DNA of 64,000 nt from the NCBI GenBank assembly GCA_905178155.1, contig CAJINV010000005.1, positions 3,230,833 through 3,294,832 on the forward strand. The letters are read 5' to 3'. This document shows, piece by piece, positions 1-64,000 of this stretch. Numbering within the stretch: the stretch's first letter is position 1; every line of letters begins with the position of its first letter. The notes beneath the pieces were generated by a model, which saw only the letters and a program-made list of their open reading frames with translations, made no database searches and was not told the DNA's origin. The position numbers and the translations under genes are program-made. The DNA is from Amoebophrya sp. A120. Taxonomy: Eukaryota; Protista; Dinoflagellata.

Positions 1-3000
1 TGAACGGCACGTTCATGAACCCAGATTTCCCGGACGACGCCCAGCTTCTAAACGAATTCCCCGCCTATCCGAGAAAAAAACGTTGTTCGTGTAAATTTGT
101 GATGCGCAACATGCAAGATGATTGCGTCTGTCATGCTGGGCATGCATCGTGGGGTCCATTCAAGGGCGTGCTCACGTAGAATCTGCGCATGGCAGGCTTC
201 TGTTGTCATATGTAGTGAGGTCACCGAACGGTTCTAACCAGGGAGTTTTTTTGACAGCTACCCTGAAAAACGACCGGCAGTTTTCAAGCGGCCGGAGGCG
301 TTTTTTGACATAAAAAATTTTTAATTATCAAGCGGACGGGGCTTTGCCGTCAAACAAGCCCGGTCGAAAACTATCGATTCGCACTTGATAAAACGACGCA
401 GGGGAGCCGGCAAAAGGGCCCTTCTGAGGCGCCCGCCGCCTTGGTTTCTGGCGATTTGGGGCGCCCAAAAAGGGGCGCGCAAAAAACGCGCCCAAAATCA
501 GAACAGCGAGACAGCATGGCACGGCCGCGATTTCGGAGCATTTTGGGCGGCCGCGAAAGCGGCCGCCTTTTCGCCGGTTTCAGAGCCTGGGAAGCTTTGC
601 AAAAGGCGCCGGCGTGAAAAATAAAAACGCGACAAAGAAAAAGCGCTCCAGACGCGCAAAGCCAATCCGCATGCTATGGGCCCGATTTTCCTTCGCTTTT
701 TGGGCGCCCCCCGTGGCACCCGGATCGGCCCCATAGCATGGGGGCTGGCCTTCGGGAAGGAACTTCGGGAATTTGCCAAAATTTGCGATGTTTATCAAGC
801 GGCCGCCATACCGTGCGGCCTAACGTTACTCACGGCGGTATGGCGAGCCCAGAAAAAGCAAAGCCGCGGCCAAGGCGATGGCCGGCAAGAAAACGCCCAA
901 CGACCTCACTACCTCCGCCCCGGCGGCTATATTTGGTAACAGAGATATTTGCAATGCTGATCCTTCAAGAATGTTACACCTACAATCTTTTTTTCTTGGA
1001 TACCGCCCTGCGGAGGATCAATTTCGCCACGACAAGGGCACGGTACCACAACATACCCAACCCGTACGCAAACAATGTGACCGGGGCGTGGCTATCCAAG
1101 GTAAATTCTACGATACCAGGTCGTCATCTGGGTCCGAAGACATGCAACGCTTTGTAAAGTTGTAGTTCCTTCATAACGGGCAGCGCTTGCTTGTATACGA
1201 CAAACCATGTACGCAAAACACGATCCCCTTCGAGCAGTAAGCAGTTTTTTGCTCCTGCATTCGAACTGTGCAGGTTTGTTTCATATCTGCATCTCTATGA
1301 AACTGATCCAGACCCGACTCAGGCAACATGTAGTTTGCCATGCATAATTTCCCGGTATGGAGAAGTGTAAGAACCTGACGGCGGTGGAAATCAGCGGCAA
1401 CAAGATCACAGACCTGCCTAATTTGTGGAGGAACGGGGACACGCTGCGAACGCTGGCCGCGTCGAGGAATAGAATAAAGTGCTTCATAGTTTATTTTCGA
1501 TTTTATTTTATTTTGTCAACCTGCGTGATTTTTCGTGAATACTTGATAATTATAGCTTTAGCTCCACCTATTCCTATTATAGCTGTGAGGAGATGAAGAG
1601 AGTAGAAGTCCTCAGATGAACCACTACTCTTTTTTATTCAACAGCCGTTTCCCGCCGAACCTGATCGCGTTCACGATGCTCGAGACCCTGGACCTCGCCC
1701 ACAACCTGATGGCCCAGCCCTTCCCCAAGACCTTCGGGAAGAACATGGTGCGCGCGCGGTCGGTATGCCTTGCAACTATGTCATCTAGGTCTGGAAAGGA
1801 GGAACTTCTGATGCTTGTCTTGCATGAGTGCCAAATCTGTGTTGCATGAGCAGCAAAACAAGTTGTGCTTTTTTTGTCATGCAAAGACGCGCTTTGTGTT
1901 TGTAATGCGCACAACGCATGAGAAGACGCTTGGAAAATCAAAATTAAGATTTGTCATGGTCCACTGCACTGAAAGGCGCACAGAATTATGATCATGCAGC
2001 ATCACAAGTTTCCAGACATCAAGGGAGATTTGCACTTGATAGTTGGTGCGACTGGACAACAACGGGATCACCGGCGACATCGCGGAGGCCCTGGACATGG
2101 CCGACATGAGGAAGATTCTCGTCTTCACCGTAGCACACATATCCCACAGAAAAAGACTGGCAGGGCATCTTTGTAAAAATGCAAAAAATGAATATACAAA
2201 AAAATCTGTCAACATGGGCGAGCCCATAGCATGCTGCTTAGGCTATGAAGTACTTACAGACTTTTTTGGTAGTTCATTTTTGCACTACCTGCCTATCATT
2301 TTCTGTGGGATAACACAACCCGGGGCTGACTGGGGTCTTTCCGAAGGACATCGTGGATAACTTCTGGACGGAAAACGAATTCCTGGCCATCCTGAACACC
2401 TTATGGAAAAATATACACAACTAGGTACTTCTATGTTCTATGCCCCCCGGCCGGCGCCCTAGGTTTTTGATACTGCGCCACTTTAAGGAGGTTTGTGTTT
2501 CTTGTATTGATGAATTTGTGCTGTGCATAGCCTGGTTTTAACTCCACAACCAAATAAGTACACATGCAGTGGATGGTTCTCAACGGACCTTGGGTTGCGA
2601 ACAATGCGACTGTAGTTAATTGAGATTCGTCTCTACTTGGATCGTGGTGTGCCTTCATTTCGTGCCAGAGCACTAGAAATCCTGTGCATAGAAGCACTAG
2701 TTTCCGGTTGCATACCTCACGATGTACGGAACTATCGCCGGTCTGTGTCTCGACGTGCCTTACTGCATGCTATCAACAGCAAAAATGTCTGGGTCTGGAA
2801 GAGTCGGGACCTGTCATGTACATTTTGCATGACCCGTGAGGTCTTTGATGCTGGTGCTAGCATCACAGATTTTTTGAGAGCTTCTTGATGCTAATTACGC
2901 ATGAGAAATGCCCTCTCCGCGTGCCAAGAACTGACTCGTCTTGCTGCTCATGCAACACAGAAACACAGATACTTTTAGAATCCGCAGACAGCATTACTCT

Positions 3001-3488
3001 TCCAGACCCAGACATTTTTGCAATCCATACATGCGCTACATGTATAACACCGACCCGGCGCAGGGCGGGCACGGCGATCAGACGTGGGTCAACGGCATGG
3101 ATCCGGTCATCCAAGAGGTGCTCGAATTAGCGATGACCGGGGGCTATCCAATGCAACAAATATGTCTGGATCTGCAATGCTGAAGTTTGGATGAGTGCTT
3201 TGACTCTTTCAAGTGCACGACCAAAGGAAGGATGATAAGTTTGTTCCACCTTGACTCATGCATCGCAAGCATCACGAAAAACTATCTTTTGGCACGACAG
3301 AGAAGATGAAAGCACGTAGCGCTTTTCAATGATGCAGGTCATGCAACAAAGATTCAAGATTCTTGGAAGAATGGAAGACACGCAACACAAGTGTGACTCT
3401 TCCGGGCCTAGACATATTTGCAAGCCATAGGGGTACCACGACCACCACCACTACCACCTTCGACTTCTCCGCGCTGCCGCTTAGGTAG
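1..3488 (+). CDS. Leucine-rich-repeat protein, 5'-truncated by the window; exons ~<1-65, 1008-1092, 1352-1478, 1645-1763, 2047-2139, 2318-2401, 2720-2770, 3035-3144, 3435-3488
   Basis: Splicing out the TIR elements gives one frame with LRR motifs (NLTAVEISGNKITDLP, TLRTLAASRNRI, MLETLDLAHNLM, SVRLDNNGITGDI, VFTVAHNPGLTGVFP), a Thr-rich tail and a TAG stop at 3486-3488. Intron 1479-1644 is GT-AG. Confidence 0.8.
66..1002. mobile_element. Long introner (937 bp) with a GC-rich internal segment
   Basis: TIR tatccgagaaaaaaaacgttg / caatcttttttttcttggata; perfect TSD ccgcc (61-65, 1003-1007); removal gives in-frame FPA|LRRINF. Confidence 0.8.
1093..1346. mobile_element. Degenerate introner (family A-related)
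   Basis: TAT...ATA ends with ctgggtccgaag / tccagacccga remnants. The TSD is eroded, but removing the element plus 5 nt gives in-frame AWP|GMEKCK. Confidence 0.55.
1764..2041. mobile_element. Degenerate family A introner
   Basis: TSD gtcgg/gttgg; ggtctggaaa / tttccagac inverted repeat; frame restored (RS|VRLDNN). Confidence 0.7.
2140..2312. mobile_element. Introner family F
   Basis: TIR tatcccacagaaaa / ttttctgtgggata; TSD acaca; frame restored (AH|NPG). Confidence 0.85.
2402..2714. mobile_element. Degenerate introner
   Basis: TAT...ATA ends and an inverted repeat (actaggtacttctatg / catagaagcactagt). The TSD is eroded; removing the element plus 5 nt restores the frame. Confidence 0.6.
2771..3029. 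mobile_element. Introner family A
   Basis: TIR gcaaaaatgtctgggtctggaagagt; TSD catgc; frame restored (PYCM|RYMY). Confidence 0.9.
3145..3429. mobile_element. Introner family A (diverged)
   Basis: caaatatgtctgga / tagacatatttg inverted repeat; TSD ggggc/ggggt; frame restored. Confidence 0.75.
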
Positions 3489-4359
3489 CATGATACAACA
3501 GCGCCGCAAGAACTCCTTCGTGCTGCCCGCGATGGTGCGCGCTGCGTCACTACTACTTGGCGTACTTGCTACTTCTCTGGGGATAGAGTCAGCTTCGGTG
3601 CTGAAGATGTCAGGAATGAACTAGAGGCAGCCCTACTAGAGGAGATCAAATGGATGAGATAGGGGTGCCTTTGGTTCTTGCACAACACGAGTTCCGGAGG
3701 GAAGTTGCTACCCAATTATGCAGCTGGTATCGTGCAAGAAAGTGACTAGTTAAGTAGTGTCCCAGAAACTTCTGATTGCGTGACCACGTAAGTAGTGCAA
3801 CGGACCTCCACACACATAATGACGAAAGCATGGAAAAAGCTGCGTTGGCGGGTTCTAACATCACGACGCCCGTGATCATGCGCAGGACAGCGAAAAAGAT
3901 TTTTTACAATCTAAGCTCGGTACTACCGTGTTTGTTCCGAAGTTTGACAATGTGGAAGAAGATGAATGAGAACCACAACGCGTAGATGTGAAGTAGGAGT
4001 ACCATAGGCACTTCTTTCTCTAACGAAAAAATGTTCCAGCAGTATTGTGCCCAAGGAAGAAAAAACAAAGATGAGAATGTAGGCTTGATCGATTGATTTG
4101 ATGAGGAAAAAATCGCGTAGGGTCTATCCAACAAAGGTACAAGTGTCAGAAAACTCATATTTTTGTTTTTGAGTAGCTCATGTTTGCGCGACCGCACTTG
4201 TTTTTGATTTTGACTCGTACAGAAGTAGAGGCTGAAAAGTACCAGAGAACACTTTGAGTAAGTACGTTACAACAGTAGAAATACTCACTACGTCGACCTC
4301 AAGAACGCAGACTGTTGTCATCACAGTAGCCCCACCAAGAAAACGCACGAAAAACAAAG

Positions 4360-4750
4360 ATGGACATCGCAGACGGCGATTTCGGCATGCTGGAGTTCAT
4401 CTGGCGCAGCTGCAAGGTGGTCTTCGCCTTGTCTCCGCTGATCGGAATGGTCGCGCTTTTCGTGCTATGCATTGCAAAAGTACTATCGCACTAGTAGAAG
4501 GCGTGTACATCGCATGACAAACCGTATCCATTTTCAGGTATAGAAAAAATGGAGTTTTTCATGCAGATTCAGCTACTGACCCTGACCGTGACGTAGAACT
4601 GCTCCACATATCTGTCATGCGAGATTGCAATTCGTAAGGGTATGATGTCACTTTTGCAGGGCATACATGATGGCGTACGACGATCCCGCGGCCGAGAAGA
4701 AGAAGCGGGATGCTGATTTTGATTTCGCTTTAGCGGGGAACGAGGAGTAG
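4360..4750 (+). CDS. Small single-pass membrane protein (~61 aa), exons 4360-4465 and 4671-4750
   Basis: The spliced product MDIADGDFGMLEFIWRSCKVVFALSPLIGMVALFVLAYDDPAAEKKKRDADFDFALAGNEE* has one hydrophobic stretch. It is visible only after removing the introner. Confidence 0.6.
4466..4665. mobile_element. Introner family C-like
   Basis: tatgcattgcaaaagta / cacttttgcagggcata; TSD cgtgc/catga (2 mismatches). Confidence 0.7.
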
Positions 4751-5932
4751 GAGGACGAGAGGACGCGCCGTGAACGTGATGATAGAGCAGTAAAACTACT
4801 AAAATGCAGCGCTGTCAACAACTTCAACTACGACGTCAACTACTCAGCACAACTTCTTTGGTCAGATTTTGAATCGTCTGTGCGGAAGGGGTCAGTACTG
4901 ATTCCGTAAAACCATCGACCACGGGTCTTTACGAAAGGAGCTAAGTACAAAGTTGGTTTTGATAAAGCGGAATCGAACAAGAAGGGCCAACTTTACCAGG
5001 GCTGTTCCTGTTGCGTCGTCGGGATTATTTCGGCCTTCCAACCGCAAAGAACTGCTCGACAGCATGCTTTCGAAGAAAGGTGATTTCCAAAGAACTTCAG
5101 ACTCTGCCTCCTGCTCCATATAACATTTCTAAGCACGACGTTTTCTACCCACACGACCCAGTTTTCCCGAATTCGCTTATGCTGTCTGGGTAACGAAACA
5201 TCGCCACGACCCGCCCCGACGTTCTATTTGATATTCAAAAATAGCATCTACTACGTACTGCACCAACGCCGCAGGTGTAGCTTCGCTGGTTGAAGTTGGA
5301 CTGAGTGGTCAGTGTGCACTTGCGGGGTGATTTTTTTGCTGCTCTTGATGACTTTTGTTCCTCGCTCACGCTCGCGACCAAGTTTTATCTGTGCGTTTCA
5401 GTTCGTGAAAGCGTGATGTCTCTAAGGTCGGTAGTACCGGAAATGATTGAGATAGTACTTACACACGACGTTCATCACCGGGCACTTGTATCTGCCTCTG
5501 TTCTTGTGATCTGCATCGATCTGAACGCTCTCCAAGGACAACGAAGTAGCCAGGTGCTGTGCGCGTCATTGTCGACAGTTCAGTTCCATACAAGATGATC
5601 TACTAGCTACTTCGTGAGGTTCAGACAACATTGTCGTGGTCTGGTCGTGTAGTTTCACTAGACGCGCTACTTTGACTCTGATGAACGTGAACCGCGACAG
5701 AGGGGCGCTTTCAGATGTTTGAATCTGGATGTTGTACGTGAAGATCTATTCGCTCTGGAACAACTACTGTAGTGAAGCGGTTAAGTAATAACGCATATCT
5801 TCTGGTTGTGGTTTCACGTTCATCAAGCCTAGCAGGCTTTGACGGAGCAATTGCGATTTAAAGAAGGTTGCTATATAAACGCACTGCGTAAAAAATGTAA
5901 AATGATACAGAAGTAAGAAGTGGTACAAGAAA

Positions 5933-8900
5933 ATGGGAGAGCACAGCCTGATCGGGGACGATGGCTCGGCGGTACAGCCTACATCGTCTTCGTGCTCCAG
6001 CTCCTCGACAGTGCATCAACCGCCCGAGCGCAAAACACAGCAGGTAAAAGAACGTGAGAGTTCTTGCAGCCGACGCGAGGAGACGAACATGACGAGCACA
6101 AAAACTACCCTCGAGCCCGGGGAAAAATCCGAATCACGAGAAACCGAAATAAATCTTTTTTCTGCGATGCAGAAGCAGAAGCAGCGCCGTAAGGCCGACT
6201 TGCACCTGAAATTCGGCGACTTGTGCGAACGCGGGAAAAACTTTGAGAAAGCCTACGAGCAGTACGGAAAAGCGGTTTCGATACTGCGGGACGAGGTGCA
6301 GCTGTTGGAGCAGAGGCAGAGCAAGAAAGATCCGGATGATGATCTTGACAGAGCTGCGCCGCGAAACGAGGAGAATTTGGTTGGGGACTCTTGTTCTACA
6401 ACAACATCGCCGGCACCGACGAAGTTAAAAATAGTGCAACATCGTCGCCGACGACCTGCAGAAGCGGAAGCGCTGGCTGCCCTGGGACGTGTTTGCGTGA
6501 AGTTAAAGAGGTTGGATGAAGCGGAGGCTTGTTTTCAAGAATGTTTGCAACTAGTTTTGAAGAACGTGACATCTGTGGTCGGCGATAGAAGTGGAGGTCC
6601 ACGAGGAGGAGAAGTGGTACGCGACAGAGAGGGAACTACAACCGGAGGAGAGCACACGAAAAACTCGGATCACCACGATGAAACGCCTGTGTCAGGAGTG
6701 GAACAGATTTTACTGCGGCTTCAGAGCGTTTTTAGTGCGCCGGATCGAGTTGGTAGTCCTTTCGGCCTGGAATCATCGGAGATGAGGGCGGTAGAGTATC
6801 GTAGAGGTAGCTCCGCAAGTGGGACGAGCACGACATCGGCAACTTATCCGCGTGATGAAGGCGTCATTGCAAATCCAGATGAAGCTGCTAACGAAGCGCA
6901 TATTACTGACGAGCGGAAAGACATATCAGAATCAGCCGCACAGAGGGAAGACCGCGCTGATTTGACTCAACCACCTAGAAAAAGTGCAAAAACTACAAGC
7001 AGGATAGTGCTGAACAGGTCACCTTCACAAAAAGAGATTTTTGCGCCTTTTTTATGCGAAGTTCTGGTGAATCTGTCGAACGTGTATTTCAGGCCGTTCG
7101 ACGACGAGGAGGAGGATTTGAAGACTCCGCACCGGACTGGAAGAGAGAGCGGCGAGGGCGACGAAAAATCCCCACCAGCTTCGACTTGCTGTGCGGCCAG
7201 TGGTAGTTGTGCACCAGCAGTCGAAAGAACAAAGGCAAAAATGCCAACTTCAACTTGTGTCCTTCGTCCGTCTCCGTGCGCCTCAGGAACGCCCAACAGA
7301 AAGGTTGCCTGGGCCCTCGCTCTGTCCTGCTGTGAAACCGCCCGAGTTATCGAGCCCTTCGCCCCGGAGGCGATCATGCAGTCGTCGAACGTTTTGCGCG
7401 CTTTGGGTCGGTATGAATTGCAAAAATGTCTGGGTCTGGGAGATTGCCAGACTTGTCATGCAGGTTTTCCATGATCCATGGGGTCTGGTATGTAGCACAT
7501 AGCATGACAGATTCTGTGAAAGTTCTATCATGCCTATCCTGCATGAGAAACTGCCTGTCGATTAGGTCAAAAGTGGACAGCTTTATTTGGTAATCATGCA
7601 ACACAGATTTTTACAGGATTCAGATATAGCATGACAAGTTGCATTCCAGACACTTTTGCAATCCATAGTCGGCGGAGGGAAGCGATTCGGCTGGTTTGGG
7701 ACGCGGTGGCGCAGGAGTTGGGATCGGGTCCAGGATATGCATTGCAAATATGTCTGGGTCTGGAAACTTGTAATGCTAAAAGTGAATGATCGACGCACTG
7801 CAATACGCAGCTACGCATGACAAATAATTTGGCTGCCATGTCTTACGTATTCCGCATGGCACACTGCGTTTTTGCGTGACAGGTAAGAGGACTTTTTCGT
7901 GCCTATGCAACACAGATTCTCGAGTCATTCCAGACAAGCATGACAAACTTGCATTCTTCCAGACCCAGACACTTTTGCATTTGATACAGGAGGAGTTGCG
8001 GAAGACGAGGGAAATTGTAATCAGAAGCACGATGGGTATACTGGTCCACGACCGCGGGAAGGGTTGCCAGAAGATTCTCGCTCGTCCTGCTCGACCACTA
8101 CTTTAACAGAGGCCCCGTCACCGCCTGCGGTAGAAAAAACTACTAGTAGTTCAGGGAGTACACATGTGGTAAAAAAGGAAAGGCGTTTGGACGGAAAAAA
8201 TGACAAAATGGGCTTGTTCGAGACGCGCGAGGATCCCGTTGGTGATCCAGAAGATCCTCCTCACCGACGGGATCATGAAGCCGCGGTCGTCTTCGTGTGC
8301 GTTTTGTGGGGCGACAAGGTCTACACGCCGGAAGACGTTAACAAGCTGTATTGTGGAGTGTGCCGAAACTGGCACGATCATGATGAACGTACTGGAAAGT
8401 CGGAAAAAAACGATAGTATCAAGAACGATTCCGGGAGCGGGCAAATAACTACTACAACTCAGAATTCAGCATGTCCGACGTCGACAAATGCAGAAGAAGG
8501 CGGTTCCGGTAAAAAGAACGCGGCCCGCCTTGCTCCACCGTTTTATTGCTTTACTGATCAGATACAGGAACACGATCTATTCTCGTCGTGCAGACATGAA
8601 CCGTTTAATCAGCAGCCCCCGAGCACGACTTCGACTGGTGTCAAAACGGAAAGACCTCCTGCACCAATAGCTGCTGCTACAGCTGCCTCTTCGACCTTCC
8701 ACCCGGACATCAAACTTTGCCCGCTCCCAAAAACCAAGTTCGGCTGGTGGGGCAAGGCGTTTCTGTTCTCCGACTGTGCCCAACGTCTGATGCAGTTTCC
8801 GCGAAAGGTGATTTTTCTCGATTTGGACCAAGTCATCGTCGGAGGGTTGACGGACTGGCTTGATGGCGCATCATATCAAAAGTAAAAATGTCTGGGTCTG

Positions 8901-10286
8901 GAAACTTGCGATGCTGGGTGGCGTCTCATGATGAGGCAACAGATGCTGGCTCAGCATGACAAGTTTCTGAGCTCCTAGGTGTTGCCTATTCTGCATGACA
9001 GACTGCGCTTCTGCATCACAGAAAAACGGAGCTCTTGGGTAACGTGCATGACAGATTTAAGAGTCATGCCAGACAAGCATGACAAACATGAATTTTTCCA
9101 GACGGACCCAGACACTTTTACAGTTGATACATCACGAGGTCCTCCATCATTATCTGGATTTTCCACTACACGTAGTGGAGTACTACTATCTTCTTCACCG
9201 CCGGCGGCGGCCACAAGGAAAGCTGCACCGTCTGCGACTGTAAACGCGTCTGCTGAAGGTCGACTACTTGCGGACGGTTTTGCTCAAGAAGAAAATTATC
9301 CACCAGCGCCTGTAGAAGAAGAGGATCGTCACCGGCGCCCCGCCGGCGTTGTTGAAAAGAACCTTGATGACTTTCTATTACTCTCCACCTGCACTCTGCA
9401 ATGCGAAATCGCCAAAGACGACGGATACAATTCCTCCGTGATGGTGTGGTATCCACCCTTTCCTTCCGCTTATTTTCCACCGCCGCTGCCTGAAGATGAT
9501 CATGATAGGGCAAGCGTCGAAATGCAGCAGCCGAGTCAACATGTTGTCGGCCCTGGGCGAGAAGATGTAGATGAGAAAAACGGCACCCACGACGTGCAGC
9601 AAGAAATAAAGCGGGCCTTCTTCCATCACCTCTCCCTGCAGAATGACACTATTATCGCGCAGACAAAAGCTAGCACAGCGTATTTGTAAAAATGCAGAAA
9701 TAGTTATAGTGAATACTATGCACAAGCACAGAAGTGAAGTAGAATTAGAAAAAATCTGTCATGAGCGATCCCTCATCGTTCTGGTTCAGGTATGCAAGAC
9801 GGATTTTTGCGTGTTTCTAAGTATTTGTTTTGGCATACGAAAAGTGGTGCGCTAGCTTTTTGTTTTTTCTGTGGGATAGCTGTCTTTCAAGCGGTCACGA
9901 AGTACTGCCACCGGTTTGACCACTGGTTGGAAATGAATCTTTTCGACGGGCACGGGGGTCGAGATGAGGATGTGATTACGAGGTTCGCGGATCCTCGTCC
10001 GGATCAAAATACGAGGGCATGTTCCGCATCGCTACTTCCACCAAGGCTACTGCGCTCCTTTCTCCAGGTCAAATTCATCCAAAACGTGTTTGGAAGGGAC
10101 AAGGTCGTGGACTTTTGGCGCATGGAGCAGTTACTTGCTGGCGTCGACAGGAGCGTGTCTGCCGGGAAAGAGACTGCCATTGTCACGTTTCCGAGGAGTC
10201 CGAAGCCAGGGGACGTGGTGGACAAGTGTGTCTGGGTGAGGGAAAATTGGAAGGCTGAGAAGGCGAAGACGACTCGCGTTCTTTGA
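5933..10286 (+). CDS. TPR-repeat plus GT-A-fold glycosyltransferase-like protein; exons 5933-7411, 7673-7735, 7992-8873, 9135-9652, 9884-10286
   Basis: TPR motifs (LHLKFGDLCERGKNFEKAYEQYGKAV, ALAALGRVCVKLKRLDEAEACFQECL). C-terminal GT motifs CVLWGDKVY, FYCFTD, GWWGKAFLF, IFLDLD (DxD), YNSSVM and IVTFPRSPKP. All four joins are in frame. Confidence 0.8.
7412..7667. mobile_element. Introner family A
   Basis: TIR present; perfect TSD gtcgg. Confidence 0.9.
7736..7986. mobile_element. Introner family A
   Basis: TIR present; perfect TSD cagga. Confidence 0.9.
8874..9129. mobile_element. Introner family A
   Basis: TIR present; perfect TSD catca. Confidence 0.9.
9653..9878. mobile_element. Introner family F-like
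   Basis: tatcgcgcagacaaaagctagc / gctagctttttgttttttctgtgggata; TSD actat/gctgt; frame restored (NDTI|FQAV). Confidence 0.7.
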
Positions 10287-10782
10287 GCTCTTCTCCTACC
10301 GAATCCTGACTACAACTTCGCGATCAGTTATTGTCCCCGCACACAGTCCACACACACGGGTCGCGACTCGACTGAACTCCCTTAACTACAAGTTGCCCAC
10401 TGTTCAACTGCTTCGGTGTTCAGATGATCCTTGATACACCATAGAGTTACTTAGTCGTGCTGCAGCAAAAAGTAAATAACGATGTTGAAGAAGCGAATGG
10501 TCTCGCGCCGTTCTTCGGTGCTGCGGAAAGGCAGTGCCAGTTTTTTTCTTTGCGGAAGAGTACACGTTGTTCATGTTCTCTTTGGAGACGCAGTCGCGCA
10601 AACAAATATGTTAAGTTTGTCCCGCCCCGTAAATGCATTTGAATTCGGTAATTGCTATGATTTTATGAAAGACATGCAAGATGAGCGGGGCATTTCTGAA
10701 TTCTGATTCAGTTCTGTATTCGTTACGTTTAGATGGCCTCCGGTTGGATAGTCGGTACGTATTTTTCATGACCCTCCTGGTC

Positions 10783-11776
10783 CTGAGCGTGCTATTGTCA
10801 ATCGGTCTTCAGCTGTGAGTTTTGGCTCCTGTCGGTTTGATTGCGTTGTGAAAAAAGTGACTCGGGTCCGTGTGCGTGCCGTTATATGAAACAATATCGG
10901 TCTGAGGCCGAAGCCGAACTGCATTTGCGAGCTGGAATACGCACACTGTATTCATGTCGTTACTTAAGTTGACAGTCCTTCTTGTTGCCGTCGGTGTGAG
11001 CAACGAGTTCGGTTAGGCCACGACTGAAGCCGCTGGTCGAACGGGGTTCGTGTATGATCGTAAATAGCAAGACTTGCGATTGTTGTGTTTTTCACCGTCT
11101 TGCGTCTGTTGAACAGCCGATTACATTGATTTTGATTTTTCCGACTTGCTCCAGCTCTAATTGATGATTTTGACTATCCTAAATCCCTCTCGGTATCGGT
11201 TCACTTTAAGACCTCCTTTCGACTTGTATTTTTTCTGCGAATCCCTACGACAAATCGACTTGCTAAAACAACCTCTCAAATCGCTCCGAGCAACAACGCA
11301 AGGAGGACTAAAACTACCTACGTGAAGATCCTATCTTTCACTCAATTGCTTCGAACACAAAAATGACGATCGCCAAGAGCTGCATGCCGAACGCTCCCGC
11401 CGCACCTGCTGATGCGACTTCTTTACCGTTTTCGCAGGACGAGACGCCGGACTTGGCCGCGTCGACGTGTGGCCAAGACCGTGGTCCACCCACTGCAAAG
11501 AAGGACGGACCGAAGACGAGCGATAAATCCGTGCCCACGGGTCCCGAGGTGCACAACTACATGAAGCGCGCCGGCAAGCGCAAGCAGGTGGTAATGCACC
11601 GCTACAAGAAGCTGGAGCTCCGCTACACCTGTCAGCTGAGACACGACAAGAAGACCAAGCTGGGGGCCGCCGCAGCGGCCGTTGGGGCGCAGACGGTCGG
11701 CTTTGTGTCGGTCATGGTTGATGGCGTGCAGGGCGTGCGGACCCAGAACTTGCTGAAGCAGAAGGCGGCGCGCCTG
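10783..11776 (+). repeat. ~1-kb direct repeat, copy 1 (upstream region plus 5' CDS of the duplicated gene)
   Basis: Clearly alignable by eye, with scattered substitutions and indels, to 25243-26254. Confidence 0.85.
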
Positions 11777-12891
11777 CCGGAAAAGGGCGAGCAAATCGGT
11801 GATGGAGCAGGTGTCGCTGGTGTTGAGTTGTCCTCGGCCGCCTCGTCCGCCGATGTGCAAGCGTCGTCTGGCGGGGGACATGCGGAGCAAGACTTTGCTG
11901 TGACCATTGCGGGCGACCAACGTTCTGACGTTGCGGGCGTGGCTCTGGGTGAAGGTGGTCAGCCCGAGAAGACGAAAAAAACGGCGTTTCTGGCGAAGAC
12001 GGGCACGGGCGTCGTGCGGCAGAAGAAAAAGTTGCTGGCCGGCGGCGCCCAGGGTACTTGCTTTTCTTTGGCAACTTTCCTTACAACAAAGATGAAATTC
12101 GTCATTTAGCAGCCAGGCTCCCTTGATGTTCTGTTGAATGATGGTCGTTTGAGTTAGTATGACCAGCTCTTACTAGAGAGAGGGGATAATGCTCGTCTTT
12201 CGAAAGCAGCTGCTGAGAACGAGAAGTAGAAGCTGGTACAAGCGGAAACGTGATCTAGGAAATATAGAGCATTTTATCTATGTCGCATTGATGTTTTACA
12301 GGCTGCGCGTGGTTTGCTGATCCTGTGGAGCGTCTCGACTGGACACATTTTCGGACAAACGCCTGTGAGCTCGTTGCGAATATCGTAGCGGATTCCGGTA
12401 GTGGAGACGCGGCGACCGCACCCGCAGACGCAATAAAGCCGAAGGCGCAGGCCATCAAGACCAAGGCCAGAACGATGCTGGGAGAAGTTTGGAGAGACAC
12501 TGGAACTTGGCAATCTTTGCAGCACCAGGGCTGCTTCGGCACATCGCTCGGGCAAAAACTCATTCGACTGTCCACACTGTCCGAGTCCTTCTACAACAAC
12601 TCGTCTTGGCGAGCAGGGTTGTGGCACGTGCGAGACGTTGACTTCGCCGCGGCTTCCTTGGCGTGTCAAATTGTCAATAGCGAAGATGAGAAGCGGGGCT
12701 GTGGCGGTGTTGATCAAACTGGTCCTGAAGGTGACAAGGTGCTCTTTGGTGGGGGCTCATCTGATGATACTTCTCACGAAAATAGAATGCAAGCAGCCAA
12801 AGAAGTCTGCAAATCCCACAAGAATTTTGGTCTACAGTCACACGCCAGGTCAATCTGGCGCCGGTTATTTAAGTACTTAGTACCCAACTGA
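11363..12891 (+). CDS. Hypothetical Lys/Ala-rich protein, paralog 1; exons 11363-12053 and 12302-12891
   Basis: GT-AG intron 12054-12301 joins ORF 11363 in frame to ORF 12325. The N-terminal ~135 aa are shared with the gene at 25832. Confidence 0.55.
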
Positions 12892-13808
12892 AACTGGTCA
12901 GGGACAAAACCAGTACCCTAGTCAACCCTCTGGAGAAGATGACGAATAAGGAAGGGAAGTGACTGCCCGGTAAAAATACAAGATGCCATGCGATAGGAAA
13001 ATATGATTCTTTTACCGTTTGTTTTGACTTACGCCTATATCGAAGCAGCTGATAGATATTATAGCTGTTGCTAGTTGCCGTGGTTGCCATGAAAATGAAT
13101 GACACTGCTCCTCCACAATTTGCGCCTCAGGCGCAGCTCCGTTTCGTTTTCGGTCACAAATAAACCAGGAGCACGACGAAGCTAGGCCGGTAGCATCGTG
13201 GAAGATGGCGAATTAAGTAATGAAAATGAATACCAATACTCAGCTTTCTTTTGTGATTTTAATAAAGTTTTAGCTTATCTTATGATTCAGCACCTTCAAA
13301 TGCAATTGCATTTCTAACTCACTGCTCAAAAACAAATTTGAACAATCTGTTTTGTACGAAGTAGAAGTCGGTCTACAGTTCCTCTTGTCTCTAGTCTCCA
13401 CAGCAGTTTTTTCACCAGCACCAACGAACAGTTACTTTATTTTGTGGACGCCATCTCGGCCACGTCCACGTCCAGACGCGGACTGACATTTTGCGCCACA
13501 GCAACGGATTTGACAGTTTGATTTGATGATACAAGACATACGGATACGGAAGCACACGGACACCAGAGGGAGCAGCTAAGCGCAAGCGCTCTATCTGAGG
13601 TGCCGCGTTACTTTCCTTTCTGTAGGTTTTATCCGAAGATGAACACGGATGAAAATTTCTTGGCTTCGCAGCAGAAGAGCAATGAATGGTACAACAACTC
13701 ACTTAGTTGCGATATTCAGGAGTCGAAAATAGGAAGTTGCAAGTGGTGGCTTTTCATCATCTTTGATTTTCTGTTCATCCTCCTGCTGCCAATCAGAAAT
13801 ACTCACTT

Positions 13809-14257
13809 TGTCCGCCCACCTGTACATTTATTTTATTCAGTCACTTTGCACGCATACATTGTTTCATCATGCTGGGGATCCGCATCTGCCCATTCATTTC
13901 TATCCATCCGAGTAGAAAAGGGATTCAATTCATCCAGCGAACAAGATTTGAATTTAGCTCGGGCTCGCGCGTGCGAGTTACGCCATGGCAGCGGTTTTAT
14001 TTTTGAGAAGCCCTTGCACAGTGGTGTCAACACAAACGCGCATGTCCAAAGTAGTCCAACGTGTCCACGTTCAAGATGTGAGTCCAGCCTCCTTTCTTGG
14101 AGTTAGTGGTCGCTAAATGCTACTTCGAAAAACCCACAGCGCGGGCCGCGCACGCGGCCCGGGACCCTAGTGACCCCGCTAAAAGCAGTTATCGAGAACT
14201 CGTTCTCGTATTGCTCAAAACCTTTCCTCACACCCGTGCATAGCACGCACGGCGGCT
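13809..14257 (-). repeat. Split direct repeat B2 (3' terminus of the element)
   Basis: 449 bp with about 5 substitutions versus 17011-17459. AATAAA occurs on the - strand about 20-30 nt from the end. Confidence 0.95.
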
Positions 14258-14371
14258 GTGTGGGGTGGTGTGTGTTTTTCGGGTCAGAGACCTCAGGACT
14301 TCTCGAAAGTTTATTACCGTAGCTCGTGCTACTTCCTGCTAGTTCAGATTTCTCTGGTTAGCAGGTAGCGG

Positions 14372-16747
14372 CTAGTCCGCCTCACGAATTTGCAGTAGTT
14401 GTTTCATCGGCATGTTTGTCACCGGCCCTGCGAATTCCCGCTGCCAGTTTATTAGCGGCGGCTTATCCATGGTCGGTTGCCACATGTCGATGGCCTGCTG
14501 CAGCTTGTCGTACCTTGAAAAGGGGTCCGCGCAGTTCAGCTCGCTCTTCACGTACTCGCACCACGAGCGGCAGCTGTATTCGTGGCACCACATCGCTGCC
14601 CGCGTACATATGTTCGTTGTCAGCAGCGAGTTGGCCGAGCATTTCACCGCGGCGCACAGCTCGCCGGTGTTGTCCACTCGGGTGAACGTTACCGAGTGGC
14701 TGAGCTCGTGTCGCCACGTCAGCTGCGCCACCCGGATCATCATCGCCTCGTAGTGTTCGATTGTGAGCGGGTGTTTGTAGTGCTCGCTCACGTCCGGGAA
14801 GTCGTACGTGATTGCCCGGATCTGGCCTGTTCCGGTTATTAGCAGCGCCCCGCCGCATGGTCCGCCCGCCTTGGAGCCGTTGCTGCTGGCGTCCAGGTGC
14901 AGCCAGTTTGTTTTCCCGTCGTGCACCTGTGGTTTTAGCACCAGGGGCTTCTGGTTTTTCAGCACTACCTGCACGCCGCGCAGGAGCACGGCCAGCTTGC
15001 GGCGCCGCGCTTTGTCCAGCACCCAGGCGTCGAGCCGCTCGTCCGATCCCGTCCAGTCATATATTCCGCGGAGTATTTCATTGCCTGCGTGGTAGGCGGA
15101 GTTGCAGACGATGAAGTTGGCTATGCCCAGCACGCGCTGCAGGTCCTTCATTGTCAGGCCTTGGCCCGCTTCGCACTTCTCGACGCAATGTTTCGTTTGT
15201 GTTAACGCCCTGTTCATGGAGTCCGCCGTCGGTTCAACTGTGATTTTGTTCAGCTCTCTTCTCCAGAAGTAGTTGATGCCCAGCGCTTTGATGGGGTTGT
15301 GCTCACAGCTGTTTTGCGACGCTCCGGGCTTGTCGCTTATCACCAGCCCCAGCGTGCGCGCCATCTGGCGGTAGAGTTCTCGGCTAAGCATCAGCCCTTC
15401 TCGGTCCAGGGCCATGTAGTAGCCGTCGTCGATGTATATCACCGCTACCGCGTAGAAGTGGATCAAAATCGACATGCACAGCTCCGCGACCCTGCACCAC
15501 GATGGAACGCTGTGCAGGTTGCCCATGTTCAGCACCAGCGCCAAGAAGTACTGGTAGGACATGGTGTGGTTTGACCACGCTGCTACCGGGTTGTGCTCCG
15601 GTATCTCACACCCGACCTGGTGGTAGGCGCCTTTGTAGTCCTCGCTGCCCAGTTCCACCAGCGGTTGTTTCGCGGTGTTGTGCGGTGTCTTTTTTATCGA
15701 GTTGCGCGCGTAGCGCGCTTCCTTTTTCACCCTGCTCATGTAGTCGCGTCCCGTCTTTTCGCCAAAGAAGGAGTCGCTGTGCGTCTGCTTTCTGTTGCGG
15801 AATTGTTCCAGGTGCTGCTGCATTTGCTCATAGACCTCCTTTTTCGAGGTGGTTGCGGGCATTCTGCAGCAGGCTTTTTCCTGTCCGACCGGTGCCGTCA
15901 TGGCCTGCGTCAGTTCCTGTATGACGCGGGTTCCGTAGAGCTGCAGTTTCTCCAGCAGCACCGAGCGCATGTTCTTCCTGCGCTCGTCCACGATTGGTCG
16001 TATTTTCCGAATTTCCTCTTTCGGAAATATATACGCGGGCACGCAGTGGAGCTGGTGCTCACTGATTTCCATGTTATGCCCGCGTTTGACCATCTGCATT
16101 TGTTCTTCTAGCACCGCGTCCAGTAGCTTGTCTGAGAACCCCTTAGGCTTCAGTTTGCGCAGCGTCACTCCGGCCTCGAAGAGCGCGTCGATCTGTTCTT
16201 GTTCCAGCGGTTGCTTGGTTTCGTCGAGGCCCCACACGTTGGACTCGGTCTGGTTCCCGATGGTGGGGAAGCCCTTCAAGATCTGCTCTGGCAGCTTCTT
16301 GTCCGGGTGCCCGATCATCGCAGTCAAACGCCGCATCGCCGGTACGTTCCGCACCTGCCCGTTCTCGCTGACCAGCACGCGTTGCAGGTGCTTGGGCGCG
16401 TGTTCGCGTACCAGCTGGAGTGCCTCGTTCTTGGTCTCCAGCTCGATCTCCTTCAGTATTTCGATTCCTCTTCGCAGGTGGGCTTTCCACCTGCCGGGGT
16501 GCTGTTTACAGAGCTTTGCGTTTCTGTAAAGCTCCTCCCTGATGGTCTTGACCGCTCGGTCCTCTGCGATGCAGGCCTGTACGTAGCAGATGGCTTCGTG
16601 CGCCTGCACCTTGAGCTCCTCTGCCTCCGTCCAGTTCGCCGACGCGTACTGCATCTGTGCGGCCACCGGCGCTTCCGGTGGCGGTAGCTGCAGCTCTGCC
16701 GAGCTGTAGCCGAACCCACCATGCTTAGCGCGCTTAGCACGCGGCAT
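14372..16747 (-). CDS. Reverse transcriptase-RNase H (DIRS/Ngaro/PAT type), 791 aa from the first ATG after A2
   Basis: RT motifs IRPIVD, EDYKGAYHQV, LNMGNLHS, YIDD and LGI; RNase H motifs LDAS, IEHYE, VDN and NCADPFSR. The frame is open further upstream into repeat A2 (to 16915). Confidence 0.92.
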   Translation of the reverse strand: MPRAKRAKHGGFGYSSAELQLPPPEAPVAAQMQYASANWTEAEELKVQAHEAICYVQACIAEDRAVKTIREELYRNAKLCKQHPGRWKAHLRRGIEILKEIELETKNEALQLVREHAPKHLQRVLVSENGQVRNVPAMRRLTAMIGHPDKKLPEQILKGFPTIGNQTESNVWGLDETKQPLEQEQIDALFEAGVTLRKLKPKGFSDKLLDAVLEEQMQMVKRGHNMEISEHQLHCVPAYIFPKEEIRKIRPIVDERRKNMRSVLLEKLQLYGTRVIQELTQAMTAPVGQEKACCRMPATTSKKEVYEQMQQHLEQFRNRKQTHSDSFFGEKTGRDYMSRVKKEARYARNSIKKTPHNTAKQPLVELGSEDYKGAYHQVGCEIPEHNPVAAWSNHTMSYQYFLALVLNMGNLHSVPSWCRVAELCMSILIHFYAVAVIYIDDGYYMALDREGLMLSRELYRQMARTLGLVISDKPGASQNSCEHNPIKALGINYFWRRELNKITVEPTADSMNRALTQTKHCVEKCEAGQGLTMKDLQRVLGIANFIVCNSAYHAGNEILRGIYDWTGSDERLDAWVLDKARRRKLAVLLRGVQVVLKNQKPLVLKPQVHDGKTNWLHLDASSNGSKAGGPCGGALLITGTGQIRAITYDFPDVSEHYKHPLTIEHYEAMMIRVAQLTWRHELSHSVTFTRVDNTGELCAAVKCSANSLLTTNICTRAAMWCHEYSCRSWCEYVKSELNCADPFSRYDKLQQAIDMWQPTMDKPPLINWQREFAGPVTNMPMKQLLQIREAD

Positions 16748-16774
16748 CTGGGTGGCAGTTGGGGTGGTGGTGGG

Positions 16775-17010
16775 ACAAACTTCACGATGTTGCCGCGCCG
16801 CAACGTTCGCGAGGTTCCCCGAGCGGAAACACCAACTAACCAACAGCAGTGCGTTCATGTGGACATACGCGTTTGCGTTCGTTGTGCGTGCAAATATCGA
16901 TCGATCGAATCTCACTGATTGCTATAAACCCGATTGCTACTGGGATGGAATGCACTTATTCGAATTGCATTACAGACTATACCTGGCGGACATTGGCTCG
17001 TGGCGCAGGC
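16775..17010 (-). repeat. Split direct repeat A2 (internal)
   Basis: 236 bp with about 2 substitutions versus 24881-25116. Confidence 0.95.
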
Positions 17011-17459
17011 TGTCCGCCCACCTGTACATTTATTTTATTCAGTTACTTTGCACGCATACATTGTTTCATCATGCTGGGGATCCGCATCTGCCCATTCATT
17101 TCTATCCATCCGAGTAGAAAAGGGAATCAATTCATCCAGCGAACAAGATTTGAATTCAGCTCGGGCTCGCGCGTGCGAGTTACGCCATGGCAGCGGTTTT
17201 ATTTTTGAGAAGCCCTTGCACAGTGGTGTCAACACAAACGCGCATGTCCAAAGTAGTCCAACGTGTCCACGTTCAAGATGTGAGCCCAGCCTCCTTTCTT
17301 GGAGTTAGTGGTCGCTAAACGCTACTTCGAAAAACCCACAGCGCGGGCCGCGCACGCGGCCCGGGACCCTAGTGACCCCGCTAAAAGCAGTTATCGAGAA
17401 CTCGTTCTCGTATTGCTCAAAACCTTTCCTCACACCCGTGCATAGCACGCACGGCGGCT
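17011..17459 (-). repeat. Split direct repeat B1 (internal)
   Basis: Copy of 13809-14257; begins 27 nt after the YR stop codon. Confidence 0.95.
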
Positions 17460-17485
17460 TTCGCCATACGTGCCCGAAGCTCTGC

Positions 17486-19459
17486 TCACTGCATATCCTG
17501 GTCGTCGGCCTCCAGCTGCAGGTCTGCTTCTTTCGCCACACGTTTCCTGACGACTTTGTCGCCGAGCGTGCGCTTGCGCGGTGGAATTCGGAGGTGCTTC
17601 TTGTTGTTCACACCCTTGTGCTTTATTCCATCCACTTCGCAGTCACATGCCGGGCATATCTGCGTGTTGTGGATGTAGAAGATGCCTTGGTGGCAGTACA
17701 TCTCGTCTTTCTGCGCCTTGCGTAGCACCGCCGCGGGTTTCCCCTTGTTCGGGATTAGTGCTCCCGCTTTGTGTTTCTTCTGCACCACCGGCTGTTTCGG
17801 AGGCTGCTTTACTGCCGGTTTTTTCTCCTGCCCCGCGGCGTTGTCGTCCTCTTTCTGAACCAGGTTTCTGTAAGCAGGTGGGAATGCTCCCGGCACTTTT
17901 ACCCGCGGTTTCACGTCCAGCAGCTTCTTTTCCAGCGCCGTTCGCGGGTCCGGCCCCGGCTTCGGTGCGAGGAGCTTGTTTTTCTTGTTTGGCGGTGACA
18001 GCATCTCCATGTCCTCCGCTGTCAAGTCCGTTTTTTGTGCCACCTGCTTTTTCATCTCCCATAGCCTCTTCGTTATGCCCGGGCACTGCTCCTCCAGTTC
18101 GGAGTCGTTTTCCGTAAGGCAGTCATCGATGCTGTTTTTTAGCAGTGGCGCCACGTTACGGCTGTAGAGGTGCCCCTTGGGCGGTCGTTCGTCGCCTTGC
18201 AGCGCGTGCGGCCTGATGGACGAGAGCACCGGGCAGACAGCATCTGGAATGCTATCTTTCCACTTTTCGTAGTCGGCGCAGTAGCGGTTGTACGTGGCTA
18301 ATTTTGTCCATCCGCGATCCATCATCCAGCTTGTCAAGTCGAATCTTGCGGCGTCGCTGGTCATCGCCCATCTGGCGTACAACGCCGCCGCCCTGCGTGG
18401 CGACTGCTGCGTCCAGCCGAGCCGACGCAGCAACGCGCGGCTTTCCGATGCTCTCGTGATTGTCTCGCTGCCGTTTCCCCACATTTGTTTCGCGATCGGC
18501 AGGTCCAGTCGCGCGTGTTCCGGGTTGTGCAGGAGGCACCAGGTGCGGTTGATCTGCTGTTTCTCCCCTGGCGGTCGCACCGCCAGGCCTCCGCCGAGGT
18601 GAGGTGGTTTTTGTAGTGGCACTGCATCGCGCAGCGCCATCCGCTCCCCGGTCTGCATGAAGCAGTTGCATCCGATCATGATGTCCCTGCCCTGGAATTT
18701 TCGCACTTTATCTTTGCCGACCGTCACGCAGAGGACTTCCTGGCCGTTGTGGACGCGGCGTTTCACGTCCTCCTCGTGTATCTCGTAGATGCTGCTGAAG
18801 CGCAGTCCGGTTTGGAGTGCGAAGCACATCTGCGTGAACTGGTTCGGATACAGCAGCTGCGTGACTGCCGGTCGCAGAATTGCTGGTTTGGCTTTGTGCG
18901 CTTCATCGCACGTCGCCGCGCGCTGCACGTCCCGCCGTGCAGCCACCAGCTCCAGCATCTCGTATCCCCACGCCGGCGCGAGGACGTGCCGCGTACTGCC
19001 ATCCGGTCCTTTCGGGGGTCGGATGCACCGCAGTATCACCTGTCCCAGTATGCCGTTCGGGTCCTTCTGCCCCGACCTGGCGAGTGTGAGGCCGTACAAC
19101 CTCAAGTGTTCCACTTCGATCGCACCCGGGTATACCGGCGGGAATCTCTTTGCACACCATGCTAGGAACTGGTGGTAGTATTGTTCCCGTTTTTGTAGTG
19201 TTCCCGCGGCGTTGGCCAGCAGCCCCAGCTGGTAATCCTCCTCCTGCTGCAGTTCCATCGCCGCCTGGGCCTGTAGCAGGCCGGAGTACATCCCCGCCAT
19301 GGTGGTCGCTGCTTGGTGCCCCACCGCGTACGTGGTTAGGAAGCCGGCTGTTACCACTGCTACGTTCCTCGTCGCCGTCGGTCCCGCTCGTTGGCCCGCT
19401 AGCACCACGAGGAGTAACGCAAACGCATGTACGACGTGACCTAGCATTTCATCTTGCAC
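17486..19459 (-). CDS. Tyrosine recombinase
   Basis: Box I TGLRFSSI, catalytic Lys region GKDK, box II QSPRRAAA (cf. HSxRxGAA), then RGW...TYNRY with the catalytic Tyr. Confidence 0.85.
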   Translation of the reverse strand: MQDEMLGHVVHAFALLLVVLAGQRAGPTATRNVAVVTAGFLTTYAVGHQAATTMAGMYSGLLQAQAAMELQQEEDYQLGLLANAAGTLQKREQYYHQFLAWCAKRFPPVYPGAIEVEHLRLYGLTLARSGQKDPNGILGQVILRCIRPPKGPDGSTRHVLAPAWGYEMLELVAARRDVQRAATCDEAHKAKPAILRPAVTQLLYPNQFTQMCFALQTGLRFSSIYEIHEEDVKRRVHNGQEVLCVTVGKDKVRKFQGRDIMIGCNCFMQTGERMALRDAVPLQKPPHLGGGLAVRPPGEKQQINRTWCLLHNPEHARLDLPIAKQMWGNGSETITRASESRALLRRLGWTQQSPRRAAALYARWAMTSDAARFDLTSWMMDRGWTKLATYNRYCADYEKWKDSIPDAVCPVLSSIRPHALQGDERPPKGHLYSRNVAPLLKNSIDDCLTENDSELEEQCPGITKRLWEMKKQVAQKTDLTAEDMEMLSPPNKKNKLLAPKPGPDPRTALEKKLLDVKPRVKVPGAFPPAYRNLVQKEDDNAAGQEKKPAVKQPPKQPVVQKKHKAGALIPNKGKPAAVLRKAQKDEMYCHQGIFYIHNTQICPACDCEVDGIKHKGVNNKKHLRIPPRKRTLGDKVVRKRVAKEADLQLEADDQDMQ

Positions 19460-20101
19460 GCAGCATCAACGATACGACAAGCCGCACAGCGCAGAACCAG
19501 AAGCATTCTCTCTCCGCTCTCTGTTCTGTTCTTCATGTCATATCCGCGCTACATGCGTTTGGTAACAGCCCTACTCGTCTGGACCATTTCGGCGACTCTT
19601 CGGGTGGGTTTACGTGCGCGCGCACGCCCTTTTTTGATACATTTTCCGTTCCGCGAACATCAGCTTGCACCTCGCATTTTTATACTCACTACTCTAGACG
19701 CGGTGCCGGACCAGCATGCCTTCCTTCTTTTTTCCGTTTTTCAAATAGCATGCTATTTCCTTTTCTTTTTTTTTTTTTTTTCACATTAGAAATTCCATAG
19801 TGCCCGTGGGACTTTTCCTTTTACATCTACCTGCGAACCGCAACAGCAACTCTAGAGTAGTAATTTTTAAAAATTTTTTGATGTTTTCCTCCAACTCCTC
19901 TTCATCGATTCCCCGGTGAGTCCTCGTTTTTTGGGGAGTCAAGCTCGACCCTACAGCGGAATTTAGTTGCTATTTCGTTGTTGTCGTCCTGCTGTTTTGT
20001 ATTATTTGTTGCTCTCTAACCCTGTAGTTGCCTACAGGAGGTCGCTTTGCAGCTAATTGTTGTCTTTCCTCGTTTTCGTCAGCTGCTGTTCCCTTCGTTA
20101 T

Positions 20102-22705
20102 TTAGTTGTTTCCGCTCCGGCTCCCGGTGCTGTTCCTGCGGCCGGCACTGGGCGTGGGGTCGCGGAACTGCACTTTCTTTTCCTTGTTTTTCTTACCCGC
20201 TTTGTCCCCCATCCCGTCCGTCTGCCTGCAGTGCGACAGCAACACGTCTTTCCAGGTGACCTCGGTGCAGATCAGGTCTTCGAAGGGCGGGGAGCCTAAA
20301 TCGCGGATGTTGTCCACGTGGTGGAAGCGGCACTTGCCTTCGCCCCGGTTGCAGGCATTGCGTGCCGAATCGCGGCAGAAACAAGAGGGAGTCCCTTGGT
20401 TTGATAACCAGGCGTTTTGTACTGGGCACGGTTGTACATACCCTTGTCCGGTCACCGTCCAGAAGACGTATTTGTTCAGCTTGGTATCCCATTGACCGAG
20501 CTCCTTGCACTTGGTGGCCAGCTTCCGCGAGTAGACCGGGTCTTGCTCGCTGGTGGGTCCCGCACACAGGGCTTCCACAGCCGCTTTCGTGATGGGTTCC
20601 TTTCCAGCCAGCGCTTCCTTCTGGTCCTGGTACCCCTTCTGCGGCTGCGGGTTGAGCGTGATCTGCCCCTTGTTGGGCTTAGGCCGCTTGTCCGTTTTTC
20701 CGCGCTTCGATTCGTGGTTCACTTCCTCGTCCTGCTGCTGTCCCAGGGGGTGCAGTCCCATCTGCTGCTGCTGCTGCTGCAGGTAGTTCAGGTTATCCGG
20801 GTAGTTCGTTCCCCCCACCTGCGTGTTCGTATTGTTCTGGTTTCGCCCACCGCCAGCATGCGGATACAGCGGCAGCAATGTGTGGCCGCCCGCGGAAGTG
20901 TCGTTGTTGTTGTAGCGCTTGTTGGACTTGCGTCCAAAAGCCTGTTTCCGCTGTTCAATCATCTCGACGATCATGTGCAGACCGTGGATCAACTGCGTAG
21001 CCACTTTTGTGGTGTCCGGTTTTTGTTTCATGGTCTGCACGGCCGGCGAGTACCACTGCGAGATCAGAATCTCCGGGCTCACCTTACACAGGTGTACCGC
21101 AACTGGCACTACGTGAAACACCATGTGCGGCATCGTGATCGCATTCATCCGGTGTTTCACTGGTTCTAACATTTCCGCGGCTTCCGCTGGTCCCGTACCG
21201 TCGAGGACAGCAATCGCGAGTTTCGCGATCTCCGCCGTGACCGGAAAACGCGCCGGGTCGCGCACAAAGGTTTCCGTGATGCACACTTCCATGTGCGTGT
21301 CCAGCGGGCTCTGGTCCACCTGCCGTTTGAGCTGTAACAGCGAGGTCACGTTGATTGCTGTTAGCAAATCCCTGTCGAAGTCCGGCGACACTCTCTCGAG
21401 TGTGCGTTTTTGCACTTCCAGCATCACCTGCAGGCACCCCGTGGTCTCGTGGGTCGACAGCCCTTTGCCAGATTTCCAGCCTGCGATGCTGAAGCAGCTG
21501 ACTACGTTGCCGTTCGGGTTGATCAGCGTGTTCTGCGGTTTCGGCAGCGGTGTTGATGCGAGTTGGATGTCGCTCCACACCCCATTATCCCCCGCCAGCG
21601 CCATAGCAATGCGGGCGACCTCGCTTTGTTGTTCCGTACAGGTCTGGAGGAATTTGTGCATAAAGCAATTTGGCTGTTCGTGGATGTATTTCGAAATTTT
21701 TCGCAGCCTGGCAGCCCGATCGGTGTCGTCTTTGCAGCCTTGCAACGCGTTCGAGATGCTCTGGCTGTACATTTTCGATTTCAAGTCGCTGGTGCGGCTT
21801 CCCCAGACCGGCTCGGCCCAGGCGCCCGGCGTGTTCACCCACGGCTTTTTCTTCCACTCCGTCGTTGCTCCTTCGCGGATTCGCTGCGCCGGCGAAGCGC
21901 CGTCCTCATCTGGCATTTCGCCCTGCAAGTTCACCCATCCATAGAGCTCGAAGTACATCCACGGCGAGTGGGGGTTGTCTCCCCGCGCATTGAAGTGTTC
22001 CTCTTCGCCCGTTCGCCATGGTCCCTCTGGCTCCTTGGCGGAGCGGTAGTTGACCGTGTTCGTGGTTTTGTTGGCGGAAACTTCTTCACGCTCGGTTTTC
22101 ACCGCGGCTAAAATTTCCTCTTTCTGCTGCCGCATGGCTCGTGTCAACTGCTGGACGAAGTTCGGGACATTGACGTTTCCGTTGGCATCCCCCTGGAGGG
22201 CTTGGATGAGTGCGCCCATCCCGGCTTCGTTTTCGCTCGCAGAAGATGTCGTTGCCTGTTTCACCTTTGTCATGTCAGATTGTTCCGGCGGCGGCGGCGG
22301 CACGCCCGCCGATCCCCCAGCAAAGGCGATTCCACTGCCCGCTGCTGCGGCGCTGGGGGCGATAGCAATCGTGTTCTTGGTTGTGGTGCTGCTCTGCACC
22401 CCTGCGGTGGTCGTCGTGCCCACGAACAGCTGCTGTCCGTTTGGCACGATGGCAAACGGGGAGGCCGTGTTCTCATTGTTCTGTTCGTCCGGCTGCGTAA
22501 AGCTGCCTCCGAGGCCCTGCTTTTCCGCCTCGGCGCCTGCGCTCACCTCCTGTTGTTCTTCTTCTTTTTCCCGTTCCAGCTGTTGTTCCTCCTCCAGCTT
22601 GCGTTGTTCCTCTCGGAGCTGTTCCACTTTGAGGCGGATTTCCTCTTTTTTGCGTTCGCGCTCAGCCTGCTGTTCCTGGCGCTGCAGTTTTTCTTCCTCC
22701 TCCAG
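20102..22705 (-). CDS. Gag-like ORF, C-terminal part, with a CCCH zinc finger
   Basis: Coiled-coil start, Gln-rich linker and CRDSARNACNRGEGKCRFHH (C-x7-C-x6-C-x3-H). It continues ORF 22662-23990 after a 1-nt frameshift. Confidence 0.7.
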   Translation of the reverse strand: MEEEEKLQRQEQQAERERKKEEIRLKVEQLREEQRKLEEEQQLEREKEEEQQEVSAGAEAEKQGLGGSFTQPDEQNNENTASPFAIVPNGQQLFVGTTTTAGVQSSTTTKNTIAIAPSAAAAGSGIAFAGGSAGVPPPPPEQSDMTKVKQATTSSASENEAGMGALIQALQGDANGNVNVPNFVQQLTRAMRQQKEEILAAVKTEREEVSANKTTNTVNYRSAKEPEGPWRTGEEEHFNARGDNPHSPWMYFELYGWVNLQGEMPDEDGASPAQRIREGATTEWKKKPWVNTPGAWAEPVWGSRTSDLKSKMYSQSISNALQGCKDDTDRAARLRKISKYIHEQPNCFMHKFLQTCTEQQSEVARIAMALAGDNGVWSDIQLASTPLPKPQNTLINPNGNVVSCFSIAGWKSGKGLSTHETTGCLQVMLEVQKRTLERVSPDFDRDLLTAINVTSLLQLKRQVDQSPLDTHMEVCITETFVRDPARFPVTAEIAKLAIAVLDGTGPAEAAEMLEPVKHRMNAITMPHMVFHVVPVAVHLCKVSPEILISQWYSPAVQTMKQKPDTTKVATQLIHGLHMIVEMIEQRKQAFGRKSNKRYNNNDTSAGGHTLLPLYPHAGGGRNQNNTNTQVGGTNYPDNLNYLQQQQQQMGLHPLGQQQDEEVNHESKRGKTDKRPKPNKGQITLNPQPQKGYQDQKEALAGKEPITKAAVEALCAGPTSEQDPVYSRKLATKCKELGQWDTKLNKYVFWTVTGQGYVQPCPVQNAWLSNQGTPSCFCRDSARNACNRGEGKCRFHHVDNIRDLGSPPFEDLICTEVTWKDVLLSHCRQTDGMGDKAGKKNKEKKVQFRDPTPSAGRRNSTGSRSGNN

Positions 22706-23990
22706 TTTTTTCTTGCTTCTCCAGCGCGTCCTCCATTTCCTTTTTCACCATGGCCTCGTGTTCCTCCTGCGTCGGCAGCGTATCCAGCGTGGTGTCTCGC
22801 GGCAGGAGCAGTTTGTAGAGACCATGCTCATCCGGGTACATGTCATTGAGGCCTTTTTCCTCAGGGTCGGCTAGCGACCTGATCTTGTCCATGCCCTGAT
22901 AGACCCGCTCTTTCAGCACGCGCTGCTCCATGTTGAATCGTTCCCGTTCCTTTTCTTTTTCAACGCGGTCTTGTTCCTCTTTTTCCTTTCTGATGCGTTC
23001 TTCCTCCTTCCGCTGCGCTTCCACGGCGTCCGCATCAGCCATTTGCTCAAGCATCTGCCGCTTCGCCTCCAGCTCCGACATCTGCTCTTCCGCCTTCTTT
23101 TTCCCTTCCTCGAGCAGCGACTCCATGGACTGGAGGTTCGACTCCTTGAGGTTAAGGCTTTTCTCGCGCTCCTGGAGTTCTTTTTCCTTCAACTGCTGCA
23201 GTTCCTTCGCGCGCTTCGCTCGCAGTTTTTCCTTTTCCAACCGCGCGAAGTACTCCTCCATGCAGTCGTCTTCCTCGGAGTCGTTTTTGTCGTCTCCGAG
23301 GTCGCCGTCGTTTTTGTAGGTGAAGCACGCGCGGATGCGGACATCCCCTTCGTGGTTCGCCGTGAAGCAGATCGGCCCGTGGAAGCTGGTGTCGGGAACC
23401 TGCTGTGCCTGGTCGACAGCAGTGTCGATCCAGGTCTTCAACAGCTTGTCCTTTTTCATGCTTTTTACATCCGCCTCTTTCTTGACGTCGGCCTCCACCA
23501 GCAGTTTTTTCAGCTGCTTGACGTTGAGGTCACGCAGCAGCACCCAGGTGTCATCCGTGTTCTCGTCCAGCAGCGTGGTTTTGGCGAGACACAGCAGGAT
23601 GCAGAACTTGTGGCGCAGTTTTCCGTTTACCACCCGTCCCGTGATGGTTCCCGTCACCGCCGGGTCGTTCACCGCCGAGCTCTTGTAGTAGTGGACGTCG
23701 TTTTCGCGCGGGAAGGCGAAGTTCGTTTTTCCCTCTCCGAGCTCGTTCACCCGCTGCTCCTGCAGCAGTTCCAGTGCGGCTGTCGTCATGTCGCCGTTTC
23801 CGAAGAGGATGGCTGCACGGTTCACCTGCTGTTTCTTCTCCGCGGTGGCCGCGTTGTACGCCGCGTACCACTTCTCCAGCACTTTCTTCACTCCGCGCGC
23901 AGCAGACAGGTCCGCCAGGCAGAACTGGAACAGTTCCTCCGCGGTCTGCGGCGCCGCGTTGCCGACCGGTCCTTCCGGGAATTTCAACAT
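22662..23990 (-). CDS. Gag-like ORF, N-terminal part (SAP/HeH-like motif plus coiled coil)
   Basis: First ORF of the element; LRDLNVKQLKKLL...KKDKLL motif; E/K/R-rich heptads. Confidence 0.65.
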   Translation of the reverse strand: MLKFPEGPVGNAAPQTAEELFQFCLADLSAARGVKKVLEKWYAAYNAATAEKKQQVNRAAILFGNGDMTTAALELLQEQRVNELGEGKTNFAFPRENDVHYYKSSAVNDPAVTGTITGRVVNGKLRHKFCILLCLAKTTLLDENTDDTWVLLRDLNVKQLKKLLVEADVKKEADVKSMKKDKLLKTWIDTAVDQAQQVPDTSFHGPICFTANHEGDVRIRACFTYKNDGDLGDDKNDSEEDDCMEEYFARLEKEKLRAKRAKELQQLKEKELQEREKSLNLKESNLQSMESLLEEGKKKAEEQMSELEAKRQMLEQMADADAVEAQRKEEERIRKEKEEQDRVEKEKERERFNMEQRVLKERVYQGMDKIRSLADPEEKGLNDMYPDEHGLYKLLLPRDTTLDTLPTQEEHEAMVKKEMEDALEKQEKTGGGRKTAAPGTAG

Positions 23991-24880
23991 GGTTACAGCG
24001 TGGTGGTGTGTGTGCGGTGTTGAGGAAAGGTTTTAGAATTTAGGGTTAGCTTTGCTTGTTCGATGTTGTCTGCTCTTGGACTTTACAAAAACTCTTTGGC
24101 TTCTAGTTCTAGAACTAAGTGAGTTTTTATTCGCGTTTTAAAGTGGGTGTTAATACTCGCTAGAGTAAAAGTTTTTTGGTATCGACTTAACAGTCAGTAC
24201 CTTCGGCCTGCGTTCGGTTGCGATTCAAACAGCTGCTTGTGGTTGGATCTGTGATCTACGTTTTCGCTCTTAGCATGCTCTATCTTCTATTCGTATACGT
24301 ACTCGGTTTCTTCTGTCATGCTCCCTGTCATGCTTGCCCCTGTAATGCTCGGCATTGCCTCAACTGCCTCTATAGTTGTCTTACGTTCGCTATCGAGTTT
24401 CGATCTCGCACGCGCTCTTTCGATTTGATCTGATTTTTGATCGTGCACTTGCGTGCATGCCAACAAGGCATTTCCCACTAAGCTTGCCCAGACGCCCGGT
24501 GCCCGTGCTCAGCACACCGGCGCGTCTCGTCGGCCATTCGGAGTTCCGTGTTTTCCCTGGAGTTCACCATCAGAAGCGGCTCACCCAGAGGGCGCAAGTA
24601 TGGCGTTATGCCGCCATCTAACCCTGGGGCCGAATCTGGCTGTCCCCCGGTGCCACCCGGGTTCCTGTGTTGCCGTTTACGACATGCGTTTGTATTTCCT
24701 GTGTCGGCCCGCTGTCGCGCCGCGGGTGGCCCCCGGCTCACTTTCGTGAGACCGGGTTTGCCATTAAGCGAGCAACGCTTGCCGGCAGCCAGACACACAC
24801 ATCCGCGGGGGACGGCTCGTCCCCCCGATGCCCTCGGTGCCTTCCCCGTGCTGTTAGCGTACAAGCACGAGGAGGCAGGA

Positions 24881-25116
24881 ACAAACTTCACGATGTTGCC
24901 GCGCCGCAACGTTCGCGAGGTTCCCCGAGCGGAAACACCAACTAACCAACAGCAGTGTGTTCATGTGGACATACGCGTTTGCGTTCGTTGTGCGTGCAAA
25001 TATCGATCGATCGAATCTCACTGATTGCTATAAACCCGATTGCTACTGGGATGGAATGCTCTTATTCGAATTGCATTACAGACTATACCTGGCGGACATT
25101 GGCTCGTGGCGCAGGC
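24881..25116 (-). repeat. Split direct repeat A1 (5' terminus of the element)
   Basis: Copy of 16775-17010. Confidence 0.95.
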
Positions 25117-25242
25117 ATCTTCAATTGCGACGAACTAGCTCATCTTTGTCTCTGCAAGGATGATGAAGGAAATTCACATACGAGAAATCTTCTCTCTGCG
25201 TGTTGAGTGCCTCCGCCCGTATCGTCGCTATTCGTGACCCGG

Positions 25243-26254
25243 CTGAACGTGGTATTGTCATTCGGTCTTCAGCTGCATGTTTTGGCTCCTGTCGGTTTGA
25301 CTGCGTTGTGCAGAAAGTGATTCGGGTCCGTGTACGGTTACGTTATATATATTTAACGATATCGGTCTGAGGCTGAGCTGCACGTGCACGCTGGAAAACG
25401 CACCCAGTAAGTATTCATTTCGTTAAGTACTCAAGTTGGCACTCCTTCTCCTTGCCGTCGGTGTGAGCAACGAGTTCGGTTAGGCCACAACTGAAGCCGC
25501 TGGTCGAACGGGGTTCGTGTATGATCGTAAATAGCAAGACTTGCGATTGTTGTGTTTTTGACCGTCTTGCGTCTGAACTGCCGATTAAGTACATTCTTGA
25601 TTTTTGATTTTTCCGACTTGCTCCAGCTCTCATTGATGATTTTGACTATCCTAATCCCTCTCGGTTCACTTCAAGACCTCCTTTCGACTTGTATTTTTTC
25701 TGTGAATTATCCCTACCTACGACAAATCGACCTGCTAAAACGACCCGCCAAACCGCTCCGAGCAACAACGCAAGCAGGACTAAAACCACCTACGTGAAGA
25801 TCTTATCTTGCAATCAATTGCTTCGAACACAATGACGATCGCCATGAGCTGCATGCCGGACACTTCCGCCGCACCTGCTGAGGCGATTTCTTTACAATTC
25901 CAATTTTCGCAGGGCGAGACGCCGGACTTGGCCGCGTCGACGTGTGGCCAAGACCTTGGTCCACCCACGGCAAAGAAGGACGGACCCAAGACGAGCGACA
26001 AACCCGTGCCCACGGAGGTGCACAACTACATGAAGCGCGCCGGCAAGCGCAAGCAGGTGGTAATGCGCCGCTACAAGAAGCTGGAGCTCCGCTACACCTG
26101 TCAGCTGAGGAACAACAAGAAGACCAAGTTGGGGGCCGCCGCCGCGGCCGCCGGGGCGCAGACCCTTGGCTTTGTGTCGGTCATGGTTGATGGCGTGCAG
26201 GCGGTACGTCCCTCGGCGCCCCAAAACTTGCTGAAGCAGAAGGCGGCGCGCCTG
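25243..26254 (+). repeat. ~1-kb direct repeat, copy 2
   Basis: Aligns to 10783-11776. Confidence 0.85.
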
Positions 26255-27463
26255 GAGGAGCAGCAGCATCGTGTGGGAGGTGGGGCCGCGGCTGCTGCTG
26301 ACGCAATGTCCGCGAATGTTTCGTCCGACGAGGCAGCCATGGCTGATGGACATGTTGACGGAAACTTTTCTGTGGATGATGCGGGCGAGGGACGATCTGA
26401 CGCCACGGCCTCCCCGGCAGAAGATGCTGACCCCGGCTAGAAAAATACTGCATTTCTCGCGAAAACGGAAACGCGTGTGCAGAAGAAGAAATCGTGGGAA
26501 TGGTTTCGCCGCATCATGCCGAAGAAGTCGTGGTTCACGACCCGCTTCCGTACGCCTTTTCTTCAACTCTTTAGTTCGTCTCAACAAAGAACCATTTTTT
26601 GTGTTTCCGTCTACTGTACTCGAACTATGAGTATGTGGAAAAGTGGAGAATGAACAGCGGCCGTCTATCTCTATCATCAAAGTAAATCCGACACGAGGAG
26701 AATTCTGTACTAGTTTCCGTGCTGCATAAGTGTGCATCCGAATACTTGTTCCTATTACTTACAATCCAGATTGCAGTGGCGCCACGTGGAAGGATTTCCG
26801 TGAGGGCGTTTGCGACAAATTATGCCGTGACCAGACCGCCACCGCAGTCCATGCCTGCCAGCGGATGCCGTTTTTGTGGCTCCGTAGATCAAGATGCATG
26901 TCGATGATCGACTTTTTCACTTGTAGTCATGTTATATTATTTATCTGGTAGTGTCAGTGTGGTCCTGCCTGCCGACGGCGGGAAAAACACATCTGGTACC
27001 GACGTACAGACAAGGCTGGTAAGTTCTCTGATTGCCGGGACGATAAACGAGGGCGCCTCGGACTTAAAAGTTGGATACTACCTATTGTAAATTCGTGGAA
27101 AAAAAGCAGCATTGATTCCGAGTGACATTACTTCGTTGGCAGTACGACTTCGTTTGGCTATTTTCATTTGTAAAGGAAGTTGCAGGCAACTTGGTTGAAG
27201 CGGTAGCAAGTGTTAAGTTCGGGCAACCGGAACCGTCTGAGTCACCACCAGAACCAGCACAGGTCGCACAGGAGTTTCGAGCTTCCCACAACGAACAAAA
27301 CGACTTGGCTACCAACAAGGAACCGGGCCTGCCACATCGCAGCGCGTCACTTTCTAATTATATTCATATCTATTATGATGTTTGTACACGACCAAAACAC
27401 ACAAAGGCTGAGCACAAGCGCCCAGCTCGTGTATACCTAGGTACCGAGTTCATCCGTACTTAA
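25832..27463 (+). CDS. Hypothetical protein, paralog 2 (first exon to ~26440; downstream exons uncertain)
   Basis: MTIAMSCMP... matches the gene at 11363. The first ORF stops at 26440. Possible later exons at ~26770-26920 (WKDFREGVC, cf. WTHFRTNAC) and ~27176-27463. Confidence 0.4.
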
Positions 27464-30022
27464 CTAAAAATCGTTTTTGCGCACGTGCGCCGCTGCCTTT
27501 CGCAAAAGCTGTCTCACTTCATGCGTGCATGGCTTGCTGTGTGTACAGGCGTAAGCGTAGGGATGTGGAGGAGTTGTATGTCCGCGCCGTGCTAGTGCTG
27601 ACCAGAGCACGCAATTTTGTAAATTTCTCTGATATAATCATAACAATTGAGAAATGATGTTGGCTTGCCGGTGCCTCCACGGATACTTACTCGAAAACTT
27701 TGCCTGGTTTTAGAGTCTCTTTTTTCATCCTTGCACCCTTTTCCCGTGCGCCTAGTTTTGCTGGGTGATTATATGTTGCTAGAGGGTCTTGGGGCTCATG
27801 TAGCTAAGTTCCGGTTTTGATGTGGTTCTCGTTAGACAGGCCGCGTCGCGCTTTTTTGCTTCGTGCTGGCGCCGAGTTTGCCTTTGCGAAGCCACCATGC
27901 ATATCGGCGCCCTCCCTAGTAGGAGCGTGTTATAATATTGAGGGTGCCTACGTAGTGTAGATCAACACGGATCACGAATCACGGTGCTTGTCGCTGTTTC
28001 TTCAGAAACATATTTTCATGCCCGAGCGGCCAGCTCCCTAAAAGAAGGACATCGAACGCTACTAAAGTACTGCTGCTCATCTTTGTACCTAAAGATGGCC
28101 GCCGGGTAAGTAATCGGGGCAATTCTATTGCATTGCTACGTCGACGCCTGGGTGTCCGGGCTGCTGTTTCTGTTGGATTGCAACAAATGTTTTTCATGAA
28201 GAGAAGTACCGAGAAAGCGGCTGCCAGTTCACTTCTATCGGGAGAGATTTTTCCAAGCTTCTGGAGCTTCGAGAGCGACCAACTGTTCGTTGGGGCGGAA
28301 TTGCAACGGAGGACGGCACCGCGCACGCCGCCATGGAAATCGCCGCGGAGAGAAAGCGGAGTGCCCGAGATGACCGAAGCGCGGCCTCCCGGGCGTGTAA
28401 AATTCTCGAGCGTGCCTCCTGCACTCCGACGCAGCAGGACGCAGTTGGACCTGAAGTGCAACAAGTCGAAGAGGGTCGCAAGGTGTGCAAGGACAACAAC
28501 AATTTCGCGTACTAGATGAGCCCCGCGGTCGCATCCGCGGACGTGTCGGAGATGAACGCACCAGCAGAGGCTTTTCACTGATGAGCCGGAGCCAGCGACC
28601 CAGTCTGGAACTGGAAGAAGATAGTCTCTTTGACCGGTCACTGTCAAGGAACCACCGGTAATTCCCGATGAAAAATGTCGGCATTTTGAATTTTTTGGAA
28701 CTCAATAAACAATTTATATTTTCGTAAAAACGGACTCAGCTCACCAAGCACAAGCAGCTGATGCATGTCCTCATCATGATAGATTCACTCGCGCGACAGG
28801 GGCTTATGGGACCGGCGCAAAAGAGCTACGGCTGCAGCGATCTCACTTTTCTTTCTGTGAAGATAGCAGACTTTTTTTCGTTTTCTGGTCGGTGGAAGCG
28901 AAGGTAGTGTGTGTCTATCGTAGGACGTGTCTTGTATTCGATGGAGTGTTATTGTATCTATAGCTCCGTTCAGGCCCCTAATATTAATATACAGTTTTTT
29001 TCGTGATCATGTTGACAGTTATTTTTTACGCATCGTCTCTTTGGCTTTATCTTTATGTTTATTGTGGTTTACATCCTCTCTCTGCACCGCAAGTAGTTAC
29101 TTTCGATGTAGGCCGGGATATCCAAATCCAAATCACGTGCAGAGACTGAGTTACACTCGACCACCTCGGTCCTTATTTACAACGAAAAGCTAATGAAATA
29201 GATGTACAGAGAAACAAAGAGAAACAAAATTAAGACGCTCACATGATTTTGAATTGTGAAATATGTCCTCTTTTCCCGCTTTTCTGTGTTGATCAGTGTT
29301 ACTAGTGTAGTTTGTGACAGCGAAGTGATTGCATGCCTGTGCGAGGACGAGCAAGGTCATAGATGTGACAGTCACAATTTCATCAATTTCTCCACGTCGA
29401 CGAGCCGAGAGCTGCTGTACAAGGATTAGCACCAGACGCTGCGGAAAAGTACTACCTTAGCGTTCATCTTCATGCGCCTGTCATTTGCCTTCTCCACTAC
29501 AAGAATGAACGAGGACGTAGCTCTGTGATTCTGCAAGCACTTGAAAAATCGACGCAAAAGTACTAGTCGCAAGCTGCCTTTAACGCACTCCGCACTACAC
29601 AGCAGTGAGTTTGTTAGATGGAAACAGGAGCCCAAAGCCGATCTATGTATAACAAAAGATCTTCGTGGACAAGGAGATCCGATCGAGATAGATGAAGATC
29701 AAAGAAAAGGAAAGAAGTTCCGCTGGGCGATTCAAGAAGTTCCGCTAGGCAATGAGAATTGGTTGGATCAGGTTGTCAGATGCTGGATCAGAAACGAATA
29801 AAGTCTACAATTGATGTAAGTGCTTACTTTCCACCTCATGTTGCACTTGCGAAAGCAGAAAAGAACTACCAGGAATTTGTTTGAACTTGCCTGGCGAGGA
29901 AGGTCACTTTAGTTTACCAACATAAAGAATAAAGATGGAATATTAGAAGAAGAACTTCACATCTTCATCACGCATCTTTATTCGCTTTTCTAGACGGCAA
30001 AATTGAATGAAAACCGAGAAGA

Positions 30023-33000
30023 ATGAGCGGAAACCACGTCATGACATCCAGTTCCACGATGACCACCCCGTCTGCGCCATTTGGTGGCGACACCCAGGAC
30101 GAACAAGAATACCAGCAGCGGGAGCCCTGTTCTATTTCCACGGACAACCGCGCCGCTGTTGATGCAGAACAGGCTGCGCGGGCGACAGCAACTCCGGTTC
30201 AGGACAGAACATCTGCAGGAGGTGAAGATGTTGTAGTTCCTCTCCACCGCGATGATGATGAGACTGAAAATATTAAAGGCGAAGAAGTTCCCGCTGCAGG
30301 AGCTGCCCCTAGAACAACCGGTCCTGCCTCCAAACAGCTGACAACTCGCTCCCCACGACCGGCGTTGCATCATGTTCCCGTTCCCTTGAAGGACCGACCC
30401 AACCACGTCGATTTGGTGCGCGAAGTTTCTGACACGATTTATTTCCGCGGAATTTCGCCCAAATTCCTCACCGACGAAAACTTGATCGAGCTCTTGAACC
30501 ACTTTCGCCCCGTGCGGGAGATCGACCTTGCGGAGCGGCGGACCGCGGGCAGCGGCAGCGTGTGGGCGCGCTATGCGACGGTCGCGGACGCGGGGACGGT
30601 GCTGTTTCACCTACACAAGTTGCAGTTTCAGGGTTACTTTCAGGGCCTCGGGCTGATGACCAGCTTCGAGCTGGGGAGCACGGTCGGTTCCTGGTGCGAA
30701 GAAGTAGGTTCATCTTCCAGTACAAGAACTTCTTGCACACAGAGGACTACAAACACTGAAGCAATGTCCTCAACCTCTTCAGCTGGTGCAAGAACTCCTC
30801 TAGCCGAACCTAACGCCGGATCTAGTACTTCTGCCTCGGGAGCACGACAAGCTACGGCAGCGCCGCGTTTCCGCAGTACCGTGTCGTACAACCCAGTTCT
30901 CCGGCGGATCCAGCCGCTGGCGCAACGGGAGCTGCCGTCGTTGAAGGATTGGCTGCGTTATGCAATACAAATTTCCCGTACATGTACAAGGTGCATCACA
31001 AATTTCACCACTTTAGAGTGTACTATCGCTTGTCATGCTAAACTAGGATCGGAGCCAAGTTTTGTCATGCAGAGACCGCATTTGTACGTGTGCGGGAAAT
31101 TTACTGTGGATATGCGTGACCGCGCGACGGGGCAACTGGACGTGACCGGGAGGTCCGCAGCAAGTAGAGCGGCGGCGGCGGGTGGAGGAGGTGCAAGTGG
31201 GAAAAAAATGAAAAAGGAGAGCACGCAGCAAGCGGGGCTCATCTACGCGACTCCGGACGGTGGAAAAGTGAAGAAGCAGAAGGGGAAAGACAAAAAAGAA
31301 AAGAACAGCACGGCGTCAATTTCCTCTGGCGTAAAAATATCACCCGCAGTGGGTCGTGGAGAGGAGCAAGAAGTAGGGCGACGAGAGAAAAATGTTGTTG
31401 AAACTAGTAGCGACACTTCTCCTGCTGCACCCGCTGGCCCCCTGACAGCGGAGAAAAGACGAAGCAGCAGTAAAGATGAAAAGGCGCAGCGCGGTCAAGA
31501 TACTTGTGATGCAGGACCCAATAAACAAAAGCATTATGATCATCAAGCAGGTCGTCAACAACGTATTGGAAAAGGAGAAAGAAATGCAGCAAAGCCTGTC
31601 CTGCTCACGACTCCAAAAGCTTTCAAGTGGGGTTTCCACACCGCCGCCGGGGACGTGGCCGGGATCGAGGACGGGGAAGAACAAGAAGATCAAGACAGCA
31701 CAGCGCCATCATCTTCATCTACAAGAACGGCTTCCAGAATGAATGAAGACGAAAGTGGTAAGGATCATTTAGAACAAGAAATACAGCTACCTGCGGCCTC
31801 CTCCAAAAGCTCGTTCCAAGAAGGAGAAACCAACAAGGATCTTCAGCATCAAACGCGGGATCAGCCCCCGCACACGAAGGATCATACTAGCAGCCTGCAG
31901 GCCGCCGCAAGAAAGCAAGCGCCGGCGTCGTCGAAGAATGTGGACCAGAAGCAGAAACAAACCGCGATCGCGAAGCAGAGCCCGCCGCAGAAACGCCAAC
32001 TGGTGAAGAATCCGCAGGTGGCGCTTTTTCGCGTGCAGGACATGCAGTACCAGCAAAAGGCGTTTGTGATTAACAAAGAGACCAAATACCCCATGCCGAC
32101 CGGGGTGTACGGGGCCAGGGTGCTGCGGGAGTGCCGGGCGCTGCTGTTTCAAAATTACAGTAGAGAACTATCAAAATCCTTGCAGACGTCGAGAGCCCTG
32201 CTGCGCCGGATCGGGGATGTCGATTTGCTCGGGGGCTTGAAGAACTACGACAAGGTATCGAAAGGAAAAATCCCCCCTCCCCATATCAAAACGGAACTTC
32301 TGATGCTGGATTTGTGTCCACAAATCTGCTTTGTATTGCAGTAAGGCACTGCGGCCAGATCCCCAGGCTAGGTGGGGTGTATGGGTCTAGTTGTTCAGCA
32401 TTGCAAACGGCTGACCTTTAGGCCCAACAGCATGACAAATCGCTTCCATAATGGGGCGGAAGCTTTTGCCCTTGTTTTCTTGCAAGACAAATGTGATTTG
32501 CGACCTCAAATCAGCAACGCAAATTTTCGGTAACGTACCTTCTCGATATGGGGAGGGGGGATGTTTCCTCTCAATACAAGGAAATCTCGGAGTCCATGGC
32601 CATGGTGGACGCGGTCGAACGAGGTCTGCGGTTGCTCACTTTATCCTCGCCCCACGCCCTGCGGAATGTGAACGTATTCGTTCTCGGGGACGGAAAGTAC
32701 GCGCTCACCGCCTGCTGTCTGCGCGCGTTTCTCGGCGGGGAGCGGAGCTCGAAAAAGCAAGAGGTCTTAGCGGAACAGAAGCGAATGCTGTTGCGGGGGC
32801 AAAAGGGTGGAGCTGCATCTTCATCTTCTTCTTCTAGAAGTTCTCCTGCAACAGCAACTGTTGAAAATGGTGCGACAGAACCAGTCTCTGGGAGTGTAGG
32901 AGGAGGATCTTCAAGCTTTTGGGAAGATGTTGAACAGAATCGACACGACGAACACCGTCAAGAAGCCCCCTTGTGTGCTCAGTTAGAAAACATTGAAGCG

Positions 33001-33795
33001 AGCAGCCGGAATTTCGAGCAAACCTGGCGGTGGTTCAGCATCGATCCGATTATGGAGGTGGAGCGAGATCTGTTGGACAACGTCCCGAATTTCCACCAAT
33101 GCCCGCTCATGTCCCAAGACTTTGACATCCCAGCGCAACTGCGGACCGCCGGGTGCGAGGAGACGGCGGTGCGAAGGTTTCAAATGAACGCGGACAAAAC
33201 GGCCTTCGAAGAGGATATCGGAACGAAGATTGTGTGTGAAGCAGTCGATAGTAGTTCTTCGCCAGTCGTCTTCGACAAGAAGATTATCAATGCGCATGAT
33301 GTGGAAGAACGTCAAGTCGAAGAGGAATTTTCCGGTACTACAGGGAACAAAAGTTCCGCCAGCGGTGGACATGATCTTCAACCTGTAAATAAAATGCAAG
33401 ATCACGTGGCCAATGTCGCAGTGGATCACGAGATCATCATGAACGCCGACGAGAAAGTTGCACGGAACGCAAATCATGGCAAAACCGCGACCTCCACTTT
33501 GGTGACGGAGCCCAGCGTGAGTTGTTCCTATGCCGGAAGTAGATCTTCTTGTTCTTACCCCAAGAACGTGTTTCCAGATTCCTCCGAAATCGATGGGAAG
33601 CTGACGATTGTGGTCGCGTGTCACAGCCACGCGCCGCTCCGGGAGTTCTGGCACCGGGTCCCGAAGCCGAAGATCTGCGCGACGCTGCCCTGCTGCGAAA
33701 ACTACAGCGATTTGGGGGTCACGCCGGACCTGCAGTACGACGATTTCGAAGTCTTCACACCAAAAAGACGGGTGCGACTGTACAGGGATATTTAG
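30023..33795 (+). CDS. RRM-containing protein with a putative methyltransferase-like C-terminal domain; exons 30023-30958, 31118-32255, 32582-33795
   Basis: RRM-like TIYFRGISP...LIELLNHFRPVREIDL...SVWARYAT. C-terminal KEISES, VFVLGDG, WFSIDP, ACHSHAPL and LPCC motifs resemble a Rossmann MTase-like family (inference). Confidence 0.65.
30959..31112. mobile_element. Introner family D
   Basis: TIR aaatttcccgtacatgtacaa / ttgtacgtgtgcgggaaattt; TSD tgcgt. Confidence 0.9.
32256..32576. mobile_element. Introner family G
   Basis: TIR ggaaaaatcccccctccccatatc / gatatggggaggggggatgtttcc; TSD caagg, which allows a GT-AG intron at 32255-32580. Confidence 0.9.
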
Positions 33796-34854
33796 ATGGC
33801 AATTGCTCGGCTTTTACTCGTTGCTACTGATAAATGTTGCAACGTCCACGTCGTCGCGCATCGAATAATATTGAGACTTCTACACTCGAACGACTTTGGC
33901 TTTCCACTGTGCCAGCAGATCTTTTTCTCTTCGCGATACTCACAGCTCCGCAATTCGTTTAGCATACGACATAAAACTTCTATGGCCGCGCCGAGCTTTC
34001 TGGATAATCGACAGCTGCGTGCACTCGACACGTATTGTTTGATTATTCAAGCGGTCTGACAACATGATCTCTGTGTTGCTGCTACAGCTTCACGCGCTTT
34101 GTGGAGACGTAAGTGCGCGGCTTGAATTTTGTTCGTTGGAATGCTGCTGCTCGGAAAACTTTTCTCCGTGAAGCATGATCTATTATCTATCAGACTCACG
34201 ATCGAATTTCAAGAAGCACTCGGTGAGAGCAGGAGAAAAATGTATCTTGATGACTTGAACGAATCAATAACATTTGAGTCGGTGTAGTTGCTGCTGTGAA
34301 CAATATGAATCCTCAAAAATAAGTAGTGCCGCATTAAAATCCGAGATCAGGAACGTAATCGGTGCACCGCAAGCAGAGGATCCTTGGCACTATGCGCAGG
34401 ATTCATCGACAAAATTCAAATTCGTTCATTGTGTTGTGATCAGAAAGTAAAAATCCTCCCTCTCGGTGCTGGCACAGTGTCGGTGAATACAAATGATCGG
34501 TGGAAACAAGATCAGTTGGATACTAGTCACGCCGGCGCATGACGGAAACAAAATCGCTGCACTGTCGTGATCTCAATTGTGAAAGAAATCGATGTGTGTT
34601 TTTTTATTCGCCTGATGAACAGGAACACTTGATTTACCTACTACTAGATATTCACAACGTCAATCAACATTTTCGTACAAAAATGTGATGTAATGTTTTT
34701 CGTGTAGCAAGCTGTAGCTGCAACCAACTTTTAAGTTATCTTTTTCCTAGAGGAATATCATAAGTTTGTCATATCTATGTATGATTAGCGTGGTAAACTC
34801 ATATCCAGGTGCTAATCATGTTTTTAAGAGACCTCTAGTTTCTGTTTGTATTTG

Positions 34855-37800
34855 ATGCCGATTCTCAGCCCCGACGCGTATGAGCGTGCACACGAGTGGG
34901 GCAATCCTGATGCTGCCAATTATAGAAGTGCCGGCTACAGACACAGAGGAAGTTCCTCGTGTTGTTCTTGCCGACGTCGGCGGAGACGGCGCACCTGGAT
35001 CGTCAACACAAATTTCTTTCCTCCAAGCGACCACAACGCACCACCGCCGATATTGCAGTCGCTAGATGGAGGTGGACGAGCGCCGTCTGTTAATTATAGT
35101 CCGGGACTCCTGGCTAGAAGAACAACAACCGCAAGACGAGCACCTTTGGTCACGCCCTCGACGTCTGCGCAGCAAGCCCCGGCGGTGACCATCACCCGAG
35201 TGGGTAACGACCACGATGGCAGCAGCAGCTCTTGCAGTTGGACAGGAGGAGCTCCTGTGGGTACAGCGGGTACAATAACACCTCAGAAGATACATAACCG
35301 TACCAACGAAACTACACGGCTTGTTACGTCGGCACGACCAGCATCTTCTTCACAGGGCACCAGGGAAGATTACCAACATCTTCATGATTCTGGGGAACAA
35401 GAAAACGGTATTAATAGCAGCACCATTCGGCTTCCAGCATCATCACCTCTGGACGAGGGGATCAGACAAATCGACACCAGCACCAGAATAAAACCATCAC
35501 CGCAGCTAAGTTCGACATCTAGTCCCTCGAGTAGGAGTAGAGGAGCGAAAGCCAGCGAAGGACAACATCAAAAGGAGGACAGAACATCATCATTAAAGAA
35601 CCGCACTCGTTTTCTGAAAGCCCTGGCGCAGACCTCGAAGACCTTCGTTTCGGTTCTTCTTATCTGTGTGCCCTTCGTCACCGCCTATTTGTGCGGGTGG
35701 GAAGATGGTCTGGGCCAGTCCGGAATCAACATGCTGTGCTGGGCGGTGGTTGCGACGTTGTGGTGGAACGCCGGGACAACGAGCCGCTTGGAGCAGCAAA
35801 TGTCCTTTCTCGTCGTGGCGCTGCTGGCCTCCCTGGTCGTCACTTTTATCGGGTATTTGTACGCGTTCTTCATTCTCGCGACCGTCCCCAACGTGGACAA
35901 CTCGGACAGTTTCCGCATCCACGTCATCGTCTTTTTTTGCGCGTTTCCGCCCTTCTTGTGCCTCCTGGAGTTTCTGAACCAGTACTACTTCAACTACTAC
36001 GGGTTCAAGTCCATTGTCGTCATGGCGATGTCCACACTGATCGGGCAGTTGGTGGCGGGGATGATGAACTACAATTTATCCGACGCGGCGAAGTACAATG
36101 CCGCGGTGCGGCAGAACAAGATGGTCGAGGATATCCTCGTGGAATTAGGTTCGGAAACCACAGCCACGGGGATTTTCCTCACGGAAAAGTACTCCGTCGA
36201 CGAAACCGCCGTCCTTCCGGTGCACACGCAGAACATCTACCTGCTAGTTGCCCGCCGGGCCGGCGGCATGGCGATCGGGGTCATCGTTGCGGTTTTGGTG
36301 GCGTTGTTTCTGCCGCTGCTGTTTCCCACATACCTGAAAGCGAAGCGGGCGAAGGTGGAAATTTTCGACAACACAAGGCAGATCGTGTTTGACAGCTTTG
36401 AGATGCTGTTGTGCCAGTTGCGAGCCTATGTCGAGGACCAAGAGTACAGGAGAAGAATTGTCATGGCCATCGAGGGGAAAGGGGAGCGAGTTTTGATGTC
36501 GCCGAAGGGTCGTGGAGCCGCATACGGTCGCGCGGCGGGATGTTCCTCGTCCGGTGGAATTGCAACTTCCGTACAAGCTGGAGCAATTATACAAGGAAAC
36601 AACGTAAAAATATTGACTGGTGGACGAACTATGCACACTGGGCAGCGCCACCAAAGTGAAGGAACATCAAGAGCTCTACCCTACTACGGATATAATTGCG
36701 CCACAACATCTCCCGGCACCGGCAGTGCGAGCACTTCGAACAATTTGTTGATGAGTCCCTCCCCTCCGCCGGGTTTGGTGTATCAACAGGCTCTGAATTC
36801 CAGGTTCGAGGCCGCCCGGAGCAGGGCAAGCAACGTCGACGCGGATTATATTGTCCACAGAACATCACCAGCTGCGCCGTTCGAGTTGGTGTTTTCTTCC
36901 GAAGAGGAGGCGGGTCAGAGGACTGCTCTGTTTGCGGATCACAGCAATCATGGCACCAGCGGAACATCATCGATTTTTGACGCCAGAACTAGTACCAGCC
37001 ACAATGCAACTGCAGCAGCTCTTCACGCGAGTGCGGGCCGCGCTGAAGAAGATCCGAACCTCGTATCTACTTTGAACAGTACAGGACTTCGAACGGAGGT
37101 CGCTAGAAGTACACGAAATACTAAAACGACATCTGCTCTGATGAAAACAGCAGGAGTAGATGAACAATCTGTTCGCGGCTTCGACGACCTGGAGACTACG
37201 AGCACACAAAAATCTGGAAATTATCCCGGAACATCAAAACGTGGTGGGCTCTTTCTGTCGAACAAAAGCTCCGCTCCCCTCGCTAGTAGTACAGCTACCC
37301 TGCTAGAGGTGCCGTCAGGTGTACTACATCATGCCCATCATCATCATCGTTATCATCATCATCACCAACACCCTCACCATTACCCCAGCCACCAGTTCCT
37401 GCCTCTCCAAACCTTCCGGCACACCGTGCGAAAGGTGATTTGGTGCCGTCGCGTGTTGCTCTCCCTAAACTGGGAGTGGTCCACGGTGAAGCGGTATGCA
37501 TTGCAAAACCAAAAGTATCGTACTAGTATGAATTGCAATACAAAGTTCCTCAGCATGAGAAATAAAATTTGTAATGCGGATTCAACTTGAGAAAGAAACT
37601 TGTAATGCATGTATGGGATTACTACGAGTGCGATACTTTTGCACAGGATAAGCGGAAGTGCAAGGACCTGCACGCGACATCCATGGAGCGAATCTTCGAC
37701 ACGCGCTCGGCCTGGAAGGACTGCGTCCAGCTGCGCCAGCTGCTCAGCGGCGTCCTGCAGTACCTGTTTCCGATGATCCGCCCCGTGGCGGAGACCAAAT

Positions 37801-40363
37801 TGGTGTTTTCCACGCTCGACCAGTGGGCGGAACTGGTGACGGGGAGAGCGCGCGAGTTGTACGGGCGAACCGCGCGGGCCTCGGACTTGAAAGAAGCGTT
37901 ACCGGTGCCCATGCGCGACATGGTGGTGGTGATCGACAAGATTCAGAAGTCCCTGGCCGCGTTGATGGTGTTCGACATGCAGGTATGCAATGTAAATTTC
38001 CCGTACATGTACAAAATGCATGACAAATTTCGCTAACTTGCAGTGTCTAACTTGTCATGCTAGACTAGGACGGAAGGCAAGTTTTGTCATGCAGAGATGA
38101 TGATGCAGAGACTGCATTTGTACGTGTACGGGAAATTTACTGTGGATAGCAGGAAATGCTGTTGAAAGGGGGTGGCTGGCCGATCAAGGAGATAGACAGT
38201 AGTTGTTCGAGTCGTGGTGCAACAGCCCTGGGGGTGGCACAGAAAAATATTGAGGCACAGACTGGCACCAGATGCAATCTCCCCTACAAGAACTCTGTGG
38301 ACCAACACGAGGACCCCGGCGCAGGACCAAATCCACCTCTTACGCAGGTTGACGCTGAAGCAAAGCAAGAAAGGGAACCGCTTTTATTCGTGCACGAGAA
38401 TACGAACAGAAGTTCAACTTCTAGAGGTCGTCGTGTGACTGTTGACGACGGCCGCGCGCGAGGGGTTCGAAGCCGGGTGGTGGAGCGGAGAATCTTGGAT
38501 GCGCTGAATGCACCATACGACAAATTTTTCACGGGACCATACGACAAATTCAGCGGCTCGGTCTTGGAACAACAACATTTACAGTATCAAGGTGAGGACC
38601 AAACAAGCGGGGAAGAAGTGATCGACGAGACTGTTCTTGCGTATTTTTTCGTGGTGTGGCACAACCTGGATGTGGTTTGCGAAGCCTTGGCCGAATTGTC
38701 GCAACTTTTGGCGGACTGGCGCGAGAACTACCTCCCCCTCGTCATCGCGCGGGACGAGCAGAGGCAGAATCTAAGGAATGCAGGAAATATTGTGGGCTTT
38801 TCTGCGAGTTTATTGTTGGAAGAAGCTGCTGCTGGTGCGTCGACCACGAGAACGACATCGGCTTCGAGTGTCGCTGCAGCGCTTGATGGGAAGAACAAAA
38901 GGACTCTATCCGACGACCGGGCTTCGACAGTTTCTGACGACTATGACTCTTGTGCCTGCCCGTTCGCAGCTAGTGAATTAAATGCTGGCGGTGGTCAGCA
39001 GGAGGAGAAAAAACAAGTGCAAGAAGGTGTTGCACTGCAAGCAAATAATCTTGAAGAAGATAAGCTCGCCGGGGGCTCCACCGCGACGAAAGGCCGGCTC
39101 TTAACGGGCAGTGATTTCTACTGGGCGAAAAACAGCGACAGTGTGCACAGCACGACCACAGGAAGAAGTACATCCGCAACCGTCAAGATGCTGCACGACG
39201 AGCAGCAGGATGAGTATAATGCCGCTTTGTCGACGAAAACGCTGCTGAGGAATTTGAAGGCGAAATCGACCATGCGGGGGCTGGGAAAATTACTCGCTCA
39301 GAGGGATCATGACTTCCACGCGCAAGTCCGAAAATCGTTCAGGGAAAGGCAGACCACCACTAAGGACGCGCATCTGTGGCACGGAGGAGCCTCCAGATCA
39401 AGCGGGAGGGGCCTTGAGGACAGCGACAGTGGACAACTCCAGACGAGCCACACTTTCGGTGGGCTCACGAGTTGGGAAGCGGCGAGACACTTTGACATGC
39501 CGGAGGACGACAGTGGGCCGCCACGTGCTGAAGAATATGGGACCAGTGCTATTCTACTTGACCAGCACAAGGAGAAGTCGGACACCACCACTATGAATCG
39601 CCTGCAGCGCCGGCTAGCGGAACTAAAAGCTACGCCTTCAAGAACGGTTGGAGGAGCTGGAATGTTGAGTGCAGCCTCGGCGTCAAGTAGGAAAGGTTTG
39701 TCGGAGGACCTTTTTGGAAGTACTTCTAGTGAGGTTGTTCTTGTTGACCCCGAGGACCATGGAGGTCCGGCTAGCAGGGACAATAATAAAGAAGTCGGAG
39801 CGGCGGCACAAGAGCAATTTTTATCTTCTGGTACAACGACGCTACGACGGAAAGAGCCGCTTTCTGCATCCTCACCGAGTTTCTTCGAGAAAACCGCGGA
39901 GAGGACGACCACGGCAAGTCCCTTAAGTCAACACGGCGCCAGCTCTTCCCCGCATGTGACCTTCAGCATCCCCTCCCCGTTGCTCCTGCACAAAACAGAA
40001 AATCATGGAAAGGCGGCACAAAGCGACCCACGACCACCTGCAAAAATTGTTCCGACTAGTAGCGAGGAGTTCTACACAGCAAATCATGAAGACACCCAGC
40101 ACGAGTTCTTGGACCCCGCGGCATCGTCGCCCGACCCACATCACGGTCAACAACAATATCGTCCAGGAAGGTCTATGCCAAACAAGGTCGAATACAGTTG
40201 GGAATTTACGCACTTCCTCGGCTCCATGTCCTATCTGCATGAGGAGTGGACGCTGTTCACCTTACATTTGACGCAGTTGTTGCTGCCGCGAGACTGGGAA
40301 ACCGTTCGGGATGTGAAGCTGCGACTCGAGAAGTGCCGGGTCATAACGTCTTCTTCCGCGTGA
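34855..40363 (+). CDS. Multi-pass membrane protein (FUSC/ALMT-like), paralog 1; exons 34855-37494, 37656-37983, 38154-40363
   Basis: About 6 hydrophobic segments ending in RRAGGMAIGVIVAVLVALFLPLLFP, then helical blocks separated by low-complexity inserts. Collinear with 41443-48673. Confidence 0.7.
37495..37650. mobile_element. Introner family C
   Basis: aaaagtatcgtactagta / tacgagtgcgatactttt; TSD agcgg. Confidence 0.9.
37984..38148. mobile_element. Introner family D
   Basis: Same TIR as the element at 30959; TSD gcagg, which allows a GT-AG intron at 37983-38152. Confidence 0.9.
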
Positions 40364-41442
40364 TTCGAAGGCGTGTGGGCATGTTCATTGGCGGTTTCTC
40401 TTCCCTGATCACACAGGAACGCCTAGCTTCCACTTGGTACTAGAAAACAAGGCGAACCACTAGTAAGTACAACGACTGACTACGACCCTGTTGCGGGCCT
40501 CAAAGAAATTGTTCCAAAAACCAGCCGTAAGTACCTCAACATCAATCCAATGCGACAATTGATTCATCAAGCACGAAAACTCATCGACAAATCTATCATA
40601 TGCAGTGTGATATCACTGTCACTCCGGGTGTTTCTGTTCACCTGAGCGTGAGCACTTTCAGTTTATAGTATGGTCGCTGCTCAGATCGGTTCGGGCTTTT
40701 TTACTGTGGACTAGAACTCACAACGAGTATGTGATCGATGCAGTCGTGCTTCTAAATATGGAAAGTGAAAACTAAAAGCAAAACAAGCAACAATTGCCAA
40801 ACTCGGTGTGCTTTCCGGTCCTTTTACTTAGTTCGAAAGCGTGAAAGAAAAAGAATCAGAATTATGGTTCAAATGTCGGTTATTTAATAATTTCAAGTTC
40901 AAGATGAAGATCCGCAGAAGATCAGGAGATCCCCGCAAAAAATCCTGCTCGTAGAGGTCGCCCATGGATATTGAATACGATCAAAAGGATCCAGATCAAT
41001 CTCGGAGAACGAAAAACATTAACATGGACAAGATGAAAAAGATCCGACTTATCGCGATCATCATCGTTCTTCGCACCACGGCTTGGATGTCAAGTGATTA
41101 CTCAAACTCATATCATTTCGTTATGACAGGAAGTTTGTTTGCTAGTACTAGAAGTAGAACTAGTGAAACTGTGTAAGTCAAACTAGTCTTTCCAGCGCGG
41201 ATTTCTTGAACTAAGTCAGTGCGCCCTTGAAGAAAAGGGCTTGTATTTTGCTCTTTTCTTTGTTGCCTGGAGATAGAGTCATCTCCGTTTCTATCTTTCA
41301 TCGCCCTTGTGAAAGATAATTATGCCCTCTCGTCTACTTCCTTCTCCTAATATCTCACAGTATCTGTGACAAGCGCCTTCTTCTAAAGGAGCTGCGTTCC
41401 AACGTAATATTATAAAGATAGGACTACACAACTAGTATTAAA

Positions 41443-44400
41443 ATGACGCTGCTAACCCCGGCAGCGTACGAGCGCGCCCGGGAGTGGGGCAACCCCGACG
41501 GCAAAATAACGGAAGATGGACGAACGAGGGCGGGTGACAGCAAGCGAAAGTGGGTGGTGAACGCGAACTTCTTCCAGAAGCCCGACGAGCCAATGCCGCC
41601 GATTGTGGCACCGTCGGGATGGCGTCGTTCCACTGGGAGTTCTGGACAACGAAACGACAGCGCGGCCCTTACCATCACTCAATCCCAGAAGCTGAAGCAA
41701 AATTTACGCATGATGAAGCCATCAGGACCTACAGGAGCTTCTGTGGCACATCAACAACTTGGGGTCAATAGTACCTCCGGAAAAACAAACACGAATGCGA
41801 AGGACATCAAGGGAAAGAAAAAGAATAAAGACCAAAGCATAAATAATTCTGCTAGTAAAGATCTCCATGCGCCGCGAGGTGGTGGAGGGTCTTCTTCGTC
41901 CTCTTCCTGCTGCAGTTCGCAAAGTAAGTGGCTGATTGCGCTGGTCGAAACTTTGCGGACCTGGGTCAGCGCGATGGTGCTCTGCGGGACCTTTTGCGGG
42001 CTTTACCTCGGAGGGTGGCAAGACGCGATGAACACGTCCGGGATCAACATGCTGGGCTGGGCGTTGGTGTCCTGTCTCTGGTGGCTGTCGGCCGCGACCA
42101 ACGAGCGCCTGGAGCAAATGCTCGCCTTCCTTGTCGTCGCCCTGCTCGGGGCCGTGGCGGTGTTGGTACTGGGCCTGCTGTACGCGACTTTCGTTCTCTA
42201 CTGTCTCCCGGACGTGACCTCGGAAAACAGCTTCCGCATTCACATCGTCTCCTTCCTGATTGTTTTGCCCACCTTCCTGCTCGGGGTGGGCCGTTTTTTC
42301 GATCGGTTTTACCAGCCGCATGGGTTCAAGCGGATCTATCAAGTGTAAAAACGTACCCACACCAGAGTCAAGATGGGGATTTTGCAACACAAACCTAGGA
42401 GTTTTGGGAGTCACGCATGACAAGTTTCAGTCCGTAAGGCAGTGCAAGTTAGCAAGGAAAGCCGCATCACAAATCGACCTGCTGATCCTGTTCATAGCAT
42501 CACAAATTCCAAAACACGATTGGAAATGGCCCTCATGGGGATGCGCATCACAAATGTCTTTGTCATTGCAAATCTGCATTACAACTCTGGGGTGGGTACG
42601 TTTTTACTCAGGATAGGATCGTGGCGTTAACCATGTCCATCTTCGTCGTGTTGGTCTGCTCCCTCCTCATCTATCACCTAGCCGACGTATCAAATGTAGA
42701 AATGTCTGGGTCTGGAAGAATGCAACTTGTGATGCTAAATCTGAAGCATGCAAAAATCTGTGTTGCATGATTACCAAAAGTCGTCCAGTTTTGACCAAGT
42801 CGGGAGGGGTTTTCTCATGCAGGATAGGCATGAGAGAGATCGCGCAGAATCTGTCTTGCTAGGTCCTGCATTCCAGACGTCATGGGTCATGGAAAAGGTG
42901 CATGACAAATCGCGCACTCTTCCAGACCCAGACATTTTTGCATTCGATACGACGCCGGCAAGTACGATGCGGCGGTGTCGCAAAACGAGGTTCTGCGGCA
43001 GTTCTGGTTCGATCTGTTCCCCGGGTCCCCGCCGGACAGCTACCCGGGAGGAGGAGGAGGAGGGGGTGGAATAAATGTTGTCGAAGACGATGATCCCTGG
43101 GAGAGATTCGCGAAGTTTCAGGCCGCGCAACTGATCAGACGGTATCACACCGATCCGAACCAGATTCCGCAGGTGCACCGGGAGAACATGTTTCTCCTCG
43201 TGTTCCGCAGGTCGGGAGCGATGGCGATCGGGGTGGTGGTTGCGGTCCTCGTCGCCCTGATCCTCCCGTTCGTGTTTCCGAGGTACCTCAAGACAAACCG
43301 CGCCAAGGTGCAGATCTTCGACAACACCCGCGCCATCGTGTTTGACTCGTTTGAGATTTTGCTGGTACAGCTACGGGCGTATGTGGACGACCAGGAGTAC
43401 AGGAGACGGCTATTGGGGGCGATCGAGATGAACGATGGCACGCCGGATGAGGGGGATGAAAATGAATACGATGGCGATAGAAGCACAGTCGGGCTGGAAG
43501 TTGATATTAATGCCGGAAGTTCATCTTCCACAACGGGAACGACGGCGACGCCGACCATAATTTGTTCCCCGCCAGCCGCCGGCCCGCAAAGTACAAGTAG
43601 ATTTGGTTTTGGTCCCGTGGGCGAAAATTTGGAAGTTGGCCAGCACGACGGATCAGGTGGACGAAGTAGCCCTAGTGGTCGCAACATTTTTGCCAGTACA
43701 ACTAGCCCGCACCCGCGGGGATCACCAAGAGCAGACGCCGGAATAATAAACCGATCTTCGAACCTATTGCTGTATCCCGGCGGAGGTGCTGACCAATCGA
43801 GGACGCGGGTTTACTCCATCACGTCCTCAGGATTGGTATCGTCTGGTGGAGACACTGTGCGTGACGGCGACGACGAGGACTCTCTTCACGGTCGGGAAAT
43901 GTTCAACGAAAGAGTGCAAGAGGATGCTCGGGGCGGGCTACTTCATGCAGGAACAACCGGAGCTTTTGCACTTTCTGCAGGTGGTACTAGTGGTGGCGAG
44001 AGGATGAACAGCGGGGGTGGTGATAGGGGCACCTCCGGATTTTTAGCCAGATTCGGCTCCTCGTCGTCTTCGCGACCGAACTACAACTTACAACCCGAAG
44101 GTGCGAAGAACAGCAGTAAAACCACATCTACTACAGCATTGAAACGGCCGGAAGACAACAATGCGGTCCTGGCTCAACGACCCTTGTTTTCATCATCATC
44201 TAGTTTTGGTCGGGCGGGTTTGGTAGGAGCTGCGGGTGGTCCACCGGTTCATCATCCAAGAAGCATATTTTCCTCAACAAATACCGACTATTCCACAGAG
44301 GAGGAGGAAAAGTTACACCGCACGGTATCGCACCTCGACCAGCGGAAAAAGCTGTGCAGCTTTGTTTCAACCTCGTCCAGAACCCGAGCGGCGGTGGTGC

Positions 44401-47400
44401 CTCAGAAGTCCTTGCACGGTGCGACAGGTCGTGGTGAGACCGTTCTCGAAAGAAATACTTCGCTCGGTGCTACTGCATTACTACACCCACAACATGCAGG
44501 AGATGTAGATGAAGTTGAAGTAATTCATCCTGATAGAAACAATCCCACGATTGCATCGTTTGCTCCGCCCACAGCCTGTGGCGTAGTGGGACGAGGATTG
44601 CAGCTTCAACATCACAGCACGACAGCCCCTTCGAACTCCTGCACGACAAATTATTTGACGGCCAGCAAGCAAACTACTGCGGCCCACCAACATCATCAAC
44701 TTCATCACCATCCCCTCACCCCCCTCCAGAAGTTTCGCCAGGTCGTTATGGGGCTCTCAAACGTTACATTCTCAGCTGTTACATGATTTGTCATGCAAAA
44801 ACACTATCACGACTATTCACACGACCAAGTCTGCCTTGCATGACAACTTCTCGACGCGCTAAATAGCACTATAATCCGTCCCAAATCTGTAATGCAAAAG
44901 GCGCAATCTTCCTCCTGTACTTTATTGCCACTCTTGCATTACAAATTCATGTAACAGTTGAAAATGTAACGTTTGAGAACTCCATAGTCGTTCGTCGTGT
45001 GATGTGGCGCCGGCGGGTTTTGCTGTCCCTCGACGCAGGCACGGCGACTACCCGTATGGATTGTAAAAGTGTCTGGGTCTCCTGGAAGATTGCACCTTGT
45101 CATGCTGTTTTTGGACTCTAAAAAAATTTGTATTGCATGACCAGCAAGAGGGGACAGTTTTTGCTACACGGACAGGGCATTTCTCATGCGGAATGTACAT
45201 CAGGAAGCCCTCGAAAAGTCTGCGATGCTAGGTCAAGCATTACAGGCATCATGGGACATGAGAAATATGCATGACAAATCTTGCATCCTTCCAGACCCAG
45301 ACATTTTTGCATTTGATAACCCGGACGTGCAAGCAACTCCACGCCAAGTCCATGTCGCGTTTTTTCGCGGCGCGGTCCGCCTGGGAAGACTGCGTGCAGT
45401 TGCGACAACTGCTAAGAGGACCGCTCAAGTACTTCTTCCCCATGGTGCGCACGGTGGCGGAGGCGAAGTTACCGCTGTCCACGTTGGATCAGTGGGCGGA
45501 CTTGGTGAACGGCCCCGCAAGGGAGCTGTACGGCCGGACGTCGCGGGCGTCGGACTTGAAGGAGGCGTTGCCGGTGCCCATGCGGGATTTGGTGGAGATT
45601 GTGTCGCGGGTGCAGATATCAAATGCAAAAATGTCGGGGTCTGGAAGATTCTGAAACTTGTCATGCACGTTTTGGATGAGCCATGATGTCTGTGATGCAT
45701 GCCCTAGCATCCCAGGTTTTTTGAGGGATTCTTGATGCCTATTCCGCATGACAGATGCCCTCTCCGCGTAGCAGAAATTGGATTCCTTTTGCTGCTCATG
45801 CAACACAAATTTTTTAGACATCCAAATGCAGCATCACAAGTTGCATTCTTCCAGATCCAGATATTTTTGCATTTGATAGCAGAAGTCCCTCGCGGCCCTG
45901 GTGATGTTCGACATGCAGGAGATGCTGCTCAAGGGAGGCGGGTGGCCATTAAAGGAAGTCGCTGAGATGACATGTAGTTCATCTTCAGGGGAGGCCGCGT
46001 CGGAGGGGGCAGGAGATGTTCTCGAAGAGGGTGAAAATCCAGCGACAACCGCGTATGGTGGAACAAGTGCGCTGTACTCAAACTACTACCCAAGAAAGAG
46101 CGATCACAATATTAACGCATCAACAGCGGAACAAGAACAACACGAACAGCCAGGACAATCAGATCAAAATATCCAACATCTTGAAGTAGAAGTACAAGTA
46201 GATCAACATGACGAAACGAAACCGCTTCTCCGCAACAAGAAAAAGCGCACAAAAGCGGCTCAGAGTCGGGCGATCGAGAAACGGATTTTAGATGCTCTGA
46301 ACTCGGGCCACGAGATCATGGGAGGTCCTGAGGTCGGAGCAGACGAAGAAATTCACGAGACTATCCTATGTAAAAACGTACCCACCCCATAGTCAAGATG
46401 GGGAATCGGCTAGACAAATCCACAAGCTTCGGCTGTTTCGCATGACAAATTTGGACGCGTAGTGTAGTGCTGTTTGAGCTAGTTCAGCAGCATTACAGAT
46501 CTAGTCTCTCACGCTGATTGGAGCATGACAAATTTCAAAACACCATTAGAAAATGCTTCTCATGGGGCTCCGCATGAGAAACATTTTAAGCATGCAGATT
46601 TGCATGACAACTATGGTGTGGGTACGTTTTTACTCAGGATAGAAACCGTTCTTGCGTATTTCTTCGTTGTGTGGCACAACCTATCCTGTGCAAAAGTATC
46701 GTACTCGTAGTAATTGCATTTATGCATTACAAATCCAATTCTCAAGGTAAATCAGCATTACAAATTGACTTTGTAATGCTGGGGGAATTTGTAATGCAAT
46801 TTCTACTACTACGGTACAGTACTTTTGCAGTTCATACAACCTGGACGTGTTGTGTCAAGCCTTGACCGACTTGTCCCAGCTCCTGCACGACTGGCGAGAG
46901 AACATTCTCCCGCTCGTTATCGCCCGCGACGAGCAAAAGCAGAACTTCAAGCAGGTGCACTTCTGCATGAGCTTGCTGGGAAGTTTCGCGGAGAATCATG
47001 AGGAGGAGGAGGAGGAGACAATGACGACTCTTCATTCTCATTTCGGATCCGCGACGGGGGAAAGAAGAGGAGTTCACGGAGACGAAGCGGAAGTAGAGGA
47101 CTTCGACTCCTGCAAAGCACCACCTCCTGCTTCTATGCGGCCACCTCAGGACGAACAAGCGGTTGCATTTAATTCAGACGCGAAACATCAAGTAGCATCT
47201 ACAACTACAAAAACGGTGGCTGGTAATTCTGCTGACGCTACGGCGCATGGCCAGAGCAAAAAAGGTACTAGCAACCAAGACGACACGACAAGCACACTGG
47301 TCCTTTTTGACCGAAACACAAATACCGTGAACAGCCACGGGAGCAGTTGCACCAGCAGCCTCCAGCAGCGATTGGACCGGAACCAAGACAGCGTGAACAG

Positions 47401-48673
47401 CGCCCTCTCCGCCAGAGCGCTTTTGCGCAATTTGAAAGCGAAATCCACGATTCACGGGCTTGGGAAGTTGGCGCAGATGAAGCGACGGCGACCGCGCGGC
47501 GGGCATTACCACCACCACAAATCGAACACGCACACGATCGGCGGTCTGACGACCCTCGAAACCGCGAGAGCTTTCGAAGCGACAGGGGAGGCAGAGGGAG
47601 GAGGAGGAAGTGGTCTGGGTGTCAATTTCAGGATGAACGTGGAGTCGGTCGGAGGCGCATCTTCAACCACGACGAGGGGGTCGTCGTCTTCGAGTACGCA
47701 TAACTTAAATCTGTTTTCTGCGGGGCAGATGAACAATCTTAAATCGATTTCCAGGAAAGGACTCTCGGACGGATTGTTTGGCGAGGTGGTGGACGGTGGT
47801 GTTGATGCTGATCTTGCAACGATGAACCAGGAAAGAACATCAAATGGAACAAAACACAAACAGCACGAAGTTTTCACTACGGAGAAGGTGAACAAGAATG
47901 GTGCAGCAGGACCCCGAGAAGAAGAACCTGATGAGTCTTCTTTGAAACCACTACACACGGCACCTGTAACATTTCCCAAAGTTGTGTTGAAGAAGGCGAT
48001 ATCTTCCCCCACGTTTTCCCCTACTTGTGCAGGACGGGAGAACATCAAGACTTCCAACCACGTCACCTTCAACATCCCAGCATCACTGAAAACACAGGGC
48101 GAACGCGTCCACCGAGGCGAGGTGGATTCGTTATGCAGCACCACTAGCGACGAAGGAGGGTCTGGGTCATGCGACCCACTCTGTTCTCTGGAAAACAAGA
48201 ATGCCGGTGACCGAAACAAGCCCACACCAGCCTCGCGCACCATCGAGCAGAGCTACAGGCTGTTGACCGGGAGAAAGGACAATTCTTCGACCACGTCTTT
48301 TTACAACCGAAAAAGCAACCGCGACACGCCGGAAACGAGGGAATTGAGGTCGAGGCTGAACGAAATCAATCGGCGGGCCGGGGAACACGAAGAACTGCCC
48401 AATGCTTTTGGCAAACGCGGTGGTGGAGGCGGGCAGCAGTTTGGCCGCCGGGAAGAGAACTACAACCGACCCGATCGCCGGACCAAGAAAGTGGAGTACA
48501 GCTGGGAGTTCACGCATTTTCTCGGTTCGATGTCGTATTTACACGACGAGTGGGTGCGGTTCACGCTGCACTTGCTCCATTTGCTTTTGCCCCGGGATTG
48601 GGACACCGTGTACCAGGTGAAGCTGCGACTGGAAAAATGCCGAATTCTCTCGGGGCCGGGAGAGTTGTCTTGA
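41443..48673 (+). CDS. Multi-pass membrane protein (FUSC/ALMT-like), paralog 2; exons 41443-42336, 42621-42687, 42955-44746, 44992-45054, 45324-45616, 45884-46361, 46647-46681, 46842-48673
   Basis: Shares AYERAxEWGNPD, SGINML, DQEYRRR, ASDLKEALPVPMRD, EMLLKGGGWP and KVEYSWEFTHFLGSMSYLH with paralog 1. Seven introner removals keep the frame. Confidence 0.75.
42337..42615. mobile_element. Introner family B
   Basis: TIR gtaaaaacgtacccac / gtgggtacgtttttac; TSD ggatc. Confidence 0.9.
42688..42949. mobile_element. Introner family A
   Basis: TIR present; TSD cgacg. Confidence 0.9.
44747..44986. mobile_element. Introner family E
   Basis: TIR tctcaaacgttacatt...ctgttacatga (~50 bp); TSD gtcgt. Confidence 0.9.
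45055..45318. mobile_element. Introner family A
   Basis: TIR present; TSD acccg. Confidence 0.9.
45617..45878. mobile_element. Introner family A (interior inverted relative to 60883)
   Basis: TIR present; TSD gcaga. Confidence 0.9.
46362..46641. mobile_element. Introner family B
   Basis: TIR as in 42337; TSD gagac/gaaac. Confidence 0.88.
46682..46836. mobile_element. Introner family C (reverse orientation)
   Basis: Starts tatcctgtgcaaaagtatcg, the reverse complement of the end of 37495; TSD caacc. Confidence 0.9.
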
Positions 48674-50589
48674 TATAGAAGTTTATTGTGTGTAATCTCT
48701 TGAGGCTCTCTCTAGCTCTAGTAGGGTGCACTGAGATTGTAGATTCGATTTCCGAAGGATTTAAAGTTCACGTCCTTACGGGTCTCCGATGAAGCTTGTA
48801 CATTCTGTAAAATCTAATGGCTGCTGTTTATGTTTTTGAATGAACTTGATGTATCTCATTAAGGAACACTCTTCTAGAGTCCGCAGATGTGAACACATTT
48901 TGCCCATCCCAGATGTCCAAGGATGTACCCGCGATCCCCGCGAAATCTTTTGTGGCACATTGACATTAATTTATCGTGGCAGTTGTAATTCATGAGCAAA
49001 CGCTTACACCCCCAAGCTCAACTTCGACATCTCGAATGAACATGGTTTCTGTTCGGAACTGACGGATTTCCGTCACACTTCATCTGGTGGAGACCAGCTT
49101 GGTGTTCTATCTCTATTGATTGGTAGGAGTACTCCTTTTTCTACTGTGAGACTTGAGAAGAGGAGCGGGGTTTGGATGCGACGTATTGACTGGGAAATAT
49201 TCGCGCTTGTTTTGTAGTGCGGGAAACGCAGGCACTGCATCGGCGTGAGTTGCAGCCGTTGTCGCTGCTGCCCCGGCGGCGATTTTGCGCGACTTTGCAA
49301 GGTGCCGGGCGCTGGGGTCGCCTTACCACCACCAGGCGCTGGAGTCGCCTCACCTGCGCCGGGCTGGCGCTGGAGCCGCCCCATGCAAGGCGCCTAGGTG
49401 GCAGGCGCCAACGACCAACACAGACTATTGCAGGGCAAAGAAACGCGGCAACGGGGGCCGGCAGGCGGCCGGCTCGCGTGTTCTTGGTCGGCTTGATTCG
49501 CTGAAGCCCGGCGCAAATTATCCCGGGCAGCTTCGGCTTTGGCGAAGGGCGTCGATGCATTTCCGGAGGAGCTAGGCAAATGCCCCGGCTGTCGTGGTGT
49601 TGATGCATGATGAGGATTTATCCGTGGGTTGTCCTGATGGGGAATGCTGACATGTGGAAGCGGGGTCTTAGTCGCTACTGGGGGCAGGCGCGCGAGCATT
49701 CTCGTGGGTTTGGATTTGTGTGCGAGCGTGCGCCGGGGATTTTGCGGAAGAATGCAAAGGGGCAACAAGAAGCCCGCGAAAAAAGGACGGCCGCATCCAG
49801 AAGCTTGCTAGCGGAAAGCAGGGCGCCCCAGTAATCCGAGCGCGGCAGCACGGGGCGCCCCGGGGCGGATGGGAACGAAAAGAGAGCCCGGAAGCCGCAA
49901 GCGCCGCCGCCCAGACGGGGCCAGGCAGTCGCATCAGGGGCGCGCCTTTCGCGCGCCGCCAGGCAGGCAGGGCCGCCTTGGGCCCTCTGGGGGCCGGTTT
50001 TGGGCAGCGCCGGCCGCTTGGGGGGCCCGCCGGGGCCGGGCGCCCCTTATCGCGGGAAAATTGGCGGGCCCCTTGGTCGCGCGTGCGGCGCGTCGATAAA
50101 CGGGTGGGAGCCGTCGGCGCGAGAAATTGTCAGCACCTTTTAACGGTATTGAAGAACTCCGACGCGCGGCGTCAAGCGTGGCTCAGCAACTAGCTGAGTC
50201 GGCCGGAAAAGGGCCCGCGTCCGTGCCCAGCAACCCCGAGGGCCACGAGGCAGCCGCAGCAGACATCACCCAACTCGTAACAGGGATTGAAGGGCGCAAA
50301 GAACTCGAGCGCGCGGAAAGTGTGGAAAGGGGTGCGGGGAGCGGCCGGCCGCGCCCCGCCGCGCGCCCGCCCGCCTTCTGGGTGCGCGGCCTTGCCCCAG
50401 TGCCCGCAGCCAGAAGGGCGGGGCGCTAGGCCGGCCAGCCGGCCGCGCGCCTGGCTTGCTCGCTCGGAGAGGCGGCATGGTCGGTTATGTGGTCCGTCAA
50501 AGTAGCTTCCGTGAAACTTTCAATCGAAGAGCAGAGTTTAGAGGTTTAAGCGAGAGAAGGCTTAATTTGAGAAATCGAATGCTTTGAGA

Positions 50590-52170
50590 TTTTAGCATTT
50601 AAGCACTCGAGTGCTTAATTTGAGAACTCGAATATTTTCAAGTTTAAGCGTTCGAGTGCTTAAAATAAGAAAACAGCAGATTGAACGCGAGCAAATTTCA
50701 ATTTGCTCGCAGGTTTTTGAAATTTGCTCCGGAGCTTCTGCAAGAAGTCTAGAAATAGCGACTCGAACGCTTAAAGTCACCGGAAAAAAAGTAATCGCTT
50801 AGCCATTCGGATGCTTAAATGAAGAGAATTTTTGCAACCGCCCGAGCAAATTTCAAAAATGGCAGAGCAAATTCCAACTTGCTCACGCAAATAAATTTCA
50901 ATCTGCTGTTTCCCTATTTTAACCCTGCGAGCCGTTATTTGCCAACTTTGTGAAGCTGCTTTGAGGCATTCGAATGTTTTATCGGGGGCGACGAAGCAAA
51001 GGGAAAGAGCACAGACAGAGCCAAGACGCTCCGGGGCGCTTGTTTTGTTAAGTGCCTGCAAGCTCCGCGCAAAACTGTCGCTAGCGTCGTGATCGCAGCA
51101 GATCGCGACGCCGGGCTCGCAGGCACTTAACATGCACTTTTGCCAAGTGCCTGCCGGCCCCGCGCGCAACTGTCGCTAGCGTCGCGATCTCAGCAGATCG
51201 CGACGCCATTCGCAACTCGCCCCAAGGGGCTCGCGCGCGGGGCAAATGGCGTCGTATGTGCCTGCGCCATACATCGCCAATGGCGTCGCGGTCTGGTGAA
51301 ATCACGACGCTAGCGACAGTTTTGCGCCGGGCCCGCAGGCACTTAACATACAAAAGCGCCCCGGAGCGCCTTGGCTCTGTCTGTCGTGCTCTCACTCGTT
51401 GCCCTTTGCTTCGTCGCCCCCGATAAAAGTGCCGCCCGCGCGGCGCCGCTCCGGCGGCCACGCCCCTCCACCCCACCCGCGCGTCAGTTGGCCCAGCGAG
51501 AAGCGTGCGCGCCACGCCTTGCTCTTGAATTCGCCTCCTCGCCCTCGCGCGCCAGGCGCCCGCGCCGCGCTGCAATCTTGTGCACCGAAGCCCGCAGGGG
51601 GCCCAATGGGGCAAATTGCCCCAGGCGTCGCGATCTGGAGGGATCACGACGCCCGCGGCGGTTTTGCGCGGGGCGGGCACTTAACAAAAGCGCCGCGGGA
51701 CGCTTTGGCTCTGTGCTCTTGCACCGGCGGAGCTTTTGTTTCCCATCGTGCGAAAGCTCTTTGTCTCTCGAGCAACACCAACAACACCTCCGCTCGGTCG
51801 CGGTAGATATAGCGTTTAGGCATTCGAGTGCTTAAATTCACGGAAACGCAGATTGCAATCTGCGTGAGCAAATTTGAAATTTGCTCTGGGCAAATTGAAA
51901 TTTGCTCCGCAGACAAGCAATCAGCTTAGCCATTCGAATGCTTAACTGCTTGAAAATAAACAATCATTTTAAGCATTCGAGTGGCTAATTGACTGGTTAT
52001 CTTTGAAGCTGTGTGAGCAAATTTGAAATTTGCTAGAGCAAATTGCAATCTGCGTTTCCGTGAGTTTAAGCATTCGAGTGCTTAAATTGCGACTTCTTAG
52101 TTTAGGCATTTTAATGCTTAAACCTTATGAACGCGATTTCCTAGATTAGGCATTAAAAGGCTTAAAACAA
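50590..52170. repeat. Foldback / palindrome array
   Basis: Repeated palindromes TTAAGCAYTCGARTGCTTAA and GAGCAAATTTGAAATTTGCTC; long inverted arms 50977-51112 / 51282-51428; imperfect palindrome 51815-52086. Confidence 0.8.
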
Positions 52171-52928
52171 GGAATGTGCTGCGCGATTAAAAGTTTCACA
52201 GAAGCTGCGGGCCTTACCCAAGTAAGTCGGCCGGGGCGTCGCGTCCGTGCTCTCCTCCGCCGGAGGGCCCCCCCGGTGCCGCTCGAGCGAGGGCGCCGGC
52301 GCTCAGGTGTTTCTTTTTTCTGTGTCCGTCGCACCCTCGTCCTCGGGCGCGTAGGCATTGGTTGGAGCCCTTCGCCGCTGTCGCGCACAATGAGTGATTG
52401 TTTACTGTCCATCGTGGCGATGCGCTTGCCCTTCCTGCGTCGTCGCTATAACATACTATAGCTCATCTTCATGGGCGCGTGTCTTTGCCGGCCCTGGAGC
52501 AGTTTGCTTTCTTCTGGTTCCGACTAGCAGGAGTGGATGTGTTGGACACGGGATCTGTGCACCTATGTGGATGGTCGCGGCAAGGGTGTTCAGCTTCTAG
52601 CGCGGTGCCTCGCATTTCATTTGCTCTCGCGCGACGACGATGGTTGACTCTCACTCTGATCCCAACGTGTGTGTTTTCACTGTTCATAATAAATAAGTAC
52701 TGAACCTGAAGTCTGGTGGAGGAGTCTGTGAGTTGCCGGGAGAGAACTAGCTGCTCTATTTCATCGAAACTATATTCAGAGAGACGACCTCCGCGCCAGG
52801 GTCAGTGTTGATTACGATTGTGCAGCCTGCGCTGCGGAAAGAAGTTAGTGAGACTGGTGGGGATCTCCAATTTGTTTCCGAGTGGAGTGACGAGTGAATC
52901 TTCTTGTCCAGAAGCTCCCTAAAAAAAA

Positions 52929-54181
52929 ATGCGCGAAAAACGCCGGTGGCTCGCCCGTGCCGCTCTTTTGTGGATCAGCTCTCTTTGCGTGCATGTAACG
53001 GACGCTGCGGGTAGATTCAGGTTTCTGATTGCGTCGTCGCCAAGGCTGTCGAAGGTGTCTCTTTTTGTTTGCGCTTGTCATGCGTGTGATGAAATTCGTA
53101 TTGGTTTTGCATTTGCTTTTGCGTTTGTCTTGCATGTGCATTGAATGCTTGTGTTTGTCTTAGTATCGAAGAGTGGGAAGTGGCTGCTGGCTCACCCACA
53201 TTTGGCCAAACCTGAGGTTTCCTACGTCGCCTTGAATGTTCTTCGCGGGACGACATCCCTGATCCGCCCCCTCATCATTCCCGGCAACGAGGTGGACAGT
53301 CCTCGGGGCATGTGTGTGGACGTGCCGCGAAACCGCCTGTACGTCACGGACCCGGGAGTGACGTCCCGCAAGATCTACTGGTACGAACTAGAGTCCTCCG
53401 CGGAAGACGAGATCAAGATCAAGGGGCCGGGCCGACCCGCGGCCCTGCAGGTCGACGCAAACTGGTGCGCGGTAGACCACGTGGGGAACTTGTTCTTCAC
53501 GGAAGCGGGGGTGAACGGGATAAAAAAGGTCCCCGCGTCCGTGCTGATCGGCGAGGGCGTGTCGAGTCCGAACTCCGCGGAAGTATTGTACACCGATGAG
53601 AAAACCGCGGAATTATCCGGTCCGGCTGGACTCGTCGCGGATAACTTCCACCTGTACTGGGGGAACACAGTCATCGGCCAGACACGAGGAACGATCGGAC
53701 GGGCACCGCAAATGGCGATCTACCAGGATGCGAGCAGGGTACTTACTTGTAGTCATCTTGATGCGCGGCAGCTTCATGAACTGTTCATGGATACTGTTTT
53801 TCATGCGCGGCGTGGACAAGTCGAGTAGTTTGTCGTGCAGATCATTGTTCCGACATGTAAATTGTACAGAAAATCGCCGCGAACGCAGACACGGTCCACG
53901 GCGTGTGCAACGTCGGGAGCCACGTGTACTTCACAGAGAAGAACCAAAAGCTCCACGCGGTCGCGAAGACCGGTGGCATAATCACCCAAATAGCGGACAC
54001 CTTCGTGGAGCCGAGAGGGTGCGCCTGGGACGGGGGCGGGAGTTTGTACGTTGCGGACCGCCAGGGAGGCGCGGTTTACGAACTACCGGTCAATCTGCCG
54101 CAACCCTCGAAGGCCGCGGCGGTTACCAACATGTTTTCCATCGAAGATGCGTTTGATGTGGCCTTGTTCGAAGCTGCGTGA
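52929..54181 (+). CDS. Probably secreted NHL/SGL-type beta-propeller protein; exons 52929-53054, 53217-53738, 53870-54181
   Basis: Repeats SPRGMCVDVPRNRLYVTD, WCAVDHVGNLFFTE, GPAGLVADNFHLYW and EPRGCAWDGGGSLYVAD. Hydrophobic N-terminus. GT-AG introns at 53055-53216 and 53739-53869 join in frame. Confidence 0.75.
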
Positions 54182-54566
54182 TCATATCTCTCATGCAAAA
54201 GAAGCAAATTAAAGACAAAGACATGACCACAACTACAGGTTTTCTTTTCGGTGAAATCATGTGTATGACCGATCCTGGCGAGGCGGATTTTAACGTGTTC
54301 GCTGTGAGAGCAGAGTTGCCGATGTGCGAGATGCCAATTGCACTCCCGCTATGAAAAGTTCTCTAGAGAATCACGAATGAGTTCGTGCAACTCTGACTGA
54401 GGGACGCGTCCACTCAGTGGCGGACGCGTGGCATAATTACCTGTGTAAAGTTTTGGCGAATCCTACGAGATGTAACCGCTTATCAAGTGCAGGGGCTAAA
54501 AATAGGGTATCGGATTTTTGTAGATCGGAACAACCTGGTTGCGGTTGAAGCTATTCTTCCGAAAAG

Positions 54567-55829
54567 ATGGCGACAGGGGCACCAGCTGCCACAACCTCAT
54601 CAGAGGAGGCCCCAGCTGCACCTTTTTCATCTCCGCTCTTACCCGGAGCAGAAGCAGACCCTGGTGCAGCTTTAATTCCAGATCTGCAAATTTCGCTGCA
54701 GGATCTTCCCTACGAGACTTTCGCTGAGGATTTGGAAGAGCTTCTTCCCGCGTTTTTCTACGATGACACCCCGGGAATCGTTGTTTTGGATGGTGGAGGT
54801 GGAGGTGGAGAGGGTAGTAATCACGCGAGCTGCGCATCAGGAGCACCACTAGTAGATGAAACAAGAACATCTCCGTCGTCTTCTGGTGGATCCTCAAAGA
54901 ACTGCAAATCCGATCTGCTTCTTGCCAGCATGCTTCTCCTTCTTCGGCAGCACCGTGAGGAAGTGGAACTTAACCGGCGGAAAGCGAATCCGGTCGTTGA
55001 CAGGCCCGAGGAGGTGGGTGTGATAAATACCCCCAGCACGACAGTTCCACCAAGAACGCCTAAACTAAGTGCTCGGCAGAACAAAAATCAGACCACCAAA
55101 GGAGATGCAGCGCTGCCTGCAACAGCATCAGCATCGCTGATAGAGGAACAGGAAATAATAAGAGCCAACATGGAGCACGAGCAGAAGATGTCCTCCGAAG
55201 ACCTGCAGAGCCGAAAAGATGAGGAATTCTGCCGGCGGCTTCGTGACCAGCTTCCGGCCCTGACGGATCTTCACGACAGTGGCAGCAGCTGCCCAGGAGA
55301 TGTGGAGCAACAACCTCCGCCGCCGCGGCTGAAGCAATTGCAACTAGAGTACGTGCGGAAGCTGCTGTATCGGAAGCAACAGCAGACGAAGCTCTCCCTC
55401 GGGATTGAAGCGCAGGAGAACTTGGCGAAGGATTTGCACTTGCGGATACACACGATGAACGCAGAGAGTCGGGTATCCTAAGCAAAAACGTCCCCACCCC
55501 AGAGTCACGTTGGGAATCTAGCAACACAAGTCTCCAAGTTTTGGGAGCTGTGCATGACAACTTTCGCTCTGCAGTGTAGTGCTGGTTGGCAAGGGAAGCC
55601 GCATAAGAAAGCCATTCTCTCATCCTGTTTACAGCATTACAAATGCCAAAACGCGACTGGAAACAAACGCCTCGCATGGAGCTGCGCATTACAAACGTTC
55701 CTGTCATTGCGCATTTGCATGACAACTCTGGGGTGGGGACGTTTTTACTCAGGATATCGGGCGACGACGCAGAAGCTGGTGGAGGTTACCAGAATGACGG
55801 AAAGAATGATGATGGAACAGGAATGCTGA
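54567..55829 (+). CDS. Hypothetical coiled-coil protein; exons 54567-55473 and 55762-55829
   Basis: The 304-codon ORF continues after introner removal as AESR|ATTQKLVEVTRMTERMMMEQEC*. Confidence 0.6.
55474..55756. mobile_element. Introner family B
   Basis: TIR aaaaacgtccccaccccagagt / actctggggtggggacgttttt; TSD tcggg. Confidence 0.9.
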
Positions 55830-56698
55830 CGAAGCTAGCAGGTGTTGACCTGGATATCAAGGACACGAGAACTTGCAACGCAATAGCGGTACTAGACGTA
55901 CACACAGGATCAAGAATTCACTCACCGGTGCAAAACCGAAACTGCCAGCGCCATAAATTGGAATCGGTACCATGATTTACGAGACAATACAAGAAATTTC
56001 GACAGCGACAACAATTAAGAGCAGTGTACTGAAATAATAGTGAAAAGAAGCAACTCTTGACAATGATAATCATAATAAAGTAAACACTTGAAAATAATGG
56101 GCCTCAGTAACATCTTCTACCGTAAGATTGCATTAAGCTGTCGTGATGTTGTTCTACTGACGAAAAAAGTTGAAGTTCATATGATTTGCTTTTCACGATC
56201 CCCCTGCTGATCCTCTTGAAGCGCGTGCTTTTTCTGCGATCGCAGTTTCAAGGCACTTGTTTATTTTTTCGGTCTATATACGATTTGGTCTTGTCAAAAA
56301 ACAAAAAACTGAAATGACACACATGGCTGCGCTTTTTCGCCGTCGTGGATTGGACCGGCTCGGATATGATAAATGTTGACTCAGCTGCGCCGTGGAAATA
56401 GTTTTGGAAGCGGCGGCAGCGGGTGCTTACTAGTTAGCACCGAAGTACCAGCCGCGAAGGCAGCAGATGCAGCAACCGAGATTCCACCTGGACGACTAGA
56501 TTTACATGCAGCAAGCGCGAGATTCAGGTTGTTGTGACGAAGACGACACGGATGAGGCTGTCGGAATACAACGATTTCGGCCAAAGGTACAGCGCCGCGA
56601 CACCACAAAGAACTTCTCAAAGCCTGATCATGAACCACTTGCACGTGCTTATGAATTCGTACTGACGTTTGTGCAATAAAACCAAGAAGACCATCATC

Positions 56699-59600
56699 AT
56701 GGCGACTTCTGCCGCAACTGCCCGCTCCTCCACGTGTCGGGAGATCGTCTCCTGCCTCCTCAAGCACGGTCACGACGCCCCTGTGGACCGCGTCGGCGAT
56801 GCGCAGGTGGTTCTGGAGGAGGCCTTACGGCTTCTGGAAAAGCGGCGGGACGATGACGATGACACAGCGGTGCTGCAGGGGGTGTGGTGCTTTCTGAAAA
56901 ATTGGGATAAAGAGAAGGAGGCGGAGAGCGAACAGTATGACAGCCCGAAGAAGGGAAAATTGCTCATGATCGACGAGACCATCGCTCGAAGGATGATCAA
57001 CTACCTCGTGCGGGAACTCAGCCTGGGCATGCGGGAGGACCAGCGCAGGCTGCCCACGCAGGGAGTGCTGGTGGCCCTGTCGAAGGTAAAAATGTATTCT
57101 GGACCACTCCGCATTCTGGAGTAAGTACATGGAAAATCAATGCGAAGTATTTCATATCGAATGCACGAAGTATAAGTATTAGAATTAGTTGCAATGCAAT
57201 TTGTATTCTCCGAAGGAACTTGACAACTGAGTGCAATGCTCCCTCCCAGGAGCTCCCTGTTTGTTACTTACTTTAACGAGAACGTGGACATCAATCGAAT
57301 CAGCCAAAAATAAATTTAGATCATCAAGTCCAAGTGTAAAAAATCACCAGGCCGGCTACGCTTCGGTGGTGGTAAAGTCCGTGCTGCAAGTGCTCGACAG
57401 CAGCGTTTCTACCGAAATGGATCCCGCCGTGATGTCAACGGAGCTCCTTTGCGTCGTCCGCGAGGTCGCGACCGCTTCAGTCGTGCCCGAGCTCCTCTCG
57501 CGGCTCTTACCGCTTTTAAACGTCACCCGGAAATCCGAAGTGAAGATCGCTCTGTGCACAACGCTTTCCGCACTCTGTGGCGTCATCGTGGCTGCGAGAA
57601 ACCGGACGAGAATTATCGGAGCAGGAGGTGCAGTAGGACAACCAGGCGGAACAAGTAGTTCTAGCGGACAACATCAGTTGCCACTGCCCAAGACAAGCCT
57701 CGACACGATCCCCTCCGGCCGCGCGTCGCGAGCGTCGAGCGCGAGTTCGCAAGCGTCGCTGCAGTTCGGTGAGGCGGTTGCGGGCGCCGCGCAGCCGGTA
57801 GGAGGAGGAGGTGCTGATTTTGGCAGCTCACTAGACGTGGAGGAGCATGGAGGTGGACGACCGCGAGGGTCGTCTGTACTAGCAGCTGCTGGAACAACAT
57901 CAAGCAACAGGGCGTCGGCCGTACTATCGGGAGCAGACATCGCCAATGTCAGACCCGCAGCAGATCCGGACAGCTACGTGTGGTCGAACTTCACGCATTT
58001 CCCGGCGTACGCACAATTGGCGCAAAATGTTGTAGGGCACCAACAGGCACCAGAGGTACTTGCTAGTGGTACGAAAGTGTACGTGTACCACGACGTCGTG
58101 TATTTAGTGCAGATTGAAAACCTCCGGGTCTCTTTCGTGATCTCCGAATGTAGCCATATAAGAATGTGTGAGTTGAATTTGGGAACTGAAGCTACAGTCT
58201 AAAACTAAGTCACTACATGATATCAGGGCCAAACTTCTTGGGACGCGCTGCTTGACGTGCTCGTGAGTAGTTGGACGCGATCGAAAGAGGTGAAGCTGCT
58301 GAGCTACATTCTGGACACCATCGGCCACGTGTGCTTTTTGGCGAGCCGGGACAAATTAAACACCCGCGTCGTCGAAATCCTCGGTTTTTTCCAGGCGTTG
58401 GGCCAGAGACCGGCCGTGGCAGCTGCCGCCGCGAGCAGTGGTAGTACGGTAGCTTCCGGTAGTTCAACTGCTATGATTACACAAACAGCCGCGGGTAATC
58501 AAGCTGCGCAGCAACAGCCCAAGAAAAAATCGAGCACCGTCTCGGCCCCCTACCTTCGCGGCCTGGGGCTCTTTCTCGCGGCGACCCTGTCCCGGTCCGA
58601 AGACGTTCGCGCCGCGGCGACGGGCCCGATTCTGCAGGCGCTGCTCGGGTACGGCAAATTTCTGAAGGACGAGCCCCGGCAGACGCTGGTGCTGCAGGTC
58701 TTTGAAGTGATGGCCGGGCAGCTGCCGGAGGTGTTTCCCCTGCTGTTCCAGAAGTTGGAACAGTCCGTACAGGCACTGGACACCTCGCAGAAATCCATGT
58801 TTGCGTTTTTTTCCCGCACGGACACCACCAGCTCGAGCACGGACGATATCAAATGTAAAAGTGTCTGGGTCTGGAAGATTGCAACTTGTCATGCTGTTTT
58901 TGGACTCTGAAAAAAATTGTATTGCATGACCAGCAAAATGGGTACAGTTTTTGCTACACAGACAGGCCATTTCTCATGCGGAAGGTGCATCAGGAAGCCC
59001 TCTAAAAGTCTGCGATGCTAGTTCAACAATTACAGGCATCATGGGCCTTGAGAAATATGCATGACAAATCTTGCATTCTTCCAGACCCTGACATTTTTAC
59101 AATCCATAGACGACCCGCTGCGCTTACTCCAGACGGTCACCCACTTGTGCCGCACGCTGCCGCTCGCGCCGCAGGCGCTCGAGGACGTCCGCGAGTCGTT
59201 GACGCGCATCGTGAAGAAGACCACGGAACAGCAAGTCCGGGGCACGCAGCCGATTGATCCAGAGCTCGCGGTGACCATCACCGAAGTTATCATCCACGCG
59301 GGGAGGCTACTGCCGAGAAGTTCTCGGGGCGGGGTCAGCGGGACGACCGGCGCCAGCAGGAACATCATGCTTTCGGACGCGACGTTCCAACCGGGCTCGA
59401 AGCAGTACAAGAGCGTGGAGGCCTCGCTGGTGATCTACGTGCAGTGGATCATCGAGCAGATTTCGCGCTCGGAAGTGGCGTCGCGAACGCCGCCGGAGGA
59501 AGGTGGGGCTAGTGGAACTGGTACTGGCATAGTTGTGCCCGGGACTGCGTCAGGAGCAGGCGTAGTTCTTGCAGAACATCAAAACAAGAAGAGCAGCCAG

Positions 59601-62600
59601 ACGCTCGGACCACGACAAGCGTCGTACGACGCAAATACGAGCGTGGGAACAACGCCGGCCTCACCTCGAATGTCACAAATGCCACAACAACAGCAGCAAC
59701 AAGTTGTAACATCATCCCCCCGCTCTGGTTCAACATCATCTGCCGCGCTGTTGAAGCAGTCCTCCTACAGCACCGCCCTGCTGCGTTTTTCCGAGAACGT
59801 CCCGGAACCGTGGCGGGAACAGGTGTTGCTCCCGACGCTCTTGAAATCTGCCGTGAATGTGAAACTTCTCCCCGCGTTGCCTGCGATTGCCACCACGCTC
59901 TCGCGCATGGAAGCAGCGGAGTTCGCTCGGTTTGCGTTCTCAACCGGTGCTGGTGGTGGTGGTGCAACTACAATGGCGTCTGACCAGGCATCCTCTTCAT
60001 CTGGGACGAAGAGAACAAACAGACCAAATGAACAAGCGGGCGGGTCGTCGGGTAGCAGCGCAAATCCGACAGCAAGCGAGAATGCGCCGCAGCAAACCGG
60101 AGCGGTGGATGCTGCGGGCGTGTTCGTCTGGGTTCTGCTGGTTCTCCACGATCCGCTCTCCGTCGACGCCTTGCCGCTGCTGGACTTTCTCCGGTCCTGG
60201 GCGCCGGTGGTGCACGACGAGTTGGGGAATTTGTGGCAGCACACGGACCGGCTGCAGGTGTTGAAGCAGTTCCTGAAGAAGAAGATCGGCGCGAAACGGT
60301 TGACGCTCGCCGAACGGGAATTGGTGTTCGACCAGTGGTATGCATTGCAAAAGTAACGTACTAGTATAAATTGCATTACAAATTTTGGCAAGAAGAAAAG
60401 TGGAGTTTGTAATGCTGTTGTACCTTAGGAGGGAGATTTGACATGCATGTTTGCAATTAGTACGAGTGCGATACTTTTGCACAGCATAAATAGTTTGCGG
60501 CCCTGTCGAACGAGTTGCAGTTTTGCCTACGCGGGATGGTTTTCCATCATCATCATCACCAACATCCCAGCGCAATATTAAATCCCAGCTCCTTTGATCA
60601 TGCAACATCTACTTCCGGGTACTCGTACTCCTCCCAGCAACAGTCAGACAAGATGAACCAGTTCGCAAGCCGGTTTCTGATCACCGCGACGCAGACGAAA
60701 ACGCGGCTCCAGGCGTTCGGCCAGAAGCTGTTCGCGCAGTTGGCGGACGACAGCGCGACCCAGTTTCTCCAGACGGTGTTTCAGCTCTACTGCACCGCGG
60801 TCATGCGGATTGGCATCACAAACTTGCAGTCCTGTGGCATGAACCACGCTGCGACCAACGAGAACTACAACAAGATCCAGAATATCAAATGCAAAAATGT
60901 CTGGGTCTGGAAGAATCCGAACTTGTGATGCTGCATTTGGATTCCAAAAAAATCTGTATTGCATGACCAGCAAAGGGAATGCAATTTTGACCAGCAGAGG
61001 GCGTTTGTCATGCGCAATAGGTATCGCGAAGCCCTCAAAAAGTCTGTGATGCTAGGGCATGCATCACAGACATCATGGCTCATGCAAAAGAACGTGCACG
61101 ACAAGTCTCAGAATCTTCCAGACCCAGACATTTTTGCATTTGATCCAGAAACTGCTGGAGCAACAGGTGTTTGCCTTCCTGCAAGAGGACGAACTCTCGC
61201 TGGTCATGGAAGACCAGGAGAGCGGCCAGCAGCTGGAACACAAACTCCTCCGCCGTTTGTCCGCTCGGGCGGTCGCGGTGTGTGCTGGCGAGCACTTCGA
61301 GGCGGTGCTGGCGACGATCGGCGTATCAAATGTAAAAATGTCTGGGTCTGGAAGAGTCATGCTGTTTTTGCATGACACAGAAGGTCTGGCATGGAAGCTC
61401 TAGCATCACAGGTCTCGAGAAGCGTTCGCAATGCCGGATCCGCATGACAAATCCCTGATTTTGGTGACAGAAAGTGGGCAGCTTTTGCTGCTTATGCATG
61501 AGAGATTTTCATTTTTCTGTGTTCTGAAATGCGCATCACAAGTTTCAAACTTCCAGACCCAGACATTTTTGCAATTGATACGGCGCGGCGTTCATCAAAT
61601 TGGAATCGCAGCACGAGTATCAAATGCAAATATGTCTGGGGCTGGAAACTGGTGATGCTGGCTTGGGAATGGTGGACACACTGCAATACGCAGCCAAGCA
61701 TGACAAGTTTTTGAGCTGCTATGTGTTGCGAGTTCTGCATGGCAAACTGCGCTTTTGCATGACAGGCAAGAGACTCTCATCCTGCTCATGCATCACAGAG
61801 TTAGGCGTCATGAGAGACAAGCATGGCAAACTTCCAATCTTCCAGAACCAGACATATTTGCAATGCATAACGAGCAAGACCTGTTTTACGCCAACGCCGC
61901 GAACACCCCGGGCTTGGGCGTCATGAACTGGATCGACGGGGGCAAACGCGCATATGGGGTTCTCAATTGTTACATTCTCAACTGTTACATGAATTTGTGA
62001 TGCAAGAATAGCAACAGGAAAAGGCCGGATCTTGCAACTCTTGCATTACAAATTCGGCACAGATTCCCTTTCCCATGCTCTTTAGCGCTTCCAAAATTTG
62101 TCATGCGAGGCAGCTTCACTGTGTGGACGTTGGTGCTCATTTTGCATGACAAATCATGTAACAGTATGAGAATGTAACAGTTGAGAACGCCATAGCGCAC
62201 TGCAGCTCCAAGCCACGGTGGACAGCCGCGTGAAGCTCACGCTCGCTTTGGGCTACTGCCTCCTCTACGCGCCGTCAAGGCGACGCTTGCTAGACCACGC
62301 GGGCCCGTTCGCACTCATGCCGCTGGCGCGGGATCTGCAGAAATTCTCGGAGCATTTGGCCACCGTGAACCAGAACACCGCTTTGGAGCAGATGGCTGGT
62401 ACTAAGAGTTTTAGAATTTACTGACATCTGCTCAACACATTGATTGTCGTGAAGATGGATAACTTTGAAGATCAAGAAGATGTACTAGTCGTGATTCGCA
62501 TTCGGAATGAAAAAATAAGTACGGATCTTGTAGTATTCGTGAGTGGAATTTCTGTGAAAAGCGCCGTCACCTACTCCAATCAAAAACCTAAACCCCACTT

Positions 62601-64000
62601 CTTTCAGGCACTACGGAGGTGCTTCTGTCCCTTCTCGAGACCATCCGGCGGTGTGCGGAGAGCATCGCCTGCCCCGACCTGGAGCAGCACCCTTCCCGAG
62701 ACCCCTTCTTTGACGAACAGCACGACGGCAGCCGCTTGTCTTTCGTGATCACCGACCGGGAGGAATTGCTCGGGCTCTCCGACCTGCGTCACCAGCTGAT
62801 CGAGGGTTGTCTGGACCTCATGTCCCAGCGAAAGAAACTCCAGGACCGCTTAACCCAATACCGCCAAACGGTCCTCACGCCGCAGACCCCGGCCCCGCAA
62901 ATCCAGCTCCTCGGCGGAGTTACGAGTAACGGGCAAAAGTTGCCGAGGGAAACGGTGAGCGCGATCGCGAGTCTGCTGGCTTTGTCGACCGACGTCCCGC
63001 CGAATCTGTACGTCAAAAGCCTGCAGTCCGCGTTGGAGTGGCTGGTGGAAGGCACAAAGGAAGATGGTAGTATTGTTCCACCAGGTAGTAGTACAACCAC
63101 TTCTAGAGGTGGAACTGGAACTGTCACAAGTCCAAGCAGTGCAGCTGCGAAAGTAAAAAATGCGTCAAAAACTACGACGCCGAAAATGATGGAGGATGAA
63201 ATGACGGACGCAGTGTGGGAAAAAGTCACTACCGTCGGCGAGCTCGTCCGGGTTCTGACGCTGCAGGGCCAATCCTGGCTGTCTGTCCGTGCGATTTCCA
63301 AAGCGATCGTCGAGGCTTTGCTGCCGTTCGCAGAGCGACTGCTCTACCGCTGGGTGATGACGCATTTGCTGCGGGTGGTGTGCGAGAACAGCCCGATTTT
63401 GGATCCAATCGGGATTCCGGACGAAGACACCGCCGAGGACAAGGCGGAGCAGCTGCTCGGCCGAGCAGGCGACTCCACGCAGAGTGGCGGGTATGAGGCC
63501 GTGGCGGCGAACGCGGTTGATTTATTTCTTGGAGATGAAGATGACAGAGGGCGACGAGAAAGTCAGAATGATAATCTCCTCCAAGGAGAAAGCGAGGAGG
63601 AGGACGGCTTGGATCTAGGCGCGGGAGCGACGAGAACAACCGCAACGGTCGCTACTTCGTCCGTCGCAATGACTACAACCGGAGGTCATGCGGCGTCGAC
63701 GAATCTTCAGACGCGGAGCCGGGACGTGAGTCCGACTTTTTCTTCGGTACAAACACCCCAAACGCAAGCGAACAATTTCGGTACAGATTTCGCAGCCCTC
63801 GATGAGCCGGACCTTCTTGGTGAGCTTGCAACTACCGCCTCGCCGAATTCGAGACGGGACGTGCGCGACGCAATCAAAGACAGGTTCGCGGCCGTGGAAC
63901 ATCAAGCACAAGAACGAGGACCACGACCCACGAGTCGTACGCCCGATAATCATATGGGGACGAACAGTCCCGCGGGCTCCTCCGTGGACAGCTTCGAGCA
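56699..64000 (+). CDS. Large HEAT-repeat protein, MROH1/SGR6-like, 3'-truncated; introns 57086-57350, 58056-58226 and 62399-62607 (GT-AG) plus six introners
   Basis: Leu-rich helical blocks. EQVLLPTLL...ALPAIATTL, LLDFLRSWAPVVHDELGNLW, AVAVCAGEHFEAVL and LALGYCLLYAP resemble Maestro-HEAT (MROH1) segments as I recall them. The joins checked are in frame and the last exon runs to the window end. Confidence 0.6.
58847..59108. mobile_element. Introner family A
   Basis: TIR present; TSD gacga; close relative of 45055. Confidence 0.9.
60339..60488. mobile_element. Introner family C
   Basis: TIR present; TSD agtgg/aatag (2 mismatches); frame restored (DQW|FAAL). Confidence 0.8.
60883..61145. mobile_element. 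Introner family A
   Basis: TIR present (ends ATC instead of ATA); TSD cagaa. Confidence 0.9.
61324..61580. mobile_element. Introner family A
   Basis: TIR present; TSD cggcg. Confidence 0.9.
61618..61869. mobile_element. Introner family A
   Basis: TIR present; TSD acgag; related to 7736 and 8874. Confidence 0.9.
61953..62194. mobile_element. Introner family E (reverse orientation to 44747)
   Basis: TIR present; TSD gcgca. Confidence 0.9.

Follow-up and report, generated by a model that had tools for sequence, protein, structure and literature searches.

How are transposon-like elements that interrupt coding sequence, mostly without GT-AG ends and in either orientation, removed from transcripts of Amoebophrya sp. 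A120? The published splice sites are described as variable. We analyzed a stretch of 64,000 nucleotides (the window), for which an earlier note had listed 30 elements with TAT...ATA ends (one ATC) and a 5-nt duplication. The list rebuilt from the sequence agrees with this: each of the 30 elements has a 5-nt target duplication, the left end is TAT in 30/30, and the right end is ATA in 29/30 and ATC in 60883. The left ends of 1764 and 61953 lack AAA. The duplication is perfect in 22 elements, and matches at 4/5 positions in three, at 3/5 in three and at 2/5 in two. The lengths range from 150 to 321 nt with the exception of element 66 (937 nt), a ~215-nt element with a nested ~725-nt insert (about 212-938). 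A motif-plus-inverted-repeat scan with a score cut-off of at least 20 gave 23 matches in the window and 0-1 per block shuffle (20 shuffles). The 30 elements combine several searches, none of which was complete alone; a longer scan was needed to reach 1002, where element 66 ends on the right, and 2402-2714 came from the RNA joint alone. Palindromic repeats at 50.6-52.1 kb (e.g., 50980-51425) begin with TAT, and were excluded because they lack the 5-nt duplication.

The earlier note had placed all elements in coding sequence, with the frame restored by their removal. When each element was removed together with 5 nt, 29 of the 30 lay within long + strand open frames of 262-1825 codons, and 4466 sat in a 61-codon frame. 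None of the 30 lies between genes or in the 13.8-25 kb retroelement, as also claimed. Of the 29 elements tested, 28 would, if retained, cause a stop or a frameshift, 30959 alone keeping the frame open. In a related assembly the frame was fully open at 51% of 244 junctions and at 41% of 951 random positions, which is a weak test, and "coding sequence only" applies to the window and not to that assembly. In a paralogous gene pair, seven of nine element sites are empty with a single target copy, and the remaining two carry different elements, 1 nt apart. The proposed occurrence of families A, C, and E in both orientations was borne out by TIR-trimmed core scores, which favour the reverse in all three pairs (forward/reverse 36/266 for 45617 vs 60883, 40/94 for 37495 vs 46682, and 63/148 for 44747 vs 61953), and the orientation of elements in the related assembly is 28:27. 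Among 317 elements of that assembly chosen without a duplication criterion, a perfect 5-mer duplication was found in 234 and a 6-mer in none. The elements also show the traits of non-autonomous TIR transposons (MITEs), namely TIRs, a fixed duplication, many copies and a length too short to code. They are short non-autonomous DNA transposons with TAT...ATA ends and a 5-bp target duplication. The TIRs, together with a duplication of fixed length and paralog sites that are empty, lead us to infer that a cut-and-paste transposase acting in trans would mobilise them. Neither a cognate autonomous element nor its transposase was seen in the window. An Rfam search of the window gave no match, Pfam matched a TPR in one of 15 protein pieces, two retroelement ORFs gave no useful match in PDB, and the TIR pattern had 0 matches in viral contigs.

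All 12 elements in 1-10400 were missing from RNA-like contigs as exactly the element plus 5 nt, and these contigs skip a GT-AG intron too. The RNA evidence consists of contigs of one sample, and the RNA status of runs X1-X4 is a guess; they were treated as RNA because they skip the GT-AG introns 1479-1644, 53055-53216 and 53739-53869, have a loose end with poly(A) at 5247, and do not cover 49587-52254. The raw-read run X7 gave 46 partial reads, of elements only. The elements of 1-10400 are as follows, where k is the cut register and k=4 is a cut 1 nt before TAT and 4 nt after ATA:

66..1002, + strand, introner of 937 nt; duplication CCGCC/CCGCC; RNA joint 60 to 1003 in 4/4 runs
1093..1346, + strand, decayed introner; duplication GTGGC/ATTTC; k 4 or 5; terminal stem not predicted; joint 1091 to 1351
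1764..2041, + strand, introner, family A-like; duplication GTCGG/GTTGG; k at least 3; joint 1761 to 2045; reversed relative to 7736 (weak score)
2140..2312, + strand, introner; duplication ACACA; AT-AC ends at k=4; joint 2134 to 2313
2402..2714, + strand, decayed introner; duplication CACCT/CCTCA; k 3 or 4; terminal stem not predicted; joint 2399 to 2718
2771..3029, + strand, introner, family A; duplication CATGC; joint 2765 to 3030
3145..3429, + strand, introner; duplication GGGGC/GGGGT; k at most 4; joint 3139 to 3430
4466..4665, + strand, introner, family C-type ends; duplication CGTGC/CATGA; k 2, 3 or 4; joint 4462 to 4668, contig depth 90-409
7412..7667, + strand, introner, family A; duplication GTCGG; joint 7406 to 7668 in 1/4 runs
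7736..7986, + strand, introner, family A2; duplication CAGGA; joint 7730 to 7987 in 2/4 runs
8874..9129, + strand, introner, family A2; duplication CATCA; joint 8868 to 9130 in 2/4 runs, shorter side just 25-26 nt
9653..9878, + strand, introner; duplication ACTAT/GCTGT; k 4 or 5; joint 9651 to 9883 in 2/4 runs; unspliced form in X4

Three further removals were seen downstream, 55474 directly and 46362 and 46682 by length arithmetic: X2 record 8 retains G46359 and its length fits the loss of both. Removal was thus seen for 15 of the 30 elements, 26 of which were compared with contigs (30959, 32256, 37495 and 37984 lay outside the comparison). The joints listed cover at least 3 of the 14 elements in 42250-62249, where contig cover is patchy. 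An X2 contig piece that begins at 42950 and continues for 152 letters, and another that stops at 44741 while the contig continues, are only suggestive for 42688 and 44747. The downstream elements are:

30959..31112, + strand, introner, family D; duplication TGCGT; from motif scan and open frame
32256..32576, + strand, introner; duplication CAAGG; GT-AG at k=4
37495..37650, + strand, introner, family C; duplication AGCGG
37984..38148, + strand, introner, family D; duplication GCAGG; GT-AG at k=4; paralogous gene site empty
42337..42615, + strand, introner, family B; duplication GGATC; joint absent among those listed
42688..42949, + strand, introner, family A; duplication CGACG; reversed vs 7412 (core scores 29/232)
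44747..44986, + strand, introner, family E; duplication GTCGT
45055..45318, + strand, introner, family A; duplication ACCCG
45617..45878, + strand, introner, family A; duplication GCAGA; reversed vs 60883
46362..46641, + strand, introner, family B; duplication GAGAC/GAAAC; k at least 3
46682..46836, + strand, introner, family C; duplication CAACC; reversed vs 37495; paralog site empty; removal by arithmetic
55474..55756, + strand, introner, family B; duplication TCGGG; X1 and X2 contigs join 55468 to 55757 directly
58847..59108, + strand, introner, family A; duplication GACGA
60339..60488, + strand, introner, family C; duplication AGTGG/AATAG; joint absent among those listed
60883..61145, + strand, introner, family A; ATC right end; duplication CAGAA
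61324..61580, + strand, introner, family A; duplication CGGCG
61618..61869, + strand, introner, family A2; duplication ACGAG
61953..62194, + strand, introner, family E; duplication GCGCA; reversed vs 44747

Excision from DNA at some life stage, as for ciliate internal eliminated sequences, would fit the transposon-type ends and the removal of exactly one duplication copy. In the DNA-like run X5, with a flat depth of 41-44, contigs continue across the boundaries into the elements, no joined form occurred among the 15 of 1992 X5 joints listed (the window may itself derive from X5), and an unspliced form was present in the RNA-like run X4 (record 18). Together with the transcript polarity of the cut described below, these results make excision from DNA very improbable.

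Seven junctions, those of elements with decayed duplications, are informative about the cut position. The cut 1 nt before TAT and 4 nt after ATA was the sole register common to them, a coincidence with a chance of 0.014 under random cuts. The mirror register k=1 was ruled out at 6 of the 7 (chance about 0.03 if the cut follows element polarity). RNA junctions at mismatched duplications had been proposed as the place to fix the cut; 1764, 3145, 4466, 9653 and 46362 fit the register, and a joint for 60339 is absent among those listed. At 1093, 2402 and 9653, whose duplications match at 2/5, 2/5 and 3/5, the joint has 1 nt of sliding room and the common register still fits. Guidance by direct repeats, as the earlier note had supposed, is therefore not supported, since the cut stays exact even where the duplication matches at just 2/5 positions. 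A hairpin between direct repeats is a known substrate of reverse-transcriptase template switching (PMC13149111), by which the joints could be artefacts; exact joints with so little sliding room and weak stems, a single common register, and the broken frames of 28 of 29 elements if retained leave this explanation scarcely credible. The informative junctions all fit one register, -1/+4, without a GT-AG signal. This register did not come up in the literature searched; Farhat figures S19-S25 and the Gozashti 2025 datasets may bear on its novelty.

When the boundaries were slid through the duplication, GT-AG was possible at 32256 and 37984 alone, as stated before; GA-AG, possible in two elements, and AT-AC, possible in three, had gone unmentioned. 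None of the 15 removed elements has GT-AG at k=4. In the related assembly GT-AG occurs in 4 of 180 elements vs 5.6 expected, and thus neither a G at +1 nor a terminal AG is under selection; all 16 combinations of first and last intron base occur. A preference for G as the last intron base, seen in the window (15/30, p=0.02), was rejected because the related assembly gave 0.34-0.37 vs a background of about 0.33. The first exon base shows no purine bias (A+G 0.58, about background). The expectation of precise excision in either orientation without GT-AG is thus supported by the 15 removals: removal is precise, orientation-blind, and independent of GT-AG and of an intact duplication, and as far as the contigs go it takes place at the RNA level.

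The supposed absence of strand-specific signals did not hold, because -1/+4 is asymmetric in the direction of the transcript and because the TA at the upstream end is conserved whereas its downstream counterpart has drifted. In the related assembly, 211 elements were given a strand, and their two outermost bases had 1 change at the upstream end vs 12 at the downstream end (p=0.003), or 0 vs 11 with two double-mismatch rows removed. The strand calls came from a codon model that was right for 28/30 of its own training genes and gave 89% within-locus agreement. At k=4, U at +2 and a purine at +3 are present in 30/30 window elements, and in 210 and 211 of the 211 elements, respectively. The elements share +2 U and the +3 purine with canonical U2 introns, and GT...AG ends occur in only 2/30 and 4/180 of them.

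These data suggest that the elements are probably removed by a putative relaxed U2-type spliceosome reading N|UA. The machine would read the element opening as N|U-A, equivalent to +2 and +3 of the usual GU-A donor, with no regard to the first intron base or the terminal AG. With TAT at each end of the element, the same signal would be offered in either orientation, which would account for the orientation independence. The 3' cut, 4 nt beyond the element, could be set by a constant distance either from the stem end or from a branch A within or close to ATA. A fixed branch A within ATA is unsupported, as every ATA base varies (first A 2, T 4, and last A 7 changes in confident single-change rows). 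The top non-canonical sites reported for A120 are NT-NN in 9/9 and those for A25 TT-NN in 9/9 (Farhat Table S4, PMC7789003), and the A25 repeats are reported to start with TTA (PMC7789003), which would give +2 U and +3 A there too. U2, U4, U5, U6 and nearly all spliceosomal proteins are reported in A120, with U1 snRNA listed as not found (PMC7789003), and a precedent is described in Fritillaria, where an altered spliceosome splices TIR-derived non-GT-AG introns (PMC11282704, PMC13326754). Several points count against a relaxed spliceosome. Spliceosomal catalysis is described as normally needing the first-last base pair (PMC13326754), so that the free terminal bases speak against it; the old conserved introns of Amoebophrya genomes are reported as 98.6% canonical (PMC7789003), suggesting that the ordinary pathway is still strict; and pairing in a stable stem would hide the U-A signal. 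In favour of the spliceosome, the k=4 register is the only one that yields GT-AG within the window, although such a match of cut and GT registers had, beforehand, a probability of about 1 in 6.

A different possibility, which we regard as rather doubtful, is a second, putative non-spliceosomal mRNA splicing machine that recognises the transposon ends N|UAU...AUA-N4 and hides insertions in mRNA, with an RNA ligase and a structure- and end-specific endonuclease that cuts 1 nt ahead of the TIR stem and 4 nt beyond it, as has been proposed for euglenid nonconventional introns. This amounts to the hairpin idea of the earlier note minus its direct repeat. Both terminal bases are free, as would suit such a system, and canonical introns coexist with the elements. 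The TIR duplexes are strong in 26/30 elements (energy -20 to -49 by duplexfold) vs weak ones in three canonical introns (-5 to -11), and in Euglena fixed spacers surround a paired motif, circles are formed and the authors prefer a separate machine (PMC12501133). On the other hand, 1093, 1764 and 2402 are cut exactly (contig depth 16-94) even though their duplex energies are -10 to -13 and no pairing of their ends is predicted, and TIR mismatches show no G-U excess (119 G-U vs 148 A-C), a weak test in young elements. The upstream UA is conserved and its pairing partner is not, indicating reading of sequence over pairing, and the identity of cut and GT registers counts against it. If the second machine existed, insertions of this superfamily in any orientation, at any target and with lengths up to at least 937 nt, would be hidden in mRNA, and coding exons would be safe landing sites for DNA transposons.

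Either outcome would be notable, whether the spliceosome disregards both terminal Gs and AG or a separate splicing machine exists. In A120, for which 29,850 introners are reported, the rule N|TAT...ATA-NNNN| would put defined splice sites in place of ambiguous boundaries, tens of thousands in all, and permits correct gene models. It would also explain how exons can take up DNA transposons in either orientation without much cost.

The elements are already published as the introner elements of Amoebophrya A120 (Farhat 2021, PMC7789003), a link that the earlier note had drawn and that the TAT inverted repeats, the direct repeats and the non-GT-AG removal uphold. The published introners are alike in the inverted repeat TAT + 7 nt + AAA, 5-bp direct repeats and hairpin potential, and in many families, a length near 240 nt, RNA-supported removal and GT-AG introns alongside (PMC7789003); the boundary direct repeat of 3-5 nt that defines them is 5 nt here, and at positions 11-13, where their A run falls, between 187 and 205 of the 211 elements of the related assembly carry A. 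Whereas Farhat et al. describe splice sites as variable relative to the hairpin (Fig. 3; Fig. S23: 1-5 nt) with no clear signature, and "orientation" in their supplement concerns genes alone (PMC7789003), we find a single register -1/+4, a polar UA signal and a 50:50 orientation. Fritillaria borealis introns likewise derive from TIR/TSD elements, are non-GT-AG and are handled by the spliceosome, but are reported with preferred AG-AC and AG-AT ends, U1 present and U2AF duplicated (PMC11282704, PMC13326754), whereas the elements here have free first and last bases, and in A120 no U1 snRNA was detected. Euglenid nonconventional introns are alike in being MITE-like, with paired ends, flanking direct repeats and fixed motif-cut spacers (PMC12501133, PMC11282704); their code is N3-CDG...CH'G-N5-6|R vs N-TAT...ATA-N4 here, with spacers of 1 and 4, and excised circles are shown there (PMC12501133). 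The introners of Micromonas, Aureococcus, Symbiodinium and others are also transposon-derived introns cut partly within the duplication, and carry or co-opt GY/AG sites (PMC9860276, PMC12130899), whereas the elements here need none; the A120 families are classed as "co-opt both" (PMC12130899). IS3EU/GingerRoot and IS481EU transposons share TA..TA or TNT..AYA termini and have reported duplications of 6 bp, or of about 4, 15 or 25 bp (PMC10045372), in contrast to strictly 5 bp here; the TA..TA termini match those of IS3EU/GingerRoot, and a 6-bp duplication like theirs occurs in 0/317 elements.

Inverted-repeat scans together with one RNA joint recovered 30 elements in the window (7,935 bp in total), 150–321 nt long with a single exception of 937 nt. 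As the earlier note had described, they have terminal inverted repeats (TIRs), start with TAT (30/30), end with ATA (29/30) or ATC (1/30) and are flanked by a 5-nt duplication, which was perfect in 22 elements and matched at 4/5 positions in three, 3/5 in three and 2/5 in two. A motif scan at a score of ≥20 gave 23 matches in the window versus 0–1 in 20 shuffles. When each element and 5 nt were deleted, + strand open frames of 262, 1124, 1100, 1735, 1825, 331 and 916 codons spanned 29 elements, and element 4466 (elements are named by start coordinate) fell in a 61-codon frame, so that all lie in coding sequence as claimed. Since element-bearing and neighbouring open frames cover, as a rough figure, half of the element-free window, 30/30 is far from chance (about 1e-9). 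The paralogous genes 34828–40363 and 41422–48673 (42% identical) show, at 7/9 positions, an empty site in which the target occurs only once, which indicates that the flanking 5-mer is a true insertion duplication. At one aligned position of the two paralogs, elements 37495 and 45055, of different families, are inserted 1 nt apart, possibly reflecting a hot spot or near-parallel intron gain. The motif GCAT(G/C/T)ACA or its reverse, common to several families, was present in 25/30 elements (9.7 per kb inside versus 0.14 outside, about 68-fold) with a spacing of 31–33 nt in 145/441 neighbour pairs; judged from this pattern, the motifs are likely phased binding sites of one transposase or host protein.

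No introner was found within a retroelement-like block:

~13800–25100, − strand, four long frames with repeated terminal segments

One frame contains a YIDD motif and another a TGLR motif; we take these frames to be reverse transcriptase-like and tyrosine recombinase-like, and the block to be DIRS/Ngaro-like. Pfam and PDB gave no match for the frames. Upstream of the first frame, the introner subterminal motif occurs outside elements three times in tandem at 24312–24350 (TGTCATGC/TGTAATGC), 12–15 nt apart. By eye, a duplicated segment (an upstream region and a frame of 219–266 codons) flanks the block at ~10750–12100 and ~25200–26450. A cluster of palindromic multi-copy intergenic repeats at 50500–52200 (e.g., arms 51815–51886/52015–52086) showed raised depth in the DNA-like run X5 and zero cover in the RNA-like runs; the repeat 50980–51425 has TAT...ATA ends without the 5-nt duplication.

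RNA-like contigs from four contig runs of one sample aligned to 1–10400 at 99% and skipped 12/12 elements, each by exactly the element and 5 nt, and likewise the GT-AG intron 1479–1644. Element 66–1002, though enlarged, was also excised exactly. It holds a GC-rich insert of ~725 nt (212–938) inside an introner of ~215 nt, whose short form is present at L030:1379–1590 and in L019; contigs of the RNA-like runs have loose ends near positions 208 and 938, indicating that the insert recurs elsewhere. In 42250–62249, removal was supported for 55474, 46362 and 46682 among the matches listed, the other 11 elements having no listed joint. For 55474, position 55468 was joined to 55757 in the RNA-like runs X1 and X2. 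One X2 contig had exactly 31 unplaced letters, the expectation for loss of both 46362 and 46682, and retained G46359 of the upstream duplication. As far as these contigs show, the element is removed precisely together with one duplication copy. Elements were present in X5 and an unspliced form of 9653 in the RNA-like run X4; we consider excision from DNA, like template switching as the source of the joints, very improbable.

Values of k, the count of upstream-duplication letters retained in RNA, allowed at the seven informative junctions
1093, RNA-contig joint: k = 4 or 5
1764, RNA-contig joint: k = 3, 4 or 5
2402, RNA-contig joint: k = 3 or 4
3145, RNA-contig joint: k = 0–4
4466, RNA-contig joint: k = 2, 3 or 4
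9653, RNA-contig joint: k = 4 or 5
46362, RNA contig: k = 3, 4 or 5

The sole value common to the seven junctions was k = 4 (chance 0.014), in the sense of one register compatible with all of them and pinned by none alone. The mismatched duplications at 1764, 3145, 4466, 9653 and 46362, proposed earlier as sites to fix the cut, all fit k = 4 without any one of them determining it. At k = 4 the intron reads N-TAT...ATA-NNNN (the −1/+4 register), and the GT-AG ends already pointed out for 32256 and 37984 arise in this register only. The mirror register k = 1 was ruled out at 6/7 junctions (chance about 0.03 if the cut followed the polarity of the element); the direction of the transcript is therefore the more likely determinant of the cut position.

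Three family pairs occur in opposite orientation within the + strand genes of the window. A search of metagenome contigs (15/64 parts) with a TIR pattern that omitted the terminal TAT matched at least 152 stretches (151 loci, 410 kb, all of one assembly prefix), which contain the same element families as the window and none of its exons. In this related assembly, 234/317 elements chosen without regard to duplication had a perfect 5-mer duplication. A codon model assigned the gene strand confidently for 164/317 elements in one set and 211/269 in a second, and family A lay with and against the gene at 28:27, in agreement with the proposed orientation independence. GT-AG at k = 4 was observed in 4/180 versus 5.6 expected, so that selection acts neither on a +1 G nor on AG; a bias towards G among the window elements was not replicated there. 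The outer two element bases had 1 change at the upstream end versus 12 at the downstream end (p = 0.003), and the sole upstream change looks like a mis-called boundary. Both T and A were spared upstream and both drifted downstream, so base-specific mutation bias is not the explanation. Several elements with changed outer bases lie in long restored frames, as read from sequence. This polarity, with the exclusion of k = 1, speaks against the suggested absence of a strand-specific signal.

The earlier note had ascribed removal to a TIR hairpin and direct-repeat-guided excision. Strong TIR duplexes were predicted in 26/30 elements, and the hairpin may help bring the element ends together. Terminal pairing was not predicted for 1093, 1764 and 2402, yet these were cut exactly, and no G-U excess was found among TIR mismatches on the transcript strand. 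The cut does not depend on the direct repeat, and guidance by it is thus not upheld. At 42724–42774, about 30 raw RNA reads of run X7, which lacks the locus itself, resemble a family A element over 50 nt (90–95%) and then diverge into other sequence, which points to transcription of a related element in that sample.

We somewhat favour removal by a putative relaxed spliceosome, because the register coincides with that of GT, conservation of +2 U and +3 A follows the polarity of the transcript, and Farhat et al. (PMC7789003) give, as top non-canonical sites in Table S4, only NT-NN in A120 and only TT-NN in A25. Such a spliceosome would read the conserved +2 U and +3 A at the GT register in the transcript direction. 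The same source reports U2, U4, U5 and U6 for A120 with U1 not detected; U1 was found in an Amoebophrya having canonical introns (PMC12005148). Removal is wholly indifferent to the terminal bases and strict GT-AG persists in old introns; both speak against such a spliceosome, and a putative dedicated nuclease-ligase route is therefore retained as a distinctly less probable alternative to the relaxed spliceosome.

Judged by sequence, the elements are already known. In Farhat et al. 2021 (PMC7789003), A120 introner repeats consist of TAT, seven variable bases and AAA, with direct repeats of 3–5 nt (5 bp in the legend of Fig. S19); the repeat motif and duplication length of the window elements agree with these, which bears out the link made earlier. 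Roy 2023, Henriet 2019 and the Farhat figures aside, the literature passages searched, about half of them centred on Amoebophrya introns, described neither a −1/+4 register, nor polar conservation of UA, nor an orientation test. The Fig. 3 legend of PMC7789003 calls the introner border of A120 'unknown' and its splice sites 'variable', whereas the seven informative junctions of the window all fit one −1/+4 register, a rule that makes the mechanism question of this known system directly testable.

Follow-up and report, generated by a model that had tools for sequence, protein, structure and literature searches.

VIPER and TATE elements of kinetoplastids carry their genes in the order gag-like, tyrosine recombinase (YR), reverse transcriptase/RNase H (RT/RH); their repeats are of the split direct type, and a methyltransferase is absent (PMC6681497). 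In the PAT-like elements Pat1 (nematode form) and kangaroo (Volvox), which also have split direct repeats, the B1A2 junction lies between coding regions and the last ORF is located between A2 and B2 (PMC4157794). Ngaro elements are arranged as A1-[gag, RT/RH, YR]-B1A2B2, with separate ORFs and no methyltransferase (PMC8547959, PMC4157794). Among dinoflagellates, SymbioDIRS-Dnmt3 of Symbiodinium is a DIRS-like element, of which one form has a shuffled order of the integrase and Pol ORFs; its RT is a poor fit to the Pfam seed alignment (PMC5890265).

The element described here is on the minus strand of the window, that is, the whole 64,000-nt stretch of Amoebophrya sp. A120 DNA that was analysed. 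It spans 11,308 nt (~11.3 kb; 25116-13809) in the order A1, ORF1, ORF2, ORF3, B1, A2, ORF4, B2 (Table 1). With a probability of about 0.8, it is a single autonomous retrotransposon of the tyrosine-recombinase type, with split direct repeats of the form A1...B1A2...B2. This class had been assigned in the preliminary description, and it is supported by the repeats and by the identities of ORF3 and ORF4. The repeats were found where they had been placed, with two mismatches between the A copies and six between the B copies, and B1 and A2 meet with 0 nt between them. Besides A and B, 12000-27000 contains no repeat, direct or inverted, that reaches 40 nt; the unique parts of the element consist of four long minus-strand ORFs. 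It should be mentioned that an 8-nt inverted repeat around the B|A junction was significant in this family (family 1); the corresponding 5-nt repeats of families 2 and 3 were not significant, and an argument from covariation was dropped.

Table 1. Features of the element (window coordinates)
Feature	Position	Strand	Remarks
A1, 5' terminal repeat	24881..25116	-	236 nt; 99.2% identity to A2
ORF1	22662..23990	-	442 aa; many charged residues
ORF2	20102..22627	-	841 aa; gag-like by position
CCCH zinc knuckle, C-x7-C-x6-C-x3-H	20318..20377	-	in ORF2, near C-terminus
ORF3, tyrosine recombinase (YR)	17486..19459	-	first ATG 19300; catalytic Tyr393 at 18281-18283
B1, internal copy of 3' repeat	17011..17459	-	449 nt; 98.7% identity to B2
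A2, internal copy of 5' repeat	16775..17010	-	236 nt; adjoins B1
ORF4, RT/RNase H	14372..16747	-	791 aa; YIDD at 15425-15436
B2, 3' terminal repeat	13809..14257	-	449 nt; AATAAAATAAA near end

Pfam scans of all ORFs gave no significant match at E thresholds up to 10, and sequence searches of the PDB with single proteins or small profiles were blank for every ORF, ORF3 and ORF4 included. Therefore, the labels YR and RT, which had been given from motifs, needed testing. The AlphaFold2 model of ORF3 has a mean pLDDT of 84.7, and its best Foldseek matches are Tre and Cre (E 9e-6, ~350 columns). A profile of 50 sequences from the YR family, the only one to reach Cre, matches Cre (E 1e-4) and XerD. 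The residues R, K, R, W, and Y are conserved and have a spacing like that of Cre, and in the H-x-x-R motif the His is replaced by Gln in families 1 and 2. A word-indexed search for homologues returned one near-identical copy of ORF3 and nothing else, and no ORF of the element matched an integrase in Pfam. ORF3 is thus identified as a tyrosine recombinase of the Cre type, in place of a DDE integrase.

For ORF4, the best Foldseek match is the RT of cauliflower mosaic virus (E 7.5e-5), followed by the RTs of foamy virus, HIV, and Ty3, with a model that is weak over the fingers and palm (mean pLDDT 54.7). The profile of the ORF4 lineage matches ORFs of the same genome that bear Pfam RVT_1 (E 1e-47 to 1e-24), and the neighbours of ORF4 in the Atlas bear RVT_1 and RT_RNaseH. 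Neither YIDD nor the D-E-D-D motifs of RNase H vary in this lineage, and the word-indexed search gave six matches. ORF4 is thus identified as an RT/RNase H of the LTR-retroelement type. From the RNase H motifs to the end of ORF4 there are approximately 30 residues, which leave no space for a methyltransferase domain; no such domain was found after the RNase H by Pfam, and no ORF matched a cytosine methyltransferase (DNMT) in Pfam. Both motif-based labels were borne out in this way. Standard domain searches missed both enzymes entirely, which means that routine annotation would call the element "unclassified".

ORF1 is open in both the C5 (window) and C11 copies; it has no significant Pfam match and no counterpart in family 2. 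The open frame of ORF2 begins at 22744, in the +1 frame relative to ORF1, and the two frames overlap. ORF2 aligns with the first ORF of family 2 (21% identity over 523 columns, E 4e-18), and the CCCH knuckle is common to both families. The word-indexed search found no database homologue of ORF2, and Pfam and the Atlas gave weak hints of zf-CCCH. Position and zinc knuckle suggest that ORF2 is gag-like.

A second copy of family 1, on contig C11, has the same 11,308 nt with no indels and 79 substitutions. In an independent public contig (JACKZZ010005587.1), ORF2-YR-B1A2-RT-B2 is present and 92% identical. Family 2, at C1 and C4, has no DNA similarity to family 1 and shows the same layout, A1-gag-YR-B1A2-RT-B2, with an RT 44% identical to that of family 1. 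Family 3 copies keep the order YR, B, RT, B, and no A1 was found in them. Since the layout recurs in the C11 copy, in the independent public contig, and in a second family, it is the normal form of the family rather than an accident. The position of YR upstream of RT/RH with a B-A junction between them, as first described from the window, is thus confirmed. The suggestion that the copies are young is likewise supported.

This recurrence bears on the reading that the structure was created by the assembly, or that two elements without relation to each other landed head to tail by chance. Short-read contigs break at the repeats and none of those displayed crosses B1-A2, and the third copy of family 1 sits among runs of N. 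An apparent 816-nt insert joining YR and RT in that copy proved to be a run of N, and the copy is uninformative on structure. However, the C11 copy has the layout base for base, and an artefact or a chance junction would have to be repeated in the public contig and in a family without DNA similarity; this reading is hardly credible and is in effect refuted by these three sequences.

With RT/RNase H, YR, split direct repeats, and no target-site duplication, the element belongs to the order DIRS in the broad sense. Comparison with DIRS, Ngaro, PAT, and VIPER was made by published layout. The element shares with VIPER/TATE the gag-like-YR-RT/RH order, the split direct repeats, and the lack of a methyltransferase. 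However, B1, A2, and B2 of VIPER are all 3' of RT/RH, whereas B1A2 of the element lies between YR and RT/RH, and the hosts are unrelated. A junction between coding regions is also found in Pat1 and kangaroo; in those it is the YR that is enclosed (inverted in kangaroo) and pol has a methyltransferase, whereas here RT/RH is enclosed and no methyltransferase is present. Ngaro is similar in its split direct repeats, its lack of a methyltransferase, and its separate ORFs for gag-like, RT/RH, and YR, and differs in both gene order and junction position. SymbioDIRS-Dnmt3 has a cytosine methyltransferase in Pol and is drawn as A-coding-B-A-B, whereas in the element no DNMT was found and the junction is internal.

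Novelty had been overstated in the preliminary description, since the gag-YR-RT order (VIPER, some Symbiodinium DIRS) and repeats between ORFs (Pat1, kangaroo) have each been published (PMC6681497, PMC4157794, PMC5890265). What still looks new is their combination and the clade: gene order together with junction position, and the Amoebophrya/marine clade, appear to be undescribed. This is a third independent case of an internal repeat junction moved between genes, here enclosing RT/RNase H. Such a shift lends support to the view, already in print, that the structural traits of these elements have changed again and again and serve poorly for classifying them.

Neither the C5 nor the C11 copy is flanked by a target-site duplication. 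In the family 2 copy at C1, GAA is present at each end and once at the internal junction, a pattern as described for DIRS elements (PMC7192593). These two features together point to insertion of the recombinase type. Copies of family 2 are approximately 90% identical to each other, whereas the A pairs and the B pairs within a copy are 98-100% identical; in family 1, nearly all repeat differences are private to a single repeat copy. Near-identity within copies that differ by 10% argues that the repeats are renewed at transposition. Under the model published for elements with split direct repeats, reverse transcription would act on one RNA that extends from A1 to B2, the internal B1-A2 junction would template the restoration and joining of the ends, and the recombinase would insert the end-joined form at a new site. 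Relative to its place in Ngaro or VIPER, the internal junction has shifted upstream of the RT/RNase H gene, leaving this gene between A2 and B2. The near-identical young copies offer a usable subject for testing this replication model, which is still unproven.

The one point in favour of a bipartite element is its geometry: each half is bounded by a full A and a full B, and circle closure would give two identical B-A junctions. From the complete ends it had been proposed that the A...B halves might replicate or circularise separately as a segmented retroelement; they might also insert separately, and one possible route would be resolution of the two junctions by the recombinase. In its full form, the halves would be functional modules with A2 and B1 as internal promoter and terminator, and the circle would be resolved into ~8.1 kb and 3.2 kb, giving a two-segment retroelement. 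However, A and B in the genome are confined to the three copies of the element, and no solo A-RT-B, solo A-gag-YR-B, solo A-B, or permuted copy was found there, an absence of limited weight because the copy number is very low. RT and YR matches in families 1, 2, and 3 always occur as pairs, the arrangement is the same in every resolved copy of family 1 or 2 and in the public contig, and copies of family 2 that are 10% apart keep the joint layout. The DNA read depth is equal across the halves (106 over the RT part and 111 over the YR part; reads over 6,000 nt). Because of this equal depth and the lack of separate or permuted pieces, the element behaves as one unit; segmentation is very unlikely, both in general and in the two-segment form.

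A single element might still be expressed as two transcription units. An mRNA from A1 (ORF1, ORF2, YR) would end in B1, a subgenomic RT/RNase H mRNA from A2 would end in B2, and read-through of B1 would give the genomic RNA. This arrangement would account for translation of the far-downstream ORF4, and it is consistent with A at the start and B at the end of each half, with an ATG of ORF4 (16747) only 28 nt after A2, and with AATAAAATAAA, which lies 18-28 nt upstream of the B end. However, AAUAAA is not known to be an established signal in this group, and the tight spacing is not conserved (the RT ATG of family 2 is ~500 nt after A2). Three RNA runs yielded two read pairs in total, both joining A1 to the ORF1 leader and none joining A2 to the RT leader, a depth much too low to settle the point. 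Trans-splicing of a spliced leader onto a polycistronic RNA would be another route, but the window contained no sequence resembling DinoSL. Two transcription units are a tentative possibility, somewhat doubtful at present, within the single-element reading.

The same genome also contains YR retroelements of canonical order. They share homologous RT/RH and YR with the element (profile matches at E 1e-47 to 1e-24 for RT and 1e-26 to 1e-9 for YR), and their YR lies downstream of RT, unlike in the element. In the RT tree, a branch with support of 92/94 separates them from the element. A gene model of Amoebophrya AT5.2 has YR followed by RT. The element belongs to a lineage of Amoebophrya and marine metagenomes, which extends the tyrosine-recombinase retrotransposons by a distinct clade in Syndiniales parasites and marine metagenomes. 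The metagenomic relatives are P0003-P0006. A partial YR is also present at C4:9.02 Mb.

The element, on the minus strand of the window, is a real, young retrotransposon carrying a tyrosine recombinase (YR). Within 12000-27000, the repeat finder detected exactly two direct-repeat families, A and B, and no inverted repeats. B1 abuts A2 directly, without a gap, and four long minus-strand ORFs occupy the unique parts of the element, giving the order A1, ORF1, ORF2, ORF3, B1, A2, ORF4, B2. G+C is higher in the element than in its flanks, and A is strongly in excess on the sense strand. The repeat finder, the alignments and the ORF mapping showed the coordinates in the preliminary description to be right to the base; its view of the copy as young is also borne out, the element's own repeats being near-identical.

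Repeats and open reading frames of the element
Feature	Position	Strand	Remarks
A repeat	25116-24881 and 17010-16775	-	236 nt, 2 mismatches; pairwise and four-way alignments
B repeat	17459-17011 and 14257-13809	-	449 nt, 6 mismatches; pairwise and four-way alignments
ORF1	23990-22662	-	
ORF2	22627-20102	-	
ORF3	19459-17486	-	
ORF4	ATG 16747, end 14372	-	

None of ORF1-ORF4 had a significant Pfam match, even at E 10, and PDB sequence searches were also empty. This means that the labels "YR" and "RT" (reverse transcriptase), assigned on first reading, had been untested. ORF3 was aligned with its paralogues from the same genome, and the profile was run against 1.8 billion representative proteins, yielding 106 relatives. 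A 50-sequence ORF3 profile matched Cre (E 1.1e-4) and XerD (4e-3). The AlphaFold2 model of ORF3 had a mean pLDDT of 84.7; its best Foldseek matches were Tre and Cre (E 9e-6, ~350 columns), followed by integron integrase, Xer, Tn1549 and lambda integrases. In the 50-sequence alignment, R220, K251, W384 and Y393 are invariant, and R355 and R356 are nearly invariant. The spacing from W to Y is Cre-like, and Gln replaces His in the H-x-x-R motif of family 1 (the element and its copies) and the related family 2. The fold match, the reach of the profile and the conserved residues uphold the YR label.

The RT label for ORF4 also held. A seven-sequence alignment shows no variation in the RT motifs, among them IYIDD, or in the acidic residues of RNase H (RH). 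The structure model was weak over the fingers and palm (mean pLDDT 54.7); despite this poor model, the best Foldseek match was the cauliflower mosaic virus RT (E 7.5e-5), followed by the foamy virus, HIV, XMRV and Ty3 RTs. The ORF4 lineage profile matched other ORFs of the same genome at E 1e-47 to 1e-24, and six of the eight such ORFs scanned had a Pfam RVT_1 match at E 1e-6 to 4e-5, just below the curated cut-off. Furthermore, RVT_1 and RT_RNaseH are present in Atlas neighbours of ORF4. ORF4 ends shortly past RNase H, so that there is no space for a methyltransferase domain.

ORF2 had no database relatives in the homologue search. Its homologue in family 2 is the first ORF (E 4e-18), and a C-x7-C-x5/6-C-x3-H knuckle is common to both. 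From its position and this knuckle, ORF2 seems to be gag-like. It should be mentioned that the ORF2 open frame begins 80 nt upstream of the ORF1 stop, in the +1 frame (window 22665-22744), and that its first ~117 codons contain no ATG. ORF1 and ORF2 may be joined by a frameshift or a small intron.

The layout is the normal form of the family. The copy on contig C11 aligns across the whole element, with the same 11,308 nt, no indels and 79 substitutions. The third family 1 copy, at C5:5.72 Mb, is embedded in runs of N and gives no information on structure. ORF2, YR, B1A2, RT and B2 are also present, at 92% identity, in JACKZZ010005587.1, a public contig of a different assembly, whose own B copies match each other at 99.3%. 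The contig opens (its first 76 nt) with 68 nt of the element in inverted orientation, probably a fold-back produced during assembly at the end of the contig. Family 2, on C1 and C4, has the same order (A1, gag-like ORF, YR, B1A2, RT, B2); its RT is 44% identical to that of family 1, and the families have no DNA similarity. In family 3 (RT 30% identical to family 1), the order is YR, a 488-nt direct repeat, RT and the repeat again, in copies on C10, C16 and C2; no A1 was found within 20 kb. In each of these three copies, RT/RH is divided between two ORFs, of ~440 and 480-500 aa. In addition, a gene model of Amoebophrya sp. AT5.2 contains the C-terminal half of the YR, followed by RT/RH. AT5.2 and A25 are the source of the nearest named relatives of the element's proteins.

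The preliminary description had proposed that the two halves, each with complete A and B ends, might replicate or circularise separately as a segmented retroelement. This is not supported. In the genome search (an assembly of 115,520,608 bases), A and B were confined to three family 1 loci, and neither solo A-B, solo halves (0 A-gag-YR-B, 0 A-RT-B) nor permuted copies were found. RT and YR matches are paired in every family. In contigs from a DNA run of this organism, word depth was 106 for the RT part and 111 for the YR part, compared with 44 in the flank; therefore, neither half is in excess. The published split-direct-repeat model requires repeats to be identical at insertion (PMC6681497). 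Two family 2 copies are ~90% alike, yet the A pair and the B pair within each copy are 98-100% identical, and the repeat differences in family 1 are nearly all private to a single repeat copy; the repeats were therefore identical when the element inserted. Taken with the genome search and the depth, this indicates that A1-to-B2 moves as a whole unit.

Of three RNA runs labelled as the same species, one yielded four reads and the remaining two yielded none. The four reads sit on A, and their loose ends run on into the leader after A1; they show only some RNA from A1 towards ORF1. In a candidate two-promoter reading, somewhat less likely than not, A2 would act as promoter and B1 as terminator.

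In more distant RT-bearing elements of the genome, the YR is downstream of the RT, which is the usual order. The RT tree, which is unrooted, used columns of the C-terminal RT and RNase H; the N-terminal RT half was left out because in family 3 it is split into a second ORF, and the RT/RH pieces of family 3 were kept unjoined. One side holds the three YR-first families, the AT5.2 proteins and four metagenomic proteins, and the other the elements of canonical order (support of the separating branch, 92/94). The clade of the element is missed by domain libraries. Many other YR retroelements of the genome, on many contigs, have the usual RT-then-YR order, and their RVT_1 scores are just below the Pfam cut-off; these would likewise be under-annotated. 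DIRS-like elements of Symbiodinium occur in two forms with shuffled integrase/Pol ORF order, and their RT aligns poorly to the Pfam seed (PMC5890265).

VIPER has the order gag-like, YR and RT/RH, with A1 at the 5' end and B1, A2 and B2 jointly at the 3' end (PMC6681497). Its gene order is like that of the element, but its internal repeats are at the 3' end, whereas those of the element lie between YR and RT/RH. In nematode-form Pat1 and in kangaroo, the internal repeats lie between pol and YR; a gene between A2 and B2 was therefore already known, and such structural traits arose repeatedly (PMC4157794). The displaced internal junction is common to the element and Pat1. The element, which is probably still competent, thus has a gene order like that of VIPER together with an internal junction displaced as in Pat1. 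The published A120 assembly (115.5 Mb, introner-rich) was described with retroelements covered only in general terms and most repeats unclassified (PMC7789003). Our search of the literature, with Repbase and Dfam outside its scope, found no paper on Amoebophrya YR retroelements or on this exact layout.

No target-site duplication was found at the family 1 copies. In DIRS elements, the junction trinucleotide is found at both ends (PMC7192593). The family 2 copy on C1 matches this pattern: each end bears GAA, and the trinucleotide occurs once at the internal junction. In the C4 copy, the trinucleotides are GAG and GAA, and they lie within a GAG repeat. The four insertion sites that could be resolved are all rich in purines.

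Between the C5 (window) and C11 copies, none of 1,532 nt differ in two non-coding spacers (23991-24880, 19460-20101), where ~11 differences were expected; divergence in the ORFs and repeats is 0.75-1.1%. In the 642-nt spacer between ORF2 and ORF3, 16 changes are private to the third copy. Such a mosaic pattern of divergence is suggestive of recombination or gene conversion among the copies. Changed ORF codons between C5 and C11 comprise 52 non-synonymous and 12 synonymous, and the commonest change is A-to-G on the sense strand (18 of 38 changes derived in C11). Neutral decay of the copies is the probable explanation, the alternative being editing or miscopying of the template.

CAGGTR occurs in the last ~20 nt of B in all three families (C1 and C10 junctions; window 16971-17050), and CAGGTA or AAGGTA 27-33 nt into A. 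Apart from these motifs, the families have no DNA similarity in common. The family 1 B/A junction is bracketed by an 8-nt inverted repeat, GGCGGACA / TGTCCGCC (17 of 5000 shuffles). These features may serve as a signal for recombination or replication.
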